From assembly GCF_003019035.1 (NCBI RefSeq), contig NZ_CP027447.1: a stretch of DNA of 64,000 nucleotides, one strand, 5' to 3'. A program made the position numbers and the translations under genes. This stretch comes from Escherichia coli. GTDB taxonomy: Bacteria > Pseudomonadota > Gammaproteobacteria > Enterobacterales > Enterobacteriaceae. The notes below the pieces were generated by a model. The model ran no database searches. It was not told where the DNA came from and was given only the letters and a program-made list of their open reading frames with translations. Positions 1 through 64,000 of this stretch are shown here, piece after piece; within the stretch, counting starts at the first letter, position 1; each line of letters starts with the position of its first letter.

Positions 1-505
1 AAATCCCCTGATCTTCACGGTTGAGACGCTGCTTAACCGCTTCTTTGTTGATCATCTGGTTAACGGAGAAGTGTTTGCCAATATCGCGCAGGAAGGTCAG
101 CACATTCATATTGCCGAACCAGTCATAGTTGTTCGCCGCGATAGCAGAGTTTTCTCCACAGTCGAAATCGAGGAACGGGGCAACCTGCTTGCGGATTTTG
201 TCCACCCATTCCTGAACAGTTTCTTCGGTGTTCAGCTTACGCTCAGCAGCTTTGAAGCTCGGGTCGCCAATCAGACCCGTCGCGCCGCCTACCAGCGCAA
301 CCGGCTTGTGGCCCGCCTGCTGGAAGCGTTTCAGGCATAACAATGGAACAAGATGCCCCAAATGCAAGCTGTCAGCGGTAGGATCGAAGCCGCAATAGAG
401 CGCGATCGGGCCTTGCGCCAGTCGCTCTGCTAACGCTTCCTCGTCCGTCACCTGGGCTACCAGCCCCCGCTCTTGCAATTGTTTAATCAAGTTACTGCTT
501 GCCAT
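1..505 (-). CDS. tyrS: Tyrosyl-tRNA synthetase, N-terminal ~168 codons only (gene continues beyond window start)
   Basis: Reverse-complement translation from the ATG at 503-505 reads [19 protein letters not shown]...[14 protein letters not shown] (HIGH motif); no stop within window. Confidence 0.9.
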
Positions 506-633
506 CAAAATCTCCATGTATATAACGACTGCACCTTTGCCGGTACACGACTTTTCGCCAGATGCGAAAGAGACATAGAATAAAGTGCCAGAATCAGGAG
601 TACCAGCGATTAAAGCAAGATTTTTGCATCTTT

Positions 634-1290
634 TCAGGGGGCAAGACGATCAATCTTCCACGCATCATTTTCACGCTGGTACAAAAAGCGGTCATGCAGG
701 CGATGCTCACCGCCCTGCCAGAACTCAATCTGTTCAAGGCTGACGCGAAAACCGCCCCAAAAACTCGGCAATGGCACTTCGCCCTGTTGAAACTTCTGCT
801 TCAGCTCCAGGAATTTACTTTCAAGGATACCGCGGGCAGAAATGCGACTGGACTGCTTCGAAACCCATGCACCAATCTGGCTATCACGGGGGCGACTATG
901 AAAATATTTCATCACTTCGAGAGTCGAAAGTCGTTCCGCTTTACCGATCACCATCACCTGGCGTTCAAGGGTATGCCACGGGAACAGCAGGCTAACGCGC
1001 GGATTATTTTCAATTTGATGTGCTTTACGGCTGCCGAGGTTGGTGTAAAACACCATGCCTTTTTCGTCGTAATGTTTGAGTAAAACGATGCGCTGATAAG
1101 GCTGACCATGTTCATCCACGGTAGCGACCACCATCGCGGTAGGGTCCGCCAGTTTGGCGTCACAAGCCTGAGAGAGCCAACGTTCAAAAAGGGTTAATGG
1201 CTCGGCAGGAAGATCGCGGCGGCGTAACCCGCCTTTGGTGTATTCACGGCGCAGATGCGCGATTTGCTGCAATTCGTCGTTATCAGACAT
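634..1290 (-). CDS. pdxH: Pyridoxine/pyridoxamine 5'-phosphate oxidase
   Basis: 218-aa [30 protein letters not shown]..., recognised as PdxH; lies upstream of tyrS on the same strand. Confidence 0.9.
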
Positions 1291-1348
1291 GGTTTTCTTT
1301 ACGGATTGTCAGTGGGTGACGCTATTGTGCGCCGCCCCTGGAAAAATC

Positions 1349-1678
1349 TCAACGCTGTGGATTTTGTAACTGACAGTTATTCAAGACGATGCGGTCGCGT
1401 TTATAGACAGTCGCTTCCTCGCCTTTCGACCAGAAAACATAGATCCCGTCGGTGTAACGTGCACCAGACGCAGAAATGCCCTGTTTGAGATGCAATAGTT
1501 GATTATCATAAACAAAACTGACTTCCTGGCGCGGATTATTCAGTTTGACCGTCAACGGTTTTTCATCACACTGGTATTCCAGCGTATCGGTTTGCATGCG
1601 CTCAACCAGTTGATTGAACGCGCTACAGCCGGTGAGAAGGACCGGCAAACAGATCAGTAACAGTTTTTTCATAGACAT
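1349..1678 (-). CDS. mliC: Membrane-bound lysozyme inhibitor of C-type lysozyme (lipoprotein)
   Basis: 109-aa ORF with signal peptide and lipobox LLTGC; recognised as MliC/YdhA. Confidence 0.85.
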
Positions 1679-1775
1679 ATCCCGAAGACTTTCCTGGTCT
1701 GGAGGGCAATACGCCCTCCCTAACGTTCCAAGTGTAACGGCAGACGCGGTAAGAAAAATTCAGTTAACTCTGATA

Positions 1776-2885
1776 TCACGGGTTAGCGGGGAAAATAGCC
1801 CCCAGTACCGTCTCCTGGCTTGCGCCAGTGACGGAAGGCAGATTTCCTGGTAATCCCGCCAGCGTTCGCCAGGCAAGCCAGGCGAACGCCAATGCTTCCA
1901 TGTCATCGCCACTAATGCCAACGGCATCGGTGGTGGTGACTTCTGTGCCTGGCAGTAATGCCGCCAGACGCGCCATGAGTAGCGGATTACGACTTCCTCC
2001 ACCACATACCATCAATCGTTCGCAGCCACCGCTCAACAAAACTTGTTCAGAAATGGTCACGGCGGTTAGTTCTGCCAGTGTCGCCTGTACATCTCGGGGA
2101 TCAACCCCCGGAAAATGGCGCAAATGGCGCTCCAGCCAGCCGTAGTTAAAGTATTCGCGTCCGGTACTTTTCGGTGCAGGTTGCGAGAAATATGGGTCGC
2201 TGAGCATATTTTGCAGCAGTGGGAGAATGACTTTACCCGCCCGTGCCCACTCGGCATCTTTATCGTAAGGTTTACCGGCCTGACGCCAGATCCAGGCATC
2301 CATCAGCATGTTACCAGGGCCGGTATCGTAGCCCCCTACCGGCTGCCCAGGAATGAGCAGTGACAGATTGGCGATGCCACCAATATTGAGCACCATTCGT
2401 CGCTCGGTTGGGTGAGCCAGCAGCGCATGATGGAACGCAGGTACCAGCGGTGCGCCTTGTCCTCCCAAGGCAATATCGCGACGGCGAAAATCACCGACAA
2501 CCGTAATTCCGGTGCGCGCCACAATTTGATTGTTATCGCCAATCTGTAAAGTGTGTGGTGCCACGCCCGTCGGTTCATGCCAGACGGTTTGACCGTGACA
2601 GCCGATCGCAACGATATCTCTCGCCTGCAGGTTTTGTTCCTTAAGCAAGGCATTGACCGCATCAGCAAAAAGTCGCCCGAGTTGAGTATCAAGTTGTCCA
2701 AACTGCGAAAGTGTAAGCTGCTGGCCCTGGCAAATATCCAGTACAGCCTGTTTCAAAGACACCGGGATCGGCCAGCTCAAACTTGCCAGCTGTGCGACCC
2801 GGTGTTCATCAATTGTCGCCAACACAACATCAACACCATCAAGGCTGGTGCCTGACATAACGCCAATAAAGCGGCCCGATTTCAT
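1776..2885 (-). CDS. anmK: Anhydro-N-acetylmuramic acid kinase
   Basis: 369-aa [26 protein letters not shown]...; recognised as AnmK/YdhH. Confidence 0.9.
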
Positions 2886-2994
2886 AGTTCATCCTTTTTC
2901 AATCTGACGTTTGCGCACCACTCAAACATAAACTTTTCGTGAATACTATGCGGAATGACCGATTTTTACCGTTGGTAGTAAAACATTATCTTCA

Positions 2995-3000
2995 AATCAA
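2995..3000. repeat. Target-site duplication, low-coordinate copy, (A)ATCAA
   Basis: AATCAA immediately precedes the TG prophage terminus at 3001; the same hexamer follows the CA terminus at 40272..40277. Confidence 0.6.
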
Positions 3001-3045
3001 TGATGCGCCGCGCGATAAACGTACCTATTTCCGTGAGATAAATTA
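3001..3045. repeat. Right-end terminal inverted repeat with two putative transposase-binding motifs
   Basis: TGATGCGCCGCGCGATAAACG...CCGTGAGATAAAT; motifs GCGATAAAC (3012..3020) and CCGTGAGATAAAT (3031..3043) are mirrored at the other end. Confidence 0.55.
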
Positions 3046-3078
3046 CATCGCCGCGGCATTTCAATATCAGAAAAAGAA

Positions 3079-3651
3079 TTACAACTCAGCTTGAGTTTGA
3101 AGTTCCTCTACAGGGTGATAACGATAAATCGTCGATATACCGATATCGTAAATAATTGCCAACTGTTTCCTGCTATAGCCATTTTTGATCAGCCTTGCTA
3201 TTTGTTCATGTTGCTCTTTTGTCAGTTTCGGACGACGTCCACCAATACGCCCCTGTGCACGTGCTGCTTCAAGTCCGGCCAGTGTTCGTTCGACTATTAA
3301 TTCACGCTCCATTTCCGCTAAAGCCCCCATGACGTGAAAAAAGAAACGTCCCATGGGTGTTGACGTATCAATGCTGTCTGTAAGACTACGGAAGTTAACC
3401 CCTTTTTCCCGCAGTTCCTCAATAAGAGTGATTAGGTGTTTCATGCTTCTGCCCAGCCTGTCCAGCTTCCAGACAACGAGCGTATCTCCTTCTGATAACG
3501 TTCTGAGCAGCTTTTTCAATCCCGGTCGGGCTGACTTTGTTCCGCTGATTTTATCCTCAAAAATCAGTTCACATCCTGCGCAGTTCAGTGCGTTTCGTTG
3601 TAAATCTGTATTCTGGTCATTTGTTGACACACGAATGTAGCCAATTTGCAT
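3079..3651 (-). CDS. Site-specific DNA invertase, serine recombinase of the Gin/Pin/Hin/Cin/Min family
   Basis: 190 aa from the ATG at 3649-3651: MQIGYIRVSTNDQNTDLQRNAL... with the catalytic Ser motif and a C-terminal HTH (GYSRKQLAIIYDIGISTIYRY). The track ORF extends further upstream from a non-ATG start. Confidence 0.9.
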   Translation of the reverse strand: MQIGYIRVSTNDQNTDLQRNALNCAGCELIFEDKISGTKSARPGLKKLLRTLSEGDTLVVWKLDRLGRSMKHLITLIEELREKGVNFRSLTDSIDTSTPMGRFFFHVMGALAEMERELIVERTLAGLEAARAQGRIGGRRPKLTKEQHEQIARLIKNGYSRKQLAIIYDIGISTIYRYHPVEELQTQAEL

Positions 3652-3705
3652 GAAAAATATCCTCTTTGTTTTGTTAAAAATACATAGCTGGTATAGGTGG
3701 GAGTT

Positions 3706-3930
3706 AAGACGAAAACGTTGGTTTGGGGGAAGGCTCTGCACTACCTGTTGGTGTGCCTGTTCCATGGCCGTCAGCCACACCGCCAACAGGGTGGCTGAAA
3801 TGTAACGGTGCAGCATTTTCTTCTGAAATGTACCCCAATCTGGCAAAGGCTTACCCCACGAATAAATTACCGGATTTACGGGGCGAATTTATCCGTGGCT
3901 GGGATGACGGACGAGGTATTGATGCAGGAC
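3706..3930 (+). repeat. Repeat copy A (~215 bp) starting with a candidate invertase crossover site
   Basis: GAAAACG-TT-GGTTTGGGGGAA at ~3706..3731 (core TT 3718-3719) resembles hix/gix half-sites (TTnnnnnAAACC); followed by the conserved tail-collar coding block GEGSALPVGVPVPWPSATPPTGWLKCNGAAFSS... Confidence 0.7.
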
Positions 3931-4184
3931 GAGAGATACTTTCATTTCAGGAAGGCACTATCGTCTCCGGTTTTGATGATAATGATACTGGGGATATCAG
4001 TTCACTTAGCTCAACACAATACGGATTTGGTGACACTCTAACCTCTAATCAATGGGGGGCCATAAATGGCAAAAAGTGGATATTTGATGCATCCAGTAAA
4101 GGTGCACAAAAATATGACTGGTGGGCTTATGTATCAGCTCGTCCGCGTAATATTGCATTTAATTACATCGTAAGAGCGGCATAG
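3723..4184 (+). CDS. Silent alternative tail-fibre C-terminal cassette A (tail-collar half plus variable receptor-binding end)
   Basis: 153 codons opening at TTG, no canonical start; shares the N-terminal ~68 aa and the terminal SARPRNIAFNYIVRAA with the expressed fibre; inverted relative to the fibre gene. Confidence 0.65.
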   Translation: MGEGSALPVGVPVPWPSATPPTGWLKCNGAAFSSEMYPNLAKAYPTNKLPDLRGEFIRGWDDGRGIDAGREILSFQEGTIVSGFDDNDTGDISSLSSTQYGFGDTLTSNQWGAINGKKWIFDASSKGAQKYDWWAYVSARPRNIAFNYIVRAA

Positions 4185-4402
4185 AAACGTTGGTTTGGGG
4201 GAAGGCTCTGCACTGCCCGTTGGTGTACCTGTTCCGTGGCCCTCAGCCACTCCACCAACGGGCTGGCTGAAATGCAACGGCGCAGCATTTTCTTCTGAAG
4301 ATTACCCCAAACTGGCACAGGCTTACCCCGCGAACAAATTACCGGATCTACGGGGTGAATTTATCCGTGGCTGGGATGACGGGCGAGGGATTGATGCAGG
4401 AC
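4179..4402 (+). repeat. Repeat copy B (~215 bp) starting with a candidate invertase crossover site
   Basis: AGAAACG-TT-GGTTTGGGGGAA (core TT 4191-4192) directly after the stop of cassette A; same conserved coding block. Confidence 0.7.
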
Positions 4403-4671
4403 GTGCTTTATTAAGCTTTCAAACTGGGATGCTGGAAAAACACCGCCATATTGTTGTAGCTAACGATGGGTATGACACAAAGGATGAATGGGAGTTGGCC
4501 ACAATTTTCAAAAAAACATATACACAAGGACGGGGACTTGATGCCACAAGTACAGGCGGGAGTCTGATCCCATCACCGACACTTCATTCACGAGGGAGTA
4601 TTGGTAACACTGGTGGTAGTGAAACTCGCCCCCGCAATATCGCATTTAACTATATCGTGAGGGCGGCTTAA
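4195..4671 (+). CDS. Silent alternative tail-fibre C-terminal cassette B
   Basis: 158 codons opening at TTG; conserved N-terminal block and terminal ETRPRNIAFNYIVRAA; distinct variable middle. Confidence 0.65.
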   Translation: MGEGSALPVGVPVPWPSATPPTGWLKCNGAAFSSEDYPKLAQAYPANKLPDLRGEFIRGWDDGRGIDAGRALLSFQTGMLEKHRHIVVANDGYDTKDEWELATIFKKTYTQGRGLDATSTGGSLIPSPTLHSRGSIGNTGGSETRPRNIAFNYIVRAA

Positions 4672-4677
4672 TTATAC

Positions 4678-5295
4678 TCAACTGGCTGCTGCCAGAGGCA
4701 TTTCCGGCCAGTTGATATCCGGTGCAGTGCTGATGTCAGTCGCATTAAGCGTATCTATGAAATCAAGCACGGCGTTTAGTTTTTCCGTCTCCTGGGGCGT
4801 CAATCGGCGTCCGGCTCGTAGTTTGAGATTAATAAGCTCAACAGATGCCATTGCCTGTTCCTCAAGTTGCTGACGATGCGCTCCGGCAGCTTCCAGTTCT
4901 GCTGCGTGCTGTCGTCTCGTATCTGTCACCCAAATCTCACCATCCCAGACATCATAGATAGTAGCTGGCTGTTTCACCGTCGTATCAGGAGGGTAATCTC
5001 CCGGTTGTGTGATTTGCACAGCGTTACCATTCTCTGTGCTGTAAACCGTTTCGCCTCTGTGGTCTGGAACATATTTCCAGATGTTCTGGTCGGTATCACG
5101 ACAGACAGCGAAGCCGGGGCGTTTTTCTGGTGGCGCGTCAATGCATGAGTGAGCCGGAATTCCAACACCATAAGCGAGATACTCAACAGTGGCAGAGAGA
5201 TATTCACGGTTTTCAGCATCGTAGTTATAAACGGTAATATCGCCTGCAGTTATAGCGATACCATTCTGATCAAGTACTGCAGCAGCATTATTCAT
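4678..5295 (-). CDS. Tail fibre assembly protein (Tfa; Mu U / P2 G-like chaperone)
   Basis: 205 aa with the Tfa-type C-terminus ...LNAVLDFIDTLNATDISTAPDINWPE...; its ATG overlaps the stop of cassette 3 (TAATG); the only tfa in the region. Confidence 0.8.
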   Translation of the reverse strand: MNNAAAVLDQNGIAITAGDITVYNYDAENREYLSATVEYLAYGVGIPAHSCIDAPPEKRPGFAVCRDTDQNIWKYVPDHRGETVYSTENGNAVQITQPGDYPPDTTVKQPATIYDVWDGEIWVTDTRRQHAAELEAAGAHRQQLEEQAMASVELINLKLRAGRRLTPQETEKLNAVLDFIDTLNATDISTAPDINWPEMPLAAAS

Positions 5296-5768
5296 TAAGT
5301 AGCCCTTACAATATAGTTAAACGCAATATTACGGGGGCGGTTTTCCGTTCCTGTATTCCCTCCGTTGGCACCTAATCTATAAACACCACGAGTGCCAATA
5401 GCACGTAGTGAAGATGGAACTTTTACACCTGACTCATCTGTTTTAACAATCCCGCCATCACCGTATGTAGCCAGTATACCAGGGTTTGTTCCTGCACGGG
5501 TGCTGTTTGCGGCAAGCCCTTCACCAGTCCATAACTCCATATAATGAATATGATCTATAACCGAATGTGATTGTGCATTAAGCAAGGAACGCCCTGAATC
5601 AATTCCCCGCCCGTCATCCCAGCCACGAATAAACTCGCCCCGTAAATCCGGTAATTTATTGGTGGGGTAAGCCTTTGCCAGTTTGGGGTACATTTCAGAA
5701 GAAAATGCTGCACCGTTACATTTCAGCCACCCCGTTGGCGGCGTGGCTGAAGGCCATGGAACGGGCAC
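5295..5768 (-). CDS. Alternative tail-fibre C-terminal cassette 3 (same orientation as the fibre gene, translationally coupled to tfa)
   Basis: 157 codons from a GTG; conserved block then unique variable region, ending ...RPRNIAFNYIVRAT. Confidence 0.65.
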   Translation of the reverse strand: MPVPWPSATPPTGWLKCNGAAFSSEMYPKLAKAYPTNKLPDLRGEFIRGWDDGRGIDSGRSLLNAQSHSVIDHIHYMELWTGEGLAANSTRAGTNPGILATYGDGGIVKTDESGVKVPSSLRAIGTRGVYRLGANGGNTGTENRPRNIAFNYIVRAT

Positions 5769-5815
5769 ACCAACGGGCAGCGCCGAGCCTTCCCCTAAAC
5801 CAACGTTTTCATGCG
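5588..5815 (-). repeat. Repeat copy 3 with candidate crossover site
   Basis: Minus-strand GAAAACG-TT-GGTTTAGGGGAA (plus-strand core 5802-5803) directly after the stop of cassette 2. Confidence 0.7.
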
Positions 5816-6147
5816 GCTCTTACGATGTAATTGAATGCAACGTTGCGGGGGCGTGTTTCTGCTGTGCCGACAATACTGGTACTCAGTCCTGTCGCTGTTC
5901 GTTTGTTATTTTTATTCCCTTCGATAAGACAGTTGTAATCGTCATTACCAATTAACGAGTTGGTGGCATCAATACCGTCCGGGGACAAGGCATTAGTTGT
6001 GGAACTTAAAGTCAGCATCTCGTCTGAACTTGGAAGATTTTTTAATGGGGTCTCATTACGTGAAATACCCGCATAAAAAAAGGACTCATGCCTGTGCGCT
6101 TCAAAAGAGTCATCCTGAAGACTTAGCAAGGCACGCCCAGCATCCAA
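5809..6147 (-). CDS. Alternative tail-fibre C-terminal cassette 2 (variable part; conserved block lies upstream at ~6135..6357)
   Basis: Track ORF opens at TTG within ...WDDGRGLDAGRALLSLQDD...; ends ETRPRNVAFNYIVRAA. Confidence 0.6.
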   Translation of the reverse strand: MDAGRALLSLQDDSFEAHRHESFFYAGISRNETPLKNLPSSDEMLTLSSTTNALSPDGIDATNSLIGNDDYNCLIEGNKNNKRTATGLSTSIVGTAETRPRNVAFNYIVRAA

Positions 6148-6358
6148 GCCACGTCCATCATCCCAGCCACGGATAAATTCACCCCGTAGATCCGGTAATT
6201 TGTTCGCGGGGTAAGCCTGTGCCAGTTTGGGGTAATCTTCAGAAGAAAATGCTGCGCCGTTGCATTTCAGCCAGCCCGTTGGTGGAGTGGCTGAGGGCCA
6301 CGGAACAGGTACACCAACGGGCAGTGCAGAGCCTTCCCCAAACCAACGTTTCTATGCT
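6135..6358 (-). repeat. Repeat copy 2 with candidate crossover site
   Basis: Minus-strand AGAAACG-TT-GGTTTGGGGAAGG (plus-strand core 6345-6346) abutting the stop of the expressed fibre gene. Confidence 0.7.
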
Positions 6359-7317
6359 GCTCTCACAATGTAGTTAAAGGCGATGTTGCGTGGACGAGTT
6401 ACATTAAAAAAGGACCCACTTAAAGCAGCTTTGGCACGACCAGCGACGTTACCCAGAATTGCATACCATAAATAATCACTCCTGTAATTCGTTGAAAATG
6501 TTTTATCGCCACCGTAATCAATACTATTTCCGTTACTCATATATGAAATATCAACTGCGGCATCATTGTCATCTCTACCACCAACCAAAGTACCTTTCTG
6601 CCACCCAAGCAACTGGCGACCAGGATCAATCCCGCGCCCGTCATCCCAGCCACGGATAAATTCACCCCGTAAATCCGGTAATTTATTGGTGGGGTAAGCT
6701 TTTGCCAGTTTGGGATACATTTCAGAAGAAAATGCTGCACCGTTACATTTCAGCCAGCCCGTTGGTGGTGTTGCTGAGGGCCACGGAACAGGCACACCAA
6801 CGGGCAGCGCAGAGCCTTCCCCCAAACCAAGGTTTTTGACAAACAGCGCAGGATCAGGAATATCTGCGCCGTTCTGGTCTTTAGCCAGCTTTTCCGCCAG
6901 CTTGTTCAGTACCGTAGTCGCAAAGTTTGGATCATTACCGAGAGCGTCAGCCAGCTCTTTAAGCGTATCCAGTGTCTCAGGGGCGCTGCCTGCAAGCGCC
7001 GCAAGTGCTTTGGCCACAAACTCCGTTGTCGCCAGCTTTTTGCTGTTATCGCCATTTGCAGGTGTAGGTGCTGTTGGTGTGCCGGTGAATGTCGGACTGG
7101 CTTTCTGTGCGTACTGGGTATGCGGGTCTGCTGCCGCGATGTGTTTCGCAAGGTCAGCCCCGCCTTTTTCAACCTGTTGCTTCAGGTACAGCGTGCGGCT
7201 GGCCAGTTGTTTACCCTGACGGTTAGAAATTCCGTCAGGTCCGCCCAGAACGGGGTCAGAGACCTCAATCTGGTAGATGCCGTCTTCCCACTGCGGGGTT
7301 TCGGGTAGATTTGCCAT
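6352..7317 (-). CDS. Tail fibre protein (constant N-terminal part fused to currently expressed variable C-terminus 1)
   Basis: 321 aa; N-terminal fibre region (TTEFV motif), tail-collar block from residue ~164, ends VTRPRNIAFNYIVRAA; position matches Mu S. Confidence 0.85.
   Translation of the reverse strand: MANLPETPQWEDGIYQIEVSDPVLGGPDGISNRQGKQLASRTLYLKQQVEKGGADLAKHIAAADPHTQYAQKASPTFTGTPTAPTPANGDNSKKLATTEFVAKALAALAGSAPETLDTLKELADALGNDPNFATTVLNKLAEKLAKDQNGADIPDPALFVKNLGLGEGSALPVGVPVPWPSATPPTGWLKCNGAAFSSEMYPKLAKAYPTNKLPDLRGEFIRGWDDGRGIDPGRQLLGWQKGTLVGGRDDNDAAVDISYMSNGNSIDYGGDKTFSTNYRSDYLWYAILGNVAGRAKAALSGSFFNVTRPRNIAFNYIVRAA
6612..6843 (-). repeat. Repeat copy 1, inside the expressed fibre gene, with the crossover site joining constant and variable parts
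   Basis: Sense-strand GTCAAAAACC-TT-GGTTTGGGGGAAGG (plus-strand core 6829-6830), a near-palindrome AAACCAAGGTTT resembling hix. Confidence 0.7.
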
Positions 7318-7319
7318 AA

Positions 7320-7898
7320 TTAACTGCTCCCGTGGTTGTAACTACCGTTATAACGGGTAGTACTGTTGTATCGAATGGCGACAGACTGATATTCCAGACT
7401 TGCCAGATGACAGCGAGCCGGAGCAAAGGCAGCAAGCGTCTGACGTAACAGCGCCGCCTGATCGTTAGTGATGGGTTGTTGAAGGATGACGCGATAGACT
7501 GCCCAGGCTTGTGCATCACCATGGACGAAAAGCCCGTTGTACGTGTGTCTGCCGTCATAGCCAATCTGCCCCGTACCTTCAATCAGATCCACTTCGCCGA
7601 AGCCAAAACGGCGGATAATTTCCCGGATTGACCACGGTGTTCCTTTATAGCGGTGTAGCTCGATAGCGGATTTGATAAGCATGCGGCGCACATCGTCCGA
7701 TTCCGCCAGTTCCCAGCCATCGCCGAACAGCGAGAACTGCTCGCCAAGCCATGGCAGCGCGGAACTGTCGACAATATCGACGAGACCGACCATCAGTACG
7801 CTCAGGTCGATGTTATCCAGCCGTCCGGCCAGTCTTCCCAGCGTTCTGAGACTGATATCACCCTCAAGCGGTGGCGGGAGTTGTAGCACCTCAGCCAT
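7320..7898 (-). CDS. Baseplate/tail protein (P2 gpI / Mu gp48-like)
   Basis: 192 aa; position immediately upstream of the fibre gene and resemblance to P2 gpI-type proteins. Confidence 0.6.
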   Translation of the reverse strand: MAEVLQLPPPLEGDISLRTLGRLAGRLDNIDLSVLMVGLVDIVDSSALPWLGEQFSLFGDGWELAESDDVRRMLIKSAIELHRYKGTPWSIREIIRRFGFGEVDLIEGTGQIGYDGRHTYNGLFVHGDAQAWAVYRVILQQPITNDQAALLRQTLAAFAPARCHLASLEYQSVAIRYNSTTRYNGSYNHGSS

Positions 7899-7976
7899 CG
7901 GACACCCCGGTCATGTTAAGAGTGATCGCCGTACAGTTTGCCCATTCGTTTTCTGCCACCACCCTCAGTGCCGGTG

Positions 7977-8993
7977 TCACCAGTTCGACCGGTACACCCC
8001 GGAAACGGACAACACGCTGATAATCTGGCTGGGAACAATATCGCGCCCCAGCGTGGCGGTACGGGATGCCACCCAGTTCTGTATGGCGCTGTTAGCGTTG
8101 TCCTTTACCAACCTTGCATCCTGATCACGATAGATCGTAATCCTGGCTTCAATGGTGTAATCCACCTGAACAGGTGTTTTAGCCCGCACGGTATCAGTGA
8201 GTGGTCTGACTTTTTCGTCAGAACAGAAACTCTCTACCAGAGTGAGGATACTGCTGTCCGGCAGACCAGTGCTGAGCAGCGGATACAGCTCGACAGTGCC
8301 GGGAGCGGGAGAAAGAACAGCAACGTCGACAATGCCGGGATGCGCCCCCATAGCATGAAAACGGTATGCACCACGGCTTCCGGCATTGGTGAATGACTCC
8401 GGGGCCAGCCTGATACGCTCCCGGAGTCGGTCATCGTCTTCCTGCTCTGAACCGCCAGAGCTGGCCGTCAGATTGGTCACCAGCAGGTCAATGTTATCAA
8501 TCTCATCGAGTAACTGACTGACCTGCGCCGGTTGCCAGCCGTTGCCAGCGGTACCCGGCTCGGTACAGGTGGCCGTGACATTGACCAGCAGCAATCCGGC
8601 CTTCAGCACCACATCTGTATCGGTGGCAAAAATAATACTGTCGGAAGCGCTGACGCGGGTGCCTGCCGGGATCAGCACATCAATGGCCAGTGCCTCATCC
8701 ACAGAGAACTGAAGTGTGGTGGTGGCAGGCTGCGCAGCAAGGCGGTATACACCGACCAGTTCACCGAGGTAATCAATCATCGGCTCCCGGGAAAAGGCGA
8801 CCAGATTCAGCTTCGCCGCCTCCTGTACCGCCACCCTGACCAGCATTTCGCGATAGGCCCACAGGTCTATCAGCAGACGTTCTGCCTGTGCCGGGTACAA
8901 CGTTTTGCCGGTATCCGCTTCATACTTCGCAATCATTTCTGCCGTGATTTTATCGGCATCGCGTTCAATAAAATCGGGTTCTGTCAGCGCCAT
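7977..8993 (-). CDS. Baseplate protein J-like (Mu gp47-like)
   Basis: 338 aa; gene order and size match baseplate J. Confidence 0.65.
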   Translation of the reverse strand: MALTEPDFIERDADKITAEMIAKYEADTGKTLYPAQAERLLIDLWAYREMLVRVAVQEAAKLNLVAFSREPMIDYLGELVGVYRLAAQPATTTLQFSVDEALAIDVLIPAGTRVSASDSIIFATDTDVVLKAGLLLVNVTATCTEPGTAGNGWQPAQVSQLLDEIDNIDLLVTNLTASSGGSEQEDDDRLRERIRLAPESFTNAGSRGAYRFHAMGAHPGIVDVAVLSPAPGTVELYPLLSTGLPDSSILTLVESFCSDEKVRPLTDTVRAKTPVQVDYTIEARITIYRDQDARLVKDNANSAIQNWVASRTATLGRDIVPSQIISVLSVSGVYRSNW

Positions 8994-9331
8994 AGCAGTT
9001 CCTGAGTACGGGGTTGTCCGTCTGAGCCTTTCCAGCTCACCCGGAGCGTAAGATGTTCGCCGTCGACGGCGGGTTTAACCGACATAAGCTGGCAGCGGGG
9101 TTCCCAGCGCCTGATGGCATCGACGGATTCGCGAACCACATGCGGAATGGCCCGGTCGACAGGCCAGTCGATATAAAGGTGCAGATTGCTGCCGAACTCC
9201 GGGCGATGCGGGTCGCTGCCGCGGGGAGTCCGCAGGATGATCTGGATGGACTGCCGGATATCATCCAGCCCCCGGACGATTTCGCCGGGAGCCTGCAGAG
9301 CTGGTTGCCAGAATACTGAGGTCGTTTTCAT
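8984..9331 (-). CDS. Baseplate wedge protein W/gp25-like (Mu gp46-like)
   Basis: 115 aa; size and position typical. Confidence 0.6.
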   Translation of the reverse strand: MKTTSVFWQPALQAPGEIVRGLDDIRQSIQIILRTPRGSDPHRPEFGSNLHLYIDWPVDRAIPHVVRESVDAIRRWEPRCQLMSVKPAVDGEHLTLRVSWKGSDGQPRTQELLWR

Positions 9332-9387
9332 GGAGGCAGTATTGCCCCCGGGAAGTAAGCACCGATATTAAAGGCGTTTAAGAAGGT

Positions 9388-9915
9388 TCAATGGGAATGG
9401 TGATTAGAGTTCTGACCATCTGCAAATATGTTACCCGTTGCATGGGCGCTTCCGTTGATTTCCAGATCACCATTGAGTGTCGCGGGGCCGTTGATCGTGG
9501 TAACTCCCGTGAGGTCGAGGTTTTTCCCTTTGAGAGAGATATCAGCGGCAACCTCCACCACGATACGCTCAATACCTCCTCTGACCGTCAGCGTATGGGT
9601 CGCGCGGTTATAACTGAACTCCGCGCCATCAGCGTATTTCGTACCCCGGACGTTTTTATCTCTGAACGGCGGTTTATCGACGTCTGAGTACACCGCGCCC
9701 AGAATAACACCATCCTCGCCGTTGGCATCGAGCAGCACCTCAACCTGCTCCCCCACGTCAGGGAGCCAGTAATCCTTGTTATCCTGGGTATTGCGCTGCA
9801 GCACGTTAAGCCAGTTTGTGCGCAGATTATCGCATTCAGGCAGACGAACGCGGGCCTGAACCCTGTCGGCATCCACGGCACTGACCGTACCGACCTGACG
9901 GGTGACACCAGTCAT
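9388..9915 (-). CDS. Baseplate assembly/spike protein V-like (Mu gp45-like)
   Basis: 175 aa; position between hub and W genes. Confidence 0.6.
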   Translation of the reverse strand: MTGVTRQVGTVSAVDADRVQARVRLPECDNLRTNWLNVLQRNTQDNKDYWLPDVGEQVEVLLDANGEDGVILGAVYSDVDKPPFRDKNVRGTKYADGAEFSYNRATHTLTVRGGIERIVVEVAADISLKGKNLDLTGVTTINGPATLNGDLEINGSAHATGNIFADGQNSNHHSH

Positions 9916-11066
9916 TTTTTCTTCTCCTTAATCACCGTCGATGTACTGCCATCCGGGTGATAAACCGTGAGTTTCTGAGTTTTTTGTTTTTTCCCTCTTG
10001 TGACTGGCCCCCGTGCCACTTCCAGCTCTGTGGTGTAGCCGCTGTTACGCTCAAACGCATGGCGGGCAGTGGTTATGAGCCATGGCCCGGATAACTGCCC
10101 AAAGCCCACCAGTTCAATTTTGTTGCCTGCTGTCAGTTGAGGCGTTCCCGTCAGCGTCAGGGAGCCGTTCTGCTGGTATTCGTTATGTCTGGCCAGTGCT
10201 GAATCCGCTTTAATCCGGGCACTGTCCGGGTCGCTGACGCGACTGTTAACTTTAAGTGAGTCAGCGCTGGTAACCTTACCACCTTTGAGCTTTTTGTCGC
10301 TTTCACGGGTACCACCATCAGCTTCGTAGACGATCAGTTTTTTACTGCTGCTTTTCTGGTGTTTTACCTTTGCAGATTTATAGACCCGGTTGATGGTGTC
10401 ACGCAGGGAAAAGCGGGCCACATCCTGCGGTTTTAACTGCCTGACCGGCTCCTGACTGCGCAGTGTGGCCAGATGAGAAAAAATCAGCTGGTCACTGACC
10501 ACTTTCACTGCATAACCATACTCGCTGGCCAGCCGGCGCAGAAAACCCACGTCGGTTTCAGCATACTGGGTCACCCGGTCGATTCTGATGGACTCAATGC
10601 TGCCCACCAGTTTCAGCCGGTGCTTTCTGGCAATCCGCCCCGCAACAGCTGCCAGCGTGGTGTTCTCAAAACCACGGCTGGATTTAGTCCGCAGAGCACT
10701 GTTAACCGAGGTGGCCACCCCACGGATAGCGACAACGGACGCGGGCGAACTCACTTCGATCTCGTCTATTGAGAATGTACCGCAGGACAGCAGTTTCTCG
10801 CCCTGATAACCCATTTTCAGCGTCAGCGTGTCACCCTTGCCCGGATACCACTTATCCAGCCAGCGGCCATCGGTGTCGTCCAGCTCCACCTCAATGGTAT
10901 CGGACTCATTTTTGATGTTATCGCTCCAGACCACACGGGTGACATAAGGCGCGATATCAGAGGTGATGTTTTTCTGCAGATACCACAGAGTGAATACCGG
11001 CGTCAGCACATCGCTGACGCCGGTTAACGCTGATGTGGCTTGCGCAGTACTGTTTATCTCAGCCAT
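9912..11066 (-). CDS. Baseplate hub protein (P2 gpD / Mu gp44-like)
   Basis: 384 aa, size and position of late control D / Mu P. Confidence 0.6.
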   Translation of the reverse strand: MAEINSTAQATSALTGVSDVLTPVFTLWYLQKNITSDIAPYVTRVVWSDNIKNESDTIEVELDDTDGRWLDKWYPGKGDTLTLKMGYQGEKLLSCGTFSIDEIEVSSPASVVAIRGVATSVNSALRTKSSRGFENTTLAAVAGRIARKHRLKLVGSIESIRIDRVTQYAETDVGFLRRLASEYGYAVKVVSDQLIFSHLATLRSQEPVRQLKPQDVARFSLRDTINRVYKSAKVKHQKSSSKKLIVYEADGGTRESDKKLKGGKVTSADSLKVNSRVSDPDSARIKADSALARHNEYQQNGSLTLTGTPQLTAGNKIELVGFGQLSGPWLITTARHAFERNSGYTTELEVARGPVTRGKKQKTQKLTVYHPDGSTSTVIKEKKK

Positions 11067-11269
11067 GGGGCAATATCCTCTTCTGTACGGGCATCTTCAG
11101 CCTCAATAACCGGGATCAGTAACAACAACCCGGAGGGCAGCACCGGCGTAATGGCCACGTGCGGATTGGCTGCAATAATCCGGGGATAGCCCAGCGGGTC
11201 ACCGTAGTACTGCCATGCCAGCGAATCCCAGCGCTCTCCGTCACGGGTAATATGTTCAAGAAACATCAC
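11054..11269 (-). CDS. Tail protein X-like
   Basis: 71 aa small protein between the U-like and hub genes. Confidence 0.45.
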   Translation of the reverse strand: MMFLEHITRDGERWDSLAWQYYGDPLGYPRIIAANPHVAITPVLPSGLLLLIPVIEAEDARTEEDIAPWLR

Positions 11270-12150
11270 ACACTCCTCGTCAGTATTCTGGCGGCCATTG
11301 CACTTAATCCCGGAGACATGCGGTTGAATGCTGTGCCGGCGGCGTTAAGCTGCCCGGAAACGGTATCCAGAGCACCTGCAATATTTCTTTTGTCCACACC
11401 ACTCAGCGCCGACTGCGCCTGCTGTACATACGTGGCTGCCTCACTGGCTGTTCTGGCCAGACTGATGGCATCGGGCATGGATTCAGAGAGTGCATTAAAC
11501 GCCGGAACACTTTTCCCCAGAGCTCCGGATATATTACCCAGTCCGCTCATCAGTCCCGGCACACGGGTCAGCGCGACAACGGGGTTACCCTTCATTTTCT
11601 GCGCCACCCGAACGGCACTGATAGTGGTCTGGAGTACAGACTGCGCCTGTTTCGCATAGTTGACGCCGTTACGGACGAACTGCGCCACCCCGGAAGGCGA
11701 TGGAACAGCACCAGATACGGCCCCGGCACCGGGAACCTGCCTGCGTATTGCCGGCGGTTGCAGAGGATTTTTCGGGTCACCGGTGTATTCCCGGAGAGAC
11801 ACGGTGGCACTGACAGCCAGCACGTTACCGGTGCTGTCTGTCTGCTCGCTGGTTGCGGTCACATCGGTAATCACGAACCAGCCGCGATAGTCACCGTTGC
11901 CGAAGACCAGCGCCAGTGCCTGATGGGCCTTCATGGCTGTTCGCACTCTCGCCAGCTCCACGTCGGGCACACAATAATGCTGATGGAAGACCAGGCTTAT
12001 CTGGATTTCGTCCAGCCTGTCGCCGACGAACTGCAGGCCGGGTTTACCCTCGATGCGGGCATGCTCCGCATAATCGACGCCAAACGTGGCCTCGAAGCCG
12101 TCCCAGTAGGTAATCAGTTCAAACTCAATATCACCCAGTACGGCAAACAT
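11266..12150 (-). CDS. Tail protein U-like / DNA circularisation protein N-like
   Basis: 294 aa; N-terminal ~130 aa resembles P2 gpU; Gly/Ala/Ser-rich C-terminal extension; directly downstream of the tape measure gene. Confidence 0.55.
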   Translation of the reverse strand: MFAVLGDIEFELITYWDGFEATFGVDYAEHARIEGKPGLQFVGDRLDEIQISLVFHQHYCVPDVELARVRTAMKAHQALALVFGNGDYRGWFVITDVTATSEQTDSTGNVLAVSATVSLREYTGDPKNPLQPPAIRRQVPGAGAVSGAVPSPSGVAQFVRNGVNYAKQAQSVLQTTISAVRVAQKMKGNPVVALTRVPGLMSGLGNISGALGKSVPAFNALSESMPDAISLARTASEAATYVQQAQSALSGVDKRNIAGALDTVSGQLNAAGTAFNRMSPGLSAMAARILTRSV

Positions 12151-14615
12151 CAGCTGTACTCCTTACGTTGTTTCTGAGCCAGCAGACGCTCCAGCATTTT
12201 TTCCAGCTCATGCAGGCTCATATTCAGGGCACCAGCCAGCCCGGCAGGCGCTGCGGTTTCCTTACCATTGAGGAAAAACTGAGGATTAAAGCTGACCTGG
12301 ATACCGCCAGACGCTCCACCGCCGGTTGCCGTTGCGCCACGGCCTGAATATCCGGCAGCCATGATTTCCGGCGACGGGATACGGGGAACATCCGGTGTCA
12401 TTTCAGCGGCCAGACGCTGCCCGGCCAGTGCAGCAAGCGGAGTGGTCCGTTGCAGGCCAATGGCGGCACCCTGCGCGATATTGTCACCAAAGCCTATAAA
12501 CACGCGACTCGGTGAATGGATGCCCAGCTTTTCGCTGAACCAGTCACTGATGCTGTCACCCATTCCGGTTATGCTGGTTTTCAGTGACTCCCATTTGTTT
12601 CTGATGCCATTTATCAGCCCGTCAATAAGATGACCACCGAAGTCGGTGAATTTCGCCGGCAAATCAACGCCGAGATATTTCAGCGCAGCCGCAAAGGCTT
12701 TATAAAGCAGACCTGCCGGAGACCAGTTAACCAGCAGTTTACCAATTCCCGCGATACCGCCGTTAAAGGCTTCCTGAATGTCAGCCCAGCGCTGTTTAAA
12801 CCAGCTACTGACCGCGCCCCAGTTGCGGTAGATAAGGTAAGCTGCTGCCGCGACGGCGGTGATAGCGAGACCGATGGGATTCATCATCAGCGCCCGGCCA
12901 ATCCAGAGAACGGCACGCCCGGCGCTCATAATTCCGCGAACCAGCCCCCCTGAGAGCACACCCCCCAGTGTTCTGGCTCCTCTGGCGACGGCACCAAAGC
13001 CTGTCACCAGCCAGCGGAGTTTACCGCCTTCCCCCAGTGCGAGCATCAGACGAAGCCAGTTGGCCCGAAGTAAAACAGCATTTTTCCAGACGCTTACAAA
13101 GGGGGAAATAAGGAGATTCAGCCCAAACTTGAGACCGATAGTGGCCATCCTGAAAGCGAGTAATGCGCCCACAACCTTTATGGTGCTGCTGACGAGCTGC
13201 GGATTTGCCGCTATCCATTTGCCGACGCTGTCCATTAAAGGAATAAATGTTTCACCCAACTGGAGCAAAGCCGGACGCAAGGATTGCCCGATGCTGATAG
13301 CAGAATCATTAAAGCCGATCTGCATTCTGCGCCAGCGACCTTCAAGCGTATCATTCTGCTTTGCAGCATCCTTATCCAGGGTAGACATTGCAGCCGGAGC
13401 ATTCATTTCCTGCTTACTGGAAAGGTATTTATCCCAGCCCTGTCGCATTGACAGTAAATGGTTGACAGTCTGAATATCGGTAAAGACCTCAGCCAGACCA
13501 AATGACTCCATGAGTTTCTGCTGACCTTCCTGATCGCCTCTTGCTCCTGCAGCTTTCCATTGCTGCAAAAACGCTTTGCCTTTACTGTCGATAAAACGGT
13601 TGGCAATCATCAGTGAAGCTTCGTACTGCGAAAAACCCTGAGCGACGTAATTCTGCATTGACCCCGGGTAATCCACCCCGGCTTTAGCATATTTCTGGAT
13701 GGTATCTCCGCGGCCCATTGCTGCCAGCCAGTTGGACATATTGGTGACCGCTTCCTCTGCAGAGCCACTACCTTTACCGACCTCCAGACTGGCAACAATC
13801 TGGGTAATCGCATCTTTTCCATAAATACCACGAGCAGCGAAGGCTTTAGCCATACCGGGTAATGCTTTTGCCATATCCTTCAGCTCAAATGACCCAAGTT
13901 TGGCTCCTGTTGCCGCAATACCAAATGCCTGTTCAAGTTCTTTCGCATCAGTGATTCTGAGTGCATCGCTGAAGGCATAAGTCATTTTGGCAAGGTCGGT
14001 CATATCGGCTTTGGTTGCTGTAGCGGTCTTTCCAAGCATCTCTGCAAACGTTGCTGCCCGTTCGGGGGCCATACCATCAGCAACTAATTGTCCGACTCCC
14101 CCTAACAGAGACTCCTGCAGTTGGTTAACCTTCAGCGAGGCCTGTCTGATAGCCAGGCCAATTGCACGTTCCTGTTTTGCATCCAGGTCTCCTGTGACAC
14201 TGATATCCCGTAACTGTGATTCAAACGAGGCATATTGTTTAACCGAGGCCATGACCGGTGCGCCCAGCGTTCTGCCAATAGCATAGGTTTCTGCACCCTG
14301 ACCATAGAGCGCCAGGCGGTTAGCCTTCAACGCATCACCGGTGGCTGATACTGCTGACAGACGGCGCTGCTGACGTTCAATTTGCTCCATGGTGCGGCTT
14401 ACCCGCAGCAACTCGCTGTTGAGATGCTGCATCCGGGAAGAACCCAGTTGACCATAACGTTCTGTTGCCCGGGTTAAGGCATTCTGGCGTTCCTGCAGAC
14501 GGCGGGAGGTATCACCAAGGGAATCAAGGGCGCGTCGGGTGCCACTGACGGCTGAGCGGAAGCTGCTCCCGACAATGCCGCCAATAATGACGCCGACTGA
14601 AAATTCACTGGCCAC
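12150..14615 (-). CDS. Tail tape measure protein
   Basis: 821 aa, alpha-helical N-terminus and Gly-rich hydrophobic central segments; downstream of the chaperone pair, as in Mu and P2. Confidence 0.8.
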   Translation of the reverse strand: MASEFSVGVIIGGIVGSSFRSAVSGTRRALDSLGDTSRRLQERQNALTRATERYGQLGSSRMQHLNSELLRVSRTMEQIERQQRRLSAVSATGDALKANRLALYGQGAETYAIGRTLGAPVMASVKQYASFESQLRDISVTGDLDAKQERAIGLAIRQASLKVNQLQESLLGGVGQLVADGMAPERAATFAEMLGKTATATKADMTDLAKMTYAFSDALRITDAKELEQAFGIAATGAKLGSFELKDMAKALPGMAKAFAARGIYGKDAITQIVASLEVGKGSGSAEEAVTNMSNWLAAMGRGDTIQKYAKAGVDYPGSMQNYVAQGFSQYEASLMIANRFIDSKGKAFLQQWKAAGARGDQEGQQKLMESFGLAEVFTDIQTVNHLLSMRQGWDKYLSSKQEMNAPAAMSTLDKDAAKQNDTLEGRWRRMQIGFNDSAISIGQSLRPALLQLGETFIPLMDSVGKWIAANPQLVSSTIKVVGALLAFRMATIGLKFGLNLLISPFVSVWKNAVLLRANWLRLMLALGEGGKLRWLVTGFGAVARGARTLGGVLSGGLVRGIMSAGRAVLWIGRALMMNPIGLAITAVAAAAYLIYRNWGAVSSWFKQRWADIQEAFNGGIAGIGKLLVNWSPAGLLYKAFAAALKYLGVDLPAKFTDFGGHLIDGLINGIRNKWESLKTSITGMGDSISDWFSEKLGIHSPSRVFIGFGDNIAQGAAIGLQRTTPLAALAGQRLAAEMTPDVPRIPSPEIMAAGYSGRGATATGGGASGGIQVSFNPQFFLNGKETAAPAGLAGALNMSLHELEKMLERLLAQKQRKEYS

Positions 14616-14707
14616 GGTGGCTATCCTCTGAAAGCAAAAAAACGGAAGGGAAGTGTCTGAACCCCATGCAGAACAGCCGCGACTGGCGGCTGTTAAGTGA
14701 TACGTTG

Positions 14708-14965
14708 TTACTGATTGTCGCCGAACTCGCTTTTGATTTGCTCTTCAGCCTGCTCCAGCCACATCTCCAGATCGTCAGTATCGAGGGCATCAATCTCCCC
14801 CGGCTGAAACCTGAACCATCTCGCCAGCAGGCCCTGCGCCTGCATCAGTGTTTTTGTCGCTCTTGCCCAGCCCAGTGATTTTCTGAAATCGTTTCTGCAG
14901 CTCCATATAGTCGGCAAGATCCATGTTATCGAGGTCTTCCGGGAGGATACCGGTGCTACGGGCAA
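14708..14965 (-). CDS. Overlapping ORF, candidate frameshift extension of the tail assembly chaperone
   Basis: 85 codons in the +1 frame relative to 14790..15131, overlapping its 3' half and ending ~90 bp before the tape measure start. Confidence 0.4.
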   Translation of the reverse strand: MPVAPVSSRKTSITWILPTIWSCRNDFRKSLGWARATKTLMQAQGLLARWFRFQPGEIDALDTDDLEMWLEQAEEQIKSEFGDNQ

Positions 14966-15131
14966 TCAGTGGTTCGTCCCAGTCTGCCGGGTCTTTGTTG
15001 ATTTTGCGCACCTGCTTCAGGTCTTTAACTGTCAGGCGTTTCAGTTCAATCTGTTCAATTCTGGTACCTGCAGCAGTGGTGAAAGGATAAGACAGCGTAA
15101 AAGTATCGGACTGGGTCTGTGACATGATCAT
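14790..15131 (-). CDS. Tail assembly chaperone (P2 gpE / Mu gp41-like)
   Basis: 113 aa ORF immediately upstream of the tape measure gene. Confidence 0.6.
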   Translation of the reverse strand: MIMSQTQSDTFTLSYPFTTAAGTRIEQIELKRLTVKDLKQVRKINKDPADWDEPLIARSTGILPEDLDNMDLADYMELQKRFQKITGLGKSDKNTDAGAGPAGEMVQVSAGGD

Positions 15132-15222
15132 ACTCCTTTGTAAATTCAGAGCAGTATGTCTGGCGGTGGACGTGACGGATATTAAAGGGGATTAAGAAGA
15201 AGGGGCCGGAGCCCCTGTGATG

Positions 15223-15504
15223 TCAGCAAGTGCGAAAACCCTTGCAGTTACGCAGGAAAGCGATGAGAAGCGCCTTTCCCTCAGATTTGCCGATGCCGGA
15301 GAACCAGTGGTCGGGCGGCTCCCATGCTTCAATCAAATCGGCCAGTTTTCGGGCCTTTGAACGTGTGCAGTCAATCGGGTCATTGGTTTTACGGGTATTA
15401 AAAAGGGTTTCCACCCCCGGAATATCAAGGAGGGTAAACCACGTACCATTTGACATGCCCAGTGACGCACATCGCCCTCCTTTGTCAGTCAGTTCAACAC
15501 TCAC
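15223..15504 (-). CDS. Hypothetical protein
   Basis: 93-aa ORF between the tube and chaperone genes; no recognisable motif. Confidence 0.3.
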   Translation of the reverse strand: MSVELTDKGGRCASLGMSNGTWFTLLDIPGVETLFNTRKTNDPIDCTRSKARKLADLIEAWEPPDHWFSGIGKSEGKALLIAFLRNCKGFRTC

Positions 15505-15506
15505 CG

Positions 15507-16028
15507 TCAGCCCCCGATATTGATCCGATAGTCAGTCAGTTGATCAACGCCACCGACGCGGAAGATGTTGGCCAGATAGTCCAGTTGCAGCAACTCTTCA
15601 CCATCCAGTACCTGTCTGATATACGTGCAGGTGAAGCTACTGGAGAACTCGGCGTTCTCGTGCTGTTTAAACGTCCCCAGCGGGTTCTTCTTGAACATAA
15701 TTGTCAGGAAGGTGACCAGCGGGATTTCGTCGATCAGCCCCTGCGAGCTGTAGCGCTGGACGCTGGAGCGACACTGCAGCGCCAGCGACCTGTACGGGTT
15801 CGCGGCAGACAGCATCGCATCGCGGTAAAAGCTGTTCCATTTGATTTCGCCTTCCAGTTTGTCAAAACCAGCCGGGAGTTCCACCTTACCCACCATCCCC
15901 AGTGCCTTGTGCTCCTGCATAATCATGGAGACATCGGGGAGTTTAACCTCCTCAGCCCGTCCCAGCAGGTTAGTACCATCCAGATAGATGTTGGCATTCG
16001 TGATTCGGTTTATCTCAATCTTTGACAT
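15507..16028 (-). CDS. Tail tube protein (Mu M / P2 FII-like)
   Basis: 173 aa directly downstream of the sheath gene. Confidence 0.7.
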   Translation of the reverse strand: MSKIEINRITNANIYLDGTNLLGRAEEVKLPDVSMIMQEHKALGMVGKVELPAGFDKLEGEIKWNSFYRDAMLSAANPYRSLALQCRSSVQRYSSQGLIDEIPLVTFLTIMFKKNPLGTFKQHENAEFSSSFTCTYIRQVLDGEELLQLDYLANIFRVGGVDQLTDYRINIGG

Positions 16029-17455
16029 CAGTTGCCCCCTTTCAGGGTTAACAGGTATTCCGAGGTGATCTCAGTCTCAAACGTCAGTCGCTCCAGCGGC
16101 GGTGGTGGCGTATATTTGTAGCTCAGCAACAGGTGCCCGGCGGCCAGCTCCGTTTCCGGATTGCGGGCCGGATCAAACCAGCAACGGAAGCCCAGTACCG
16201 CGCCATCACCAGTCATTTTGCGACCGTAAGCGTTGACCGACTCCGTCAGTGCATCAATCAGCGCCTGAGTAATCGGCATGTCGATGTACTGCTGGCTGAA
16301 GTAACGAATGGACTCATTGATCACATCACCGGTGCGGCGAACGTTCTCAAAGTTACGCATATGGGTGACCGTTGGCCATGCTGCCGTCCGGTTACCCCAC
16401 AGACGAAGGCCGCTGCCGTAACTGCTGAATACCGTGGTGATCCCCTGTTCGTTAAGCAGGTTCACCTCGCTCTGCGGATCGTCAATCATTGCCGACAGCT
16501 GGCGCTCCACGCCGGTGATCCCCAGAATCTCCTGATTGGAGGATGACCACCAGTACCCTTTGTCCAGGTCGACTCTGGCACGCAGGCCCGCCGCACGCTG
16601 GCTCAGTGGCTCCAGACGCTCCGTGTTCGTCACCGGGTCATATACCTTCACATGCGGGTAGCACAGGCGGACACGGTCAGAGCTGGTATTAAAGTTAATG
16701 GTGCCTTCCGGGCCACGTCCCGCCAGAGCCTGCGCAAAAGTGGTACCAACCGGCGCATCAATATAGGTTACTGCTCCCAGTTTCTCAGCCATGGCGATAA
16801 GCTCAACCGAGACGCTGTTCTGGGTGCAGAATACCGGAGCAATCAGGATTTTGGCGAAGTAGCCAAACAGGTTAAAACTGTCGTTAAGCAGCTTCATGCC
16901 GGTACGGTTGCCTGCAGCGTTAACGGTACCGATGATATCAGCCGGGGTGACTTTGGTCGGATCAGCATAGTTATAGCTGGCCTTCACCGTTGCATCTGCA
17001 GCAATGCTTTTACCCAGGTTAGTAATCACCCCGGTCTGTGCATCAAGCGAGTAGTCCTGACCTTCAACATAAGGCTGACCGTCGCTGTCCGGTTTCAGTA
17101 CCAGCTGCGCGACCACCGGATTAGCCAGCCGGGCTCTGCCTGTCGCCTTGTCGAACGACACATTCTCACTGACCACAGCGGTTTTATGCACAGACGGATC
17201 GAGTACGTTAATGACCAGAACGGTGCCTGCACCATGGTCATAAATCGCATCCAGCGCCTGCGGAATGGTAAAGCCGGTGAACTGGCTGCCAAATGCCGCT
17301 GCGTCTTTCTCAGACAGGCACTGTACCAGCGTATTGACATCCCCCATTGGTGCGGTACCAATCAGGCCAATAACGGCAGATTTCACCGTTTTAACCGGGC
17401 GGGCACCGTTTTCCACTTCAATGGTTTCGACGCCATGCAGATAGTTAGCTGCCAT
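16028..17455 (-). CDS. Contractile tail sheath protein (Mu L / P2 FI-like)
   Basis: 475 aa; size and position typical of a sheath protein. Confidence 0.8.
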   Translation of the reverse strand: MAANYLHGVETIEVENGARPVKTVKSAVIGLIGTAPMGDVNTLVQCLSEKDAAAFGSQFTGFTIPQALDAIYDHGAGTVLVINVLDPSVHKTAVVSENVSFDKATGRARLANPVVAQLVLKPDSDGQPYVEGQDYSLDAQTGVITNLGKSIAADATVKASYNYADPTKVTPADIIGTVNAAGNRTGMKLLNDSFNLFGYFAKILIAPVFCTQNSVSVELIAMAEKLGAVTYIDAPVGTTFAQALAGRGPEGTINFNTSSDRVRLCYPHVKVYDPVTNTERLEPLSQRAAGLRARVDLDKGYWWSSSNQEILGITGVERQLSAMIDDPQSEVNLLNEQGITTVFSSYGSGLRLWGNRTAAWPTVTHMRNFENVRRTGDVINESIRYFSQQYIDMPITQALIDALTESVNAYGRKMTGDGAVLGFRCWFDPARNPETELAAGHLLLSYKYTPPPPLERLTFETEITSEYLLTLKGGN

Positions 17456-17699
17456 GGGAGTCCTCCGTTTTCACTTCGCTGTCACTGCTGCTTCTGCGCT
17501 TTGGTGACTGCACTGCCGGTGTGACGGCGGGTTTAGTATCTTCTGGTACCGGCGTCAGATGCTTCAGCGCCACCAGTACCTTCACGTAGTCATGCTCCTC
17601 CGGCAGGGAAACCGTCTTCCCCGGCCAGAGCAGGATTTCGGTTCCGTCCCACAGCGTGACGCCGCTGGCCGGGCCGGAATAGCGGTATTCTTTCATCAC
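17445..17699 (-). CDS. Hypothetical head-tail connector region protein
   Basis: 84-aa ORF overlapping neighbours in operon style. Confidence 0.4.
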   Translation of the reverse strand: MMKEYRYSGPASGVTLWDGTEILLWPGKTVSLPEEHDYVKVLVALKHLTPVPEDTKPAVTPAVQSPKRRSSSDSEVKTEDSHGS

Positions 17700-18160
17700 T
17701 CGCTTTCCTCATAGTTCACTTCGGTTAACAGCGGGCCGGACGGTAAATCGCTGTCTTCGATAAAGACGCTTTCAGTCGCGAAGTCGAGGGCGTATTGCCA
17801 CAGCCCCCTGACTTCACCGATGAACACCTCGCGGGTCAGCCAGATACGGCGGCGGCAGCCGGGCGGGGTGTGGCCGCCGAGAATGCGGCGGACAGCATCC
17901 AGGACATTAATCGCCCCTTTTTTACCGTTGAGCTGGCGGAAGACCACCGTGACGCAGAGCTGGATAGTCTGAGACTGGATCACCGCACCGGTATCATCCG
18001 GCCTGTCAAAGCGCGAACCGGCATAGCTCAGCAGCAACGCGCCAACCGGATGGTTCAGGCGATATTCAGCCGGTTTCTCCGGGAAGTACTCCACCTGCAG
18101 TTGCGGCAGCTTCTCGCGTAACCGGGCCAGTACCGCATCAAGGACGGGCAGAACGTTCAT
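17696..18160 (-). CDS. Putative head-tail joining/completion protein (Mu gp37-like position)
   Basis: 154 aa; gene order. Confidence 0.45.
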   Translation of the reverse strand: MNVLPVLDAVLARLREKLPQLQVEYFPEKPAEYRLNHPVGALLLSYAGSRFDRPDDTGAVIQSQTIQLCVTVVFRQLNGKKGAINVLDAVRRILGGHTPPGCRRRIWLTREVFIGEVRGLWQYALDFATESVFIEDSDLPSGPLLTEVNYEESE

Positions 18161-18606
18161 CAGTATTTCTCCAGTAAACCGTCACGACCGCCGAAAGTGG
18201 CCAGGCGGCTGCGTACACGAAACTCGCCAGGCTCAGGCACATCTTTCTGAGTGGACGGCAGCCCCAGCGTGAGCCTGTTATCACGTAACTCCCTGAGTTG
18301 CCGCAGCGCTTCTTTGTGGTCATCCTTCACCGTATCCGGGAGGTCACCTTCCGGGCGGCGGGCGTAGAGCCGGTAACGGACCAGCGTGATGGCAATGTCC
18401 CGCAGAACAGTCGGTATCTCTGCCAGTGGCAGGATATAGCGTCCGCGCAGATGGGCATCAATCAGCTCGTCGGCATAGCGGATACAGCTGTCCACCACAC
18501 GGGTATTCACTGTTGCAGGCGAGTCGAAGTCCATCTCTTCACTGGTGAGCTCGATCAGCGTTCGTTCCGGCACCTGCGCAAGCAAATCCTCCAGGGTGCA
18601 GTACAT
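18160..18606 (-). CDS. Putative head completion protein (Mu gp36-like position)
   Basis: 148 aa from the ATG MYCTLEDLLAQV...; the track ORF is longer from an upstream alternative start. Confidence 0.45.
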   Translation of the reverse strand: MYCTLEDLLAQVPERTLIELTSEEMDFDSPATVNTRVVDSCIRYADELIDAHLRGRYILPLAEIPTVLRDIAITLVRYRLYARRPEGDLPDTVKDDHKEALRQLRELRDNRLTLGLPSTQKDVPEPGEFRVRSRLATFGGRDGLLEKY

Positions 18607-18607
18607 G

Positions 18608-18946
18608 TCACACCCCGCGCAGGATACGAATGACGTCGCCTTCACCCCCGGCTTCATCAAGTGCAATACCACAGGATTTACCGTCGCCGGACTGCGGCAC
18701 GGCTCTGGCCTGAGCATCTGACTGAACAGCCACACCACGGCTGACCGCAGCACCGGCCTCAACAGCAATAATGCCCAGAACGCTCACCGGCGTGCTGTCG
18801 CCGGTAACAGCATCCACATCGGCAACCCCGAGCGCTGCGGCACCGGCTTTACAGGGGGTATTATCTGCCCCGACAAAACGCTGCTGTGCCAGTTCTGCCC
18901 CTGCCGTTACGGTTGTAATCAGAATGACCTGCTGAGTGGTTCCCAT
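18608..18946 (-). CDS. Hypothetical Gly/Ala-rich head protein
   Basis: 112 aa directly downstream of the major capsid gene. Confidence 0.4.
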   Translation of the reverse strand: MGTTQQVILITTVTAGAELAQQRFVGADNTPCKAGAAALGVADVDAVTGDSTPVSVLGIIAVEAGAAVSRGVAVQSDAQARAVPQSGDGKSCGIALDEAGGEGDVIRILRGV

Positions 18947-18955
18947 AACGCCTCC

Positions 18956-19909
18956 TTATTTACTGATACCGGTGATGAGATACCCGGCATCGCCACCAAC
19001 CACGGCGACTTTGTAGATATCGGTATAACGGCAGTACTTCACCTTGCCACCGGCTCCGTCGTATTTGTCAGCAACAGGCATCCCCTTACGACGCAGAGTG
19101 TAGCCGAAGGACGGCTCGTTCTCGTCCGCGCTGTCCGCCCCGGGCTGCGGTTTGCCGACATAGTGCAGCATCAGGTTGTCTCCCCAGATATCCGCCGGCA
19201 CGCTGTTTTTATCCATTGCCGCTTTCATGGATGGCAGGGAAACAGGAGCACCGATGACGATCTCTTCGATCTGAAAGAGGTCCTGCAGGATCTCCGTGGT
19301 GATGCGCTTACGCTCGTTGGCTCCGATGGCTGCCTGAAGTGCTGGATGGAACTTCAGCAGCGCCATCACGCCGGCACCCATGGTCATCAGGTTAGGACGC
19401 AGCCCTGTGGCCGTACGGACCGCTTCCATACCGGCTTCAATCACCCCGATGGGGTCACCCTTACCACCGGCCCAGCGGTCGCCGGACGTCAGTTTTTTGA
19501 CGTGTCCGGTACGGTAGACCTTTTCATCCTGAGCCAGACGGGCAGCGATAAGTTCACGGCGCAGGTTCACGCCATTCGTGGCGCGACGGATGGCCTTGCT
19601 CTCCTCGTTAAACATGGACTCCGCCTGTTCGCGGTAATCCACCGGCGCTGCCAGATCGTGTTCACCCAGCACCAGATCAAGCGTGTCGGTTTTCTCACGG
19701 ACCAGAACATTGCTGTCCGCCCCGACGGCGCGCTCGGTGTCATATTCCACAAAGGCGGTTTTCCCGAAGGTCGGTACACGCACGCCTTCCTTGTCCGTCA
19801 GCACGACGGGGAAAATACGTTCGCCGATGAATGCGGCATTTTTATAGCCACGGGCGATACTGGTCAGTACCGGATCAACGACACGTTTACCTTTTAAGTA
19901 ATCAGACAT
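18956..19909 (-). CDS. Major capsid protein (Mu T-like)
   Basis: 317 aa MSDYLKGKRVVDPVLTSIARGYKNAAFIGERIFPV...; ATG preceded by AGGAGA; follows the protease/scaffold gene as in Mu. Confidence 0.8.
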   Translation of the reverse strand: MSDYLKGKRVVDPVLTSIARGYKNAAFIGERIFPVVLTDKEGVRVPTFGKTAFVEYDTERAVGADSNVLVREKTDTLDLVLGEHDLAAPVDYREQAESMFNEESKAIRRATNGVNLRRELIAARLAQDEKVYRTGHVKKLTSGDRWAGGKGDPIGVIEAGMEAVRTATGLRPNLMTMGAGVMALLKFHPALQAAIGANERKRITTEILQDLFQIEEIVIGAPVSLPSMKAAMDKNSVPADIWGDNLMLHYVGKPQPGADSADENEPSFGYTLRRKGMPVADKYDGAGGKVKYCRYTDIYKVAVVGGDAGYLITGISK

Positions 19910-19923
19910 GATTTCTCCTTAAA

Positions 19924-21039
19924 TTACAGGCAGCGTGCGACAGCAGCCTCATAGCTGATGCCTTCTTTTTTGGACAGGGCCACTGCTTTCTGATGCAGGG
20001 CCAGACGCTCAGGATCGGCTTCCGCAAACTCCGCCACATCCACCTTCACCGTGTCGCCGACACGCTCTTTTGTGGCCTGTTCGGCGAAATTCATCACCGG
20101 CTCCCCGTCGGAGAGCAATGAACGAAAGGCGGTGGCCAGCGGTGTGCGGCTTTCCCCCTCAGCAAACTCCACCGGCTTGTCGCCACCGGCGACGGCATCC
20201 AGCAGGGCAACCACCACGGAGGAGGCGCGGGGAGCCAGACGGCCCTCTGCGACAAGTTTTTCTGCAAAGGCCACATTGTCCTTATGCAGTTGCTCCTGTC
20301 TGACCTGTGCATCACGCGCATCGCGATCAGCAGCCTGCTGCTTCAGGCGGCGGTTCTCCTCCTGAAGGGCTTCAATCTCTTCTTTTGTCATCGATGATTC
20401 CTCGTTACTTGCGGAAGACGGCCCCGGGCCTGTCTCACTGAATTGGGCACCTGCTGCATCCTGCGACAGTGTGTCGCGGTACGCCTCTTCGCGCAGACTG
20501 TTGAGCTGCCATTCCGGCAGGACTTTTTCTGCCTCGTCCAGACTGAAGCGGGCGATCAGAAAATCGCGCAGCTTTCCCCACAGGGAGGCATTCGTGATGG
20601 CCTGCCAGTCGGCGAACTCCACCACACCTTCTTCCTGCTCACTGAAGGACACCTGTTTCAGCCCCTTGACGGAAGGTGGCTGTGCCCCGAGAAAGCCCAC
20701 ATGGCGCAGGTAGAGCACGCCGGGCTTCGGATTGGACGGTGAATCCGGGAGGTAGAAAGAGGCGGACACTTTTTTGAATCGTCCGTCGGTGACCATCTCA
20801 GCAAACTGCGGGTCCAGCTGGGCAGGCTCTGCCATCAGATCGACGCCGCTGAGCGACAGGGCTTTCACCCAGCCCCACGCCGGGTCTTCCGTTCTGGGAT
20901 GACCAATCACGAGTGGTGCTTCATGGACGGACGGGTCATAGGCTTTCACGCAGGCGGCAAGATCGTCTGGCGTGAACGGCAGTTTTTTGCCGTGCATATC
21001 GGTATGAGTACCGGCTTTAAAAATGTGAATGGCTGACAT
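19924..21039 (-). CDS. Head maturation protease/scaffold (Mu I-like)
   Basis: 371 aa with an acidic, coiled-coil-like middle region; position upstream of the capsid gene. Confidence 0.7.
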   Translation of the reverse strand: MSAIHIFKAGTHTDMHGKKLPFTPDDLAACVKAYDPSVHEAPLVIGHPRTEDPAWGWVKALSLSGVDLMAEPAQLDPQFAEMVTDGRFKKVSASFYLPDSPSNPKPGVLYLRHVGFLGAQPPSVKGLKQVSFSEQEEGVVEFADWQAITNASLWGKLRDFLIARFSLDEAEKVLPEWQLNSLREEAYRDTLSQDAAGAQFSETGPGPSSASNEESSMTKEEIEALQEENRRLKQQAADRDARDAQVRQEQLHKDNVAFAEKLVAEGRLAPRASSVVVALLDAVAGGDKPVEFAEGESRTPLATAFRSLLSDGEPVMNFAEQATKERVGDTVKVDVAEFAEADPERLALHQKAVALSKKEGISYEAAVARCL

Positions 21040-21253
21040 TTTGCTGTCCCGCGTTATGTTGTCGGAGACAGTTTGTGAGAAATGCAGGCCCGGCGATTTT
21101 AATCTGCTTTAGAAAACATCAGGGGAGAAGGACAGGGAAAGCAATGCGGTGAACCGGAAGCGGTTATAAAACAGAGGCTGTAAAGCCTTTATAAAGGTAA
21201 TACAGCCCCTCATTCGCTGGCAATGATAAATCACCCGCCTGAAGAGAGAAAAC

Positions 21254-21712
21254 TCAGCGACGGGCCGCTGATTCAAGATGGCGGACAATGGTATCGAGGA
21301 TGGGGATTACCACTTCAGGCTGTAGTTCTCCATCCCCCGTCACCGGCAGGAACGGGCGGGCCGGAAGTTCAACAGACTCATTACGCCCCGTTTTACCCCC
21401 GAACTGGTGAATGGCACCGTAAACAACGTTGGTCCCCACAACAGCCTGCCGGGCGTCATGGTCGGTTGATACTGACCCCATCAGACGCCCGGTATCCTGC
21501 AGTGTCTGCCCGTCACGTTCTTCCGCTGCCAGCGAGGGCATCCACCCCGGACGCCCCTCATCAAGAAAGTTAAACTGTGTTTCCGCCAGCAGGGTTCCGG
21601 CGATTTTGCGCATCGCGGGCTCCAGGTCTGTGGCAGCAAGATCCAGCGCACGGAGGCTCCGGCGCAGGGATTTATCGTTAATGGTGATACTGACCAGGTT
21701 ATCGGAAGCCAT
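21254..21712 (-). CDS. Virion morphogenesis protein (Mu G-like)
   Basis: 152 aa between the F-like and I-like genes. Confidence 0.6.
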   Translation of the reverse strand: MASDNLVSITINDKSLRRSLRALDLAATDLEPAMRKIAGTLLAETQFNFLDEGRPGWMPSLAAEERDGQTLQDTGRLMGSVSTDHDARQAVVGTNVVYGAIHQFGGKTGRNESVELPARPFLPVTGDGELQPEVVIPILDTIVRHLESAARR

Positions 21713-21714
21713 TG

Positions 21715-22536
21715 TTATCCTCTCAGTTCCTGTTGTGCCAGTGGCTGAAGCGTACCCTGATAGCGGGCCAGGTCGGGACGGTATGCTGCCCCCGGTGCAT
21801 AAGACCAGCCGACGTCGGTGGTCACCTTCGTGGTGCCGGTATTAAAGGTGGCCACGTTCCGCATTTCGCCGGTTTTCTCTGAGACCAGTTTCAGTTCCTG
21901 GCCCATGGCAGAGCCGGAGCTGATAACCTTCAGGCCCCGGGCACGTACATCCGCCGCACTCAGGGCAATCACACTACAGCGGCAGCGCCAGCCGTTCGGC
22001 GGGTAAAATGCCTGCCAGAACGGGTCATCCCAGCGCAGCACCAGACCATGCAGCGCCAGATGGCTCCTGCGGGTATGGCTGTCGTTGATGCCGGTATACA
22101 TCCAGTACGGCCTGTCGTCGACGTTTTCCATCTGCTCCGCCCAACGACCGGCGCTGTAGAGTACGGACATATTGGTGCGAAAGATGGTGTCGAGCCGCCA
22201 CGGGCTGCCCTGCTGAATGGTGACCGGCTCACCCGTTACCGGGTCAGTCGTGTCACGTGGTCCCCACCATCCCTTACGCTTCAGCACCGGCTCCAGCTCC
22301 TGCCGGAACCAGCGATCGGTTTTTCCTTCATCGACAGCCTGCTGCAGTGCCCCGCGAATATCTTCCAGAATATCCAGGCGGGTCACTTTAGCGACGGTAA
22401 AGGCGCGGGCATGGGCTTCCTGCCACATTTCTTCCCAGTCCCAGGTAATCTGATACCCTTTGGACTTCAGGTAACTGACTGCCCGCTTCGGGGGAAGCGT
22501 CATGCAGTACGCCAGTTCAGCCGTTGTCACGCTCAT
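21715..22536 (-). CDS. Minor head / head morphogenesis protein (Mu F-like)
   Basis: ATG at 22534-22536 (MSVTTAEL...) overlapping the portal gene end. Confidence 0.65.
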   Translation of the reverse strand: MSVTTAELAYCMTLPPKRAVSYLKSKGYQITWDWEEMWQEAHARAFTVAKVTRLDILEDIRGALQQAVDEGKTDRWFRQELEPVLKRKGWWGPRDTTDPVTGEPVTIQQGSPWRLDTIFRTNMSVLYSAGRWAEQMENVDDRPYWMYTGINDSHTRRSHLALHGLVLRWDDPFWQAFYPPNGWRCRCSVIALSAADVRARGLKVISSGSAMGQELKLVSEKTGEMRNVATFNTGTTKVTTDVGWSYAPGAAYRPDLARYQGTLQPLAQQELRG

Positions 22537-24013
22537 GCAGACGCCCCCGGATATTTGCCACAAAGAGAATGCGGGCCAGCCGCTCCTGCAGATCGTCCGT
22601 GTTCATCTGAGGGTAGAGCTCCGCCAGTTCGCCCAGCAGCTCAGACGGGTTAACCCCGTTTTCGACCCGCTTAAACAGAGGTGCCAGGACGGGTTCCAGC
22701 GTGCCATTTAACACACCTCCGTTCATCAGAATGTCCAGTGCGTCGTCAAGCTGCTGTTGAGCCTGAATATCGGCATCAATCGCCTCGGCAAATGACAGCG
22801 GCAGCATGTTCTTCTCGCGTTCTGACGGTGGTGTCTCGTCAATATCGCCGTCCTGCAGCTGGTACTCACGCTTGAAGTATTGCGGGGTCAGACGCAGACC
22901 CGCCCGGGTGAGTTTTTCGTCGCGGGTGGCACGGGTGTCATCAATGGCCTCCTGTTCCCACATGGCCCAGACCGGACACGGCACATCGCCGAAGTTCAGG
23001 GTGACCACCGTTCTTATGACCTGATTCACTGCCGCCTGAATGATGTCCGCATCCGCATCGCGGATATCAGCCGTCACCTCCAGCCCGGCCTGTGCAGAGG
23101 CCTTGTTACTGTTCGCTTCCGTGGTCTGATTCTGACCGAGTAATGCAATGGAGATCTCACTGCGTGACAGTGTGATCAGCTCGCGGAATACCTCGCTGCT
23201 GTCCGCCTTGCCATCCGCTGCTTTGAGTTCGATACTGCTGTCATCGGGGATGGCGGCCACCGCGTCCTCCACCATCTGCTCCATGGAGTCCAGCAGTTTT
23301 TCAATCTCTGCATCATTTGCACCCCTCGGGTGCTTACCGATCACCCACGGGGAGCCAAACTTTTCGGCAAAGCGGAGCCAGAATTTCATCCCGCCTTTCT
23401 TGAAGGCGACCGGCCAGAAGCACATGGACAGGTCCGGGAAACCGTAAGGATTGTCATAGGATGCATCCTGTGCCGGCACCACGAATTTTGACGGTGACAG
23501 CAGCTCACCCTCCACACCCGCATCACGCGCCCGGAAGCGCAGGCAGTTGTCCGTATCAAACTGGAACCACTCAGGTGGTTTGCCGACAATATCCGTCACC
23601 GCCCACGCCCTGACCGAACGGCCCCACATGATTTCACAGGGCTGATACCCGTAGAGCACGGCATCGCTCATCTCACCGATGATGCGGGACAGATCCAGAT
23701 CGTCGAGCATGTCGCGGATGAAACGGAAGACCCGGGCAGAAGCGTGACCGCGCTCCAGTCCACGCTCCAGCGATTTGAGCGCTGCTTTACGTCTGCGGAT
23801 ACAGCCCCCGACCAGCGGGTCGGTGCGCAGTTCGCGGTAGATACGGATATCCCGTCCCTGAGCCTTGAGAATGGGATCAGGATTGGGCAGATACATGCCC
23901 AGTCCGTAAAAGTCGATCGCGCGGCTGCGGGAGGCAATCTGCGCGGTCAGTGATTTCTGAGGCTCAGAAAAAGCAACAAATTCATCGGGTGAAACCCAGA
24001 TACCCCTCGCCAT
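22517..24013 (-). CDS. Portal protein (Mu H/gp29-like)
   Basis: 498 aa; its ATG overlaps the terminase stop (ATGA). Confidence 0.8.
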   Translation of the reverse strand: MARGIWVSPDEFVAFSEPQKSLTAQIASRSRAIDFYGLGMYLPNPDPILKAQGRDIRIYRELRTDPLVGGCIRRRKAALKSLERGLERGHASARVFRFIRDMLDDLDLSRIIGEMSDAVLYGYQPCEIMWGRSVRAWAVTDIVGKPPEWFQFDTDNCLRFRARDAGVEGELLSPSKFVVPAQDASYDNPYGFPDLSMCFWPVAFKKGGMKFWLRFAEKFGSPWVIGKHPRGANDAEIEKLLDSMEQMVEDAVAAIPDDSSIELKAADGKADSSEVFRELITLSRSEISIALLGQNQTTEANSNKASAQAGLEVTADIRDADADIIQAAVNQVIRTVVTLNFGDVPCPVWAMWEQEAIDDTRATRDEKLTRAGLRLTPQYFKREYQLQDGDIDETPPSEREKNMLPLSFAEAIDADIQAQQQLDDALDILMNGGVLNGTLEPVLAPLFKRVENGVNPSELLGELAELYPQMNTDDLQERLARILFVANIRGRLHERDNG

Positions 24014-25329
24014 CAGAATCCCTCCAGTATATGACCAGCCTCACGGCGGTGACGCGAACGGGCCATCACCGGCCCTGACGGTCCGTCAGTGGCGTTTATT
24101 GCCAGAAAACAGGCCCATGTGCGGTCGGCGTGACCTGCTGCATCACTTTCGGCCACAAAGCGGGGAGTTCCGGTAGGCCCGGTAACCTTGCGAAGTTTAT
24201 GCAGATCACTGCGCAGGACCACATCTCCCGCCGGAATACGCAGGCGGCGGTCCTCAAACATCTCCCTGCCACGGGTCGCGAGGGTGAGCTTGTTCGGGCT
24301 GTTAAATATCACCCCCTCCACACGGCTTCTGCCATGGCGACCCTGTGCATCCTCCACCGGCTTTTCTCCCATCCCGGTCTGATCCATACAGCAGCGCAGC
24401 ACGCGGTAACGGAAAAATACGTCATCCAGCAAAGCATCCTGCTCAGCAAAGGTGGCCCGTTTACGGGTGATGATTTCCCGGGTCCAGTAGACATCCCCCA
24501 CCTGTTCAAGCACCCAGATGACAAACAGGTCATTACGAACAGCAATATCCACCCCCACAAAGCAGGGGCCACCCGTATAGTGCACCGGCAGCCCGGCAGC
24601 ATCGTGCTCCACGCCGTCAATCAGTTCAAACGTCAGCCAGGCCGATGCCTCATCCAGCCACTTCAGTTCAAACTCCTGTGCCCAGGCGTCATCATCGTTG
24701 AGCGCCTGTCGCATCTGTGCAATATCCCGCGGCAGACCATCACGCACGGCACGGTAAATATCCACGATGTGACGTGACCAGACATTTTCAAGGGCGTTGC
24801 TGGTCATCAGTTCATAAAACTTGTTTCCCTTGCCGTTCGGTGTCGATGTCACACGCAGTCTGTAGCCGTTGGAAATGACCGGAAACAGAGCGGTCCAGAT
24901 TTTGCGACTGTCGGCATGGAAGGCGAACTCATCCAGAAAGACGTTAGCCGCAAACCCACGAGCCGTGTCGGGATTCGCCGGCAGGGCCGTGATACGGGAG
25001 CCGCCGGGTAACTCCACCTCAAGCATGGTGTAGCGTTCGCCGCTTTCAGCACGGTAATAACTTTCCACCTCACGGGCCGCCATCCGGTAGGCGCTGCAGT
25101 GTTTTTTCACCCCCTCCACCATGGCTTCTTTTGCCTGACGCTCCCCGCGCGAGAGGATCACCCAGCGTGTACGTCCCCCTGAGGCCTCCGTTTCAAAACA
25201 GTCATCAACCAGTTCCAGCGTGGTGGTGAACGTCTTGCCCGTCTGACGGGCAAACATACCAATCTTGAAACGGGCACGATCCAGAAACCACGACTGCTGA
25301 TAGGGATACAGCTGAATGGCCGCTGTCAT
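24013..25329 (-). CDS. Terminase large subunit (Mu gp28-like)
   Basis: 438 aa with an N-terminal ATPase motif (ARQTGKTF) and C-terminal nuclease-like acidic residues. Confidence 0.8.
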   Translation of the reverse strand: MTAAIQLYPYQQSWFLDRARFKIGMFARQTGKTFTTTLELVDDCFETEASGGRTRWVILSRGERQAKEAMVEGVKKHCSAYRMAAREVESYYRAESGERYTMLEVELPGGSRITALPANPDTARGFAANVFLDEFAFHADSRKIWTALFPVISNGYRLRVTSTPNGKGNKFYELMTSNALENVWSRHIVDIYRAVRDGLPRDIAQMRQALNDDDAWAQEFELKWLDEASAWLTFELIDGVEHDAAGLPVHYTGGPCFVGVDIAVRNDLFVIWVLEQVGDVYWTREIITRKRATFAEQDALLDDVFFRYRVLRCCMDQTGMGEKPVEDAQGRHGRSRVEGVIFNSPNKLTLATRGREMFEDRRLRIPAGDVVLRSDLHKLRKVTGPTGTPRFVAESDAAGHADRTWACFLAINATDGPSGPVMARSRHRREAGHILEGF

Positions 25330-25880
25330 GAGATCACCCCGTAAATCTGTTCCCGCACCATCTTCAGGGTTTCCAGACTCAGGCGGGTGTCGCCGGACTT
25401 CGCCTGTTTTTCCAGAGCATTCATCCGCGCCTCAATTTTTGCCAGCACCTCGGCCCGGAATCGCTTGTGGGTCACCGAAGCCCGTACCAGTGTGGCTATA
25501 CTTTCCGAAGCAGTGGCCAGCAGTTTTGCGCGTTTTGCAGGATCATCACTTTCCCCGATTTCCTGCAGACGCATCAGAACATCCAGCATCTCGGTCTGAA
25601 TCAGTGCCATCATCCCGGCAGAACGATCGTCCGCCTCGTCACCGGCTTCCTGCGCCATCAGACGCGCGGCCTCGGTGGCGGCGCGGATGCGGGCCAGTTG
25701 TCGCTCCATTTTGTAGCCAAACCGCTGCAGGGAAGAGCGGGTGATGACGTATCCCTTCTCCTTCAGCAGGGCTTCCAGCCGGGCATATCCACTGAAGTTA
25801 TTCTCCGTCAGTGCCCGCTCCAGCCAGCGGCGGACCTCCGTCGGCAGAGAATCAATGCTGCTGCGACGTCCCATAATCAC
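25326..25880 (-). CDS. Putative terminase small subunit (Mu gp27-like)
   Basis: 184 aa, helical, immediately upstream of the large subunit. Confidence 0.55.
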   Translation of the reverse strand: MIMGRRSSIDSLPTEVRRWLERALTENNFSGYARLEALLKEKGYVITRSSLQRFGYKMERQLARIRAATEAARLMAQEAGDEADDRSAGMMALIQTEMLDVLMRLQEIGESDDPAKRAKLLATASESIATLVRASVTHKRFRAEVLAKIEARMNALEKQAKSGDTRLSLETLKMVREQIYGVIS

Positions 25881-26188
25881 TCACTCCAGTATTTTTCCGG
25901 GCGGGCAATACCCGGGCCGCATTCCACGGTGTATTCCACAATATCCACACCAAGGCGACTCAGATCGGCAAACCAGTCACCGGACGGTCTCTTCTCCAGC
26001 TCCACCATTTTGCGATCTGCCAGATAATCAAGCTCCCGGCGCAGCTCCAGTTGCGTGGTGTCCGGGTAGATGGCACGGGACACGTCCAGCAGCAACGTTT
26101 CGCTGGCGGTGTAAGGGCGGGTTTTGTTCAGGGCAACCAGCAGACTCCAGCGCAGGGATTCGCGGCGTACCCGGGTAATATCGACCAT
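25877..26188 (-). CDS. Hypothetical protein (Mu gp26-like position)
   Basis: 103-aa ORF in operon overlap with neighbours. Confidence 0.4.
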   Translation of the reverse strand: MVDITRVRRESLRWSLLVALNKTRPYTASETLLLDVSRAIYPDTTQLELRRELDYLADRKMVELEKRPSGDWFADLSRLGVDIVEYTVECGPGIARPEKYWSE

Positions 26189-26514
26189 TATTGACCTCCG
26201 GTATTGCGGTACTGCTGTACCACTTCCAGTTTGTTGTAAAGTGCGTCCAGTTTGGCCTCGATGACTGTCTGGCCACGGATATAATCCTCGCGACGGACAT
26301 AATTCAGCGGTAAATCCGCTTTAAATCGCATAAATTCCTTTTCCAGCTCGCCCCAGTTGGAGGCGGACTGTTGCAGGGCCTGTTCAAGGGAGGCGAATCG
26401 TGCCGCCTGGCGTTCTTCTGTTTTACTGAACAACCATTTGGCGAGCCCTCCAACAAACCCCATGAAGGTGAGCAGAAAACTCACCACCGTCCAGAATTCA
26501 ACCTGCAGTGTCAT
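26188..26514 (-). CDS. Hypothetical membrane protein (Mu gp25-like position)
   Basis: 108 aa with an N-terminal TM helix and coiled-coil tail. Confidence 0.4.
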   Translation of the reverse strand: MTLQVEFWTVVSFLLTFMGFVGGLAKWLFSKTEERQAARFASLEQALQQSASNWGELEKEFMRFKADLPLNYVRREDYIRGQTVIEAKLDALYNKLEVVQQYRNTGGQ

Positions 26515-27164
26515 TTCTGTAATCCTTCCCGTTCATCCAGCAGCGCGTTTATCTGGTTTCGCCAGCGACGACATTGCCCTGCGTTGTCGATGATGTTGGC
26601 GAGGACGTCACGCTGGGAGACACCCGAATTGCGTAACCGGGCGTCAGCGGTTTCAGGTTGCCCGGTCGCTGCGCCAGTGCCGGTGCCAGCGGCGGCAGTT
26701 GCGTCTGAATGACCGGTGTCGACGGATGCGTTGTCATACCCGAGTGCGGCGTTGTACTGGCGCACGAAACCGCGAGTAAACACGCACTCAATGGGATGGC
26801 TCTTACCTTTTTCATCAATCCAGCGCTGTGTGACATCGTTAATTTGCCCCTGTAGTTGTTTGTTCAGGCTCTCCAGTTGAGCAATCTGCTCAAGATAACC
26901 GGCTTCAGCCCGCTGCCCGGCGGCCACCTGCTCCTGATACCGTTTTGCCCATGCTCGCAACGCAGCGTTCTCAAGCATTGCCTGCTCCGTTTTGTATGTG
27001 TCGAATGCTGACTGCAACTCACTGATCGCCTTATCGCCGTCGCGCGTGGCGTTTTCATGCCCGCTTTTGTAGCCCAGGTAATAAAGTCCAATCAGAAAAG
27101 CATTTATGAGCACAGCCAGCAGCAGACTGCGCCACGGCAGATTTTTTAGCAGGTTAGTCCACAC
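26511..27164 (-). CDS. Inner-membrane spanin (Rz-like)
   Basis: 217 aa, N-terminal TM helix then coiled coil; directly downstream of the endolysin. Confidence 0.6.
   Translation of the reverse strand: MWTNLLKNLPWRSLLLAVLINAFLIGLYYLGYKSGHENATRDGDKAISELQSAFDTYKTEQAMLENAALRAWAKRYQEQVAAGQRAEAGYLEQIAQLESLNKQLQGQINDVTQRWIDEKGKSHPIECVFTRGFVRQYNAALGYDNASVDTGHSDATAAAGTGTGAATGQPETADARLRNSGVSQRDVLANIIDNAGQCRRWRNQINALLDEREGLQK
26549..26815 (-). CDS. Outer-membrane lipoprotein spanin (Rz1-like), fully embedded in the Rz-like gene
   Basis: Alternative-frame ORF MKKVRAIPLSAC... with lipobox LSAC and a proline-rich mature part. Confidence 0.5.
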   Translation of the reverse strand: MKKVRAIPLSACLLAVSCASTTPHSGMTTHPSTPVIQTQLPPLAPALAQRPGNLKPLTPGYAIRVSPSVTSSPTSSTTQGNVVAGETR

Positions 27165-27882
27165 AGCTGCCGCCCCCCCATGTCAGATAACGGGGGGCCA
27201 GTTCGTGCAGGATGCGCTGCGGATAATGGCGGTTCTCCCGCCAGCTGGCAGCATTGCGTCCGGCATTCACCGTGGCGACATGCCCGAACCAGCGGGTACT
27301 GTCCAGGCCTTTCTGTGATGCTAGCTGCCTGTCCCGTTGTACCCAGCCCAGACCACCGTTATAGCCCGACAGTGTCATGGCCATACGTTCGCAGTCACTG
27401 GCGGCGCTGACGCGCTGCCACAGCCAGCGGTCATAGCTGACCAGCGCCCGGATGGCCCATGCCGGATTAAACGGCTCACGGCTGTTAAGCCCCGGCATCA
27501 GCTGACTTATCCAGTCAGCAGTGGCGGGCATGAACTGCGCCAGTCCCTGAGCGCCAGCCGGCGAGACCGCATCAGGTCGCCAGCCGCTTTCCTGATGCAG
27601 TTGCGCAGCGAAATCGGCCACCGGCGCAGACAGTCCCCATTCAAGCCGGGCATTACGGATCACATCATCGCGATACTGCAGCGCAGCCTGCGGAGGCTGC
27701 GCTGCGCGGGCCTGACTGAAGAAGCCGCCACACCAGAGCAGCCAGACAATCACCAGGTTGCCAGCAAGCTGCCACCAGAAGCTGTATTTATCGTTACGTG
27801 GTTCTCCGTGTCTGATGGCGGTTACGCCCAGACCAAAGGCGAACAGAATAATGAGGGTGATTTGAGGCCAGTTCATGGTCAC
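27154..27882 (-). CDS. Endolysin, SLT-type lytic transglycosylase with N-terminal signal-anchor
   Basis: 242 aa; hydrophobic N-terminus followed by ...LHQESGWRPDAVSPAGAQGLAQFMPATADW... Confidence 0.8.
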   Translation of the reverse strand: MTMNWPQITLIILFAFGLGVTAIRHGEPRNDKYSFWWQLAGNLVIVWLLWCGGFFSQARAAQPPQAALQYRDDVIRNARLEWGLSAPVADFAAQLHQESGWRPDAVSPAGAQGLAQFMPATADWISQLMPGLNSREPFNPAWAIRALVSYDRWLWQRVSAASDCERMAMTLSGYNGGLGWVQRDRQLASQKGLDSTRWFGHVATVNAGRNAASWRENRHYPQRILHELAPRYLTWGGGSCVD

Positions 27883-28229
27883 AGTCCTGTTGCCACAGCC
27901 AGACAGACCGCTGCAACAATCAGTGCACGGCGGATTAACGCAGCAGAAAATACAAGGTGAAGGCCGGTCTGCACAGGGAAACGCCCTTCAGCCATCAGCC
28001 TGTCTTCATGTTTCAGGTACTGACCGGGACGGGCTTTGGGGAAGAGTGAACGGTCAAGCCAGTAACCCAGCACTGCTGCCAGCGTGATGAGTGCCAGCTT
28101 GTAGATCACAACAGGCAGCTGCTGTGGCGAGACCAGAGCGATGGTGCCCAGCAACAGCACTGAGGTCAGCAGCCAGCCGCTGAGGCGAGGTTTTTTAACA
28201 GGGGGAATGAATTTTTTCAGGTTTTTCAT
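27879..28229 (-). CDS. Putative holin (3 TM segments)
   Basis: ATG at 28227-28229 preceded by AAGGAG (MKNLKKFIPP...); three hydrophobic helices; first gene of the lysis cassette. The track ORF begins at an upstream GTG. Confidence 0.5.
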   Translation of the reverse strand: MKNLKKFIPPVKKPRLSGWLLTSVLLLGTIALVSPQQLPVVIYKLALITLAAVLGYWLDRSLFPKARPGQYLKHEDRLMAEGRFPVQTGLHLVFSAALIRRALIVAAVCLAVATGL

Positions 28230-28359
28230 GTGTGTCTCCTTGTCTGGTGGAGACAGCATCACAAATACAGGGCGCGAAGGATTTTAAAGCGCGTTAAGAG
28301 AGCCGGGGATACGGGATGTGCAGGATAAACGATGAATTATTCACAGAGGAGAATACGAT

Positions 28360-28785
28360 ATGACGCAGACACTGAATCCGGTCATCACTGTCACCGTGTC
28401 CGGTCCTGTGGGCAGCGGTAAAAGTTACGTACTGGCGCGGATAGAAGAGATGGTGAAACAGGAACCCGGAAACAGCGTCATTGTCGATGCTGCTGACGTG
28501 GAGAATGAGCGCCGTATGAGTGGGGATGATCTGAGCACATGGCAGAAACCACAGGCAGGTACAATTATCCGACTGGAAGAATACACTGAGCGGGTAACTC
28601 TATCATATAGTGAGGAGCGCATTTGCCTGACGAATGCACTGCTGGAAGTTATATGTCCCGAAGGCAAGAGCCCCTGGATACTACCCGATGCTGTACATGC
28701 CGCAATTGCTGCATTGTTCGTATTATACGATCAGGAGCTGGTTTTAATGGAGTTATGTAAGGTTATTAAAGCTACAGAAAAGTAA
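28360..28785 (+). CDS. Hypothetical small P-loop protein (Walker A GPVGSGKS), orphan accessory gene
   Basis: 141-aa ORF with GAGGAG RBS; Walker A at residues 15-22; divergent from the late operon; no family recognised. Confidence 0.6.
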   Translation: MTQTLNPVITVTVSGPVGSGKSYVLARIEEMVKQEPGNSVIVDAADVENERRMSGDDLSTWQKPQAGTIIRLEEYTERVTLSYSEERICLTNALLEVICPEGKSPWILPDAVHAAIAALFVLYDQELVLMELCKVIKATEK

Positions 28786-28860
28786 AAATATTATCGGTAT
28801 CCTGTGGATGATAAAAACACGCTACCCACAGGATTACTTGTATAAAACCGTGGATAACAA

Positions 28861-29382
28861 CTAGATAAAACCATCATAGAAGTCATCCCTCTTACGAGAC
28901 CTGATACGAACTGGATTTGGCTCTCCTTTCAACCATACAGCACTGTTTTGACCACAAACCGGACACATGCAAAAACTGTCTTTTCGTATATGCAGGATAC
29001 TTTTCAGGTTTTTGGAATCAAAACAAGTCTGGCAAATATAATGTTCAGTTTCATCGTTTCCCGTATAACGATAAGCATAGAAGCCTTTTTCTTCACTCAG
29101 TAACGTCAGTTTATAATTACCGCGAAAGTTAAGAAGGTCTTCCAGAGAGCGAATTTTCTCTTCCAGATTGGTAATGGTTTTTTGCTGTTCTCCTAGCTTG
29201 CTCGTTACCTCAAAGAACTGCCCCTGTGCTTCAATAATTTTACTCTGTAATTCACTGGTCAAAGCGGCCTGTTTTATTTGATCACGCTCTTTTATTATTT
29301 TCTGAGCAGTACTGCTGATATAGCCAAGAGCTGTTAATAAAGCGTTTGTATCCATAGCACCCCGATATCCTCTAAACCACAT
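28861..29382 (-). CDS. Hypothetical coiled-coil protein with C-terminal zinc-ribbon (CxxC...CxCxxC), orphan accessory gene
   Basis: 173 aa (or 164 aa from the second ATG at 29355); heptad-like N-terminal half; C-terminal YICQTC...CMCPVCG; visibly AT-rich DNA. Confidence 0.55.
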   Translation of the reverse strand: MWFRGYRGAMDTNALLTALGYISSTAQKIIKERDQIKQAALTSELQSKIIEAQGQFFEVTSKLGEQQKTITNLEEKIRSLEDLLNFRGNYKLTLLSEEKGFYAYRYTGNDETEHYICQTCFDSKNLKSILHIRKDSFCMCPVCGQNSAVWLKGEPNPVRIRSRKRDDFYDGFI

Positions 29383-29422
29383 TAACAGAAATCACTTCAT
29401 CCCTGCCGCATCATGAAAGAAC

Positions 29423-29454
29423 GACCAGCCCGGCACCCGAAAGCCGGGCTGGTC
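29423..29454. other. Perfect 12-bp GC-rich stem-loop in the divergent intergenic region
   Basis: GACCAGCCCGGC-acccgaaa-GCCGGGCTGGTC between the 173-aa gene start and the methyltransferase gene. Confidence 0.5.
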
Positions 29455-29557
29455 ATCGTCCCACAGGAATGCACTGTGAGCCGACCGAGGTTCAGTCAGT
29501 CTCGCGAGACCAGACTAGCCTGCCATATTTTTAATAATTGTAAAAGGCTTACAGATT

Positions 29558-30322
29558 ATGAAAATGCAGTCATTACCCATCGTTCCATGGATTGGTGGCA
29601 AACGCCGCCTTGCAAAACACATTCTGCCGCTGTTTCCGGCGCATGAATGTTATGTGGAGCCGTTTTGTGGGGCAGCAGCGCTCTATTTTCTTAAGACACC
29701 CGGCAAGATCGAAGTCATTAATGATATCAACGGTGAACTGGTGAATCTGTACCGGGTGGTAAAGCATCACCTGGAAGAATTTGTCCACCAGTTCAAATGG
29801 GCGCTGGTCAGCCGTCAGATCTACAAGTGGCTGCAGATCACCCCGGAAGAAACACTGACGGATATCCAGCGTGCAGCACGGTTCTACTACCTCCAGAAGC
29901 AGGCGTTTGGCGGCAAGGTAGCAGAACACAGCTTCGGTACCTCCACCACATCCCCGCCACGCTTCAACCTGCTGCGTATTGAAGAAGAACTGTCAGCGGC
30001 ACACCTGCGACTTTCCAGAACAGTCATAGAACACATGGACTGGCAACAGTGCATTGAGCGCTATGATCGTCCGCACACGCTGTTCTACTGTGATCCGCCG
30101 TATCTGGGTACGGAAGGCTATGGTGTGGATTTTCCTGAAGGGAACTACTCGCGGCTGGCAGAGCTGGCCCGGTGCATCAGAGGAAAAATGATAATTTCGG
30201 TGAACGACATCCCGCAGATGCGCGAGGTGTTCACTGGACTGAACATACAGACAGTGAATATCAACTACAGTCTGGCGGGGAAACCCACGCCGCGCCGTGA
30301 ACTGATAATCTGCAACTTCTGA
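29558..30322 (+). CDS. DNA adenine methyltransferase, Dam-like
   Basis: 254 aa with the N-terminal AdoMet-binding region (FCGAAALYF) and the catalytic DPPY motif (YCDPPYLG). Confidence 0.85.
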   Translation: MKMQSLPIVPWIGGKRRLAKHILPLFPAHECYVEPFCGAAALYFLKTPGKIEVINDINGELVNLYRVVKHHLEEFVHQFKWALVSRQIYKWLQITPEETLTDIQRAARFYYLQKQAFGGKVAEHSFGTSTTSPPRFNLLRIEEELSAAHLRLSRTVIEHMDWQQCIERYDRPHTLFYCDPPYLGTEGYGVDFPEGNYSRLAELARCIRGKMIISVNDIPQMREVFTGLNIQTVNINYSLAGKPTPRRELIICNF

Positions 30323-30329
30323 AACAGAA

Positions 30330-30352
30330 CCGGAAAGCACAATGCTTTCCGG
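30330..30352. terminator. Hairpin between the convergent methyltransferase and repressor genes
   Basis: CCGGAAAGCA-caa-TGCTTTCCGG, 10-bp perfect stem, 8 bp after the methyltransferase stop. Confidence 0.45.
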
Positions 30353-30438
30353 TAAATCAGCCCATTCCTGCCATGCTACTGACGGCGCTTTCTGAAAGCG
30401 TCCAGATCAACCACCTGTCCTTTGTGTCCGGGTCAGAA

Positions 30439-30816
30439 TCAGCCTGTAAATTTACTTGGTTTGGGTTGAGTATAGAATCGCCCAACCTCAAGAAATGAGC
30501 GTCGTTGTTCCGGAGTCATTTCATCAAATGCGTCCATTAATTTTTGTTTTTCTGGTGACATTTTTGGGACAACATTGGTCATTACATCCCCTCTCTGTCC
30601 TGTAACAACGTAAAGCACGTCAAGCCCTAAAGTAGCCCAAATTGCCAAAGCATCTGCTCCGGGAGCGGATTCATCCTTTTCCCACCGCAATTGGCTTTTA
30701 TAGGATGCCCCCACCAATTCAGCAAACTCAGACTGACTAAATCCTAGGCGGTTTCGTTCTTCTTTTAATCGTGAGCCAAGTGACATTTTTGTCCAATACC
30801 TATTTACATGTCCCAT
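30439..30816 (-). CDS. Phage repressor, XRE-family HTH
   Basis: 125 aa with HTH LGFSQSEFAELVGASYKSQLRWEKDE; divergent from the early operon. Confidence 0.7.
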   Translation of the reverse strand: MGHVNRYWTKMSLGSRLKEERNRLGFSQSEFAELVGASYKSQLRWEKDESAPGADALAIWATLGLDVLYVVTGQRGDVMTNVVPKMSPEKQKLMDAFDEMTPEQRRSFLEVGRFYTQPKPSKFTG

Positions 30817-30878
30817 TTTTGGGATAATAATCTAACATATATAGAGCAAACATCATTGCGTTAATAAAGGAGGCAACA

Positions 30879-31067
30879 ATGACTGCAGAGCAGGTCAAAG
30901 CCCATTTCCGCCGCAACGGAATCACCTTTACCCAGTGGGCAAAACAGAACAACTACACCCGAGCAGAGGTTTACCGCGTACTGAATGGACAGGTAAAAGC
31001 GAACTATGGCAAAGCCCATGAAATCGCCGTCAAGCTGGGATTAAAAACCATCACTGACGCCGCTTAA
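30879..31067 (+). CDS. Small DNA-binding early regulator (Ner/Cro-like by position)
   Basis: 62 aa, strong RBS AAGGAGG; first gene of the early operon, divergent from the repressor. Confidence 0.5.
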   Translation: MTAEQVKAHFRRNGITFTQWAKQNNYTRAEVYRVLNGQVKANYGKAHEIAVKLGLKTITDAA

Positions 31068-31113
31068 AAAGATACAGCATGCGAAAAAGATTATCACATA
31101 TTGAAAAAGAGGT

Positions 31114-31428
31114 ATGCAGATGAGTAAGACGAATGTTTCAAGCTCCGGCAGTCGTATCCTCCGGGTACTCAAAGCGCTGCGCGGTCATGCCCTGAACGGT
31201 ATTTCCAACGGTGAACTGGCAGCAGCACTGCACGAGTCACCGGCAAACATCAACCGGGCACTCAACACCCTCATTGAAGAAGGGCTGGCCCTGAAACTGG
31301 AGAATGGACGTTTTGCTCCTGGCATCCAGTTACTGCAGATCGCCATGGCTCACAGTAACGAGATGGCACGAGCGCAGGATCGTATTAACGAAATCAACCA
31401 ACGTGTCATTTCAGGTAGTCGTTTGTAA
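31114..31428 (+). CDS. Winged-helix (IclR-type HTH-like) DNA-binding protein
   Basis: 104 aa; RILRVLKALRGHALNGISNGELAAALHESPANINRALNTLIEEGLA pattern. Confidence 0.45.
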   Translation: MQMSKTNVSSSGSRILRVLKALRGHALNGISNGELAAALHESPANINRALNTLIEEGLALKLENGRFAPGIQLLQIAMAHSNEMARAQDRINEINQRVISGSRL

Positions 31429-31438
31429 GGAGTAATCA

Positions 31439-32350
31439 ATGGGACGCACTAAATCACCAATGACCACAGATCTGAATGCTGAGGTGCCGCTTTCTGATGA
31501 TCTCAACGTCAGCCTGAATACCATGACACAGCATCGTATGGAGATCATGCAGCAGTTCGGCGACGGCCTGCCCTATGAACGTAATCGCATCGTTCACGAA
31601 GCTCGGTTTTATATGGACCAGAGTGCGGAGGCTATGCTGGAGGCAGGTAAACGTTTGGTTATCCTGAAGGAAAATGAACCTCATGGAGAATACGTACAAA
31701 TCGTCAAAGAACAGTTGAACCTTGAGCCACGCATAGCCCAAAAAATGGCCCAAGCTGCTCTGAAGTTTTTATCTCCAGAGCTGACATCAAAAGCGAAAAC
31801 GTTTTCGCATTTGGGAAGATCAAAACTGTACGAATTGATGTTAGAGGATGATGAAGACCTTGCCGAACTGGCCGACGGTGGCACAGTTGCCGGCCTGACG
31901 CTTGACGACGTTGATCGCATGTCAGTACGTGAATTGCGTCAGTCTCTTCGCGAAGCCCGCGAAACCAACGCAGCACAACAGCGCGTACTCGCCGACAAAA
32001 ATGAAAAAATAGACTCACTCTCCACCAGACTGGAGAAGAAATCCCGTATTCAGCCGCCTGAGCCTGATGAGGAGGTTAAGAAGCTGCGGGCGGAAGTGAC
32101 AGCATTAGCGGTTGAGGCGGAATCTGCCATCGCCGTTCGATTGTCCAGCGCTTTTGAGACGCTGTGTGCATATTGTGCTGAAAACATGATTGATACCCCC
32201 AGAGACTTCATGGCAGGCCTGGTCTGTCAACTGGAAAGCACAGCGCGTAGCCTGCGCTCCACATTTGACCTGCCGGACGAGCCAACAGGCAATGCAGCGC
32301 CTTCATGGCTGACTGAGCCGACGCCACAGATTAACGGGCTGGAGGCATAA
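31439..32350 (+). CDS. Hypothetical early protein
   Basis: 303 aa, helical/acidic, RBS TAAGGAG; immediately upstream of the transposase. Confidence 0.45.
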   Translation: MGRTKSPMTTDLNAEVPLSDDLNVSLNTMTQHRMEIMQQFGDGLPYERNRIVHEARFYMDQSAEAMLEAGKRLVILKENEPHGEYVQIVKEQLNLEPRIAQKMAQAALKFLSPELTSKAKTFSHLGRSKLYELMLEDDEDLAELADGGTVAGLTLDDVDRMSVRELRQSLREARETNAAQQRVLADKNEKIDSLSTRLEKKSRIQPPEPDEEVKKLRAEVTALAVEAESAIAVRLSSAFETLCAYCAENMIDTPRDFMAGLVCQLESTARSLRSTFDLPDEPTGNAAPSWLTEPTPQINGLEA

Positions 32351-32353
32351 CCA

Positions 32354-34135
32354 ATGAATGCTGCCCTGACTGAACGACTGGTTTATGTCGCCCGCGCGGC
32401 ACGTGACGCGGGGCATGGTAAACGCGGTGCAATATACGACGCTGCCTGTGCTGAACTTGGCATGTCCCGCGCCACTCTGCTGCGCAGGCTGAAGGAGGTC
32501 TCTGTGACTGATAAACGCAAAAAACGCGCCGATGCCGGGCGCAGCGCTCTGACCCGCGACGAAGCCGCGCTGATATCTGCCACACTGCGTGAGGCCACCC
32601 GCAAGAACGGTAAGCGTCTCTATTCCATCGCAGATGCAGTGGAAACCCTGCGGGCTAACGGCTTTATCTCCGCAGGCAGAACAGATGAAACCACCGGTGA
32701 GTTTTTCCCGTTGTCCGAAGATGCCATCAGTCGTGCCCTGCGTAACTATGGCCTGCACCCGGAACAACTGGATGCCCCTGCACCGCATACCGAAGTGGCC
32801 AGTCTGCATCCCAATCATGTCTGGCAGATTGACGCCTCACTCTGCACGCTTTACTACCTGAGCAATGGACATAAAGGGCTGCAGGTGATGGACAGCGCGA
32901 AGTTCTACAAGAACAAGCCCGCTAACCTTGCCCGTATCGCCAGTGACCGCGTGTGGAGTTACGAGATTACCGACCATGCCAGCGGCTGGATTTACGTTGA
33001 GTATGTGACGGGCGCGGAATCCGGTGAGAACCTGTGTTCTGTGCTTATCAACGCCATGCAGGAGCGCGGTGGCGCAGACGTGCTGCACGGCGTGCCGAAA
33101 ATACTCTATCTCGACCCTGGCTCGGCAAACACCGCGGGTATGACGAAAAACATGTGCCGCTCACTGGGCATCGACCTGATAGCGCACAGGCCGCATAACG
33201 CCCGCGCCACCGGACAGGTGGAAAAGGCGCGTGACATTATCGAACGCAAGCTGGAGCCGGGTCTGAAGTTCCGGCCGGTTCACAGTCTGGAAGAACTCAA
33301 CGCGCTGGCCGCGAAATGGCGCAGCCACTTTAACGCCACGGCTGTTCACAGCCGCCACGGTAAAACCCGCACGGATATCTGGCTGAAGATTACTGCTGAG
33401 CAGCTGAAAAAAGCGCCTTCCGTTGAAGTATGCCGTGAACTGGCTGTGGCGACACCAGAACTCCGCAAAGTCACGCCAAAACTTCGTGTCTCGTTCCGGG
33501 GCACTGAATTTGACGTATCAACGGTACCGGGCGTACTGGTTGGTGAAAAACTGATGATTACCCGTAACCCATGGCGCAGCGATGTGGCACAGGTGGTTCT
33601 GACCGGTGAGGACGGCCACGAGACGTTCTTCCTGGTCGAAGAGGTCAGAAAGAACGAGTTTGGCTTTGCTGAAGGCGCGGCGGTATTTGGCGAAAGTTAC
33701 AAAGCCCTGCCGGAAACCCCGGCACAGATGGCGGCAAAAGAAACCGAAGCGCTGGTTACCGGTACAGACAACGCCGCAGATGCAGCCGCCGCACGCAAGG
33801 CGAAGGCGCTGCCGTTCGGCGGGCGGCTTGACCCGTATAAACATATCGACGACACCACACTTCCGGCCTATATGCCGAAGCGTGGTCAGGCCTCTGACGT
33901 ACGCGGGCCGCGCACTGAACAACGTCCCATGACTCATGTGGAGGCCGCGAAAGCCCTGCGCGATAAGTTCAGCGCCGACGGCCTTACCTGGACGCCGGAA
34001 CATTACCGCCAGTTAACGGCACAGTACCCGGACGGCGTACCGGAAGCTGCACTGGATGAAGTCATGGCCACGCTGACCACGCCGGCCCGCAGCAGCGTTA
34101 TCAGCAGCGTTATCAGCATTGTTAACGGCAACTGA
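32354..34135 (+). CDS. DDE transposase (integrase catalytic core; functional analogue of Mu A)
   Basis: 593 aa; candidate catalytic region HVWQIDAS...YLDPGSANTAG; followed by the transposition ATPase gene. Confidence 0.8.
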   Translation: MNAALTERLVYVARAARDAGHGKRGAIYDAACAELGMSRATLLRRLKEVSVTDKRKKRADAGRSALTRDEAALISATLREATRKNGKRLYSIADAVETLRANGFISAGRTDETTGEFFPLSEDAISRALRNYGLHPEQLDAPAPHTEVASLHPNHVWQIDASLCTLYYLSNGHKGLQVMDSAKFYKNKPANLARIASDRVWSYEITDHASGWIYVEYVTGAESGENLCSVLINAMQERGGADVLHGVPKILYLDPGSANTAGMTKNMCRSLGIDLIAHRPHNARATGQVEKARDIIERKLEPGLKFRPVHSLEELNALAAKWRSHFNATAVHSRHGKTRTDIWLKITAEQLKKAPSVEVCRELAVATPELRKVTPKLRVSFRGTEFDVSTVPGVLVGEKLMITRNPWRSDVAQVVLTGEDGHETFFLVEEVRKNEFGFAEGAAVFGESYKALPETPAQMAAKETEALVTGTDNAADAAAARKAKALPFGGRLDPYKHIDDTTLPAYMPKRGQASDVRGPRTEQRPMTHVEAAKALRDKFSADGLTWTPEHYRQLTAQYPDGVPEAALDEVMATLTTPARSSVISSVISIVNGN

Positions 34136-34145
34136 GGAGGAAAAC

Positions 34146-35312
34146 ATGCTGGTACTGAAGCAGCAACTGAAAGAGGCCCGTATCCCACAGGCGGTGGTGG
34201 CGAGAGCTGTCGATGTTTCTGAGGCCACGCTGGCCCAGATTGTGAATCATAACGCGTGGCCCCGCACCCGCCCCGGAGAAGTGCGCCGGCGTCTTGCGTC
34301 CTGGCTGGAAAGTCAGGGGATTGATACAACGAAGAGTTTTGATGCTGTACAGGGCGCGGCCACGCCCCGTACAGCGGGTACCACAGATAAAACGAGCCTC
34401 AGTGAGGAAGAGAATATGTTACTCAAAAAACAGGTGTTATTTCCAGCAACCAAAAAAGCGTTTGGTCTTTTCCGTGACCCGTTCGCCGACGAAGCCATGC
34501 AGGGTTCTGATGATGTGTTCACCACCCCGGACATTCGCTACGTGCGTGAGGCGCTGTACCAGACAGCCCGTCATGGTGGGTTTATGGCCGTCATCGGTGA
34601 GTCCGGTGCGGGTAAATCCACGCTGCGCCGCGACCTGACTGAACGTATCAACCGCGAGAATGCGCCGGTAATTGTTATCGAGCCATACATCATCGCTATG
34701 GAAGACAACGATGTGAAAGGGAAAACCCTGAAGGCAGCAGCTATTGCCGAAGCCATTATCAGTACCATCGCACCACTGGAAAGCATCAGACGCAGTCAGG
34801 ACGCCCGCTTTCGCCAGTTGCATCGCGTCCTGAAAGACAGCAGCCAGGCGGGGTTCAGCCACGTTCTGGTGATTGAGGAGGCTCACAGTCTGCCCATTCC
34901 GACACTGAAACACCTCAAACGCTTTTTTGAGCTGGAGTCCGGTTTCAAAAAACTGCTGTCCATCGTGCTGATTGGTCAGCCGGAACTGGCGACAAAACTG
35001 TCTGAACGCAATATGGAAGTCCGTGAAGTCGTTCAGCGCTGTGAGGTGGTCGAACTTCTGCCTCTGGACAATAACCTTGAAGAGTTTCTGACGTTCAAAC
35101 TGCAACGGGCCGGTAAACAACTGACGGACATTATGGACGCCAGTGCAGTGGATGCCATACGTGCCCGCCTGAGCAATCCGGGAAGTCATCGTAAAAATAT
35201 GGTCAGCCTGCTGTATCCGCTGGCCGTCAGTAACCTGGTGATAGCCGCCATGAATCTGGCCGCTGAAATCGGGGTTCCACAGGTCAACGCTGACGTTGTC
35301 AAAGGGGTTTAA
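34146..35312 (+). CDS. AAA+ transposition ATPase (Mu B / TniB-like)
   Basis: Walker A GESGAGKST and Walker B VLVIEEAH; ATG at 34146 with GAGGAGG RBS; the track ORF opens at an upstream TTG. Confidence 0.75.
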   Translation: MLVLKQQLKEARIPQAVVARAVDVSEATLAQIVNHNAWPRTRPGEVRRRLASWLESQGIDTTKSFDAVQGAATPRTAGTTDKTSLSEEENMLLKKQVLFPATKKAFGLFRDPFADEAMQGSDDVFTTPDIRYVREALYQTARHGGFMAVIGESGAGKSTLRRDLTERINRENAPVIVIEPYIIAMEDNDVKGKTLKAAAIAEAIISTIAPLESIRRSQDARFRQLHRVLKDSSQAGFSHVLVIEEAHSLPIPTLKHLKRFFELESGFKKLLSIVLIGQPELATKLSERNMEVREVVQRCEVVELLPLDNNLEEFLTFKLQRAGKQLTDIMDASAVDAIRARLSNPGSHRKNMVSLLYPLAVSNLVIAAMNLAAEIGVPQVNADVVKGV

Positions 35313-35314
35313 TA

Positions 35315-35584
35315 ATGAAATCCACCACAGGTATCAACCAGCAAATCAGCAAAGTGCAGTCAGCCATTATGGCGCTTAAGGCGACGAACACGGATGTACA
35401 AAGCATCACCATCAGGGGTAACAAACCTGTCATCCGCGTTTCCCGGAGTGCGCATTGCATGCGCATGCTTGAGCAGGGAAAGGCCTGTTATCTGTATACC
35501 GGACATGACCACAGGGGATATTTCCGTCAGGGCGTTTTCGAACTGCACGGCTGTCGCGTCGTGTGGCCGGAATCTTTGTGGTAA
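35315..35584 (+). CDS. Hypothetical early protein
   Basis: 89-aa ORF directly after the ATPase gene. Confidence 0.4.
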   Translation: MKSTTGINQQISKVQSAIMALKATNTDVQSITIRGNKPVIRVSRSAHCMRMLEQGKACYLYTGHDHRGYFRQGVFELHGCRVVWPESLW

Positions 35585-35611
35585 TCAGCACAACTGGAGA
35601 AATCATAAAAT

Positions 35612-36142
35612 ATGGCAAAAAGTACAAAAGGGGCAAAACGTATCAAGTCCGCAGCGGCACTCTGGGTACCAGGGACACGCGAAGAGGTCATTGAGGGCAT
35701 CAGACTGCTCGGTGACGCACAACGTGAACTGGTCAGGGCTGAAACAGAAATGAATGACGCCATTGGCGATATCACCGCACGTTATGCCCCGCTCACCGAG
35801 AGCCTGAAAAAACGCATGGCCGAACTGCAGTCCGGTATTCAGACATGGTGTGAGGCACACCGTGATGAACTGACCGGCAACGGGAAGGTGAAGTTCGCTA
35901 ACCTCACCACCGGCGAGGTGCAGTGGCGAAACCGTCCGCCATCAGTCAGTATCCGTGGAGCGGATAATGTTATTGAACTACTGAGACGTCTGGGGCTTGA
36001 GCGCTTTATTCGTGTAAAAGAGGAAATAAATAAAGATGCCATTCTGAATGAAAAAGAGGCCGTGAAAAATATTCCCGGTATTACCATAAAAAGTGATATT
36101 GAGGATTTTTCAATAATTCCTTTTGAGCAGGATGTGCAGTAA
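35612..36142 (+). CDS. Gam-like host-nuclease inhibitor / DNA-end binding protein
   Basis: 176 aa, size and sequence character of Mu Gam; RBS GGAGA. Confidence 0.6.
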   Translation: MAKSTKGAKRIKSAAALWVPGTREEVIEGIRLLGDAQRELVRAETEMNDAIGDITARYAPLTESLKKRMAELQSGIQTWCEAHRDELTGNGKVKFANLTTGEVQWRNRPPSVSIRGADNVIELLRRLGLERFIRVKEEINKDAILNEKEAVKNIPGITIKSDIEDFSIIPFEQDVQ

Positions 36143-36239
36143 ACACACCACGTTAATTATTTAATAAAAATATTTTCTTTTTTATTCCGGCGTCAGCGCC
36201 GTGGGCTTCTGCACGCCGGAAACAGAGGAGAATTAAATT

Positions 36240-36434
36240 ATGATATTTAAATGTATTCAGTGCGAGAGGGATATAACAGCCCTGCGTTTTCACAGCGCCA
36301 TCGCCGTGATGTCCGGTAAATACCACATCCCTGCGGTACGCGTCACCCTGGTCTGCCCGTACTGCAGCCAGCATTTTTCGGCGGACGTGCCCGTCATGGA
36401 ATTCTCCCGCCCTGACAGGGAGGACGCGCAATGA
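36240..36434 (+). CDS. Small zinc-ribbon protein
   Basis: 64 aa with CIQC...CPYC; RBS GAGGAG. Confidence 0.45.
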   Translation: MIFKCIQCERDITALRFHSAIAVMSGKYHIPAVRVTLVCPYCSQHFSADVPVMEFSRPDREDAQ

Positions 36435-36703
36435 TTACCCCACAGGAAGCACGACAGCGCACCCGAACCCTTGTTGAACACTATGTCAACGAGTGTGAAT
36501 GCCGCGACCTCACCGATGTGAAGCACGTCCTGACGGCGCTAATCAGCATGGCCGCTCAGGCCATTGTGGCGACCAACGGAAAGGCGGCTGCCCTGCAGGT
36601 ACTGGTGAACACACTCACCCACACGGCAGAGCATGAGGTGCCGTACCGGATGGAAACCACTGCAGAAGGCGGCCTGCACATCACCGTCAGCCGGAAGCAC
36701 TGA
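36431..36703 (+). CDS. Hypothetical early protein
   Basis: 90 aa; ATGA overlap with the upstream gene. Confidence 0.4.
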   Translation: MITPQEARQRTRTLVEHYVNECECRDLTDVKHVLTALISMAAQAIVATNGKAAALQVLVNTLTHTAEHEVPYRMETTAEGGLHITVSRKH

Positions 36704-36712
36704 GGGCGCGGC

Positions 36713-37009
36713 ATGACACGAAACACCGAACTCACCCGCACCGCCCTCTACCGTCTGGCCCTGCACCGTTTCGGGCCGGACGCACAGGCCCTGAAACTGA
36801 CAGAAGAGGCCGCTGAACTGGCGGCCAGTGCTGCCCGCAATCTGAACGGACAGGGCAACGAAAGTGACCTCGCGGCAGAGCTGGCAGACGTGGAAATCAT
36901 GACAGAGCAATTGCGCCTTCAGGGGATGGACCGGCTGATTGACTTCCACAAACAGAAAAAACTGGAACGTCTGGCTGCACGACTGGGCGTGATTTACACG
37001 AACGAGTAA
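36713..37009 (+). CDS. MazG-like nucleotide pyrophosphohydrolase domain protein
   Basis: 98 aa with EExxE and ExxD motifs (LTEEAAELAA...ELADVEIM) typical of all-alpha MazG/HisE-type NTP pyrophosphatases. Confidence 0.5.
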   Translation: MTRNTELTRTALYRLALHRFGPDAQALKLTEEAAELAASAARNLNGQGNESDLAAELADVEIMTEQLRLQGMDRLIDFHKQKKLERLAARLGVIYTNE

Positions 37010-37023
37010 CCGGGAGGCATTCA

Positions 37024-37239
37024 ATGGCTGACATACTCAGGGAAATCACCGCATGGATACTGATTCTTACTGGCCTGGCGACATGCCTCAGTGCGGGGGC
37101 AGCCCTGGCTGCCCTGCTGATGCACATAACAACACAGTGGTTATGGGAAAAGCTTAAAGCAGCATACAGCCTGAAAGAGCTGTCCGACGCTGTCCGGGCA
37201 TGGAAACGGCAGAAAAATACCGGAGATACAGAACAATGA
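37024..37239 (+). CDS. Small membrane protein
   Basis: 71 aa with one hydrophobic helix; RBS GGGAGG. Confidence 0.4.
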   Translation: MADILREITAWILILTGLATCLSAGAALAALLMHITTQWLWEKLKAAYSLKELSDAVRAWKRQKNTGDTEQ

Positions 37240-37919
37240 CAGACCAGAATAAACACATTGAGAAACTGAAAAAGTTGCTGGCGCTGGCCGCATCCGGCAA
37301 CCCGCACGAGGCCGCTCTGGCACTGCGCCGAGCCCGTAAACTGATGGATGTTCACGGCATCACACATTCCGACATTGCTATGAGTGATATTGATGAAACC
37401 ATCAGTCATTACTGGCCGACAGGCAGTCTCCGTCCACCGCGCTACATGCTGGGCCTGATGAACATCATCCGCGAGGCATTTGGTGTTAACTCCATCATTC
37501 ACCCCGGCACGCATCCGTCTGTGGGGTTCTACGGTAACCGGGAACGAGCGGCACTGGCTGCGTACACCTGGGAAGTGCTGGTCCGCCAGCTGAAAAAGGC
37601 GCGTCAGCAGTATATCAGCGCACAGAACAAAAGAATAAAAAACGCCACCCGTACCAGCCGTGGAGACCAGTTTGCTGAAGGCTGGGTACTGGCCGTTATC
37701 AGTGAAATACAGTCCTTTGCCCTGACCGATGATGAGCGTGAACTGATGCAACAGTGGCTGGAACATAAATACCCGCAAACGCAAACCACCAGGGCGCGTA
37801 AACCGGGAAGAAGCCGCAATGGCGACGCCTCGCGCTATGCGGGGTTTCGTGAAGGGCAGAACGTCAGACTGCACCGCCCGGTCAGTGGGCAGGAACAACA
37901 GAAACTGGAGGCCAGATGA
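37236..37919 (+). CDS. Early protein with DUF2786-like N-terminal domain
   Basis: MTDQNKHIEKLKKLLALAASGNPHEAALALRRARKLM...; ATGA overlap with the upstream gene. Confidence 0.5.
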   Translation: MTDQNKHIEKLKKLLALAASGNPHEAALALRRARKLMDVHGITHSDIAMSDIDETISHYWPTGSLRPPRYMLGLMNIIREAFGVNSIIHPGTHPSVGFYGNRERAALAAYTWEVLVRQLKKARQQYISAQNKRIKNATRTSRGDQFAEGWVLAVISEIQSFALTDDERELMQQWLEHKYPQTQTTRARKPGRSRNGDASRYAGFREGQNVRLHRPVSGQEQQKLEAR

Positions 37920-38146
37920 TTACGCTATCAGGTAACAGCCGGAAATTAAAAGCCTGCCGAATATCTGCCAGATACCTTTTTGCCCGCGCCTTTTTTAAGA
38001 ACGTCAGGCCGGGGATCACAATTGGTGTTATTGCCGGACGCGAACAGGTTGAAAAATACATGTCAGGTGCATGGTGGGATAACGACCCTGTCATTGCTGC
38101 CCGTAATATTCATATCAGTTGGGGGGATATTCAGAATGACGGCTGA
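37916..38146 (+). CDS. Hypothetical protein
   Basis: 76-aa ORF, ATGA overlap with the upstream gene. Confidence 0.35.
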   Translation: MITLSGNSRKLKACRISARYLFARAFFKNVRPGITIGVIAGREQVEKYMSGAWWDNDPVIAARNIHISWGDIQNDG

Positions 38147-38351
38147 ATCTGTTGTATGTGCCCTGTTCTGGTATTGTTTTGTCGGTTGGTGTACTGCTGA
38201 ACTGCACCGCCGTTCAGGGTTTTATTCACGTTACAGTGGTGCCGGCTACTGGATTAGCTGGTCGGTGATGTTCCTGTGCTGGCCTGTGGCGCTTCCTTTA
38301 TATGTCGGTTATATCGGTGGCGCAGGTAAAAGGAGCAACGATGATGACTAA
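38136..38351 (+). CDS. Small membrane protein
   Basis: 71 aa from the ATG at 38136 after a G-rich RBS; two hydrophobic helices. Confidence 0.4.
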   Translation: MTAESVVCALFWYCFVGWCTAELHRRSGFYSRYSGAGYWISWSVMFLCWPVALPLYVGYIGGAGKRSNDDD

Positions 38352-38793
38352 ACAACGTCTTATCCAGCTCATTCATATTGCCCGTAATGAACTGGGTATG
38401 GATGAAGACACCTACCGCCAGATGTTACAGGGGCTGACCGGTAAAGCCTCAACCAAAGGAATGGATACCACACAACTAAACTGCGTGCTGGAATCCATGA
38501 AAAGGAAAGGCTTTCGCGTTAAGCCTGCCGGAAAAGCCAGCTCCGGTTTACCGCTGGATAACCATCCGCAGTCCAGGAAAATCCGTGCGCTATGGCTTGA
38601 AATGGCTGCTGCCGGCATTGTTCGTGACCGTTCAGAAAATGCATTAGCGCGGTGGATCAAGCGGGAAACGGGCATCAGCGCCCTGCGCTGGCTCAATACT
38701 GAACAGGCAAGCAGTGTTATTGAGAAACTGAAGAAGTGGCAGCACAGAGCTGCGGGAGTAAAACATGAGCGACCTGAATCAGTTTCGAAGTAA
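38341..38793 (+). CDS. GemA/gp16-like protein
   Basis: MMTKQRLIQLIHIARNELGMDEDTYRQMLQGLTGKAS... matches the GemA family pattern. Confidence 0.6.
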   Translation: MMTKQRLIQLIHIARNELGMDEDTYRQMLQGLTGKASTKGMDTTQLNCVLESMKRKGFRVKPAGKASSGLPLDNHPQSRKIRALWLEMAAAGIVRDRSENALARWIKRETGISALRWLNTEQASSVIEKLKKWQHRAAGVKHERPESVSK

Positions 38794-39163
38794 AGGGCCG
38801 GAACTCCTGGTGGAGCTGGCACAGCATACCTCTGAGACCGTTCGCGAGATTATTGATATTGAGCCCGCAATTGCCGACCAGATTGGTCAGGCCGTCGCGA
38901 ACCGAATGATGCAGGTCTGGGGCGGGCAAAACGTTTATTTCCCGATGGGCATGGTATGGAAGGTCAGTCAGCGCGACCGGGAAATCTTCAGGGAGTTTAA
39001 CGGACGCAACCACCACGAACTGGCCCGCAAGTTTGGTGTTTCGCTTCAGTGGGTCTACAGCGTGGTTAAGCGGGTCAGAAAAGAAGAACTGGATCGGATG
39101 CAGGGCAGGTTGTTTGATGAAGATCTGCCAGAGGAGACGAAAGACGTTAACAAATCCAGATAA
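38765..39163 (+). CDS. Mor/C-family transcription activator
   Basis: C-terminal GGQNVYFPMG...RDREIFREFNGRNHHELARKFGVSLQWVYSVVKR matches the Mor/C pattern (GGxxVYIPxG...FNGRN..EL...YGV...VY). Confidence 0.7.
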   Translation: MSDLNQFRSKGPELLVELAQHTSETVREIIDIEPAIADQIGQAVANRMMQVWGGQNVYFPMGMVWKVSQRDREIFREFNGRNHHELARKFGVSLQWVYSVVKRVRKEELDRMQGRLFDEDLPEETKDVNKSR

Positions 39164-39205
39164 TTCCTGCTTGTTAAAGTCCTTTCAAAAATCTCCTTAT
39201 TGTAT

Positions 39206-39240
39206 AAAAGCACGGTAGACCCCTTACCGTGCTTTTTTTA
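39206..39240 (+). terminator. Rho-independent terminator after the Mor-like gene
   Basis: GCACGGTA-gacccct-TACCGTGC followed by a run of seven T. Confidence 0.7.
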
Positions 39241-39277
39241 TGCTCTCTCTTTAGTATTCAGGATGCAGGGAGAAAAT

Positions 39278-39910
39278 ATGTTTGACGTTTCGTTGTTAAA
39301 TCTGCCATGGGCAACACTGGTGACCCTGACCAGTGGCTATATTGGGTATTTTATTGCGAATGTGGGACTGAAGGATCACCACAAGCCCATTGAGGTGACT
39401 TTTTCTTCGCTGATTTTTGGCCTGACAGCAATGATGGCTTACCAGGCTGTTATGTGGGCAGGTCTGAATGCCTGGCTGGCAACACCACCAGCACTTCTGT
39501 GTGCCGTTACATGCGGTGCGTGGTGGCGCAGGTACGGTCGCAAATGGATGTACAGATTACTGTGGAATAATGATATTTCATGGTCTGACGATACCAGCTC
39601 AGCATGGCAGGCAATGTTTGATCAAACAGGCTTCAGCGTTACCGAGGTCAGAGTGATTCTTCGCGATGGTTCCGGTATGATGTCACGGCTGCCAGGGAAC
39701 TTTGAAGAGTGGCCTAACGGTCCGTTTACCCTGGGGAATAAAGGCGATATGGTTCTTTACGTCACGCACAGCAGCCCTTCAGGCAGTAACGAATGGGAAG
39801 AGTATAAAGGCGTGGTTGATAAGTACTGGGGAGCTCTGGCAACCTATATTCCAGCAGATCAGATTGCCAGAGTGGAGATCAGGCGCGTTCGTGCAACGAA
39901 CGATGAATGA
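39278..39910 (+). CDS. Hypothetical membrane protein (3 predicted TM helices plus soluble C-terminal domain), terminal accessory gene
   Basis: 210 aa from the ATG at 39278 with RBS AGGGAG; follows a terminator; last gene before the prophage end. Confidence 0.55.
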   Translation: MFDVSLLNLPWATLVTLTSGYIGYFIANVGLKDHHKPIEVTFSSLIFGLTAMMAYQAVMWAGLNAWLATPPALLCAVTCGAWWRRYGRKWMYRLLWNNDISWSDDTSSAWQAMFDQTGFSVTEVRVILRDGSGMMSRLPGNFEEWPNGPFTLGNKGDMVLYVTHSSPSGSNEWEEYKGVVDKYWGALATYIPADQIARVEIRRVRATNDE

Positions 39911-40226
39911 TGTTTATTTTTTCCCTGGGGCAGGGGCTGCCGGCATAGTGGTTTTATTGGCAGAGGAAGACGATTCTCCTTTTCTACCGGAATCGCGCTC
40001 GAACGTCACGATGTGCTTGCTTTTGGGCTTTTCTGAGTAATCCAGGCTATCATGCTTATTGTTTTGAGTAGTCATTGGAATCATCCTTTTTGTTGCGGGT
40101 CATGTTTCAGCAAACTCGATTCTAAGTTGCCAGGAAGGATGATTTCAATGCCCGACTTATCTATCGTATAGCGGAAAAGAATTTCAGTTCTGTTCACCAG
40201 AACCCATGTTAACCCACTCCAATTCG

Positions 40227-40271
40227 TTATTTATCTCACGGATCCCCCTTCATTTATCTCATGTCTGATCA
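40227..40271. repeat. Left-end terminal inverted repeat with two putative transposase-binding motifs
   Basis: Reverse complement reads TGATCAGACATGAGATAAATG...CCGTGAGATAAAT, mirroring the right end. Confidence 0.55.
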
Positions 40272-40277
40272 AATCAA
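40272..40277. repeat. Target-site duplication, high-coordinate copy, (A)ATCAA
   Basis: AATCAA immediately after the CA terminus at 40271; identical to 2995..3000. Confidence 0.6.
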
Positions 40278-40435
40278 TAATCATCATGAATGTTTTGTTT
40301 ATAATTGGTTGATCCTACTTTCATTATGATTTGCTCATATTTGGTAGAACATGTAACCATGGATTCACATATGCCATATACTTTGACCATGAGGGATGCT
40401 TGCGTGGCGTTTCATGGTGAACAGGAGATTTTTCA

Positions 40436-40903
40436 ATGATTAAACGCGTATTGGTTGTTTCAATGGTAGGTCTGTCTCTTGTCGGTTGTGTTAATAACGA
40501 CACCCTGTCAGGGGATGTTTATACCGCTTCTGAAGCGAAACAAGTACAGAATGTCAGCTATGGCACCATCGTTAACGTACGTCCGGTACAGATTCAGGGC
40601 GGTGATGATTCCAACGTTATCGGTGCAATTGGCGGTGCTGTTCTTGGTGGTTTCCTGGGGAATACTGTTGGCGGCGGAACCGGGCGTTCTCTGGCTACTG
40701 CAGCAGGCGCTGTTGCAGGTGGCGTAGCCGGTCAGGGCGTACAGAGTGCAATGAACAAAACGCAGGGTGTCGAGCTGGAAATTCGTAAAGACGATGGTAA
40801 TACCATCATGGTGGTACAGAAACAAGGCAACACTCGTTTCTCTCCGGGCCAACGTGTCGTACTGGCCAGCAATGGCAGTCAGGTGACCGTTTCCCCGCGC
40901 TAA
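40436..40903 (+). CDS. slyB: Outer membrane lipoprotein SlyB
   Basis: 155 aa MIKRVLVVSMVGLSLVGCVNN... with lipobox and Gly-rich repeats. Confidence 0.9.
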   Translation: MIKRVLVVSMVGLSLVGCVNNDTLSGDVYTASEAKQVQNVSYGTIVNVRPVQIQGGDDSNVIGAIGGAVLGGFLGNTVGGGTGRSLATAAGAVAGGVAGQGVQSAMNKTQGVELEIRKDDGNTIMVVQKQGNTRFSPGQRVVLASNGSQVTVSPR

Positions 40904-40911
40904 ATAAGTTT

Positions 40912-40939
40912 GCGTGTGGTCAGGTTACTGACCACACGC
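40912..40939. terminator. Hairpin shared by convergent slyB and slyA
   Basis: GCGTGTGGTCAG-gtta-CTGACCACACGC, 12-bp perfect stem. Confidence 0.5.
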
Positions 40940-40949
40940 CCCCTTCATT

Positions 40950-41384
40950 TCACCCTTTGGCCTGTAACTCAATGATATTATGCTCAAGTTTTGCGATGAG
41001 CTTAATCAGTTGTTCCAGTTCCTCTGCGGAGATGCCATGTAAAATTTCCGCGCGGGTTTTGTTAATAACAGCTTCCATTTCGCTGATCAGCGGCTCTGCC
41101 TTTTCCGTCAGTTTAATACGTTTAGCCCGACGATCGCTGGCACAAGTTTGACGCGAAATTAACCCTTTTTCTTCCAGTTGGTCCAGAGTACGGACCAGTG
41201 ATGGCTGCTCGATGCCAATCGCTTTTGCCAGTTGAATTTGCGACTGGTCTGGAGGTAACTGATGGATATTGTGTAACGTAACCCAATGGGTTTGTGTTAA
41301 CTCCAGCGGTTTCAGGCGATGGTCTATCAGAGCACGCCATATGCGCACCAACCGTGCCAGATCAGAACCTAGTGGCGATTCCAA
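40950..41384 (-). CDS. slyA: MarR-family transcriptional regulator SlyA
   Basis: ...[33 protein letters not shown]...; start taken at the TTG with AAGGAG spacing (the track ORF starts two codons upstream at 41390). Confidence 0.85.
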
Positions 41385-41584
41385 TTTCATCTCCTTATAA
41401 TTAGCTTGCTAAGATATTATGCGGCTTTTAGAATAGTGTGCAGCAATTGTATTGCTAAAACAAATGTATTGCTGCATTTGGTTACCGTCAGACATATTTT
41501 TCAGAAATTGCGCGTAAATTTTTCGCACTTAAAGAATATTTATTAATCTAACGCAATATATTCGGTCGTAAAGGAATCTACTTT

Positions 41585-41821
41585 GTGAAGTTTATGCTCA
41601 ATGCAACAGGATTGCCCTTACAAGATCTGGTGTTCGGTGCGTCCGTATACTTTCCTCCGTTTTTCAAAGCCTTCGCGTTTGGATTCATCATCTGGCTTGT
41701 CGTACACCGCCTGCTTCGTGGCTGGATCTACGCCGGTGACATCTGGCATCCCTTGTTAATGGATTTATCGCTGTTTGCGATTTGCGTTTGCCTTGCCCTG
41801 GCAATACTGATTGCGTGGTAA
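41585..41821 (+). CDS. ydhI: Small inner membrane protein YdhI
   Basis: 78-aa hydrophobic ORF upstream of ydhJ. Confidence 0.8.
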
Positions 41822-41823
41822 CT

Positions 41824-42681
41824 ATGTCAATTAAAACAATTAAGTATTTCTCAACAATCATTGTAGCGGTAGTTGCGGTTCTTGCCGGATGGTGGCTGTG
41901 GAATTATTACATGCAATCTCCGTGGACACGCGACGGGAAAATACGCGCAGAACAGGTTTCTATCACCCCTCAGGTGTCGGGACGTATTGTTGAGCTGAAT
42001 ATAAAAGACAACCAACTGGTTAACGCGGGGGATCTTCTGCTCACGATCGATAAAACGCCCTTTCAGATCGCCGAGCTGAACGCACAGGCTCAGCTGGCGA
42101 AAGCGCAATCTGACCTCGCAAAAGCCAATAACGAAGCGAATCGTCGTCGTCATCTCTCACAAAATTTTATTTCTGCCGAAGAACTCGATACCGCTAACCT
42201 CAATGTTAAAGCGATGCAGGCCAGTGTTGATGCCGCACAGGCGACGCTGAAACAGGCACAATGGCAACTGGCGCAAACGGAAATTCGCGCCCCGGTGAGT
42301 GGATGGGTGACTAACCTCACTACCCGCATCGGCGATTACGCTGACACCGGGAAACCGCTGTTTGCCCTTGTCGACAGCCACTCGTTTTACGTCATTGGTT
42401 ATTTTGAAGAAACCAAGTTGCGCCATATCCGCGAAGGTGCACCAGCACAAATTACCCTCTATAGTGATAACAAAACGTTACAGGGTCACGTTTCCAGTAT
42501 CGGTCGGGCGATTTATGATCAGAGCGTTGAAAGTGACTCAAGCCTTATTCCGGATGTGAAACCTAACGTCCCCTGGGTTCGACTCGCCCAACGCGTTCCC
42601 GTCCGCTTTGCGCTGGATAAAGTCCCAGGCGATGTCACGCTGGTGTCGGGCACCACCTGTAGCATTGCCGTAGGTCAATAA
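41824..42681 (+). CDS. ydhJ: HlyD-family membrane fusion protein YdhJ
   Basis: Start at MSIKTIKYF... right after the ydhI stop; periplasmic coiled coil. Confidence 0.8.
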
Positions 42682-44693
42682 TGAACGCATCGTCATGGTC
42701 CTTGCGCAATTTGCCCTGGTTCAGGGCCACGCTGGCGCAATGGCGTTATGCGTTACGCAATACCATTGCCATGTGTCTGGCGCTGACGGTTGCCTATTAT
42801 TTGAATCTTGATGAACCCTATTGGGCGATGACCTCGGCTGCCGTGGTTAGCTTTCCCACCGTTGGCGGTGTCATCAGCAAAAGCCTCGGACGCATCGCTG
42901 GCAGTTTGCTCGGAGCCATTGCGGCACTGCTTCTTGCCGGACATACACTTAATGAGCCGTGGTTTTTTCTTTTGAGCATGGCGGCGTGGCTTGGCTTTTG
43001 TACCTGGGCCTGTGCGCACTTCACGAATAATGTCGCGTATGCATTTCAACTGGCGGGCTACACGGCTGCCATCATCGCCTTTCCGATGGTTAATATTACT
43101 GAGGCCAGCCAGCTGTGGGATATCGCTCAGGCGCGCGTTTGCGAGGTGATTGTCGGTATTTTGTGCGGCGGCATGATGATGATGATCCTGCCGAGCAGTT
43201 CCGATGCTACAGCCCTTTTAACCGCATTGAAAAACATGCACGCCCGATTGCTGGAACATGCCAGTTTACTCTGGCAGCCTGAAACAACCGATGCCATTCG
43301 TGCAGCACATGAAGGGGTGATTGGGCAGATACTGACCATGAATTTGCTCCGTATCCAGGCTTTCTGGAGCCACTATCGTTTTCGCCAGCAAAACGCGCGC
43401 CTTAATGCGCTGCTCCACCAGCAATTACGTATGACCAGTGTCATCTCCAGCCTGCGACGTATGTTGCTCAACTGGCCCTCACCGCCAGGTGCCACACGAG
43501 AAATTCTCGAACAGTTGCTGACGGCGCTCGCCAGTTCGCAAACAGATGTTTACACCGTCGCACGTATTATCGCCCCGCTACGCCCGACCAACGTCGCCGA
43601 CTATCGGCACGTCGCCTTCTGGCAGCGACTACGTTATTTTTGCCGCCTTTATCTGCAAAGTAGTCAGGAATTACATCGTCTGCAAAGCGGTGTAGATGAT
43701 CATACCAGACTCCCACGGACATCCGGCCTGGCTCGTCATACCGATAACGCCGAAGCTATGTGGAGCGGGCTGCGTACATTTTGTACGTTGATGATGATTG
43801 GCGCATGGAGTATTGCTTCGCAATGGGATGCCGGTGCCAATGCATTAACGCTGGCAGCAATTAGCTGCGTACTCTACTCCGCCGTCGCAGCACCGTTTAA
43901 GTCGTTGTCACTGCTGATGCGTACGCTGGTGTTACTTTCGCTATTCAGCTTTGTGGTCAAATTTGGCCTGATGGTCCAGATTTGCGATCTGTGGCAATTT
44001 TTACTGTTTCTCTTTCCACTGCTGGCGACGATGCAGCTTCTTAAATTGCAGATGCCCAAATTTGCCGCACTGTGGGGGCAACTGATTGTTTTTATGGGTT
44101 CGTTTATCGCTGTCACTAATCCCCCAGTGTATGATTTTGCTGATTTTCTTAACGATAATCTGGCAAAAATCGTTGGCGTTGCGCTGGCGTGGTTAGCGTT
44201 CGCCATTCTGCGTCCAGGATCGGATGCTCGTAAAAGTCGCCGTCATATTCGCGCGCTGCGCCGGGATTTTGTCGATCAACTAAGCCGCCATCCATCACTG
44301 AGTGAAAGCGAATTTGAATCGCTCACTTATCATCACGTCAGTCAGTTGAGTAACAGCCAGGATGCGATGGCTCGCCGTTGGTTATTACGCTGGGGTGTAG
44401 TGCTGCTGAACTGTTCTCATGTTGTCTGGCAATTGCGCGACTGGGAATCGCGTTCCGATCCGTTATCGCGAGTACGGGATAACTGTATTTCACTGTTGCG
44501 CGGAGTGATGAGTGAGCGTGGCGTTCAGCAAAAATCACTGGCGGCCACACTTGAAGAATTACAGCGAATTTGCGACAGCCTTGCCCGTCATCATCAACCT
44601 GCCGCCCGTGAGCTGGCGGCAATTGTCTGGCGGCTGTACTGCTCGCTTTCGCAACTTGAGCAAGCACCGCCGCAAGGTACGCTGGCCTCTTAA
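42681..44693 (+). CDS. ydhK: FUSC-family efflux/inner membrane protein YdhK
   Basis: 670 aa multi-TM protein. Confidence 0.8.
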
Positions 44694-45215
44694 TTACTTA
44701 ATTACACCACAGGCATAGCGTTCACCGCCACCGCCCAGCGGTTTAGGTTGATCGGACATATTATCCCCGCCAACGTGGACCATCAGCGCTTTGCCTTTGA
44801 TTTCATCCAGTGATTTCAGACGAGGCGCGATGACGGCATCGGTAGCTTTGCCATCATTATTGACGACCAGTGCAGGCAGATCGCCTAAATGCCCGGCACC
44901 TTCTGGCCCTTCATGTTTACCGGTATTTTGTGGATCAAGATGCCCGCCTGCGGATTCCGCGGCGCTGGCTTTGCCATCTTTGGTGGCTGGCTGGCAGCTT
45001 CCTTTGGCATGAATATGGAAGCCATGTTCACCGGGAGGTAATGCTTTCAGATCGGGTGAGAACTCCAGACCTTTATCGGTTTCAGTAATGGTAACGCTAC
45101 CAATTGACTGCCCAACCCCTTGCGACGTGACGAGGTTCATCTCGACTTTTTCACTGGCAGCTTGTGCGCCGGTCGCAACAACCAGCGCCAGAATGGCCAG
45201 ACTAAAACGTTTCAT
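44694..45215 (-). CDS. sodC: Periplasmic Cu/Zn superoxide dismutase
   Basis: 173 aa from MKRFSLAILALVVATGAQA (signal peptide); Cu/Zn SOD His-rich motifs. Confidence 0.9.
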   Translation of the reverse strand: MKRFSLAILALVVATGAQAASEKVEMNLVTSQGVGQSIGSVTITETDKGLEFSPDLKALPPGEHGFHIHAKGSCQPATKDGKASAAESAGGHLDPQNTGKHEGPEGAGHLGDLPALVVNNDGKATDAVIAPRLKSLDEIKGKALMVHVGGDNMSDQPKPLGGGGERYACGVIK

Positions 45216-45295
45216 AGGACCTCCGTTCATTGTGCATTCCTGAATAAGTGTAAACCAGTGACACATTTTTGAACGGCGGCTATTCCTAAAAGTGC

Positions 45296-46192
45296 TTACG
45301 GTACGTCGTAACCCAATGCCGCTTTACGGATACGGAACCATTGTTGACGGGTCATTTTCAGTGTTTCAGCTTCGACAGCTGCCCGTACGCGCTCAATTTT
45401 ACCTGAGCCGATAATTGGCAGCGGCTGCGACGGTAAACGTAATACCCAGGCGTAAACCACCTGTTCAATCGAGCCCGCGTTTAACTCCTCCGCCACCACA
45501 GCCAGTTCATCACGCAGCGGCTGGAAATAATCATCATTAAACAGACGACCACCACCAAGGCAGGACCACGCCATCGGACGAACACGCAGTTGTTGCAGTT
45601 GGTCGAGCGTGCCATCCAGCAGTAACGGCTGATGCACCGGGGATATTTCCACCTGATTAGTGGCAAGGGTAAACGGCAGGCGTGATTGCAACAGGGCAAA
45701 TTGCGCGGGCGTGAAGTTGGATACACCAAAATGGCGCACTTTGCCGCTCTGATGCAGATGTTTAAACGCGTCCGCCACTTCATCGGCATCCATTAACGGG
45801 TCTGGTCGGTGGATTAACAGCAGATCCAGATGATCGGTCGCGAGATTAATTAGCGACTGTTCGGCGCTCTTAATGATGTGATCGCGGTCAGTGATGTAAT
45901 GACCAATGACGTTTTCTTCACGCGCGGTCGTCGCGATACCGCATTTACTGACGATTTCCATCCGTTCACGCAGGTGAGGAGCCAGTTTCAGCGCCTCGCC
46001 AAACGCCGCTTCGCACTGATAGCCACCATAAATATCAGCATGGTCCACGGTGGTCACGCCGAGATCCAGATGCTCTTCAATAAAACTGACCAGCTGGCGG
46101 GCGGACATATTCCAGTCCATCAATCGCCAGTAGCCCATCACAAAACGGGAAAACTCCGGGCCTTGCGGCGCAATAGTAATACGCTGAACCAT
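45296..46192 (-). CDS. ydhF: Aldo-keto reductase family oxidoreductase YdhF
   Basis: 298 aa MVQRITIAPQGPEFSRFVMGYWRLMDW... Confidence 0.85.
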   Translation of the reverse strand: MVQRITIAPQGPEFSRFVMGYWRLMDWNMSARQLVSFIEEHLDLGVTTVDHADIYGGYQCEAAFGEALKLAPHLRERMEIVSKCGIATTAREENVIGHYITDRDHIIKSAEQSLINLATDHLDLLLIHRPDPLMDADEVADAFKHLHQSGKVRHFGVSNFTPAQFALLQSRLPFTLATNQVEISPVHQPLLLDGTLDQLQQLRVRPMAWSCLGGGRLFNDDYFQPLRDELAVVAEELNAGSIEQVVYAWVLRLPSQPLPIIGSGKIERVRAAVEAETLKMTRQQWFRIRKAALGYDVP

Positions 46193-46240
46193 AATCGCTT
46201 CCTCTTATCAGATATGAGAGGAGTATACGCAAGATTAGGC

Positions 46241-46480
46241 TCAAAAGAGTGATGGTTGCTCCGGTTCGTCTGATGACGCTGGCTTATTTGCGCGTAATTT
46301 GCGCATTAATCGCTGCCGACAAAGGCGCAGCACCTCTTGTTTTTCGCCATCGCTCATTTTATTCCAGTTAAAACGCTCATCCCGACTACGAAAACAGCCG
46401 CGACAAAACCCGCGTTCGTCAGACTGGCAAATTCCCCGGCACGGGCTCTGGACGGGAAAGAACTCTAATTGCTCCGCCAC
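46241..46480 (-). CDS. ydhL: DUF1289-family Cys-rich protein YdhL
   Basis: 79 aa from GTG (…AEQLEFFPVQSPCRGICQSD...); the track ORF is extended upstream. Confidence 0.7.
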   Translation of the reverse strand: MAEQLEFFPVQSPCRGICQSDERGFCRGCFRSRDERFNWNKMSDGEKQEVLRLCRQRLMRKLRANKPASSDEPEQPSLF

Positions 46481-46582
46481 TTCGCCCTCCTCAAATAAGA
46501 TTATTACCATTATTGAAGCTGTTAATGCCCAAAGTAGCAACTTTGCTTGCACTAGACCGACTGGTCTACTACACTCCAACGC

Positions 46583-47182
46583 ATGAACAAACACACCGAA
46601 CATGATACTCGCGAACATCTCCTGGCGACGGGCGAGCAACTTTGCCTGCAACGTGGATTCACCGGGATGGGGCTAAGCGAACTCCTAAAAACTGCTGAAG
46701 TGCCGAAAGGGTCCTTCTATCACTACTTTCGCTCTAAAGAAGCGTTTGGCGTTGCCATGCTTGAGCGCCATTACGCCGCATATCACCAGCGACTGACTGA
46801 GTTGCTGCAATCCGGCGAAGGTAACTACCGCGACCGCATACTGGCTTATTACCAGCAAACACTGAACCAGTTTTGCCAACATGGAACCATCAGTGGTTGC
46901 CTGACAGTAAAACTCTCTGCCGAAGTGTGCGATCTGTCAGAAGATATGCGTAGCGCGATGGATAAAGGCGCTCGCGGCGTGATCGCCCTGCTCTCGCAGG
47001 CGCTGGAAAATGGCCGTGATAGCCATTGTTTAACCTTTTGTGGCGAACCGCTGCAACAGGCACAAGTGCTTTACGCACTATGGCTGGGTGCGAATCTGCA
47101 GGCCAAAATTTCGCGCAATTCCGAGCCACTGGAAAACGCGCTGGCACATGTAAAAACTATTATTGCGACGCCTGCCGTTTAG
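46583..47182 (+). CDS. nemR: TetR-family repressor NemR
   Basis: 199 aa with an N-terminal TetR HTH. Confidence 0.9.
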   Translation: MNKHTEHDTREHLLATGEQLCLQRGFTGMGLSELLKTAEVPKGSFYHYFRSKEAFGVAMLERHYAAYHQRLTELLQSGEGNYRDRILAYYQQTLNQFCQHGTISGCLTVKLSAEVCDLSEDMRSAMDKGARGVIALLSQALENGRDSHCLTFCGEPLQQAQVLYALWLGANLQAKISRNSEPLENALAHVKTIIATPAV

Positions 47183-47218
47183 CAGGCATTTTTTATCACC
47201 AGACGACCGGGAGCCTTT

Positions 47219-48316
47219 ATGTCATCTGAAAAACTGTATTCCCCACTGAAAGTGGGCGCAATAACTGCGGCAAACCGTATTTTTATGGCACCGCTGACGC
47301 GTCTGCGCAGTATTGAACCGGGTGACATCCCTACCCCGTTGATGGCGGAATACTATCGCCAACGTGCCAGTGCCGGTTTGATTATTAGCGAAGCCACGCA
47401 AATTTCTGCCCAGGCAAAAGGATATGCAGGTGCGCCTGGCATCCATAGTCCGGAACAAATTGCCGCATGGAAAAAAATTACCGCTGGCGTTCATGCTGAA
47501 AATGGTCATATGGCCGTACAGCTGTGGCACACCGGACGCATTTCTCACGCCAGCCTGCAACCTGGCGGTCAGGCACCGGTAGCGCCTTCAGCACTTAGCG
47601 CGGGAACTCGTACTTCTCTGCGCGATGAAAATGGTCAGGCGATCCGTGTTGAAACATCCATGCCGCGTGCGCTTGAACTGGAAGAGATTCCGGGTATCGT
47701 CAATGATTTCCGTCGGACCATTGCTAACGCGCGTGAAGCCGGTTTTGATCTGGTAGAGCTCCACTCTGCTCACGGTTATTTGCTACATCAGTTCCTTTCC
47801 CCTTCTTCAAACCATCGTACCGATCAGTACGGCGGCAGCGTGGAAAATCGCGCACGTCTGGTGCTGGAAGTGGTCGATGCAGGGATTGAAGAATGGGGTG
47901 CCGATCGCATTGGCATTCGCGTTTCGCCAATCGGTACTTTCCAGAACACAGATAACGGCCCGAATGAAGAAGCCGATGCACTGTATCTGATTGAACAACT
48001 GGGTAAACGCGGCATTGCTTATCTGCATATGTCAGAACCAGATTGGGCGGGGGGTGAACCGTATACTGATGCGTTCCGCGAAAAAGTACGCGCCCGTTTC
48101 CACGGTCCGATTATCGGCGCAGGTGCATACACGGTAGAAAAAGCCGAAACGCTGATCGGCAAAGGGTTAATTGATGCGGTGGCATTTGGTCGTGACTGGA
48201 TTGCAAACCCGGATCTGGTCGCCCGCTTGCAGCGCAAAGCTGAGCTTAACCCACAGCGTGCCGAAAGTTTTTACGGTGGCGGCGCGGAAGGCTACACGGA
48301 TTACCCGACGCTGTAA
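47219..48316 (+). CDS. nemA: N-ethylmaleimide reductase (Old Yellow Enzyme family)
   Basis: 365 aa [28 protein letters not shown]... Confidence 0.9.
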
Positions 48317-48396
48317 TCCAACATTGCGAGCGGCGCAAAGCCGCCGCTATACTAAAACAACATTTTGAATCTGTTAGCCATTTTGAGGATATAAAG

Positions 48397-48804
48397 ATGC
48401 GTCTTCTTCATACCATGCTGCGCGTTGGCGATCTGCAACGCTCCATCGATTTTTATACCAAAGTACTGGGCATGAAACTGCTGCGTACCAGCGAAAACCC
48501 GGAATACAAATACTCACTGGCGTTTGTTGGCTACGGCCCGGAAACCGAAGAAGCGGTGATTGAACTGACCTACAACTGGGGCGTGGATAAATACGAACTC
48601 GGCACTGCTTATGGTCACATCGCGCTTAGCGTTGATAACGCCGCTGAAGCGTGCGAAAAAATCCGTCAAAACGGGGGTAACGTGACCCGTGAAGCGGGTC
48701 CGGTAAAAGGCGGTACTACGGTTATCGCGTTTGTGGAAGATCCGGACGGTTACAAAATTGAGTTAATCGAAGAGAAAGACGCCGGTCGCGGTCTGGGCAA
48801 CTAA
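48397..48804 (+). CDS. gloA: Glyoxalase I (lactoylglutathione lyase)
   Basis: 135 aa [30 protein letters not shown]... Confidence 0.9.
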
Positions 48805-48906
48805 TCTCCTGCCGGGCGTGAACTCCTCGCGCCCGCATCTTTACTGCATCGACAAGTAATATTTGTCATAATGCGCGCTGCAATTTATCCGTATTAAGAG
48901 AATCAG

Positions 48907-49554
48907 ATGTCCGATAACGCTCAACTTACCGGTCTGTGCGACCGTTTTCGTGGTTTTTATCCTGTTGTGATCGATGTTGAAACAGCCGGATTTAACGCCA
49001 AAACCGATGCGCTGCTTGAGATTGCCGCCATCACCCTGAAAATGGATGAACAAGGCTGGCTGATGCCGGACACCACATTACATTTCCACGTCGAACCATT
49101 TGTCGGCGCAAATTTGCAGCCAGAGGCCCTCGCCTTCAACGGTATTGACCCGAACGATCCCGATCGCGGCGCGGTCAGCGAATACGAGGCGCTGCACGAA
49201 ATTTTTAAAGTTGTACGTAAAGGCATTAAAGCGAGCGGCTGTAACCGCGCCATTATGGTGGCGCACAACGCCAATTTCGATCACAGCTTTATGATGGCCG
49301 CCGCAGAACGCGCCTCACTGAAACGTAACCCGTTCCACCCTTTCGCCACTTTTGACACTGCTGCACTGGCCGGGCTGGCACTCGGACAAACCGTATTGTC
49401 AAAGGCTTGCCAGACCGCTGGCATGGACTTCGACAGCACCCAGGCGCACTCCGCGTTGTACGACACCGAACGCACTGCTGTGCTGTTTTGTGAAATCGTC
49501 AACCGCTGGAAACGTCTGGGAGGCTGGCCGCTACCTGCCGCCGAAGAGGTGTAA
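48907..49554 (+). CDS. rnt: Ribonuclease T
   Basis: 215 aa DEDD exonuclease (...[12 protein letters not shown]...). Confidence 0.9.
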
Positions 49555-49646
49555 TCGAGTCGATGCCTGATGACATGCAATGATTCAGGCATCTATAGTG
49601 AGGCTATTCCACGCATCATGCATGATATTCACGGGGAATAGCGTTA

Positions 49647-52600
49647 ATGGCAGATAATCTAAACCCTTCATCGCCCCTGCCGGACGTGTTTTCACCGGCG
49701 ACCCGCGACTGGTTTCTTCGCGCCTTTAAACAGCCGACCGCTGTCCAGTCGCAAACCTGGCATGTGGCGGCGCGAGGCGAACATGCGCTGGTGATTGCAC
49801 CGACTGGCTCCGGGAAAACGCTGGCAGCATTTCTCTACGCCCTCGATCAGCTCTTCCGCGAAGGCGGCGAAGATACCCGCGAGGCGCATAAGCGTAAAAC
49901 CTCACGCATTCTCTATATTTCACCGATCAAAGCTCTGGGCACCGACGTTCAGCGCAACTTGCAGATCCCGTTACAGGGTATTGCCGATGAACGGCGGCGG
50001 CGCGGCGAAACGGAAGTCAATCTTCGCGTGGCGATCCGTACTGGCGATACGCCTGCACAGGAACGCAGCAAACTCACCCGTAATCCGCCGGATATTCTGA
50101 TCACCACACCCGAATCACTCTATCTGATGCTGACCTCCCGCGCGCGCGAAACGCTACGCGGCGTCGAAACGGTAATTATTGATGAAGTCCACGCGGTAGC
50201 GGGCAGTAAACGTGGTGCGCATCTGGCGTTAAGTCTGGAGCGGCTCGATGCGCTGCTCCACACCTCAGCACAGCGAATTGGCCTTTCTGCCACTGTACGC
50301 TCAGCCAGCGATGTGGCAGCATTTCTTGGTGGCGATCGCCCGGTTACGGTAGTCAACCCGCCCGCAATGCGCCATCCGCAGATACGGATTGTCGTACCGG
50401 TCGCCAATATGGATGATGTCTCATCGGTCGCCAGCGGCACCGGCGAAGACAGCCATGCCAGCCGGGAAGGCTCCATCTGGCCATATATTGAAACGGGTAT
50501 CCTTGATGAAGTTTTGCGCCATCGCTCGACCATTGTCTTTACTAATTCGCGGGGGCTGGCGGAAAAACTGACGGCACGATTGAATGAGCTTTACGCCGCT
50601 CGCTTACAGCGTTCCCCGTCTATCGCCGTTGATGCGGCCCATTTCGAGTCGACCTCCGGCGCAACCTCTAACCGTGTACAAAGTAGCGACATTTTTATTG
50701 CCCGCTCACACCACGGCTCCGTCTCTAAAGAACAACGAGCAATCACCGAACAGGCGCTGAAATCGGGTGAATTACGCTGCGTGGTCGCAACCTCCAGTCT
50801 CGAACTGGGGATTGATATGGGCGCGGTGGATCTGGTGATTCAGGTGGCGACGCCGCTTTCTGTTGCCAGTGGGTTACAACGCATTGGACGTGCCGGACAT
50901 CAGGTTGGCGGTGTATCTAAAGGGCTTTTTTTCCCCCGAACCCGGCGTGACTTAGTCGATTCCGCAGTCATTGTAGAGTGTATGTTCGCAGGCAGGCTGG
51001 AAAACCTGACACCACCGCATAATCCACTCGACGTCCTTGCGCAGCAAACCGTTGCCGCCGCGGCGATGGATGCATTACAGGTAGACGAATGGTACTCCCG
51101 CGTACGCCGTGCCGCACCGTGGAAAGATCTGCCAGGACGTGTTTTTGACGCCACGCTGGATATGCTTTCCGGGCGCTATCCCTCTGGCGATTTTTCTGCT
51201 TTTCGCCCCAAACTAGTCTGGAACAGGGAGACCGGGATATTGACCGCCCGACCTGGCGCTCAATTGTTGGCGGTTACCAGCGGCGGCACCATTCCGGATC
51301 GTGGCATGTATAGCGTGTTATTACCCGAAGGTGAAGAACAGGCCGGTTCGCGGCGGGTGGGTGAACTGGATGAGGAGATGGTATATGAGTCACGGGTGAA
51401 CGATATTATCACTCTTGGCGCAACCTCATGGCGGATCCAGCAAATCACCCGCGATCAGGTGATTGTGACTCCTGCTCCAGGTCGTTCTGCCCGCCTTCCC
51501 TTCTGGCGTGGTGAAGGTAACGGACGTCCGGCAGAATTAGGCGAGATGATCGGCGATTTTCTCCATTTACTGGCGGATGGCGCGTTCTTTTCCGGGACTA
51601 TTCCCCCGTGGTTGGCAGAAGAAAATACGATCGCCAATATTCAGGGGTTGATTGACGAGCAGCGCAACGCGACGGGTATCGTTCCAGGTAGTCGTCATCT
51701 TGTCCTCGAACGGTGCCGTGATGAAATTGGTGACTGGCGTATTATTTTGCACTCTCCCTATGGAAGACGGGTGCATGAACCCTGGGCGCTGGCGATTGCC
51801 GGGCGAATACATGCACTATGGGGCGCTGACGCGTCTGTGGTTGCCAGTGATGACGGCATTGTTGCGCGCATTCCTGACACCGATGGTAAATTGCCTGATG
51901 CCGCGATTTTTTTGTTTGAACCAGAAAAGTTGCTGCAAATTGTCCGCGAGGCGGTAGGCAGCTCGGCACTTTTCGCCGCCCGTTTTCGCGAATGCGCCGC
52001 GCGGGCATTATTAATGCCGGGCCGCACGCCGGGCCATCGCACCCCGCTCTGGCAACAACGACTGCGCGCCAGTCAGTTGCTGGAAATCGCTCAGGGATAT
52101 CCGGATTTTCCGGTCATTCTCGAAACCCTACGCGAATGTCTGCAAGATGTTTATGATCTTCCCGCGCTGGAACGTTTGATGCGTCGCCTGAACGGTGGCG
52201 AAATTCAAATATCCGATGTAACGACCACTACGCCCTCGCCTTTCGCCGCCAGTTTATTGTTCGGCTATGTCGCGGAATTTATGTACCAGAGCGACGCCCC
52301 GCTGGCAGAGCGCCGGGCATCCGTACTGTCGCTGGACAGCGAGTTACTGCGCAATCTACTCGGACAGGTCGAACCGGGGGAATTACTCGACCCGCAGGTC
52401 ATTCGCCAGGTGGAAGAAGAGTTGCAACGACTGGCTCCTGGCAGAAGAGCGAAAGGTGAAGAAGGATTGTTCGACCTGCTGCGCGAACTGGGGCCAATGA
52501 CCGTTGAAGACCTGGCGCAACGGCATACAGGCAGCAGTGAAGAGATTGCGTCGTATCTGGAAAATCTTCTTGCAGTAAAACGAATCTTCCCGACGATGAT

Positions 52601-54263
52601 TAGCGGGCAGGAGCGTCTTGCCTGTATGGATGATGCCGCCAGGCTGCGCGATGCCCTCGGCGTACGACTACCAGAGTCACTGCCAGAGATTTATTTGCAC
52701 CGAGTCAGTTACCCGCTTCGCGACCTCTTTCTGCGCTATCTCCGGGCTCATGCTCTGGTCACGGCTGAACAACTGGCTCATGAGTTTAGTCTCGGTATTG
52801 CCATTGTCGAAGAGCAACTTCAGCAACTGCGCGAACAGGGTCTGGTGATGAATCTGCAACAAGACATCTGGGTGAGCGATGAAGTATTTCGTCGTCTGCG
52901 TTTGCGCTCGCTGCAAGCCGCCAGAGAAGCGACACGTCCCGTTGCGGCCACGACCTATGCGCGATTGCTGCTGGAACGTCAGGGCGTATTACCCGCCACC
53001 GATGGTAGCCCGGCACTCTTTGCCTCAACATCGCCAGGCGTTTATGAGGGCGTGGATGGCGTGATGCGGGTGATCGAACAGCTTGCTGGCGTTGGTTTAC
53101 CCGCCTCACTCTGGGAAAGCCAGATCCTGCCTGCCCGCGTACGCGACTATTCGCCAGAAATGCTCGATGAATTACTGGCAACCGGAGCGGTTATCTGGTC
53201 GGGGCAAAAAAAGCTGGGTGAAGATGACGGCCTGGTGGCACTGCATCTACAGGAATATGCCGCAGAATCGTTCACTCCCGCCGAAGCGGATCAGGCGAAT
53301 CGTTCGGCGCTGCAGCAAGCGATAGTCGCTGTTCTGGCTAACGGAGGAGCCTGGTTTGCACAACAAATCAGCCAACGGATACGCGATAAAATCGGCGAAT
53401 CGGTTGATCCCTCGGCACTGCAAGAGGCGTTATGGGCGCTGGTCTGGCAAGGCGTCATCACCAGCGATATTTGGGCACCGTTACGCGCCCTCACCCGCAG
53501 CAGTTCCAACGCACGCACCTCAACTCGCCGCAGTCACCGGGCTCGTCGTGGGCGTCCTGTCTATGCGCAACCCGTCTCGCCGCTGGTATCTTACAACACA
53601 CCAAAGCTGGCCGGACGCTGGTCGTTATTGCAGGTGGAGCCACTAAACGATACCGAAAGGATGCTGGCGCTGGCGGAAAATATGCTCGACCGCTACGGCA
53701 TCATCAGTCGTCAGGCGGTGATAGCCGAAAATATCCCTGGCGGTTTTCCATCGATGCAAACGCTTTGTCGAAGTATGGAAGACTCCGGGCGAATTATGCG
53801 GGGTCGTTTTGTAGAAGGTCTGGGTGGCGCGCAATTCGCTGAACGTCTGACTATTGACCGATTGCGTGACCTGGCGACACAAACCGCGCAAACGCGCCAC
53901 TATACACCAGTGGCGCTCTCCGCCAACGATCCGGCTAATGTGTGGGGAAATCTTCTGCCCTGGCCTGCACATCCGGCAACGCTGGTTCCAACGCGTCGGG
54001 CGGGTGCGCTGGTGGTCGTTTCTGGCGGCAAATTGTTACTTTATCTGGCGCAAGGTGGCAAAAAAATGCTGGTCTGGCAGGAAAAAGAGGAATTACTCGC
54101 CCCAGAGGTTTTCCACGCGCTGACTACCGCACTGCGTCGCGAACCACGGCTGCGCTTTACGCTGACAGAAGTGAATGATCTACCAGTCCGACAAACGCCG
54201 ATGTTTACGCTGCTGCGTGAGGCGGGATTTTCAAGTTCGCCACAAGGGCTGGATTGGGGATAG
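49647..54263 (+). CDS. lhr: Large ATP-dependent helicase-related protein Lhr
   Basis: 1538 aa; DEAD/DEAH helicase motifs (APTGSGKT, DEVH). Confidence 0.9.
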   Translation: MADNLNPSSPLPDVFSPATRDWFLRAFKQPTAVQSQTWHVAARGEHALVIAPTGSGKTLAAFLYALDQLFREGGEDTREAHKRKTSRILYISPIKALGTDVQRNLQIPLQGIADERRRRGETEVNLRVAIRTGDTPAQERSKLTRNPPDILITTPESLYLMLTSRARETLRGVETVIIDEVHAVAGSKRGAHLALSLERLDALLHTSAQRIGLSATVRSASDVAAFLGGDRPVTVVNPPAMRHPQIRIVVPVANMDDVSSVASGTGEDSHASREGSIWPYIETGILDEVLRHRSTIVFTNSRGLAEKLTARLNELYAARLQRSPSIAVDAAHFESTSGATSNRVQSSDIFIARSHHGSVSKEQRAITEQALKSGELRCVVATSSLELGIDMGAVDLVIQVATPLSVASGLQRIGRAGHQVGGVSKGLFFPRTRRDLVDSAVIVECMFAGRLENLTPPHNPLDVLAQQTVAAAAMDALQVDEWYSRVRRAAPWKDLPGRVFDATLDMLSGRYPSGDFSAFRPKLVWNRETGILTARPGAQLLAVTSGGTIPDRGMYSVLLPEGEEQAGSRRVGELDEEMVYESRVNDIITLGATSWRIQQITRDQVIVTPAPGRSARLPFWRGEGNGRPAELGEMIGDFLHLLADGAFFSGTIPPWLAEENTIANIQGLIDEQRNATGIVPGSRHLVLERCRDEIGDWRIILHSPYGRRVHEPWALAIAGRIHALWGADASVVASDDGIVARIPDTDGKLPDAAIFLFEPEKLLQIVREAVGSSALFAARFRECAARALLMPGRTPGHRTPLWQQRLRASQLLEIAQGYPDFPVILETLRECLQDVYDLPALERLMRRLNGGEIQISDVTTTTPSPFAASLLFGYVAEFMYQSDAPLAERRASVLSLDSELLRNLLGQVEPGELLDPQVIRQVEEELQRLAPGRRAKGEEGLFDLLRELGPMTVEDLAQRHTGSSEEIASYLENLLAVKRIFPTMISGQERLACMDDAARLRDALGVRLPESLPEIYLHRVSYPLRDLFLRYLRAHALVTAEQLAHEFSLGIAIVEEQLQQLREQGLVMNLQQDIWVSDEVFRRLRLRSLQAAREATRPVAATTYARLLLERQGVLPATDGSPALFASTSPGVYEGVDGVMRVIEQLAGVGLPASLWESQILPARVRDYSPEMLDELLATGAVIWSGQKKLGEDDGLVALHLQEYAAESFTPAEADQANRSALQQAIVAVLANGGAWFAQQISQRIRDKIGESVDPSALQEALWALVWQGVITSDIWAPLRALTRSSSNARTSTRRSHRARRGRPVYAQPVSPLVSYNTPKLAGRWSLLQVEPLNDTERMLALAENMLDRYGIISRQAVIAENIPGGFPSMQTLCRSMEDSGRIMRGRFVEGLGGAQFAERLTIDRLRDLATQTAQTRHYTPVALSANDPANVWGNLLPWPAHPATLVPTRRAGALVVVSGGKLLLYLAQGGKKMLVWQEKEELLAPEVFHALTTALRREPRLRFTLTEVNDLPVRQTPMFTLLREAGFSSSPQGLDWG

Positions 54264-54270
54264 ATAAAGA

Positions 54271-54300
54271 ACTGACGGATGCCCGTTCGCATCCGTCAGT
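54271..54300. terminator. Hairpin between convergent lhr and grxD
   Basis: ACTGACGGATGC-ccgttc-GCATCCGTCAGT, 12-bp stem; T-rich on the grxD side. Confidence 0.6.
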
Positions 54301-54313
54301 ATTGCAGGACGGA

Positions 54314-54661
54314 TTATTCCGCGTCCGGCTCTTCAGACTTGTATTTAGCGGCAGTTTCTTTGATCAGCTGCTGCAGTTCGCCACGCTGATACATTTCGAT
54401 CACGATATCACAACCGCCGACCAGCTCGCCGTCAACCCACAGTTGCGGGAAAGTCGGCCAGTTAGCATATTTCGGCAGTTCCGCACGAATGTCCGGATTC
54501 TGCAGGATATCAACATAGGCAAAACGTTCGCCACATGCGGCAAGCGCCTGGACTGCCTGGGCAGAGAAACCGCAGCTCGGCAGTTTCGGTGAACCTTTCA
54601 TGTACAGCAGGATCGGGTTTTCAGCAATCTGGCGTTGGATTTTTTCGATAGTGGTGCTCAT
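54314..54661 (-). CDS. grxD: Monothiol glutaredoxin 4
   Basis: 115 aa with CGFS active site (...GSPKLPSCGFSAQ...). Confidence 0.9.
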   Translation of the reverse strand: MSTTIEKIQRQIAENPILLYMKGSPKLPSCGFSAQAVQALAACGERFAYVDILQNPDIRAELPKYANWPTFPQLWVDGELVGGCDIVIEMYQRGELQQLIKETAAKYKSEEPDAE

Positions 54662-54995
54662 TGTCTTGCTTCCTCAAACTTCTTTACGGCAGTAATCTGA
54701 CATTGTAGCGGGTCAGTGCGGCATCGGAAAATAACATTTTCATCACGCTTTTGCTATTTTATCCCTTTGTTCTATTTGTTGCATTTCAAATATTCGTTTC
54801 TTCCCTTATGCACGGCAAACTGGCGTGTTTATAACCATTTTTAGCTTTCACTGCTGCATTTTTTTGCGCTCGCCGACGAAACGTATTTTTTAACAATAAA
54901 AGCTATTAACTTTCTCTTCTTCTATGCATTAGAATCATCAAGTTTTGTAAATCAGACGCAGGCATGATAGACCTGCCTTAACAGAGGGACGCTCA

Positions 54996-55823
54996 GTGGC
55001 GCGGATAAACCGTATTTCGATCACGCTCTGTGCTTTACTTTTTACCACCCTGCCTTTAACGCCTATGGCCCATGCTTCAAAGCAAGCCAGGGAGAGTTCT
55101 GCTACCACTCATATCACCAAAAAAGCAGATAAAAAGAAAAGCACGGCAACCACCAAAAAGACCCAGAAAGCCAGCCAGAAAACAGCGAAAAAAGCCGCCA
55201 GTAAAAGTACGATCAAAAGCAAAACCGCTTCTTCCGTTAAAAAATCTTCCATTACCGCTTCTAAAAACGCCAAAACTCGCAGCAAACACGCCGTCAATAA
55301 AACGGCCTCAGCCAACTTTACCGAAAAGTGTACCAAACGTAAGGGCTATAAATCGCATTGTGTGAAAGTCAAAACTGCCGCGTCAGGAACCCTTGCCGAC
55401 GCGCACAAAGCGAAGGTGCAAAAAGCCACGAAAGTGGCAATGAATAAACTGATGCAGCAAATTGGTAAGCCATATCGTTGGGGCGGCAGCTCACCGCGTA
55501 CCGGTTTTGATTGCAGCGGCCTGGTTTATTACGCTTATAAAGATTTGGTGAAAATTCGTATTCCGCGTACGGCGAATGAAATGTATCACCTGCGAGATGC
55601 AGCGCCAATCGAACGTAGTGAACTGAAAAACGGCGACCTGGTCTTTTTCCGTACTCAGGGACGCGGTACAGCCGATCATGTCGGCGTATATGTCGGCAAC
55701 GGCAAATTTATTCAGTCACCGCGTACGGGTCAGGAAATTCAAATCACTTCTCTCAGTGAAGACTACTGGCAGCGCCACTATGTTGGCGCTCGCCGGGTAA
55801 TGACCCCAAAAACACTTCGCTAA
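54996..55823 (+). CDS. mepH: NlpC/P60-family peptidoglycan DD-endopeptidase MepH
   Basis: 275 aa; signal peptide, Lys-rich linker, C-terminal NlpC/P60 domain (...FDCSGLVYYAY...). Confidence 0.85.
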   Translation: MARINRISITLCALLFTTLPLTPMAHASKQARESSATTHITKKADKKKSTATTKKTQKASQKTAKKAASKSTIKSKTASSVKKSSITASKNAKTRSKHAVNKTASANFTEKCTKRKGYKSHCVKVKTAASGTLADAHKAKVQKATKVAMNKLMQQIGKPYRWGGSSPRTGFDCSGLVYYAYKDLVKIRIPRTANEMYHLRDAAPIERSELKNGDLVFFRTQGRGTADHVGVYVGNGKFIQSPRTGQEIQITSLSEDYWQRHYVGARRVMTPKTLR

Positions 55824-55950
55824 AACTTTACCCTGTTGTTACGGCAACAGGGTAAGTTCATCTTTTGTCTCACCTTTTAATTTGCTACCCTATCCATACG
55901 CACAATAAGGCTATTGTACGTATGCAAATTAATAATAAAGGAGAGTAGCA

Positions 55951-56532
55951 ATGTCATTCGAATTACCTGCACTACCATATGCTAAAGATGCTCTGGCACC
56001 GCACATTTCTGCGGAAACCATCGAGTATCACTACGGCAAGCATCATCAGACTTATGTGACTAACCTGAACAACCTGATTAAAGGTACCGCGTTTGAAGGT
56101 AAATCACTGGAAGAGATTATTCGCAGCTCTGAAGGTGGCGTATTCAACAACGCAGCTCAGGTCTGGAACCATACTTTCTACTGGAACTGCCTGGCACCGA
56201 ACGCGGGTGGCGAACCGACTGGAAAAGTCGCTGAAGCTATCGCCGCATCTTTTGGCAGCTTTGCCGATTTCAAAGCTCAGTTTACTGATGCAGCGATCAA
56301 AAACTTTGGTTCTGGCTGGACCTGGCTGGTGAAAAACAGCGATGGCAAGCTGGCTATCGTTTCAACCTCTAACGCGGGTACTCCACTGACCACCGATGCA
56401 ACTCCGCTGCTGACCGTTGATGTCTGGGAACACGCTTATTACATCGACTATCGCAATGCACGTCCTGGCTATCTGGAGCACTTCTGGGCGCTGGTGAACT
56501 GGGAATTCGTAGCGAAAAATCTCGCTGCATAA
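55951..56532 (+). CDS. sodB: Fe superoxide dismutase
   Basis: 193 aa [35 protein letters not shown]... Confidence 0.95.
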
Positions 56533-56554
56533 TAACTGATGGCAAATGCAGCAT

Positions 56555-56616
56555 TGCCTGATGCGCTTCGCTTACCATGCCAACACGGATGAGTCGTTAA
56601 CACCGCATCCGGCAAG
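56555..56616. repeat. REP-like extragenic palindromic sequence
   Basis: GCCTGATGCGCTTCGCTTACC...CACCGCATCCGGCAAG resembles REP units; after sodB. Confidence 0.4.
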
Positions 56617-56643
56617 ATAAATCGCACGTTGCCAGCAACTGTA

Positions 56644-56675
56644 ACGCAGAAGGTTATCCTTCTGCGTTTTTGTTT
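56644..56675. terminator. Rho-independent terminator after sodB (near the convergent ydhP end)
   Basis: ACGCAGAAGG-ttat-CCTTCTGCGT followed by TTTTTGTTT. Confidence 0.7.
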
Positions 56676-56677
56676 AA

Positions 56678-57847
56678 TTAGCTGTTGGCAACGCAAACTG
56701 TTTCAGGTTGTTTTCTGGCTGACATAAACACCAGCAATAATGCCAGTCCCGCGACAATCGCCCCCATCACCGGCACAAAGCTGTATCCCAGCCCAGCAGA
56801 AATTACCGCACCACCAGCAGCTGCTCCCAGCGCATTTCCAAGATTAAAGGCACCAATATTGACTGATGAAGACAGACCTGGCGCTTCACTGGCGACACGC
56901 ATCACGCGCATCTGTAACGGCGGTACGACCGCAAAGGTTGCAGCGCCCCACACCACCATGCTAATAGCTGCGCCGAACTCATTGCGGGCCAGGAACGGGA
57001 TTGCCAGCATAATCACCATCAGCAGCAACAAAAAGCCTTTCAACGTGCCGTTAACTGAACGATCTGCCAGTTTGCCGCCGAGATAGTTACCGATAGAGAA
57101 TCCGACACCAATCAGCACCAGCATTGCTGTGACGAACACCGGTGTTGCGTGGGTAATACTTTGCAGTACCGGAGAGATATAGGTGTAGAGGGTAAACATT
57201 GCACCAGCTCCCAGTACCGTCGTCAGCAATGCAGACCGCACCTGCGGACGCATTAATACCGCCAGCTCTTTTTTCACTTCAGGTCGTGCCCCTGCACCAC
57301 CTTTAGGTAATGAGAAGAACAGACTTACCATTGAAATCACGCCCAGCCCCGCCGTTGCCAGAAATGACATCCGCCAGCCGATGGTTTCACCCAACCAGGT
57401 CGCCGCCGGCACGCCACCGATATTTGCCAGGGTTAACCCCATAAACATAGTGGCAACTGCGCTGGCCTGTTTATGTTTTGGCACCACGCTTGCGGCCACG
57501 ACTGAACCCAAACCAAAAAATGCTCCGTGATTCAGGCTGGTCAAAATGCGAGAAAGCATCAGGGTCATATAATCCGGCGCGATGGCGGAAAGTACGTTGC
57601 CGAGCGTGAAAATCGCCATCAGGAAAATCAACGCACTGCGGCGGGCACGATGAGAAAGTAGAAGCGTCATCAGCGGCGCGCCCACCATTACGCCAACTGC
57701 ATAGGCACTGATTAACATTCCGGCAGCGGGAATCGAGACATCTACACCGCGCGCAATGACGGGCAACAAGCCCATTGGCGAGAACTCCGTTGTCCCGATA
57801 CCAAACGCGCCAATCGCCAGCGCCAGCAACGGATAGTTAATTTTCAT
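56678..57847 (-). CDS. ydhP: MFS transporter YdhP
   Basis: 389 aa, 12-TM-like hydrophobic profile. Confidence 0.85.
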   Translation of the reverse strand: MKINYPLLALAIGAFGIGTTEFSPMGLLPVIARGVDVSIPAAGMLISAYAVGVMVGAPLMTLLLSHRARRSALIFLMAIFTLGNVLSAIAPDYMTLMLSRILTSLNHGAFFGLGSVVAASVVPKHKQASAVATMFMGLTLANIGGVPAATWLGETIGWRMSFLATAGLGVISMVSLFFSLPKGGAGARPEVKKELAVLMRPQVRSALLTTVLGAGAMFTLYTYISPVLQSITHATPVFVTAMLVLIGVGFSIGNYLGGKLADRSVNGTLKGFLLLLMVIMLAIPFLARNEFGAAISMVVWGAATFAVVPPLQMRVMRVASEAPGLSSSVNIGAFNLGNALGAAAGGAVISAGLGYSFVPVMGAIVAGLALLLVFMSARKQPETVCVANS

Positions 57848-58012
57848 GCCTTATCTCCACCTCTTCGCGTCATTACGCGATATTCATTAAAGTGGCGAAA
57901 GCATGACAGCAATCACAAAAAAATGAAAATAACAAAAAGAGAAAACACTTTTGCCATTTTGCTAACAAACAGGAAGGAGATGCGAGGGAGAGCGCGCTCC
58001 CTCGAGAGGAAA

Positions 58013-58102
58013 TCAGTGCAGCGCGGCAGTCAAACCCACGGCCACGATCAAACCGAGGACGATAATCGTTGTTACCAGTGAAAATTTAAGGTCGGTGCTC
58101 AT
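58013..58102 (-). CDS. ynhF: Small membrane protein YnhF (29 aa)
   Basis: Not in the ORF track; reverse-complement translation gives MSTDLKFSLVTTIIVLGLIVAVGLTAALH. Confidence 0.6.
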   Translation of the reverse strand: MSTDLKFSLVTTIIVLGLIVAVGLTAALH

Positions 58103-58400
58103 CAAGTTTTCTCCTTTTTTATTACCACACAAAAAGTGATATTACGCATTTTTACACACTGTGATGAAAAAATCTCCCGTCATTTATAATGATAAGTGTT
58201 TTTACCACTTCCCCTTTTCGTCAAGATCGGCCAAAATTCCACGCTTACACTATTTGCGTACTGGCCATTGACCCCTTCCTGACGCTCCGTGTCGTTTTTC
58301 CGGCGTACCGCAACACTTTTGTTGTGCGTAAGGTGTGTAAAGGCAAACGTTTACCTTGCGATTTTGCAGGAGCTGAAGTTAGGGTCTGGAGTGAAATGGA

Positions 58401-59426
58401 ATGGCAACAATAAAAGATGTAGCGAAACGAGCAAACGTTTCCACTACAACTGTGTCACACGTGATCAACAAAACACGTTTCGTCGCTGAAGAAACGCGCA
58501 ACGCCGTGTGGGCAGCGATTAAAGAATTACACTACTCCCCTAGCGCGGTGGCGCGTAGCCTGAAGGTTAACCACACTAAGTCTATCGGTTTGCTGGCGAC
58601 CAGCAGCGAAGCGGCCTATTTTGCCGAGATCATTGAAGCGGTTGAAAAAAATTGCTTCCAGAAAGGTTACACCCTGATTCTGGGTAATGCGTGGAACAAT
58701 CTTGAGAAACAGCGGGCTTATCTGTCGATGATGGCGCAAAAACGCGTCGATGGTCTGCTGGTGATGTGTTCTGAGTACCCAGAGCCGTTGCTGGCGATGC
58801 TGGAAGAGTATCGCCATATCCCAATGGTGGTAATGGACTGGGGTGAAGCAAAAGCTGACTTCACCGATGCGGTCATTGATAACGCGTTCGAAGGCGGCTA
58901 CATGGCCGGGCGTTATCTGATTGAACGCGGTCACCGCGAAATCGGCGTTATCCCCGGCCCGCTGGAACGTAACACTGGCGCAGGCCGCCTTGCCGGTTTT
59001 ATGAAGGCGATGGAAGAAGCGATGATCAAGGTGCCGGAAAGCTGGATTGTACAGGGTGACTTTGAACCTGAATCCGGTTATCGCGCCATGCAGCAAATAC
59101 TGTCGCAGCCGCATCGCCCTACTGCCGTCTTCTGTGGTGGCGATATCATGGCAATGGGCGCACTTTGTGCTGCTGATGAAATGGGTCTGCGCGTGCCGCA
59201 GGATGTTTCGCTGATCGGTTATGATAACGTGCGCAACGCCCGCTATTTTACGCCGGCGCTGACCACGATCCATCAGCCAAAAGATTCGCTGGGTGAAACA
59301 GCGTTCAACATGCTGTTGGATCGTATCGTCAACAAACGTGAAGAACCGCAGTCCATTGAAGTGCATCCGCGCTTGATTGAACGCCGCTCCGTGGCTGACG
59401 GCCCGTTCCGCGACTATCGTCGTTAA
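58401..59426 (+). CDS. purR: Purine repressor (LacI family)
   Basis: 341 aa [33 protein letters not shown]... Confidence 0.95.
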
Positions 59427-60355
59427 TCACCCGTTGCGGGAGTCTCTTCCGGCTCCCGCAGCCACTCCTTATTCAGCGTCTCACTATCGCCGAGATACTC
59501 AAGCAACCAGGTTAACGCAGGCGACATATCATTTTGCTGCCATGTCAGACAACATGCCGAATCCGGAAAGGGGTTTTCCAGTTCTAATGCTACCCACTTC
59601 CCCTCATTAAGCCACGGTTTGGCGAAATGTGTTGGCACCATCCCTATGCATAATCCTGCCGAGATACAGGTTGCCGATGATTCCCAGTCAGGCACGACAA
59701 GTCTTTTTTGGTTATCCAGCAACCAGGTAATACGTTTAGGTAGCGTTCGCGAGGTGTCTTCGCGCACCAATGACGGCCAGTTGCGCAACGTATCATCGCT
59801 GAACGGGCCATCCATCAACGCCAGCGGGTGGTGACTGGCAACAACGCAACTCCAGCTTAGCATCCCCATATCCCGGAAGGCATAACGACCACCTACCGGA
59901 ATCGCGCGTGTTGCGCCAATCGCCAGTTCCACGCGCCCGTCGGAAAGCGCATCCCAGACACCATTGAACACTTCCTGAAAGACAAGAAGTTCGACATCAT
60001 CAAAATGGCGATAAAAATCAACGATCATCTGCCGTGTACGTTCTGGCCTGACAATATTATCCACTGCGATAGCTAACTGACCGCGCCAGCCGTTCGCTAT
60101 CTGCTGACATTGCTGCCGGGTGATCTGCATTTTTTTGACAACAGAGCGCCCTTCTTTGAGAAACCACGCCCCGGCAGCGGTCAGTTCCACATCACGGTGA
60201 CGTCGTTCAAACAGCGGCACCGCCAGCCACTCTTCCAGCTGACGCACGGTATAGCTGACCGCAGAAGGAACGCGATGCAACTCCTGTGCCGCAGCGCTAA
60301 AACTACCATTACGCGCTACCGCATCAACAACTTCGAGTGAATATTCTGACCACAT
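59423..60355 (-). CDS. punR: LysR-family transcriptional regulator PunR (YdhB)
   Basis: 310 aa with an N-terminal LysR HTH; divergent from punC. Confidence 0.85.
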
Positions 60356-60467
60356 AGTCTGCCTGCAAAATTTTTGAAACCAGTCATCAAATATTACCGT
60401 TTCACAACACTAATTTCACTCCCTACACTTTGCGGCGGTGTTTAATTGAGAGATTTAGAGAATATAC

Positions 60468-61679
60468 ATGCAACCTGGGAAAAGATTTTTAGTCTGGCTG
60501 GCGGGTTTGAGCGTACTCGGTTTTCTGGCAACCGATATGTATCTGCCTGCTTTCGCCGCCATACAGGCCGACCTGCAAACGCCTGCGTCTGCTGTCAGTG
60601 CCAGCCTTAGTCTGTTCCTTGCCGGTTTTGCCGCAGCCCAGCTTCTGTGGGGGCCGCTCTCCGACCGTTATGGTCGTAAACCGGTATTATTCATCGGCCT
60701 GACAATTTTTGCGTTAGGTAGTCTGGGGATGCTGTGGGTAGAAAACGCCGCTACGCTGCTGGTATTGCGTTTTGTACAGGCTGTAGGTGTCTGCGCCGCG
60801 GCGGTTATCTGGCAAGCGTTAGTGACGGATTATTATCCTTCACAGAAAGTTAACCGTATTTTTGCGACCATCATGCCGCTGGTGGGTCTATCTCCGGCAC
60901 TGGCTCCTCTGTTAGGAAGCTGGCTGCTGGTCCATTTTTCCTGGCAGGCGATTTTCGCCACCCTGTTTGCCATTACCGTGGTGCTGATTCTGCCTATTTT
61001 CTGGCTCAAACCCACGACGAAGGCCCGTAACAATAGTCAGGATGGTCTGACCTTTACCGACCTGCTACGTTCTAAAACCTATCGCGGCAACGTGCTGATA
61101 TATGCGGCCTGTTCAGCCAGTTTTTTTGCATGGCTGACCGGCTCACCGTTCATCCTTAGTGAAATGGGCTACAGCCCGGCAGTTATTGGTTTAAGTTATG
61201 TCCCGCAAACTATCGCGTTTCTGATTGGTGGTTATGGCTGTCGCGCCGCGCTGCAGAAATGGCAAGGCAAGCAGTTATTACCGTGGTTGCTGGTACTGTT
61301 TGCTGTCAGCGTCATTGCGACCTGGGCTGCGGGCTTCATTAGCCATGTGTCGCTGGTCGAAATCCTGATCCCATTCTGTGTGATGGCGATTGCCAACGGT
61401 GCGATCTACCCGATTGTTGTCGCCCAGGCGCTGCGTCCCTTCCCACATGCAACTGGTCGCGCCGCAGCGTTGCAGAACACTCTGCAACTGGGTCTGTGCT
61501 TCCTCGCAAGTCTGGTAGTTTCCTGGCTTATCAGTATCAGCACGCCATTGCTCACCACCACCAGCGTGATGTTATCAACAGTAGTGCTGGTCGCTCTGGG
61601 TTACATGATGCAACGTTGTGAAGAAGTTGGCTGCCAGAATCATGGCAATGCCGAAGTCGCTCATAGCGAATCACACTGA
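60468..61679 (+). CDS. punC: MFS transporter PunC (YdhC)
   Basis: 403 aa multi-TM protein. Confidence 0.85.
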
Positions 61680-61969
61680 TCTATATCGATATACTTATAC
61701 TTAGGCTGCTAACAAAATTTTGTTGTATGATTGAAATTAGCGGCCTATACTAATTTCGAGTTGTTAAAGCTACGATAAATATTATGTTTTTACGGGGACA
61801 GGATCGTTCCCGACTCACTATGGATGGTCATTTCGGCAAGGGTTCCTCCTTTCCCTCTGTTCTACGTCGGATTATAGACTCGCGGTTTTTTCTGCGAGAT
61901 TTCTCACAAAGCCCAAAAAGCGTCTACGCTGTTTTAAGGTTCTGATCACCGACCAGTGATGGAGAAACT

Positions 61970-63118
61970 ATGAGTTCATCGTGTATAGAAGAAGTCAGTG
62001 TACCGGATGACAACTGGTACCGTATCGCCAACGAATTACTTAGCCGTGCCGGTATAGCCATTAACGGTTCTGCCCCGGCGGATATTCGTGTCAAAAACCC
62101 CGATTTTTTTAAACGCGTTCTGCAGGAAGGATCGTTGGGGTTAGGCGAAAGTTATATGGATGGCTGGTGGGAATGTGACCGACTGGATATGTTTTTTAGC
62201 AAAGTCTTACGCGCAGGTCTCGAGAACCAACTCCCCCATCATTTCAAAGACACGCTGCGTATTGCCGGCGCTCGTCTCTTCAATCTGCAGAGTAAAAAAC
62301 GTGCCTGGATAGTCGGCAAAGAGCATTACGATTTGGGTAATGACTTGTTCAGCCGCATGCTTGATCCCTTCATGCAATATTCCTGTGCTTACTGGAAAGA
62401 TGCCGATAATCTGGAATCTGCCCAGCAGGCGAAGCTCAAAATGATTTGTGAAAAATTGCAGTTAAAACCAGGGATGCGCGTACTGGATATTGGCTGTGGC
62501 TGGGGCGGACTGGCGCACTACATGGCGTCTAATTATGACGTAAGCGTGGTCGGCGTAACCATTTCTGCCGAACAGCAAAAAATGGCTCAGGAACGCTGTG
62601 AAGGCCTGGATGTCACCATTTTGCTGCAAGATTATCGTGACCTGAACGACCAGTTTGACCGTATTGTTTCTGTGGGGATGTTCGAACACGTCGGACCGAA
62701 AAATTACGATACCTATTTTGCGGTGGTGGATCGTAATTTGAAACCGGAAGGTATATTCCTGCTCCATACCATCGGTTCGAAAAAAACCGATCTGAATGTT
62801 GATCCCTGGATTAATAAATATATTTTTCCGAACGGTTGCCTGCCCTCTGTACGCCAGATTGCTCAGTCCAGCGAACCCCACTTTGTGATGGAAGACTGGC
62901 ATAACTTCGGTGCTGATTACGATACTACGTTGATGGCGTGGTATGAACGTTTCCTCGCCGCATGGCCAGAAATTGCGGATAACTACAGTGAACGCTTTAA
63001 ACGGATGTTTACCTATTATCTGAATGCCTGTGCAGGTGCTTTCCGCGCACGTGATATTCAGCTCTGGCAGGTGGTGTTCTCTCGCGGAGTCGAAAACGGC
63101 CTTCGAGTCGCTCGCTAG
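61970..63118 (+). CDS. cfa: Cyclopropane-fatty-acyl-phospholipid synthase
   Basis: 382 aa with SAM-binding motif (VLDIGCGWGG). Confidence 0.9.
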   Translation: MSSSCIEEVSVPDDNWYRIANELLSRAGIAINGSAPADIRVKNPDFFKRVLQEGSLGLGESYMDGWWECDRLDMFFSKVLRAGLENQLPHHFKDTLRIAGARLFNLQSKKRAWIVGKEHYDLGNDLFSRMLDPFMQYSCAYWKDADNLESAQQAKLKMICEKLQLKPGMRVLDIGCGWGGLAHYMASNYDVSVVGVTISAEQQKMAQERCEGLDVTILLQDYRDLNDQFDRIVSVGMFEHVGPKNYDTYFAVVDRNLKPEGIFLLHTIGSKKTDLNVDPWINKYIFPNGCLPSVRQIAQSSEPHFVMEDWHNFGADYDTTLMAWYERFLAAWPEIADNYSERFKRMFTYYLNACAGAFRARDIQLWQVVFSRGVENGLRVAR

Positions 63119-63128
63119 AGGCTATTCT

Positions 63129-63151
63129 ATCGCCCCCGCTCCGGGGGCGAT
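63129..63151. terminator. Hairpin between convergent cfa and ribC
   Basis: ATCGCCCCCG-ctcc-GGGGGCGAT then TTTCAG. Confidence 0.6.
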
Positions 63152-63157
63152 TTCAGA

Positions 63158-63799
63158 TCAGGCTTCTGTACCTGGTTGATTCATGGCATTTTCTCGTGCC
63201 GCCAGCACACGTTCTACCGTATCAACCACTGCCTGAGTTTGTGGATCGATTTCAATGTTGACGCGTGCGCCAAGTTTTTTCTTCCCAAGAGTCGTGCGTT
63301 CCAGTGTTTCCGGAATTAAATGGACGCAAAAACGCGTTGGCGTGACTTCGCCGACGGTCAGGCTAATACCGTCGATGCCAATAAATCCTTTGTACAGGAT
63401 ATATTTCATCAACTGACTATCCTGGACTTTAAACCAGATCTGACGATTATTTTCCGAGGTTAATATTTTCGCTACTTCAGCGGTGGTCATAATATGACCT
63501 GACATTAAGTGTCCGCCAATTTCATCGCTGAATTTCGCCGCTCGCTCAACGTTTACCCAATCCCCCACTTTTAAATCGCCAAGATTAGTAATGCGTAACG
63601 TTTCTTTCATCAGGTCAAAACTGACATGGTTGCCGTTAATTTCCGTCACGGTCAGGCAGCAACCGTTATGCGCCACGGAAGCACCGGTTTCCAGACCGTC
63701 CAGCATGTGGTCGGGTAACTCCACCACATGCGTGCGAAAATTTGGTTTCTCGTCAATCGACACCAGTTTTGCGGTGCCCTGTACAATCCCCGTAAACAT
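63158..63799 (-). CDS. ribC: Riboflavin synthase
   Basis: 213 aa [29 protein letters not shown]... Confidence 0.9.
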
Positions 63800-64000
63800 A
63801 CTTACAACTCCTGAAATCAGTTAAGACATTCTGTTCAGCACAATAGCAGGTGGCAAACGCCCTTACCAGTGAAGGGGTAAGAATGGCTATTTTTTCACTG
63901 GAGAATTAATAAATCCTCGCTACAATAGACTGAATTTCCCCTGCTTCTTCTTTTTGCTGCCCATTCAGGCGGCTTTTTAGTCTCTCATATAACTACAAAT

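Follow-up and report, generated by a model that had tools for sequence, protein, structure and literature searches.

The window, a 64,000-nucleotide stretch of Escherichia coli DNA (contig NZ_CP027447.1), carries a prophage of 37,271 bp (37.3 kb; 3001-40271) between the divergent genes anmK and slyB, 115 bp away from the start codon of anmK and 164 bp away from that of slyB. The genes of the element form two divergent clusters, with early genes (30879-39163) on the plus strand reading toward the right tip and late genes (3079-28262) on the minus strand. The 5' tip is TG, the letters from 3001 onward being TGATGCGCC, and the 3' tip is CA, within ...TGATCA ending at 40271. A copy of AATCAA lies directly outside each tip (2995-3000 and 40272-40277). 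These tips and the flanking repeat had been claimed by a sequence-only reading of this DNA, and the letters at both ends bear them out.

Alignment with two empty sites, each holding a single AATCAA, gave the same boundaries and identified the repeat as a target-site duplication. In E. coli SCU-301 the anmK-slyB spacer is uninterrupted, and an in-silico empty site (made by joining the letters of the window up to 3000 to those from 40278) matched it at 200 of 200 positions. In K-12 MG1655 the spacer is 273 bp, in line with the short K-12 spacer that had been described for this site; deletion of the element with one copy of AATCAA regenerates the 273-bp spacer exactly, with one base differing between MG1655 and the window. 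The duplication had also been called a pentamer, which is incorrect. We compared seven independent insertions (anmK/slyB, rstB, kefF, clbG/H, yodD, kbl/tdh and mdfA) with the TG...CA tips held fixed, and the duplication was a hexamer in 7/7, with a different sequence each time. At yodD, kbl/tdh and mdfA the adjoining bases allow no duplication length other than 6 bp. The junction of this element with the anmK-slyB spacer was found in 0 of 5,426 complete E. coli genomes. Over 23.7 kb its right flank shows 100.0% identity with SCU-301, a strain lacking the element, so the insertion is recent.

A short direct repeat around an element with a recombinase gene adjoining one end could also arise by site-specific integration, in which AATCAA would be the att core and the integrase would be the serine recombinase encoded at 3079-3651 (minus strand). 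This recombinase, recognized by serine-recombinase NCBIfam matches, is however a 190-aa DNA invertase (Gin/Hin/Cin family) that shares 75% identity with Mu Gin, lies beside an invertible fibre segment and lacks the large C-terminal domain of serine integrases. Moreover, ends nearly identical to these are found at numerous unrelated loci, and the 6-bp repeat differs from one locus to the next. This multiplicity of insertion sites refutes site-specific integration, to which we assign a negligible probability, and transposition is the preferred reading.

Each tip carries two GAGATAAAT-like boxes, at nucleotides 10-20 and 33-43, which are conserved in BcepMu and B3. At the late-gene terminus (3001-3043, plus strand, 5'-TG), which corresponds to the right end of BcepMu and B3, the putative transposase-binding boxes are GCGCGATAAAC (3010-3020) and GTGAGATAAAT (3033-3043). 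At the early-gene terminus (40229-40271, minus strand, CA-3'), which corresponds to the left end of these phages, they are GTGAGATAAAT (40229-40239) and ATGAGATAAAT (40252-40262). In each pair the boxes are 23 bp apart. The pattern GYGMGATAAAY occurs three times in the 64 kb against 0.23 expected, always at the tips (3010-3020, 3033-3043 and 40229-40239), and a fourth copy with one mismatch lies at 40252-40262. The mirrored terminal motifs of the sequence-only reading are thus real, non-random and equally spaced, but their strands had been swapped: GCGATAAAC and CCGTGAGATAAAT are found on the plus strand at the left end, with the complements at the right end. One pair is also mirrored inexactly, the right-end counterpart of GCGATAAAC reading ATGAGATAAAT. 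Conservation in relatives, which had been proposed as a check, was observed in that the boxes align in register at the ends of both BcepMu and B3. By analogy with these phages, the four boxes would be bound by the transposase of the element.

This transposase, TnpA (593 aa; 32354-34135, plus strand), is a DDE enzyme with an rve core and a conserved D160/D254/E290 triad; it was assigned by Pfam rve, the sole Pfam domain found in it, and by phrog_310 (transposase). Over 97-98% of its length it shares 68% identity with BcepMu gp09 and 57% with B3 TnpA. Directly downstream lies tnpB (34146-35312, plus strand), which encodes an ExeA-like AAA+ ATPase (phrog_296, 'DNA transposition protein'; Pfam AAA_22) that is 58% identical to BcepMu gp08. 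TnpB is a putative transposition partner and probably the functional analogue of MuB.

The early operon starts upstream of tnpA (30879-32350, plus strand) with homologues of BcepMu gp16, gp12 and gp10, namely a 62-aa DNA-binding protein (30879-31067), an HTH regulator (31114-31428) and a gp10-like protein with no assigned function (31439-32350). Beyond tnpB, the remaining early/middle operon (35315-39163, plus strand), annotated by PHROG and by comparison with BcepMu, Mu and the ABU 83972 prophage, encodes Gam (35612-36142; 63% identical to Mu Gam), a DUF2786 protein (37200-37919), GemA/gp16 (38302-38793; 36% identical to its Mu counterpart), the Mor activator (38765-39163; 31%) and small ORFs with no assigned function. 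Divergent from this operon, and about 9.5 kb from the nearest tip, lies the gene for a putative HTH lysogeny repressor (30439-30816, minus strand), which matches PHROG families of transcriptional repressors and regulators and occupies the position of BcepMu gp17. The adjoining variable central region (28360-30322) contains three ORFs with no assigned function (28360-28785, plus; 28861-29382, minus; 29413-29646, plus) and a Dam-type DNA adenine methylase gene (29558-30322, plus). At most 79% of 28262-31114 is covered in any one complete E. coli genome. Close to the right tip (39278-40075) are two accessory ORFs, of 210 aa (39278-39910, plus) and 53 aa (39914-40075, minus), which belong to phrog_12870 with no assigned function, gave no PADLOC or NCBIfam match and are 100% identical to those of the ABU 83972 copy.

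The late cluster comprises lysis, packaging and head, and tail genes, all on the minus strand. The lysis cassette (25877-28262), with homologues of BcepMu gp21-26, consists of a holin (27879-28262), an SLT-type endolysin (27154-27882), an Rz-like protein (26511-27164) and two small proteins (26188-26514 and 25877-26188). The packaging and head module (17445-25880), assigned by PHROG and by phage-protein comparisons, encodes a DUF3486 TerS (25326-25880), a TerL of a swapped Terminase_6N/6C type (24013-25329), a DUF935 portal (22517-24013), Mu F-like (21715-22563) and Mu G-like (21254-21712) proteins, a protease/scaffold (19924-21039), the major capsid protein (18956-19909) and head-tail connectors (17445-18946). 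TerL is only 24% identical to the BcepMu and ABU 83972 proteins and belongs to a different lineage, so that the packaging details of BcepMu (pac site, amount of host DNA) are not simply transferable. A P2-like contractile tail and baseplate follow (7320-17455), with sheath (16028-17455), tube (15507-16028), chaperone (14790-15131), tape measure (12150-14615), gpJ (7977-8993), gpI (7320-7898) and U-like, X, D, V and W proteins. Here the homologues of BcepMu gp27-gp52 (24-77% identity) are colinear with that phage, which places a Mu-like head and a P2-like tail in BcepMu order, and PHROG agrees.

The gpJ gene raises the possibility that this copy is defective, that is, cryptic and perhaps able to transpose while producing no infectious particles. 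A 1-nt deletion near 7991 shifts its frame with loss of the last ~31 aa, leaving 338 aa against 367 aa in A31, ABU 83972 and MS1494; a real deletion might leave this copy unable to build baseplates. Every other ORF compared is however full length, and, judged against SCU-301, the insertion happened very recently. CCAGG (Dcm) contexts are places of systematic error in long-read assemblies, and the deletion lies in such a context, so it may be an assembly artefact. We consider a defective copy rather unlikely, and it would in any case be compatible with a B3/BcepMu identity.

Between gpI and the invertase gene lies a tail-fibre gene (6352-7317, minus strand) with a multiple-inversion region (3712-7317 in all). 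Five alternative C-terminal cassettes belong to this single fibre gene: Sv1, which is currently fused (6355-6825), Sv2 (5812-6342) and Sv3 (5301-5804) on the minus strand, and Sv4 (4195-4668) and Sv5 (3723-4181) on the plus strand. There is a single tail-fibre assembly gene (4678-5295, minus). The crossover-site sequence AAAAC(G/C)TTGGTTTGGGGGAAGG marks the start of every cassette, and in strain A31 the block 3712-5857 is present in the inverted orientation.

The element had been described as Mu-like, a name under which the B3/BcepMu group also goes loosely in the literature (PMC2771037, PMC8705779). The term holds for its lifestyle and for part of the head and regulatory set (Gam, GemA, Mor, portal, F and G), and fails for the transposition machinery and the genome layout. 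Membership of the true Mu family (Muvirus), with MuA/MuB transposition, a 5-bp duplication and the Mu gene order, could be argued from the homologues of Gam, GemA, Mor/C, portal, F, G and Gin, the TG...CA tips, the size of ~37 kb and the invertible fibre segment near one end of a temperate transposable myovirus. Against it, Mu A and Mu B gave no tblastn match in the element at E<=1e-3, c and ner were likewise without match, com/mom are absent, and in a comparison with 69 phage records Mu, D108 and SfMu did not match the window transposase, whose only Pfam domain is rve. In addition, the duplication is 6 bp and not 5 bp, the early operon runs in the opposite direction, the tail and baseplate are P2-like, and the fibre cassettes number five against two in Mu. 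In Mu the repressor c lies at the left tip and the genes are colinear in one direction, whereas here the repressor lies well inside the element and the two clusters are divergent. Of the Mu proteins 12/53 matched, against 35/47 of those of BcepMu, the latter in colinear order. Together these results, with no MuA-type transposase in the element, refute Muvirus membership, which we hold to be highly improbable.

The Burkholderia phages BcepMu (Bcepmuvirus; NC_005882) and phiE255 are among the closest known systems, and the gene order of the element equals that of BcepMu. BcepMu is described as having two divergent clusters, a Tn552/IS1604-family transposase, a P2-like tail and host DNA at the virion ends (PMC2771037, PMC2920897). 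The present element shares the two clusters with early genes directed toward the near end, the Tn552/IS1604-type rve transposase followed by the ExeA-like ATPase, Mor and GemA at the early tip, a lysis cassette with holin, SLT endolysin and Rz, the Mu-like head with P2-like tail, and TG...CA tips with two boxes 23 bp apart per end. It differs from this Burkholderia phage in its Escherichia host, in a protein identity of only 24-77%, in its TerL lineage, in having a Dam methylase, and in lacking the acyltransferase, HU and DUF3164 proteins. It also has a Gin-type invertase with a five-cassette invertible fibre region, whereas BcepMu has no tail-fibre inversion system (PMC2771037). With Pseudomonas phage B3 (Beetrevirus) it shares the transposase family, the in-register terminal boxes, an early operon inverted relative to Mu (PMC5977238), the 6-bp duplication that is the footprint of B3/Tn552-family transposases, and the TG-CA ends general to transposable phages of the B3/Tn552 type (PMC8705779); B3 is however a siphovirus with unrelated tail genes. 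The Tn552 transposon itself has a transposase of the same family, but is small and without phage genes.

The exact tips, the 6-bp duplication, the rve transposase with its AAA_22 ATPase and the many unrelated sites of near-identical copies all uphold the earlier reading of a transposable prophage. On this sequence evidence we are highly confident that 3001-40271 represents a complete or near-complete genome of a temperate transposable myovirus of the B3/BcepMu type, i.e. a saltovirus with a Tn552-related transposase, which transposed into the anmK-slyB spacer.

Among 5,426 complete E. coli genomes, at least 117 carry relatives, which occupy many loci. The late-gene terminus is present at >=99% identity at other loci in about 10 genomes, and the right-end 1.2 kb (39072-40271) is 100% identical among the best matches listed, at many different loci. 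The same phage lineage includes Escherichia phage PhiKM (PQ738613; 94-95% nucleotide identity over 66-73% of each element half, with a transposase 98% identical to TnpA), Klebsiella phage KP12 (OM835952; 86% identity over 57-82%), Escherichia phage Phi06_2974 B and the prophages of E. coli ABU 83972 and ST131. The ABU 83972 prophage matches the right-end 1.2 kb at 100% identity and most proteins at 95-100%. Its TerL, tape measure, immunity region, central cargo, left terminus with invertase, and fibre cassettes are different, and the two repressors, at about 50% identity, represent different immunity types. Judged by these differing modules, the element is a mosaic. The prophage is of an ordinary, common E. 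coli kind, and what is new are its mosaic and its insertion site.

Based on the B3, BcepMu and Mu paradigm, TnpA would bind the four boxes, pair the ends and nick at the 3' CA, after which the 3'-OH ends would be joined to target phosphates 6 bp apart, in target DNA chosen and delivered by the ATPase as in the family. Gap filling, by repair after infection or by replication in lytic growth, would then have produced the AATCAA duplication. During lysogeny the HTH repressor would keep the divergent early operon silent; upon induction, this operon would be read outward to the right tip, giving the regulators, TnpA, TnpB, Gam, GemA and Mor. The genome would be amplified by replicative transposition, as is characteristic of the family, and the lysis, head and tail genes, which read leftward, would be switched on by Mor. 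Headful packaging would probably proceed from near the early end and take along flanking host DNA, while the Gin-type invertase may vary host range by shuffling the five fibre C-terminal cassettes.

The element leaves current understanding unchallenged, and its value lies mainly in correct annotation: 'Mu-like' prophages of E. coli are often of the B3/BcepMu type, for which a footprint of 6 bp instead of 5 bp, other end sequences and other transposition proteins are to be expected. Because they insert nearly anywhere, such elements are natural insertional mutagens, and other copies disrupt rstB, kefF, mdfA, yodD and the colibactin clb cluster; the insertion described here could change the regulation of both anmK and slyB. 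Tentatively, and with somewhat less than even confidence, we propose that the BcepMu-type branch of E. coli and Klebsiella is an under-described lineage, carried by some 2-12% of the complete E. coli genomes (ABU 83972 and ST131 among them). Unlike BcepMu, it would have captured a Gin-family invertase and built a five-cassette, p15B-Min-like multiple-inversion fibre system, would swap terminase and immunity modules freely and, as the 100% identical flanks in an element-free strain suggest, may be moving actively in human-gut E. coli today.

The prophage in the anmK-slyB spacer is real and its ends are exact. The left junction reads ...CTTCAAATCAA up to position 3000 and TGATGCGCC... from 3001, while the right junction reads ...GTCTGATCA up to 40271 and AATCAATAATC... 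from 40272. An AATCAA direct repeat therefore stands on either side of a 37,271-bp segment whose first bases are TG and whose last bases are CA. In SCU-301, an Escherichia coli without the element at this locus, the spacer is uninterrupted, and a synthetic empty site (the window up to 3000 joined to 40278 onward) was identical to it at 200 of 200 positions. The corresponding spacer of K-12 MG1655 (273 bp) holds a single AATCAA and differs by one base from the reconstructed one. Junctions and empty sites are thus in agreement with the sequence-only reading, which had placed the element at 3001-40271 with this repeat and had proposed alignment to an element-free genome as a check.

Among 5,426 complete E. 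coli genomes, not one has this prophage-host junction. The 23.7-kb right flank is 100.0% identical to SCU-301, which makes the insertion recent by comparison with the nearest relative that has been sequenced. In 5,416 of the 5,426 genomes this entire flank is conserved; it includes a full-length Rfam match (396 bits) to the enterobacterial sRNA STnc550 at 58010-58400 (minus strand), which is ordinary core-genome content. The insertion divides the control region between the divergent genes anmK and slyB, 115 bp from the start codon of anmK and 164 bp from that of slyB (window 2886-2994 and 40278-40435). The sequence TGTTTATAATTGGTTGA at about 40297-40313, which resembles a PhoP box, remains on the slyB side.

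To establish the size of the duplication, both junctions were read for six more independent insertions, all of prophages closely related to this one. The repeats were AATCAA in the window, ATTTGT in rstB (strain ABU 83972), ACAGGA in kefF (MS1494), CCGCGC between clbG and clbH (ECAMP047), ACAGCG in yodD (an ST131 strain), GAAAGC between kbl and tdh (F1022) and ATTTGC in mdfA (A24), i.e. 6 bp in all seven insertions with no two sequences alike. In the first four of these, the base preceding the left repeat is an A, the same as the terminal A of the element, and a tip one base longer (...TGATCAA) with a 5-bp duplication was considered, as was a 7-bp duplication. Both readings were rejected because this base is T, T and C, respectively, in the yodD, kbl/tdh and mdfA insertions, and because the tips align with the defined TG/CA ends of the phages BcepMu and B3. 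A 6-bp footprint is that of the B3/Tn552-family transposases, whereas Mu duplicates 5 bp (PMC8705779).

The transposition genes belong to the same group. The transposase TnpA (32354-34135, 593 aa) has the rve integrase core as its sole Pfam domain, matches phrog_310, and shares 98% identity with its counterpart in Escherichia phage PhiKM, 68% with BcepMu gp09 and 57% with B3 TnpA; no Mu-family record was matched when it was queried against 50,697 phage records. BcepMu conserves its triad D160/D254/E290, in which the spacings are 94 and 36 residues (35 between D254 and E290). The next gene (34146-35312) encodes an ExeA-like AAA_22 ATPase matching phrog_296, 'DNA transposition protein', and is followed by Gam, GemA and Mor. 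A PDB sequence search with TnpA and the ATPase returned only marginal matches, to a retroviral integrase core and ABC ATPases. Of the 47 BcepMu proteins, 35 have colinear homologues here (24-77% identity), compared with only 12 of the 53 Mu proteins, these being Gam, GemA, Mor/C, TerL, portal, F, G, gp47, S and S' fragments, and Gin; the whole-proteome comparison gave no homologue of Mu A, B, c or ner. The genes are laid out as in BcepMu, in reverse: on the plus strand, the early genes point to the right tip; the repressor (30439-30816, minus strand) lies at the divergence point; and on the minus strand, the genes for lysis, head and P2-like tail point to the left tip. Such a divergent arrangement has been described for BcepMu and B3 (PMC2771037, PMC5977238). 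The element had been called a Mu-like transposable prophage, a reading that is right in kind, but it should be refiled from Mu to B3/BcepMu, whose prophages are a known and common type.

The termini carry the same signature. Three copies of the motif GYGMGATAAAY are present in the 64-kb window, where 0.23 would be expected, at 3010-3020 and 3033-3043 (plus strand) and 40229-40239 (minus strand), and a motif search located a fourth copy with one mismatch at 40252-40262 (minus strand), so spaced that the boxes are 23 bp apart at either end. Mirrored terminal motifs with similar spacing had been recognized rightly from the sequence, although their strands had been swapped, and the mirroring of GCGATAAAC is inexact, its counterpart at the right end being ATGAGATAAAT. 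When written tip-outward, both ends align in register with those of BcepMu (Burkholderia) and B3 (Pseudomonas): all begin with TG and have boxes at nucleotides 10-20 and 33-43. Even the difference that sets the early end (AGAGAG-TGAGA) apart from the late end (GCGCGGCGCGA) is preserved. The earlier reading had proposed to look for the terminal motifs in related prophages. ABU 83972-type copies have a diverged left end; about 10 other genomes have the version seen in the window, at 99% identity or more and inserted elsewhere.

The footprint, protein families, conserved ends and scattered insertion sites are direct observations. By analogy with its family, TnpA would bind the four terminal boxes, synapse the ends and nick at the 3' CA, after which the 3'-OH ends would be joined to target phosphates 6 bp apart on DNA presented by the AAA+ partner, and gap repair or replication would yield the duplicated AATCAA. 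Following induction, the genome would presumably multiply by repeated transposition, with Mor activating the late genes and heads being filled from integrated copies, carrying host DNA along.

Matches to the right-end 1.2 kb reach 80% coverage or more in 117 of the 5,426 complete genomes; they lie at many loci, with 100% identity in the best genomes among the matches listed; the Dam/immunity region has partial matches in 634 genomes. Among deposited phages, PhiKM (94-95% identity), Klebsiella KP12 (86%) and Phi06_2974 B come closest, and no dedicated description came up in literature searches on PhiKM and on BcepMu-like prophages of E. coli. The window copy is a mosaic. It shares most of its proteins with the ABU 83972 prophage at 95-100% identity, while TerL (24% identity), the tape measure, repressor, central ORFs, invertase with left tip, and fibre cassettes are replaced or strongly diverged. 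TerL (24013-25329) has 438 aa, compared with 507 aa elsewhere; truncation was rejected, as this is a complete Terminase_6N+6C protein from another lineage, with ~24% identity to the TerL proteins of BcepMu and of prophages that are nearly identical in other respects. Since the flanking genes are conserved (TerS 70% identity, portal 99%), this is a clean single-gene module swap. Region 28262-31114 reaches at most 79% coverage in any complete genome. Searches of the variable ORFs for known defence systems gave none with NCBIfam and one marginal LmuB-like match with PADLOC (E=2e-4, 18.7 bits), to a 173-aa ORF at 28861-29382 (minus strand) in the variable centre, which could be an accessory or defence-related moron.

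A multiple-inversion tail-fibre region spans 3712-6836, with its invertase at 3079-3651. For the C-terminal part of the fibre there are five alternative cassettes (three on the minus strand, two on the plus), accompanied by a single tail-fibre assembly gene, and the crossover-site sequence AAAAC(G/C)TTGGTTTGGGGGAAGG stands at the start of each cassette. This arrangement is closer to the Min system of p15B than to the two-state G segment of Mu; BcepMu is reported to have no inversion system (PMC2771037). Strain A31 carries the 2.1-kb block 3712-5857 in the opposite orientation, with another cassette joined to its fibre gene. The crossover site of one cassette, Sv2 (5812-6342), is one G short (GGGG vs GGGGG), and joining to the constant part at this site might cost the reading frame; Sv2 may be a dead cassette, or the GGGG a sequencing error.

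All ORFs compared are full length except gpJ. Baseplate gene J (7977-8993), intact in A31, ABU 83972 and MS1494, has a 1-nt deletion near 7991 (CCAGG to CCGG), and the frameshift costs the last ~31 residues (338 aa vs 367 aa). Long-read assemblies are prone to errors at CCWGG Dcm sites. The deletion is either a real inactivating mutation, by which the window copy could be defective, or an assembly error.

Sister copies interrupt host genes, namely rstB (ABU 83972), kefF (MS1494), mdfA (A24) and yodD (an ST131 strain), and the ECAMP047 copy lies between clbG and clbH within the colibactin island. These insertions are natural insertional mutations, and may have phenotypes.

Follow-up and report, generated by a model that had tools for sequence, protein, structure and literature searches.

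Multiple DNA inversion systems described to date

More than two clustered crossover sites in both orientations beside one Din-family serine invertase, and a single constant 5' fibre part with alternative 3' parts, characterise the Min system of the IncY phage-plasmid p15B (cited in PMC5903667 and PMC6906374), and both features recur in the array analysed here. The latter study also gives pJIE250-3 as 98.5% identical to Min. For the shufflon of EPEC E2348/69, carried by a P2-like prophage, four variants were found to coexist in culture by PCR and sequencing (Goldberg et al., 2014, PMC4272514). In Enterobacter phage FR-phi, deletion of gin locks the state of a three-isoform fibre array, and long reads of lysogen and virion DNA have served to quantify the isoforms (PMC13418256). 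Only one FR-phi isoform uses FhuA for infection, hence such arrays do set host tropism (PMC13418256). In a sequence-only reading of our locus, p15B had been taken as the main known case of a multi-site array. This is out of date: experiments have demonstrated prophage arrays with three variants (PMC4272514; PMC13418256), and Mu-like and P2-like prophages and IncY plasmids of E. coli commonly carry 4 to 9 or more cassettes in one array.

Here, we analyse a window of 64,000 nucleotides of E. coli DNA (contig NZ_CP027447.1), of which positions 3079-7317 contain the gene of a Gin/Pin-family serine invertase together with five crossover sites, a set of five tail-fibre 3' cassettes with a collar domain, and a single gene for the chaperone Tfa. 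This array, located at the right end of a Mu-like transposable prophage, is very probably a multiple DNA inversion system of the Min type.

The prophage and its invertase

The prophage spans 37.3 kb (3002..40268), with the array at its invertase end. Strain SCU-301 provides the empty site, where both flanks are 100% identical and the 10-bp duplication is TCAAATCAAT. At the nucleotide level the prophage is 94% identical to phage PhiKM, a Bcepmuvirus with a transposase, and 86% identical to Klebsiella phage KP12, a relative that has a two-state form of the switch. It contains head, tail, lysis and transposase genes and is complete in appearance. Furthermore, it occurs 100% identical at more than eight different chromosomal sites, implying that it has recently transposed and infected cells as a phage. 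Completeness and mobility both speak against the idea that the array switches in the service of the bacterium, the tail module being either a weapon resembling a tailocin or a decoy linked to defence, with varied target specificity. Goldberg et al. raised this possibility for prophage invertons (PMC4272514), and PMC12529663 describes a PinQ-driven inversion in a cryptic prophage that affects T2 adsorption; for the present prophage, we regard a bacterial function as exceedingly unlikely.

The invertase gene (3079..3651, minus strand) starts at an ATG, not at the TTG of a longer ORF, and encodes 190 aa with the catalytic Ser9 in an RVSTNDQ motif and a C-terminal HTH. The protein is about 71-75% identical to Mu Gin; against Gin crystal-structure sequences the identity is about 75% over residues 1-183, which align end to end across both domains. 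A phmmer search of the PDB returned Gin (4m6f/3uj3) with E about 1e-90, RVSTNDQ and Ser9 being kept. Identity is 81.5% to PinE of e14, 94.2% to the EPEC shufflon invertase and 96.3% to the invertase of an IncY P1-like plasmid. The protein falls into PHROG 125 'DNA invertase' (E=1.5e-98), and an identical protein carries the Pfam domains Resolvase and HTH_7. With ~190 aa, a resolvase-type catalytic domain, Ser9 and a C-terminal HTH, it has the protein features of the DNA invertases ('Din': Gin/Hin/Cin/Pin/Min), and the earlier placement of a Gin/Pin/Hin-family enzyme at the end of the array was correct (~75% identity to Gin).

A defining cis element of the Din family is a recombinational enhancer bound by Fis, which is located within the invertase gene, in its 5' part. 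The 5' 120 nt of the present gene are 77-80% identical to gin, and the alignment is indel-free from the site to +260. The window, gin, pinE and the IncY gene all share Fis-like G-N13-C cores at +29 and +101; a simple scan found no pair with the canonical 48-bp spacing. The resident invertase, together with host Fis, would catalyse the exchanges.

Crossover sites and fibre cassettes

The repeats of the array form two direct families, D1 with three copies of 230 nt (5580-5809, 6124-6353 and 6607-6836) and D2 with two copies of 219 nt (3713-3931 and 4185-4403). The families are mutually inverted with a complementarity of 83-94%, and an alignment of all five copies gives a mean column identity of 87% across ~230 nt. 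This bears out the earlier description of a ~215 bp block occurring five times, three times oriented like the fibre gene and twice inverted. The crossover-site motif is AAAC[C/G]-TT-GGTTT[G/A]GGGGAA. In the 64 kb, the motif AAACSTTGGTTTRGGGG occurs exactly five times (3713+, 4185+, 5808-, 6351- and 6835-) where 0.01 occurrences are expected by chance, and 0/100 shuffles gave five. All five sites show the 26-bp architecture of inverted AAACC/GGTTT cores around an asymmetric 2-bp centre, and their half-site cores, AAAC(C/G)-TT-GGTTT, align gap-free with gixR and pix. They lie within 3.1 kb, three oriented as the fibre gene and two inverted, and their central TT positions match the 'cores' that had been placed near 6829, 6345, 5802, 4191 and 3718.

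Site s1 (6817..6842, minus strand; TTGTCAAAAACC-TT-GGTTTGGGGGAA; central TT 6829-6830) lies in frame within the expressed fibre gene, where codon 163 (CTT) holds the TT core; its left half (…GTCAAAAACC) remains joined to the constant part of the gene, Sc, in all isomers. At each internal site, the start directly follows the stop codon that ends the cassette before it (TAG/TGA + AAACG), and the left half contains the TAG of cassette c1 in s2 (6333..6358, minus strand; TT 6345-6346), the TGA of c2 in s3 (5790..5815, minus strand; TT 5802-5803; right half GGTTTAGGGGAA) and the TAG of c4 in s5 (4178..4203, plus strand; TT 4190-4191). The position of the sites either at a stop codon or in frame in the expressed gene had already been noticed in the sequence-only reading. 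Site s4 (3706..3731, plus strand; GAGTTAAGACGAAAACG-TT-GGTTTGGGGGAA region; TT 3718-3719) is proximal to the invertase, with 67.5 bp between its core and the invertase ATG, equal to the gixR-gin and pix-pinE spacing; its left half is stationary in every isomer.

Sc (6829..7317, minus strand) comprises codons 1-163 of the fibre gene, as proposed before, and belongs to the last gene of a Mu-like late tail/baseplate operon. For comparison, we surveyed 16 other copies of the same 37-kb prophage, whose parts are 100% identical and whose insertion sites differ; Sc is an identical 487-nt block in 16/16 of them. The 3' end now expressed is cassette c1 (6352..6828, minus strand; fibre residues 164-321), which is homologous to the receptor-binding tip of T4 gp37 (2XGF) in the collar block and the C-terminal RPRNIAFNYIVRAA. 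Four further 3' fibre ends are silent: c2 (5809..6344, minus strand), c3 (5295..5801, minus strand; 168 aa + stop), which runs in the same direction as the fibre gene, and the inverted c4 (3720..4184, plus strand; 154 aa + stop) and c5 (4192..4671, plus strand; 159 aa + stop). The cassettes follow one plan. An invariant N-terminal collar block of ~77 aa, encoded by the 215-230-bp DNA repeat, is followed by a middle part of 60-90 aa that is unalignable between cassettes and presumably binds the receptor, and by the invariant C-terminal strand RPRN(I/V)AFNYIVRA(A/T). Judged by its sequence, each cassette is a miniature T4-gp37-like tip.

In c2, the cassette's own frame is intact (177 codons) and lies -1 out of frame with the crossover site, as the G5 run just after the site is G4 in this copy (GGGG, not GGGGG; plus-strand CCCC at 6336-6339). 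Translation of the Sc-c2 fusion frame meets a stop after 25 codons, and one added G yields a 178-aa cassette. The G5 run is present in 16/16 other copies, hence the 1-bp deletion is private to this one. An Sc-c2 fusion would thus be frameshifted here, leaving only four ends in frame.

The only Tfa of the array (4678..5295, minus strand; 205 aa), whose uniqueness had also been recognised earlier, belongs to PHROG 105 'tail fiber assembly' (E=5.5e-83), and an identical protein carries Pfam Caudo_TAP_N and Caudo_TAP. Its start overlaps the stop of c3 (TAATG), to which it is translationally coupled, and it is convergent with c5 with 6 bp between them. Half of the isomers (7/16 observed copies) have Tfa antisense to the fibre operon, and a search for promoters directed inward from the invertase end gave none. 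Some arrangements may therefore not yield assembled fibres.

Predicted mechanism and natural isomers

In the proposed mechanism, the Gin/Pin-family invertase would recombine pairs of oppositely oriented 26-bp sites at the central TT. Of the five sites, one is placed in frame at fibre codon 163 and one beside the invertase gene; the other three coincide exactly with the borders between cassettes, so that the left half-site of a cassette includes the stop codon of its predecessor. A cassette segment extends from a right half-site to a left half-site, and the central segment (c5 > < Tfa < c3) has right half-sites at both ends. Such a layout predicts that four segments can be permuted and flipped, giving 4! 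x 2 = 48 arrangements, any of which should be reachable from any other in at most four steps. The cassette abutting Sc (residues 1-163) would be the fibre tip expressed. Switching would take place within a culture, and a lysogen population should release virions with up to five adsorption specificities, provided that the five tips confer different host ranges, as we infer. The first products foreseen in the sequence-only reading (junctions of 6830 with 4191 and 3718, giving Sc-c5 and Sc-c4) and the exposure of c2 and c3 in a second step agree with this formal model.

Among the surveyed copies, all five cassettes could be placed in 13, including the window, and 13/13 arrangements are distinct. 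All 13 fall into the predicted 48-isomer set, and the array length is constant. Since arrangements of an identical prophage differ, the switch appears to be active in nature. Furthermore, public E. coli assemblies contain all five predicted fusions residue for residue: besides Sc-c1, these are Sc-c3 (331 aa, 3 contigs), Sc-c4 (317 aa, 5 contigs), Sc-c5 (322 aa, WP_077888948.1, 2 contigs) and the frame-repaired Sc-c2 (341 aa, 2 contigs). On the contigs that encode these fusions, the prophage is again the same one, its blocks being permuted and inverted precisely at the sites. Hence, the earlier claim that any of five ends can be fused to the constant part is supported for the prophage at large, nearly as firmly as sequence comparison allows, and applies to four ends in the present copy, where c2 is out of frame.

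In eight complete isomers, the TT-core-bounded segments of 482, 542, 1610 and 470 bp are exact intact blocks, indicating that the exchange is site-specific. Together with the immobile left half-sites on the Sc side and the pin side, these exact segments confine the exchange to the 7-bp interval TTGGTTT. The pattern is indirect evidence that inverted sites undergo a conservative exchange at their central dinucleotide, with inversion as the outcome. With an irrelevant or defunct invertase, RecA could in principle also rearrange the array by general homologous recombination of the inverted 215-230-bp collar repeats, as repeats of 215-275 nt that are 83-94% identical are sufficient for it. Indeed, the derivative L018 has a hybrid c1/c3 collar with the crossover 18-38 nt inside the repeat, as homologous recombination gives. 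However, crossovers spread over 230 nt would make hybrids in most events, whereas the eight complete isomers hold no mosaic collar block and their left half-sites never move with the cassettes. Moreover, every array showing isomers has an intact invertase ORF (94-100% identical), and a related array is locked by gin deletion (PMC13418256). We therefore consider RecA-driven rearrangement very improbable as the source of the isomers and favour site-specific inversion. Cassettes have been lost in L018 and L030, showing that the array is not perfectly conservative.

The isomers of the same prophage come mostly from draft assemblies, in which a mixed population could give a path absent from any single molecule. 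This leaves room for a view of the cassettes as inert duplications or remnants of decaying pseudogenes, with short-read assembly across repeats having created the apparent isomers as artefacts; the frameshifted c2 of this copy, a cassette annotated as frameshifted in A33 and a break of the short-read PhiKM assembly at the fibre gene all point the same way. However, cassette-specific polymorphisms start ~20 nt from the core, so that draft-assembly junctions must be read-supported. Complete long-read genomes likewise give different arrangements: the yehQ prophage of mouse E. coli, with a four-cassette sister array, shows four of them (DEF2, FEA3, 3-72 and 8178), DEF2 and FEA3 differing by exactly one translocated and inverted cassette, and JB2 and M-17 carry one five-cassette set in two orders. 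The arrangements all follow the same strict grammar at constant array length, the cassette ORFs are intact and 100% conserved over 17 copies, and the EPEC array has been validated by PCR (PMC4272514). Inert cassettes with artefactual isomers are thus hardly credible.

Comparison with known inversion systems

The array resembles p15B Min in its sites, of which there are more than two in both orientations, in the in-frame fusion to each 3' segment and in the many isomers that exist in reality. Orthology of the invertase to Min (X62121) was assessed by proxy, through its 96.3% identity to the invertase of the IncY P1-like plasmid. The array of that plasmid matches the present one in its sites (AAACGTTGGTTT[G/A]GGGGAAGG) and in having a single Tfa. 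The p15B system, studied by Sandmeier, Iida, Arber and colleagues in 1990-1992, reportedly has six sites and 240 isomers, compared with five sites and 48 isomers here, and it resides on a P1-like plasmid, whereas the present array is part of a chromosomal Mu-like transposable prophage.

The EPEC E2348/69 shufflon shares the layout Sc-X> cassette> <Tfa <cassette invertase. In addition to the closely related invertase, its sites are identical over 40 nt and one of its cassettes is 95.6% identical to c5. It has three sites, three C-termini and four isomers in contrast to five, five and 48 here, and it sits on a long (521-aa) P2-type fibre instead of a short Mu-like one. The FR-phi array, compared by description, likewise provides a prophage tail fibre with several alternative C-termini, but has three isoforms and belongs to another phage and another host genus.

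With the Mu G segment and Gin, the array shares its place at the right end of a Mu-type genome and the division into a constant Sc part and a variable part. The 26-bp site architecture and the 67.5-bp site-to-gene spacing are common to Mu Gin, the P1 C segment with Cin and the e14 P segment with Pin. However, the G, C and P segments have two sites, two variants and a chaperone gene per variant (U, U'), the two sites of a G-type switch flanking one invertible segment, and the central dinucleotide is TC/GA in gix and TT in the window. With five sites, five variants, four invertible segments and a single Tfa, the array is not a two-state switch of the Mu G type. R64-type shufflons (Rci/pilV) follow a similar combinatorial logic, the multiple inversion of 3' segments behind a constant 5' part. 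They depend on the tyrosine recombinase Rci and sfx sites and vary a conjugative-pilus adhesin, whereas the only recombinase of the present array is a serine recombinase; it is not an R64-type system, and the name 'shufflon' fits loosely only. The array is best regarded as an enlarged version of a kind of switch that has been known since 1990, and Min-type multiple inversion, to which it would belong, is itself already known.

Chromosomal Setting of the Prophage

The array of alternative fibre ends lies at the invertase end of a Mu-like transposable prophage of 37.3 kb (3002-40268), inserted in the anmK-slyB intergenic region with junctions at 3001/3002 and 40268/40269. Positions 1-3001 of the window are E. 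coli chromosome and match tyrS-pdxH-mliC-anmK of strain SCU-301 at 100% identity. At the borders of the prophage, 10 bp of the empty-site sequence (TCAAATCAAT) are directly duplicated, a longer duplication than the classical 5 bp of Mu. Inverted CCGTGAGATAAAT motifs are located ~28-30 nt inside either end. At the nucleotide level, the element is 94% identical to Escherichia phage PhiKM (Bcepmuvirus), which has a transposase, and 86% identical to Klebsiella phage KP12. As judged from its sequence, it is a complete-looking Mu-like transposable phage. Identical copies occupy more than eight other chromosomal sites in other strains, e.g., within otsA in M-17, implying recent activity. The transposable coliphage carrying the array is apparently active.

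The PhiKM deposit (19287-20544) is labelled "partial," and its fibre gene passes straight into early genes with neither an invertase nor cassettes at this position. An ORF annotated as "Fe2+ ABC transporter permease" is antisense to the fibre 3' end. This layout probably arose because the assembly from short reads collapsed at the repeated collars, combined with a spurious ORF.

Organization of the Inversion Array

The late operon on the minus strand comprises tape measure, gpU/X/D-like and baseplate V/W/J/I genes and ends with the tail-fibre gene (7317-6352, 321 aa). Its constant 5' part (Sc) is joined in the window to the variable 3' cassette c1. Two further fibre 3' ends, c2 (6344-5809) and c3 (5801-5295), are co-oriented with the fibre gene on the minus strand. 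They are followed on that strand by the gene of the tail fibre assembly chaperone Tfa (5295-4678), the ATG of which overlaps the c3 stop codon. The cassettes c5 (4192-4671) and c4 (3720-4184) lie on the opposite, plus strand, and the invertase gene (3651-3079, minus strand) encodes 190 aa. The repeat families are real: three 230-nt copies in direct orientation and a pair of 219 nt are mutually inverted and 83-94% identical, and a five-way alignment gives a mean identity of 87%.

The crossover site motif AAACSTTGGTTTRGGGG has exactly five matches in the 64 kb, where chance would give 0.01. Every internal site starts directly behind the stop codon that ends the cassette before it, and the first site is in frame, its central TT falling in codon 163 (CTT). 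The sequence-only reading had placed repeats, sites and genes correctly and had rightly set the boundary of the constant part at residues 1-163. As is characteristic of Min-type arrays, named after the multiple inversion system of the IncY phage-plasmid p15B, more than two sites cluster in both orientations next to one invertase gene.

An antisense ORF of ~51 aa (MPVWG.LQKKML...) recurs at 3650-3805, 4163-4318, 5675-5830 and 6219-6377 because the collar block is repeated; these ORFs would likely be called as spurious genes.

Natural Isomers and Their Inversion Grammar

The exact proteins predicted from recombination at the TT cores were built and sought by exact sequence match in public assemblies. 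Sc-c1, Sc-c3, Sc-c4, Sc-c5 and a frame-repaired Sc-c2 were all found in E. coli. The contigs encoding them hold the same prophage with every part 100% identical to the window, at other insertion sites as expected for a transposable phage. The order of the array varies among prophage copies, and the 13 fully placed copies (window included) show 13 different arrangements. All 13 obey one grammar: cassettes co-oriented with Sc stand on the Sc side, the c5-Tfa-c3 segment comes next in either orientation, and the cassettes towards the invertase are inverted. With inversions permitted solely between oppositely oriented sites, a formal model yields 48 mutually reachable states, which include all observed arrangements at a distance of 2-4 inversions from that of the window. 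In the model, Sc-c5 or Sc-c4 is one inversion away and c3 or c2 two, in agreement with the products foreseen from the sequence alone.

The absence of a collinear match of ≥80% in a whole-array megablast against complete E. coli genomes had suggested a rare locus. This is explained by shuffling and by the unique Mu-type insertion site, and we reject a rare locus. Public genomes alone now show every expression state of the array and document in nature a five-way receptor-binding switch on a small (321-aa) fibre.

In this copy, c2 is out of frame, so that four of the five ends would fuse in frame. Directly after the core it reads GGGG instead of GGGGG (6336-6339), and the predicted Sc-c2 fusion meets a stop after 25 codons. 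The G5 tract is present at every site in all 16 other copies, making G4 unique among 17 and suggesting either a private mutation or a homopolymer sequencing error. A real frameshift would silence one of the five tips.

Site-Specific Versus Homologous Exchange

In eight complete isomers, all segments between the TT cores (482, 542, 1610, and 470 bp) are preserved whole and unchanged, and a ninth departs from them by two SNPs. The left half-sites on the Sc side (…GTCAAAAACC) and on the invertase side (…GACGAAAACG) stay in place while the right halves change partners, which confines the exchange to the 7-bp interval TTGGTTT. Recombination spread across the 230-bp repeat would instead give mosaic collar blocks. 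The sole derivative with a mosaic collar (locus L018, 8590-9106) has also lost three cassettes; it keeps c5-Tfa-c3 and a hybrid c1/c3 collar with the crossover 18-38 nt inside the repeat. We considered an invertase-mediated deletion for this locus and for a second shortened array (L030, 7974-10224), but in L018 the hybrid inside the repeat points to homologous recombination or assembly collapse. L030 has cleanly lost c2 and c4, and its collars of c2 and c5 share 188 identical nt, which precludes assigning the type of deletion. Both are either deletions between directly repeated copies or assembly collapses. Arrays of this prophage can shrink.

The Invertase and Its Putative Enhancer

The invertase aligns end to end with the crystallised Gin of Mu (E about 1e-90, roughly 75% identity) and retains the Ser9 motif. 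Its identity is 81.5% with PinE of e14 and 96.3% with its counterpart on an IncY P1-like plasmid. A gap-free alignment with gixR-gin and pix-pinE extends over the site next to the invertase, the spacer and the initial 260 nt of the gene, and the distance from crossover core to start codon is 67.5 bp in all three. In Mu, the Fis enhancer is located inside the invertase gene (Kahmann, 1985, as cited in PMC3798978). Fis-like cores are conserved at +29 and +101 of the invertase gene, and a simple scan of this gene for G-N13-C with an A/T-rich centre and 48-bp spacing detected no canonical Fis pair. In NCBIfam, there is no specific model for fibre, cassettes or Tfa, and all invertase matches are sub-threshold. 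Functionally and by tests of membership, the system belongs with the Din-family invertases and, among their systems, with the Min (p15B) type of multiple inversion. A shufflon of the R64 type is ruled out since the enzyme is a serine and not a tyrosine recombinase, and a two-state G segment is likewise ruled out for this array.

Cassette Design

All cassettes carry the Pfam Collar domain and match the receptor-binding tip of T4 gp37 (PDB 2XGF) at two places, the collar block at the N-terminus and the very end of the chain (...NIAFNYIVR-L/A-A). In the alignment, ~77 N-terminal residues are nearly invariant and the 14 at the C-terminus are invariant, and the 60-90 residues between them cannot be aligned. 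The DNA repeat encodes the collar block and hence is the coding sequence of a conserved structural scaffold. An HxH motif, also found in the gp37 needle of T4, stands right after the collar in c2, c3 and c5, while c1 and c4 have DDND instead. The variable middle is presumed to be the receptor-binding part. This compact design, with an invariant collar, a swappable middle and an invariant C-terminal strand, lends itself directly as a scaffold on which the specificity of phages or tailocins could be engineered.

A Single Chaperone Gene in the Array

In all arrays examined there is one Tfa, located in the only segment that is bounded on either side by a right half-site. Relative to the fibre operon, it is antisense in 24 of the 48 model states and in 7 of 16 observed scorable copies, and always so when Sc-c5 is expressed. 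A scan for sigma-70 promoters and terminators gave nothing above shuffled expectation and no promoter directed into the array from beside the invertase that might serve Tfa in flipped isomers. T4 gp37 requires the Tfa-like chaperone gp38. The collar and C-terminal strand are common to all cassettes, and one Tfa could plausibly serve them all. The array could act as a switch in two layers, with tip identity set in one and the supply of chaperone in the other; alternatively, these gp37-like tips may fold even when no Tfa is co-expressed. The single-Tfa layout poses a concrete, testable question on chaperone requirements.

Related Arrays and Comparison With Known Systems

Invertases 94-100% identical and identical sites recur across Mu-like prophages, P2-like prophages and IncY plasmids. 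From these sequences one may tentatively propose a portable invertase-site-cassette module with a shared "operating system"; together with the alternative of a two-layer switch or Tfa-free folding, we consider this proposal rather unlikely to hold in full. If true, other arrays in the same cell could be recombined by an invertase in trans, and the cassettes would form a common pool among unrelated phages. JB2 carries arrays of five and six cassettes in two prophages (at 1.80 and 0.67 Mb) with invertases 99.5-100% identical and identical crossover sites; although 1.1 Mb apart, these arrays might conceivably recombine with each other or be acted on in trans. The invertase of the second JB2 prophage is 100% identical to that of the window. 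JB2 and M-17 have one five-cassette set in common, in two orders.

A sister array of four cassettes lies in a prophage at yehQ in E. coli from mice, where complete genomes from long reads show it in four arrangements (DEF2, FEA3, 3-72, and 8178); DEF2 and FEA3 differ exactly by one cassette moved and inverted onto Sc. Between baseplate W and V, this sister prophage has an extra gene for a 291-aa PD-(D/E)XK nuclease-domain protein (L002, 9817-10692; also L003 and L004-L006), which may be a moron or defence cargo; the window has just a 56-bp gap here (9332-9387).

The view that multi-site arrays are known mainly from p15B is out of date, and arrays of this size are not rare: A33 has seven cassettes, the second JB2 prophage and a P2-like prophage of ETEC6335 six each, and an IncY plasmid at least nine. 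BLAST counts of collar places per genome (median 1, maximum 11) under-count arrays, so that prevalence is stated here through the fetched examples only. In annotations, such arrays appear merely as successive "phage tail protein" ORFs, and assemblies from short reads are broken or scrambled at these places, making host-range predictions from single assemblies unreliable for these prophages.

The biology of a five-cassette array is expected by specialists; what this case adds is the completeness of the evidence from nature, a module that is portable between types of phage, and the puzzle of the single Tfa. In EPEC E2348/69, deep sequencing and PCR showed that the four variants of a three-site array coexist in clonal cultures (PMC4272514). 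The EPEC array has the same layout as the one described here; its invertase is 94.2% identical, its sites agree at every position over 40 nt, and one of its cassettes is 95.6% identical to c5. In an Enterobacter phage, deletion of gin locks a three-isoform array and one isoform only infects via FhuA (PMC13418256), showing that arrays of this kind do control tropism. KP12, a relative of the prophage, has a two-state form only.

The p15B Min array has six sites and resides on a P1-like plasmid, while the carrier here is a chromosomal Mu-like prophage. It is surpassed by the IncY P1-like plasmid pEH09-18-41_2 (3639-8649), where nine or more crossover sites and cassettes accompany one Tfa; the same protein, WP_176477383.1, is encoded by two of these cassettes in opposite orientations. 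Published prophage examples have three variants (PMC4272514; PMC13418256), and our literature search found no paper describing a five-variant Mu-like array. The five-variant array is the same known module, extended.

Follow-up and report, generated by a model that had tools for sequence, protein, structure and literature searches.

A single tail-fibre assembly gene and five split-collar tips in a Min-type DNA-inversion switch of a Mu-like prophage of Escherichia coli

The window, that is, the whole 64,000-nucleotide stretch of Escherichia coli DNA analysed here, contains a tail-fibre gene with four silent alternative 3' cassettes and one tail-fibre assembly gene, tfa. In Mu and P1, every fibre variant has its own tfa. 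The locus belongs to a known kind of system, and the question, a small one, is how its single tfa might serve all of the tips. The initial annotation raised this question from the C-terminal tail shared by all five variants, and proposed that the tail is what the one chaperone recognises. It placed the subject at 4678-6352, a span that does hold tfa and cassettes C and D but leaves out the remainder of the system. The full switch occupies 3079-7317 of the window, at the left-hand end of a Mu-like transposable prophage that is complete and 37 kb long. Its features are as follows.

3079-3651, minus strand: serine DNA invertase of the Din/Hin family, Min-type, 190 aa (Pfam Resolvase, E 1.6e-51; HTH_7, E 1.3e-13)
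3706-3731, plus strand: crossover site sA, core AAACG-TT-GGTTT, at the 5' end of cassette A (pattern search, alignment, repeat families I1, I4 and I6)
3720-4184, plus strand: silent cassette A, 147-aa tip type without an HxH motif; tail codons at 4140-4181 (PF07484 Collar, E 7.6e-15; alignment)
4178-4203, plus strand: crossover site sB (pattern search, alignment, repeat families)
4192-4671, plus strand: silent cassette B, 152-aa type, HxH motif KHRH; tail codons at 4627-4668 (Collar domain, alignment)
4678-5295, minus strand: tfa, the only tail-fibre assembly gene, 205 aa (PF02413 Caudo_TAP, E 8.7e-26, residues 80-200)
5295-5801, minus strand: silent cassette C, 161-aa type, HxH motif HIH; tail codons at 5298-5339 (Collar domain, alignment)
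5790-5815, minus strand: crossover site sC (pattern search, alignment, repeat families)
5809-6344, minus strand: silent cassette D, 171-aa type, HxH motif HRH; tail codons at 5812-5853 (Collar domain, alignment)
6333-6358, minus strand: crossover site sD (pattern search, alignment, repeat families)
6352-6828, minus strand: expressed tip E, 151-aa type without an HxH motif; tail codons at 6355-6396 (Collar domain, alignment, AlphaFold2 model, Foldseek)
6817-6842, minus strand: crossover site s0, inside the fibre gene at the junction of constant part and tip, TTGTCAAAAACC-TT-GGTTTGGGGGAA (pattern search, alignment of the five sites)
6829-7317, minus strand: constant 5' part of the fibre gene, joined to different tips in related loci

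The invertase, composed of a resolvase catalytic domain and an HTH domain, adjoins the invertible DNA. It is 96% identical to the invertase of the P1-like plasmid pEH09-18-41_2 and 79% identical to PinE of e14. According to PMC6906374, a P1-like plasmid invertase of that kind shares 98.5% identity with Min of p15B; the likeness to Min is thus known here by way of the plasmid invertase. A pattern search and alignment revealed five hix/mix-like crossover sites, each tip cassette having one at its 5' end. The sites are 26 bp long, have imperfect dyad symmetry around a 2-bp core and take the form ...AAAC(C/G)-TT-GGTTT..., and they are present in inverted orientation, two one way and three the other. 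Site sA adjoins a spacer of about 60 bp before the invertase gene, and this spacer is kept across loci.

Related loci were then compared in a survey of 14 loci, mostly from E. coli genomes; a search with a single Tfa protein had given only five close relatives. The locus is matched in 1,933 of 5,426 complete E. coli genomes. The whole tail-fibre gene of the window (6352-7317) encodes 321 aa, and its upstream 178 residues are found with different tips in the related loci L002, L005, L007, L008, L010 and L011. Six different tips follow the constant part across the related loci, and tfa lies in one arm of the invertible region in some of these loci and in the other arm in others. An isomer model gave 48 reachable states and matches the arrangements seen in these loci. 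We conclude that this locus switches phage host range by multiple DNA inversion of the Min type (p15B-like). The serine invertase would recombine the five sites, each inversion exchanging the inner parts of two convergent arms, and the one constant 5' part of the fibre could be joined in this way to any of five 3' tips, in 48 isomers.

The PF07484 Collar domain was detected at the start of all five tips (E 5e-15 to 3e-14). The cassette A type is the expressed tip in isomer L005, and the cassette B type is the expressed tip in L008. The 3' end of cassette B abuts that of tfa, with 6 nt between the stop codons. Cassette D carries a 1-nt deletion in a run of five G residues at about 6336-6339, just 3' of the crossover core (GGGG compared to GGGGG), and the run is intact in the cassette D alleles of L005, L006, L008 and L011. 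Since the deletion would shift the reading frame when cassette D is joined to the constant part, D would be, judged from its sequence, one defective variant among the five.

RPRN(I/V)AFNYIVRA(A/T) is the C-terminal sequence of the expressed fibre and of each of the four silent cassettes, as the initial annotation had reported. The tail sequences are ARPRNIAFNYIVRAA in A, TRPRNIAFNYIVRAA in B and E, NRPRNIAFNYIVRAT in C and TRPRNVAFNYIVRAA in D; the residue before RPRN, described earlier as T or A, is so except in cassette C, where it is N. A multiple alignment of the five variable regions bore out their divergence upstream of the tail, the centres between an N-terminal part of about 75 residues and the tail being unalignable. 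For the 14 tail codons, pS was 0.84 and pN was 0.025 (pN/pS 0.03), indicating strong purifying selection. With synonymous sites so diverged and amino acids so constant, the tail is neither a product of chance nor of recent gene conversion, and is conserved as protein and not as DNA. The tail was found in 63 cassettes with at least 16 centre types. It was C-terminal in 79 of the 79 representatives that had both collar and tail motifs, among the top 150 matches clustered at 50% identity, and it is common to lambda Stf, T4 gp37, e14 StfE and phiR1-37 Gp298.

We next considered what fold this conservation belongs to. In a phmmer search, the fibre of the window aligned with both ends of the T4 gp37 tip 2XGF, which ends in ...VKNIAFNYIVRLA. 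Domain D10 of T4 gp37 consists of residues 811-881 and 1010-1026, with the needle inserted between them (PMC6957217), and the gp37 chain doubles back to the collar (PMC12609058). An AlphaFold2 model was built on an alignment of 44 representatives, clustered at 50% identity; an earlier model, from a 17-sequence cassette alignment, had a mean pLDDT of 40 and was discarded. In the model used, pLDDT reached 92-97 over residues 1-45 and was 81-88 in the tail strand. Its centre was of low confidence, so the model is uninformative on the insertion, in which B, C and D have one HxH motif each and A and E have none. The best Foldseek matches for the model were 2XGF (E 1.7e-6, end to end) and T4 gp12. 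These results indicate that each cassette is a tip of the T4 gp37/gp12 type, a collar domain split by a variable receptor-binding insertion, and that the tail, which is modelled as a strand, is the C-terminal piece of this split collar. The collar would be built from about 75 N-terminal residues and the 14-residue C-terminal strand, with a variable insertion of 50-90 residues forming the distal receptor-binding end. Because the chain goes out and returns, both ends of a cassette must stay alike, and hence the tail is invariant. The conserved tail is thus explained by published structure. The proposal that it is a chaperone tag does not follow from its invariance alone, since the 2XGF alignment, the D10 structure and the AlphaFold2/Foldseek results make it a segment of the split collar.

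The single tfa was examined in turn. Its ATG overlaps the stop codon of cassette C (ACT TAA TG; TAATG), as described before, and the tail codons of that cassette contain a Shine-Dalgarno-like AAGGG. Tfa shares 61% identity with e14 TfaE, and homology to lambda Tfa (36%, E 2e-14) and to T4 gp38 (31%, E 2e-8) extends over its first 125 aa. A tblastn search with three Tfa proteins found only this gene in the 64 kb, in agreement with the earlier count of one tfa for five tips. A profile HMM from seven Tfa proteins, run against 626 stop-to-stop segments, likewise found no second tfa in the 64-kb window (4e-100, the next match at E about 1). One tfa for many cassettes recurs in every related locus examined. 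The contrast with systems in which each variant has its own tfa was verified in sequence for e14.

Several observations bear on how such a chaperone may act on the tips. In a published model (PMC9608196), the N-terminal domain of Tfa binds the fibre and the C-terminal domain trimerises. One proposal for T4 gp38 is that it draws the C-termini of gp37 together (PMC3004832). Gp298 of phiR1-37 does not trimerise without Gp297, and Gp297 stays bound (PMC13030884). Both lambda Stf and Gp298 have the same collar and tail, followed by tfa. The StfE-type centre is coupled to tfa in e14 and convergent with tfa in L003, and the C-type centre, coupled to tfa here, is the convergent, expressed tip in L013. 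Five cassette types are common to elements whose Tfa proteins differ by 40%. The homology to lambda Tfa and gp38, the same collar and tail in their fibres, Gp298, and the centres that occur both coupled and uncoupled together make it plausible that one Tfa serves all tips. We infer that its doing so via the conserved collar is the likeliest reading. The single tfa, of the gp38/lambda Tfa family, would most likely recognise the collar region shared by all tips, and the recognised region would include the C-termini, where folding of the fibre would start. Tfa may contact the 14-residue tail, or else the centre or the remainder of the collar. The Tfa of this prophage family and the TfaE type are about 40% different and the adjoining cassette is different too, so some co-variation of Tfa with its neighbouring cassette may exist. 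A rule that only tips with an HxH motif need Tfa was rejected: B and D have the motif without a tfa, and Gp298, without the motif, needs Tfa. The HxH motif is present in all tfa-adjacent cassettes.

The initial annotation also asked how tfa is expressed after inversions that turn it antisense to the fibre gene, and such arrangements are found as natural isomers (L005, L007, L008, L010 and L013). The invertible region always consists of two convergent arms meeting at the 3' end of tfa, so that cassette B is never co-oriented with tfa. In the isomer model, B is the innermost cassette of its arm and always lies opposite tfa, and tfa is in the arm other than that of the fibre gene in 24 of the 48 isomers, including every isomer that expresses tip B. 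A sigma-70 consensus scan, which is blind to activator-dependent late promoters, found no promoter upstream of tfa on its strand that is independent of the fibre gene, and none directed from the invertase side into the invertible DNA. On visual inspection, the conserved 60-bp spacer next to the invertase gene holds only weak elements, TGGTATAGG without its final T. As no terminator-like site was found on the minus strand from the fibre gene to tfa, read-through into tfa is feasible. The tfa gene would be the last gene of whichever arm holds it; in the fibre arm, read-through of the fibre operon would transcribe it, and a Shine-Dalgarno-like sequence of its own would serve for translation.

If every tip required Tfa and read-through were its only source, tip B would be useless, yet the centre of cassette B is under strong purifying selection (pN/pS 0.06 across all loci and 0.08 within this Mu-like prophage family). 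It is conceivable, though distinctly unlikely, that the position of tfa is itself a switched character, each inversion moving tfa between the arms. Judged by arm position, Tfa could be present or absent when A, D or E is made, would always be absent with B and would always be present with C. Tfa-family proteins of phiR1-37, Mu and lambda reportedly stay on the fibre and contribute to host binding. If Tfa here stays on the fibre and aids host binding, capped and uncapped tips would provide a second host-range layer or an on/off layer. An alternative, under the same low probability, is a so far undescribed orientation-independent route, such as a late promoter coming in on the invertase side, that would keep tfa expressed in both arms.

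Action of one Tfa on all tips via the shared collar was weighed against other explanations, of which two concern the tail. It is extremely improbable that the identity of the tail is an artefact at the DNA level, caused by gene conversion or by a requirement of the recombination sites and without a function in the protein. Three of the five cassettes do have tail codons adjoining the following crossover site, in repeat families D3 and I7, and synonymous divergence is lower in the conserved 5' parts of the cassettes (pS 0.35), in keeping with some homogenisation of those parts. In the tail, however, synonymous sites are almost saturated while the amino acids are fixed, and the codon analysis refutes gene conversion as its explanation. 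The tails of B and C adjoin no site and are equally conserved, and the tail is also kept in the non-invertible fibres of T4, lambda and phiR1-37. That the tail is a recognition tag for Tfa, conserved mainly for that purpose as the initial annotation had it, is possible but doubtful. The tail is invariant and always at the extreme C-terminus, T4, lambda, e14, phiR1-37 and this prophage each combine it with an N-terminal domain of the gp38/Tfa family, and chaperones of the Tfa/gp38 class are thought to start folding at the C-termini of the fibre. Against a tag, the tail is already accounted for as a core strand of the collar fold, and the N-terminal collar half of about 75 residues is equally conserved, so the tail is not singled out.

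The remaining explanation concerns Tfa itself, which might be dedicated to the tip coupled to it, C in this locus, while other tips with short insertions fold unaided or with host factors. The orientation of tfa would then be irrelevant to those tips. A dedicated chaperone would accord with the TAATG coupling, which involves cassette C alone, with selection on the B centre although B is always opposite tfa, and with the natural isomers in which tfa is antisense, half of all isomers in the model. It would also accord with the failure of the sigma-70 consensus scan to find an independent tfa promoter and with insertions of 50-90 residues here compared to 128 in T4 gp37. We nevertheless regard it as unlikely. 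The centre of Gp298 is short, lacks HxH and is related to the tfa-less cassettes of L003, L012 and L013, and still Gp298 needs its Tfa; the StfE-type and C-type centres are coupled to tfa in one element and uncoupled in another; and T4 gp37 needs gp38, as lambda Stf needs Tfa. We prefer the reading in which Tfa acts through the shared collar. That the locus combines a Min switch, split-collar tips and a single Tfa acting on all tips via this collar is, as a joint statement, held with moderate confidence.

The Min multiple-inversion system of p15B was reportedly described by Sandmeier, Iida and Arber in 1990-1992. Like Min of p15B and P1-like plasmids, the present system has more than two mix-like sites, one constant 5' part and alternative 3' cassettes, and it adds one more case of the p15B Min design. 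P1-like plasmids share the cassette family with this locus, down to individual cassette types, and one tfa lies within their invertible DNA, as here. The carriers differ: the present one is a Mu-like transposable prophage with a short fibre of 321 aa, and the other a P1-like plasmid whose fibre has about 975 aa. The P1-like plasmids examined have 7-10 cassettes compared to five in this locus, and the Tfa proteins of the two are 40% different. The G segment of Mu with Gin, the C segment of P1 with Cin and the P segment of e14 with PinE share the same invertase family and the same type of crossover site. The StfE-TfaE pair of e14 is homologous to the cassette C-tfa unit, and the core segment made of B and tfa-C has the same convergent layout as the two-state fibre switches. 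In the two-state switches of Mu, P1 and e14, however, there are two variants, each with its own tfa, whereas here one side of the core segment is without tfa and both arms carry additional cassettes that have no tfa.

Outside the invertible systems, T4 gp37 with gp38 and lambda Stf with Tfa have the same split collar, insertion and C-terminal ...NIAFNYIVR.. strand, and a homologous N-terminal domain of the chaperone, but unlike here these fibres are non-invertible. The insertion also differs, with 50-90 residues and 0-1 HxH motifs here compared to about 128 residues and seven HxH motifs in the T4 gp37 needle. Gp298 of the Yersinia phage phiR1-37 resembles the present tips in having a collar, a short centre without HxH and a RPRNIAFNYIIRAK tail, followed by tfa; unlike them, it is one invariable fibre, paired with a tfa of its own (Gp297), in a jumbo lytic phage. 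In the R64 shufflon (PilV tips), multiple inversions also join one constant N-terminal part to alternative C-terminal segments. The R64 shufflon uses the tyrosine recombinase Rci and different sites, and it concerns a pilus adhesin without a chaperone gene.

Tail-fibre tips of the gp37-like kind are used as swappable modules in host-range engineering, and the tip family is very large, with 11,428 cluster representatives matched at E<=1e-3. Tip B, locked opposite tfa, is a clean natural test of the need for a chaperone in such tips. If one Tfa folds tips with many unrelated centres via the collar, one chaperone would be enough for a whole tip library.

The five alternative fibre tips comprise four silent cassettes (A to D) and the currently expressed tip E, and they are arranged with a serine invertase around one tail-fibre assembly (chaperone) gene, tfa, as follows:

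3079-3651, minus strand: serine invertase (Resolvase and HTH_7)
ending at 4184, plus strand: cassette A
ending at 4671, plus strand: cassette B
4678-5295, minus strand: tfa
5295-5801, minus strand: cassette C
5809-6344, minus strand: cassette D
6352-6828, minus strand: tip E, the 3' end of the expressed fibre gene
6829-7317, minus strand: constant 5' part of the fibre gene

A hix/mix-like crossover site, ...AAAC(C/G)-TT-GGTTTGGGGGAAGG..., was found at the start of every cassette. The site within the fibre gene is TTGTCAAAAACC-TT-GGTTTGGGGGAA, closely similar to hixL of Hin. At crossover site sD and the start of cassette D (6333-6345), GGGG lies immediately 3' of the crossover core, whereas all other cassettes have GGGGG, as do the D-type alleles of four related loci (L005, L006, L008, and L011). 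As read, cassette D would be frameshifted when joined to the constant part (VKNLGLGKALHCPL...); the cassette is dead, or else the shorter run is a homopolymer sequencing error.

Alignment of the five tips showed about 75 near-invariant N-terminal residues, unalignable centres, and the invariant end RPRN(I/V)AFNYIVRA(A/T). This agrees with the initial annotation that all five variants share a 14-residue C-terminal tail, although the residue before RPRN, described there as T or A, is N in cassette C. Across the 14 tail codons, pS was 0.84 and pN 0.025; what is conserved in the tail is the protein, not the DNA. Gene conversion as the cause of tail identity was ruled out, because synonymous sites are near saturation while the amino acids are fixed. 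For the conserved 5' parts of the cassettes (~200 nt each; 3741-3944, 4213-4416, 5577-5780, 6121-6324, and 6604-6807), pS was 0.35, far below that of the tail; this suggests that the repeat beside the crossover sites, unlike the tails, was homogenised at the DNA level or has a more recent common ancestor.

The phage tail collar domain (Pfam PF07484) was matched by 5/5 tips, and the best solved relative by sequence was the T4 gp37 receptor-binding tip (2XGF). The fibre matched the N-terminal collar part of 2XGF, and the tail separately matched the extreme C-terminus of gp37 (...VKNIAFNYIVRLA). Collar domain D10 of gp37 comprises residues 811-881 and 1010-1026, with the needle D11 (882-1009) inserted into it (PMC6957217); the chain of another phage's fibre is described as taking the same out-and-back course (PMC12609058). 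Tip E was modelled with AlphaFold2 from 44 diverse homologues; the model was confident only at residues 1-45 (pLDDT 92-97) and in the tail (pLDDT 81-88, strand 145-149), and when searched against the PDB with Foldseek it best matched 2XGF (E 1.7e-6, probability 1.0) and T4 gp12. The same tail closes lambda Stf (...VKNIAFNYIVRLA), phiR1-37 Gp298 (...RPRNIAFNYIIRAK), and StfE of the K-12 element e14 (...RPRNIAFNYIVRAA). It was present in 63/63 complete cassettes with at least 16 centre types from the 14 loci collected. Of the 150 best representatives from clustering at 50% identity, 79 had both the collar motif and the tail motif, and in 79/79 the tail was C-terminal (whole family, 11,428 representatives at E<=1e-3). 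The invariant tail is thus the second half of a split conserved collar domain, and that it stays constant beside a hypervariable centre is as expected from this fold.

In a close relative from E. coli JB2 (L001, 6276-6938), the expressed fibre ORF stops after ...GFDDNDTGDISSIRF without a tail and is followed by an unannotated gap of ~390 bp; this tip looks disrupted or hybrid. In two P1-like plasmids (L003, 6173-6652; L013, 8045-8530), the cassette abutting the 3' end of tfa closes with ...NYIVRAD, not ...RAA, for any centre type, suggesting that its last codons are part of a fixed tfa-distal junction sequence.

The stop of cassette C overlaps the tfa start as TAATG, just as the initial annotation had read it, and the tail codons GTA AGG GCT provide a Shine-Dalgarno-like AAGGG. 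The view that tfa is single was likewise borne out over the 64 kb: tblastn with this Tfa and e14 TfaE and TfaP returned this gene only, and a profile HMM of seven diverse Tfa proteins gave one match (4e-100) among 626 stop-to-stop segments, the next having E ~1. One tfa accompanies many cassettes in every related element examined, namely Mu-like prophages (L001, L002, L005-L008, L010, and L011), a P2-like prophage (L012), and P1-like phage-plasmids with 7-10 cassettes (L003 and L013). The C-terminal part of Tfa is the conserved Caudo_TAP, and over the N-terminal 125 residues the protein shows homology to lambda Tfa (36%, E 2e-14) and T4 gp38 (31%, E 2e-8), which act as chaperones for fibres that share this collar and tail. 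The modular model published for Tfa assigns fibre binding to the N-terminal domain and trimerisation to the C-terminal one (PMC9608196); gp38 was proposed to gather the C-terminal ends of gp37 (PMC3004832).

The conserved tail and lone chaperone had been taken to mean that Tfa recognises the tail and hence serves all variants. A single chaperone for all tips is indeed the most economical reading. Tail invariance, however, is no evidence for a recognition tag, because the fold already explains it, and reading of the 14 residues by Tfa is a hypothesis. A generic chaperone is favoured by three observations. Gp298 of phiR1-37 does not trimerise without its Tfa, which remains bound when present; its short centre (GDAIRNI...FDAS..VPTANEN) lacks the metal-binding HxH motif and has relatives among the tfa-less cassettes in L003, L012, and L013. 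Centre types occur both coupled to and uncoupled from tfa: the StfE type is coupled in e14 and convergent with tfa in L003, and the C type is coupled here and convergent, as the expressed tip, in L013. Finally, five cassette types were found with this Tfa and also with the 40%-divergent TfaE type.

Since every site lies at a cassette 5' end and recombination joins inverted sites, the region is always organised as two arms that converge, one of them read from the fibre gene and the other from the invertase side. Their meeting point is the sole site-less junction, between the 3' ends of tfa and cassette B (6 nt between stop codons). Inversion swaps the inner arm parts, and therefore tfa-C and B trade sides together every time. 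Among the 48 isomers enumerated, tip C is always followed by tfa when expressed; tips A, D, and E have tfa in their arm in half of the isomers expressing each; and B can be expressed only as the sole cassette of the fibre arm, which necessarily leaves tfa antisense. Natural isomers matched these arrangements. In L008, B is expressed and the other arm holds D, a 137-aa cassette type, E, C, and tfa; tfa is also antisense in L005, L007, L010, and L013, and co-oriented here and in L001, L002, L003, L011, and L012.

The question of how tfa is expressed after inversion is therefore real, and is most acute for B, which always lies opposite tfa. Even among prophages with B so locked, its centre is under strong purifying selection (pS 0.20, pN 0.015). 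Either B is therefore Tfa-independent or tfa is expressed apart from the fibre operon, with the caveat that B may exchange alleles with elements in which it is not locked, L003 among them. A sigma-70 consensus scan for a tfa promoter independent of the fibre gene, as had been proposed, gave none, and neither was a promoter entering from the invertase side detected. No terminator was found on the way from the fibre gene to tfa. The conserved 60-bp spacer next to the invertase shows only weak promoter-like elements.

The locus lies in a complete 37.3-kb prophage (3002-40268) in the anmK-slyB intergenic region. Chromosome with pdxH, mliC, and anmK (1-3001) matches K-12 collinearly, with 98% identity, and homology to K-12 returns at 40269. 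Among the prophage genes are those for an rve-family transposase, a MuB-like AAA protein, and a Mu-type portal, as well as for a contractile tail whose baseplate genes are of the P2/Mu type. Its termini are TGAT...ATCA with the CGTGAGATAAAT motif repeated at both ends, flanked by a host duplication of ~6 bp (AATCAA). Close relatives occupy unrelated chromosomal sites in other strains, often truncating a host gene (including SWIM zinc-finger and 4Fe-4S protein genes). Gene content, ends, duplication, and these scattered sites identify it as a Mu-like transposable prophage. The switch is at its left end, in the position occupied in Mu by the G segment and gin, and only 77 bp of prophage end lie left of the invertase. 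A D12-class N6-adenine DNA methyltransferase gene (Pfam E 3e-29) was noted at 29558-30322, between the late and early regions.

The P1-like plasmids L003 and L013 bear the Min system, which was originally described in p15B (PMC6906374). The invertase is 96% identical to theirs and the switch works alike; its carrier here is a Mu-like transposable prophage. By its testable features the switch is a member of the Min kind, with tips of the gp37/gp12 collar family and a chaperone of the gp38/Tfa family. Unlike this layout, e14 pairs StfP with TfaP and StfE with TfaE, the latter unit being the homologue of C-tfa (the two Tfa are 61% identical). PinQ inversion of the e14 P segment was reported in 2025 to produce a chimeric StfE2 that blocks T2 adsorption (PMC12529663), and silent fibre cassettes of this kind can thus have host-side phenotypes.

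Follow-up and report, generated by a model that had tools for sequence, protein, structure and literature searches.

The tail region of a prophage in Escherichia coli contains two overlapping minus-strand ORFs that, as judged from sequence comparison, probably represent the tail assembly chaperone pair of a BcepMu-like phage, homologous to gpE and gpE+E' of phage P2. A programmed frameshift that would join them into an E+E'-like fusion protein of about 138 aa is well supported, and the likely event is a +1 slip of tRNA-Phe at CGA_UUU_C, positions 14891-14885. All positions refer to the window, i.e., the whole stretch of 64,000 nt that was analysed. The relevant features are the following:

16028..17455, minus strand: tail sheath gene, P2 FI-like (Pfam Phage_sheath_1 and Phage_sheath_1C)
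15507..16028, minus strand: tail tube gene, P2 FII-like (Pfam Phage_tube, E = 2.9e-53)
15223-15504, minus strand: small DUF7739 ORF between the tube and chaperone genes
14790..15125, minus strand: short chaperone gene, gpE-like, frame 0, 111 aa (Pfam Phage_TAC_7)
14708..14965, minus strand: +1-frame ORF of 85 aa, called mechanically with a TTG start (ORF listing)
14885..14891, minus strand: predicted +1 shift site CGA_UUU_C (CGA 14891-14889, TTT 14888-14886, C 14885)
14708..14884, minus strand: putative E'-like extension, frame +1 after the shift (58 codons, 14884-14711, and TAA 14710-14708)
14848..14858, minus strand: A-run GACAAAAACAC, rejected candidate site, not conserved in relatives
14797..14801, minus strand: G5 run within CCGGGGGAG (14803-14795), rejected candidate site just before the frame-0 stop
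12150..14615, minus strand: tape measure gene, GTG start, 821 aa (Pfam PhageMin_Tail, E = 1.6e-15)

The prophage combines a Mu-like head module with a P2-like tail module. The window DNA shares 99.9% identity with an E. coli chromosome and 83-92% with phages that have been classified as BcepMu-like or described as such; parts of the region match 641 of 5,426 complete E. coli genomes, and homologues are present in Salmonella, Pectobacterium, Burkholderia, Ralstonia and Pseudomonas phages. Genes similar to those for gpU, gpX and gpD follow downstream of the tape measure gene (Pfam, ORF list). The tape measure annotation is shared by relatives of 12150..14615, and the tape measure protein is the substrate of the chaperone.

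A sequence-only reading of this DNA had described the two ORFs as overlapping chaperone genes, and its geometry is confirmed. Both appear in the ORF list, 14790..15131 with 113 aa counted from its first ATG and the second at 14708..14965, and the 176 nt that they share (14790-14965) correspond to the 3' half of the first one. The second ORF was correctly assigned to the +1 frame: the distances 15131-14891 (240) and 14965-14887 (78) are both multiples of 3, with TTT and TTC offset by one base. It ends, as noted there, just before the tape measure gene, with TAA at 14710-14708 and 92 nt left to the GTG start. Pfam assignments of the flanking genes place the pair between the tube and tape measure genes, i.e., in the proposed tail assembly chaperone position. 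This is the arrangement of two overlapping ORFs in the tube to tape measure interval seen in the lambda G/GT type, except that one extra ORF, DUF7739, intervenes; chaperone frameshift pairs of this type were reportedly treated by Xu et al. in 2004.

The identity of the frame-0 gene product is clear. The protein encoded by 14790..15125 matches Pfam family PF10109 Phage_TAC_7, comprising tail assembly chaperones E / 41 / 14, over profile positions 1-76 of 79 with E = 1.5e-22 and 79.8 bits, the curated gathering score being 25, and 10 of 10 diverse relatives match the same family. Among the PHROGs its counterpart is phrog_166, "tail protein" (E = 2.9e-32), while NCBIfam contains no family for either ORF and a PDB sequence search found no solved relative. 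Translation is likely to start at the second ATG, at 15125 (111 aa), rather than at the ATG at 15131 (113 aa), as evidenced by the presence of GGAG 7 nt before the second ATG and by the 336-nt form, "phage tail assembly protein," annotated by PGAP in a 99.9% identical E. coli genome.

An 85-aa ORF in an alternative frame proves nothing on its own, as the ORF list contains 66 of 40 aa or more within 8 kb here; it is conservation in relatives that raises the +1 ORF above chance. Its core, LLARWFRFQP (14830-14801), has each residue invariant or nearly so among 88 unique relatives, despite N-terminal domains that are only about 42% identical. The window peptide resembles Pfam PF06528 Phage_P2_GpE over profile positions 4-36 of 37, with E = 0.003-0.01 and 15.8-17.5 bits, below the cut-off of 23; a match at E <= 0.01 was obtained for 7 of 10 relatives, the best one at 1.4e-5. 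Alignment of the predicted fusion with P2 gpE+E' by hhalign is collinear over 122 columns with E = 0.0013, at a probability of only 19%. Among the PHROGs the E' part matches phrog_8286 (E = 3e-32), filed under "unknown function." The earlier proposal of a chaperone pair made up of these ORFs is supported, with Phage_TAC_7 in the first and a P2 E'-like peptide in the second. The 5' part of the +1 ORF (14965-14888) is open by chance and predicted to be untranslated; the point at which the +1 frame becomes open varies among relatives.

Relatives were collected as three sets: 70 IMG/VR loci, 43 loci from representative bacterial genomes (Enterobacterales, Burkholderiales and one alphaproteobacterial MAG), and 80 more IMG/VR loci found with BcepMu- and Pseudomonas-phage-type sequences as seeds. 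All 48 unique close relatives have E' in the +1 frame, as do all 41 genome loci that contain both parts (Gamma-, Beta- and Alphaproteobacteria) and 70 unique loci of the BcepMu/Pseudomonas type. The conservation of the second ORF in homologous phages, suggested as a check on the original reading, is thus confirmed across about 160 unique relatives, and the frame relation demanding a +1 or -2 shift is kept in all but two of them. The exceptions are Pasteurella phage AFS-2018a, in which the extension is in the -1 frame behind a G_GGA_AAG heptamer, and a metagenomic contig (L150) with both parts in a single frame.

The frame under selection was determined with 63 unique ungapped sequences, by counting codon differences that involve a single-base change and taking the synonymous fraction in each frame. 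This fraction is 0.71 in frame 0 and 0.15 in frame +1 over the 120 nt before the TTT codon, 0.27 and 0.52 over the 63-nt linker after it, and 0.10 and 0.71 in the E' core. Purifying selection thus passes from frame 0 to frame +1 at a single point. Two frame-0 stop codons recur in relatives beyond this point, TAG 27 nt and TAG 69 nt past the last base of the CAG that comes after TTT, and the substitutions behind both are synonymous in frame +1. The selection switch, the frame-0 stops that are silent in frame +1, and the lack of a conserved start for E' together support a recoding event rather than a separate gene.

Independent synthesis of E' as a small protein with its own initiation, e.g., at ATG 14846-14844, is quite unlikely on these data. 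It would agree with the 45-46 aa ORF called by PGAP in two E. coli relatives as "GpE family phage tail protein," with the existence of E'-only families in PHROGs (phrog_8286), and with the position of the in-frame ATG in the window, five codons before LLARWF. This ATG, however, is replaced by ACG in the E. coli lineage that is most common, and PGAP resorted to CTG there. Among the 88 unique relatives there is no conserved start codon or Shine-Dalgarno sequence for E': an ATG occurs in the linker of 48, at scattered positions, an SD-like motif occurs in 8, and 10 have no ATG, GTG or TTG at all. Furthermore, the +1 frame is open back to TTT_C in every relative and the offset is fixed at +1, while for P2 it is proven that E' arises solely as part of a fusion protein (GenBank AF063097 annotation; PMC3931495).

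Stop codons in relatives also delimit the place of the shift. In the latest cases (L073, L078, L112, L113, L120) the +1 frame becomes open 11 nt ahead of the end of TTT, and in the earliest ones (L121, L115, L116, L122, L071, L146-L157) frame 0 meets a stop 15-21 nt beyond it, which confines the event to about 30 nt, from -11 to +15..21 nt around TTT. TTT followed by C is the sole motif within this permitted stretch that allows +1 re-pairing in all members. No X_XXY_YYZ heptamer is present in the overlap, and the frame relation rules out a -1 shift. A -2 shift at CGA_UUU_C is implausible, since it would leave UUU facing GAU and CAG facing UUC without re-pairing.

This motif is invariant at the codon level, or nearly so, in the codon alignment of 88 unique sequences of the window's clade. 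The Phe codon at the site is TTT in 87 of 87 sequences, while two other conserved Phe positions are TTT/TTC in 44/43 and 72/14 cases. The preceding Arg codon is CGA in 78 of 79, while another invariant Arg is encoded by CGC (54), CGT (27), CGA (4) or CGG (3). The base 3' of TTT is always C, although the residue varies (Q, H, L, R). TTT at the site is kept even in GC-rich hosts and in loci where it makes up 3-15% of Phe codons; with local codon use as the background, the naive probability of finding it in all 34 representatives is about 1e-17, a figure that assumes independent lineages and a crude codon background.

More distant relatives mostly share the UUU_C part. The homologous point reads UCC_UUU_CGC in BcepMu, and GUG_UUU_CGG and GCA_UUU_CAA in two Pseudomonas phages. 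One in-frame UUU_C is present in the overlap of 63 of 70 unique loci of the BcepMu/Pseudomonas clade, as UUU_CGN in 62 and UUU_CAG in one. Seven unique loci, a distant Pseudomonas-phage-like subclade, carry UUG where the others have UUU, although their E' is intact and no other candidate site stands out in them; UUU_C is thus not strictly universal in the chaperone family. A conserved slippery sequence, as in the lambda G/GT type, is nevertheless provided by UUU_C, whose slipperiness in vivo would be expected from the literature on such sites.

The sequence-only reading had drawn attention to an A-rich string in the overlap. The string GACAAAAACAC does exist, although its true position is 14858..14848, some 8-10 nt away from where it had been placed, but it does not hold up as a slip site. 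A +1 slip of tRNA-Lys at GAC_AAA_AAC (14858-14848), with the junction ...GKSDKTLMQAQ..., would benefit from perfect Lys re-pairing on A_AAA_A within the overlap and is extremely improbable nonetheless. Close relatives read GACGAAAAC or AACCAGGGC at this point, frame-0 stops occur at or before the run in L005, L027 and L071, and the +1-frame Trp codon upstream of it (TGG 14869-14867) is invariant, selection on frame +1 being already established there. Where the window and KP12 differ within the run, the changes are silent in frame +1 and alter the amino acid in frame 0.

The G5 run directly before the frame-0 stop is another rejected candidate: in KP12, as in one E. coli isolate, a frame-0 TAG lies 10 nt upstream of the run. 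A shift of -2, as in Mu, or of +1 on CC_GGG_GGA_G (14803-14795) would produce the junction ...SAGG joined to EIDALD..., the +1 and -2 products differing by one Gly (...VSAG(G)EIDALD...). The run resembles the verified Mu site CGG_GGG_CGA, occupies the usual place before the stop, and is invariant among the six closest sequences. It is excluded as the conserved site since many relatives terminate frame 0 before it (21 of the 48 unique close ones), and the run is missing from many others, which read CCGAGTGAG. A shift at this point would omit LLARWFRFQP, the most conserved part of E'; selection on frame +1 already acts over about 70 nt upstream, and the run itself is explained by the coding of Pro-Gly-Glu in frame +1 downstream of the E' core. 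We consider this site very unlikely.

A closer competitor to CGA_UUU_C lies a few codons downstream. Over the first five codons past UUU, conservation is still higher in frame 0 than in frame +1, where it starts at Gly-Trp; the Thr codon at +12 shows 636 synonymous versus 5 non-synonymous pair differences in frame 0. This pattern fits a variable fusion linker, and equally fits a shift several codons later at GGG_C (ACT GGG CTG, with GGG at 14873-14871). A +1 slip of tRNA-Gly there, from GGG to GGC, would be followed by the conserved +1 Trp (TGG 14869-14867), giving the junction ...RFQKITG joined to WARATK... and the peptide ...RFQKITGWARATK..., and would place the shift exactly where frame 0 ceases to be better conserved and the +1 residues G and W begin to be. 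GGG_N permits Gly-to-Gly re-pairing, and GGG occupies this codon in most enterobacterial relatives, so that the site would fit the enterobacterial data almost as well as UUU_C. It ranks lower, and is on the whole unlikely, since in many relatives (L066, L073, L079, L090, L096, L106-L112, L116, L117) the codon is GGC, GGT, GGA, AGC, GAT or GTG, with re-pairing impossible, and since the invariance of TTT and CGA would be left unexplained. GGG is also often missing from those relatives whose frame 0 ends 15-21 nt past TTT (L116, L121, L122).

No downstream stimulatory RNA structure was found for CGA_UUU_C: RNAalifold on 24 diverse sequences yielded a 4-bp invariant hairpin with no covariation. 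A Shine-Dalgarno-like stimulator upstream was considered and rejected, because GGAG 14 nt upstream is present in the window only, related lineages having CTGCAGTTACAG by eye. The frame-0 A-site codon after UUU is CAG in the window's clade and CGN in the betaproteobacterial and Pseudomonas relatives; CAG is not a rare codon in E. coli. As the usual +1 stimulators, a slow A-site codon and a conserved RNA structure, are absent in the window's clade, the efficiency of the shift may be very low.

The following mechanism is proposed for CGA_UUU_C. Most ribosomes would stay in frame 0, make the 111-aa chaperone and stop at 14792-14790, while a minority would shift by +1 at CGA_UUU_C (14891-14885). 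Peptidyl-tRNA-Phe would re-pair from UUU to UUC, and decoding would resume at AGA (14884), resulting in a fusion of about 138 aa made up of 80 N-terminal chaperone residues and 58 E'-like residues. The predicted junction joins ...LQKRF to RKSLGWAR..., and the corresponding Glu-C junction peptide would be LQKRFRKSLGWARATKTLMQAQGLLARWFRFQPGE. In published work on a UUU_C site, mutagenesis was consistent with P-site tRNA-Phe slippage modulated in its efficiency by the 5' codon, and weak E-site pairing has been proposed to favour shifting (PMC3498833). The conserved upstream CGA would probably raise the shift frequency, possibly from the E site through easier tRNA release. CGA is decoded through weak inosine:A wobble. 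Alternatively, with CGA in the P site, Phe-tRNA might bind out of frame to UUC, which would yield the same protein; CGA is among the few permissive P-site codons in Ty3-type shifting (PMC5009743).

By analogy with lambda gpG/gpGT (functional model in PMC5009743) and P2 E/E+E' (PMC3931495), the tape measure protein would be coated by the short form, through the N-terminal domain that both products have in common, and the tube protein would be recruited by the less frequent extension, the long form acting as a bridge to it. If the rare extension recruits the tube protein, the shift frequency would set the ratio of the two proteins.

P2 gpE/gpE+E' is the closest comparator of the window pair, rather than the Mu chaperone pair with which a comparison had initially been suggested. 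The gene order sheath, tube, E/E', tape measure, U, X/D is that of the FETUD tail operon of P2, and the order of Pfam domains, Phage_TAC_7 followed by Phage_P2_GpE, is also the same, the second domain of the window being below the cut-off (17 versus 23 bits). The shift site of P2 and the one predicted here both coincide with the C-terminal end of the TAC_7 domain and with a Phe codon or its neighbour, and in the alignment the P2 -1 site T_TTT_TTG is within about three residues of the window's site Phe. The systems differ in that P2 shifts by -1 on a canonical U6G heptamer, whereas the window has a +1 relation, no heptamer, and the candidate CGA_UUU_C; moreover, E' of P2 overlaps the tape measure gene, while that of the window ends 92 nt before it.

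Similarity to Mu gp41 includes the location before the tape measure gene, a second frame at +1/-2, and a weak TAC_7 match of Mu gp41. The -2 shift of Mu gp41 at CGG_GGG_CGA is verified (PMID 15469818, as cited in GenBank AF083977). Mu gp41, however, belongs to Pfam Gp41_Mu (PF23746, 116 bits), while TAC_7 is the only Pfam match of the window chaperone and Gp41_Mu is absent from it; the extensions have no detectable similarity. The combination of a Gp41_Mu domain with a conserved G-run before the stop, characteristic of the Mu type, is not found here: the G-run is present in the window, but relatives stop upstream of it or have no run. Judged by homology, the window pair belongs to the P2 E/E' group rather than to the Mu gp41 group.

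With lambda gpG/gpGT, which uses a -1 shift at G_GGA_AAG, the window pair would share the scheme of a short abundant chaperone and a rare extended form encoded in the interval from major tail to tape measure genes; the gpG/gpGT ratio is set by shift efficiency (PMC5009743). There is no sequence similarity, and the direction and site type of the shift differ. Pasteurella phage AFS-2018a, a relative within the window's family, has exactly the lambda heptamer G_GGA_AAG with a -1 relation.

As regards the site itself, the closest parallels are the UUU_Y / UUU_CGN class of +1 sites, known from E. coli UUU_Ynn, Yersinia YopN-TyeA and influenza A PA-X (UCC_UUU_CGU), in which RNA structure is not obligatory and the codon 5' of UUU matters (PMC5009743; PMC3498833). 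The predicted site shares with them a P-site UUU followed by C, with Phe re-pairing on UUC, and the sites of BcepMu-type relatives, UCC_UUU_CGC or NNN_UUU_CGG, are almost the same as the influenza cassette. In contrast to this class, the window's clade has CAG after UUU, not a rare CGN or a stop, and its conserved partner codon is CGA on the 5' side.

The BcepMu record (GenBank AY539836) can be re-examined in this light. Its gp41 is a TAC_7 chaperone and gp42 is an E'-like ORF in the +1 frame, but the record names gp42 the lambda G analogue and gp43 the slippage-derived T analogue, thus joining the second part with a third ORF and pairing the wrong ORFs; the window has no counterpart of gp43. 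In our reading, it is gp41 of BcepMu that would be extended into gp42, by ribosomes slipping +1 on UCC_UUU_CGC.

Different phages are known to use -1, -2 or +1 shifts for their tail chaperones (PMC5009743), the +1 type in a few of them; together with the documented UUU_C +1 sites, this means that the kind of system is already known. A description of this site and direction for this chaperone family was not found in a literature search that was thin on subscription papers, so that an earlier description is possible. What is unrecorded seems to be the site and direction for this very common family, in which a -1 shift or the proposed +1 shift would be used at nearly the same position.

The enterobacterial CGA_UUU_C and the NNN_UUU_CGN of BcepMu/Pseudomonas phages may form one widespread, structure-free, selected +1 cassette of proteobacterial myophage chaperones, stimulated by an adjacent CGN, within a family that switched direction while keeping the site; we put this forward tentatively, as a generalization that could well prove either way. 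Such a cassette would be the prokaryotic counterpart of the influenza PA-X / amalgavirus UUU_CGN class. Its stimulator would be CGN, either 5' of UUU, where a tRNA-Arg with inosine:A wobble would occupy the E or P site, or 3' of it, acting in the A site. The same family shifts by -1 (P2, Pasteurella phage) at nearly the same codon, so that it would have changed direction in the course of evolution with the site kept. For frameshifting research, CGA_UUU_C itself would be a minimal +1 site of natural bacterial origin at which the effect of the 5' codon can be tested.

In current annotations, E' is treated as a separate "GpE family" small protein with an ATG or CTG start or is omitted altogether, as in several relatives, and one first gene was flagged by PGAP as a pseudogene with an "internal stop" in frame 0. 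A defined seven-base signal would let annotators join the chaperone genes correctly. Databases also contain "fused" proteins of 138 aa, which were set aside as evidence for the frameshift: their junctions lie at assorted homopolymer runs (A5, G3-4, G5) and most of them come from raw-read assemblies, and these fusions are therefore treated as indel errors.

In E. coli E30 (locus L005) and the related locus L027, a frame-0 TAG lies nine codons past the predicted +1 shift site (columns 286–288 of A1, the alignment of relatives), and because of this stop PGAP flags the chaperone gene as a pseudogene with an "internal stop." The substitution creating the TAG is silent in the +1 frame. The predicted fusion of the chaperone with its +1-frame extension E' would remain intact, and the short form would lose just its dispensable tail.

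In BcepMu (L125, AY539836, 4603–5364), the GenBank record names gp42 the lambda G analogue and gp43 the slippage product of gp42. Contrary to this naming, gp42 is the E'-like +1-frame extension of gp41, which carries UCC_UUU_CGC. An Arg-rich ORF that overlaps the start of the tape measure gene, gp43 is possibly spurious.

Ten database proteins of 138–144 aa (P0001–P0010) resemble natural E+E' fusions. Their frames are joined at differing homopolymer runs (A5, G3–4, G5), and some exit the frame again; the sources are mostly read-level assemblies, and the set includes the NCBI protein ECZU08_32630. These proteins appear to reflect indel errors and not biology. In L150 (IMGVR_UViG_3300002920_000058, about 900–1290) the chaperone and E' form a single continuous ORF, differing from its sibling L158 by one base some 24 nt 3' of UUU_C. 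Either the fusion is natural and constitutive, or the contig contains an error.

Seven loci (L181, L185, L188, L189, L196, L202, and L203) form a subclade reading GAG GTG TTG CGG GAA ATG (about 1100–1200 in each), with UUG at the position of the siblings' UUU. E' remains intact in the +1 frame in all of them, and no obvious re-pairing site is present in these loci. The predicted UUU_C slip would leave any fusion made there unexplained.

The chaperone of Pasteurella phage AFS-2018a (L077) belongs to the same family as that of the window, and the E'-like part is in the -1 frame, immediately 3' of G_GGA_AAG TAA (about 1720–1760). G_GGA_AAG is the lambda-type heptamer. The annotation comprises one "tail assembly protein," without a joined product.

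Three further features flank the chaperone gene and E':
14672–14694, minus strand, 9-bp perfect hairpin after the E' stop and before the tape measure start
15201–15216, minus strand, terminator-like GC hairpin separating the DUF7739 ORF from the chaperone gene
15223–15504, minus strand, 93-aa ORF between the tube and chaperone genes, with a weak DUF7739 match

The first hairpin has arms AACAGCCGC and GCGGCTGTT and the loop CAGTC, with no T-run 3' of it. Five relatives conserve the stem but differ in the loop (CAGTC, CAGTA, CCCTC, CACAC). Possible roles for the hairpin are in RNA stability or processing, or as a weak attenuator before the tape measure gene. The second hairpin consists of AGGGGCTCCGGCCCCT followed by TCTTCTTAAT, and might cause the chaperone and tape measure genes to be transcribed less than those for sheath and tube.

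The inserted 93-aa ORF matches phrog_1239 (E = 5e-48), a family of unknown function, and is also carried by close E. coli and Klebsiella relatives. BcepMu has no gene annotated at this place; in P2, E lies directly 5' of T.
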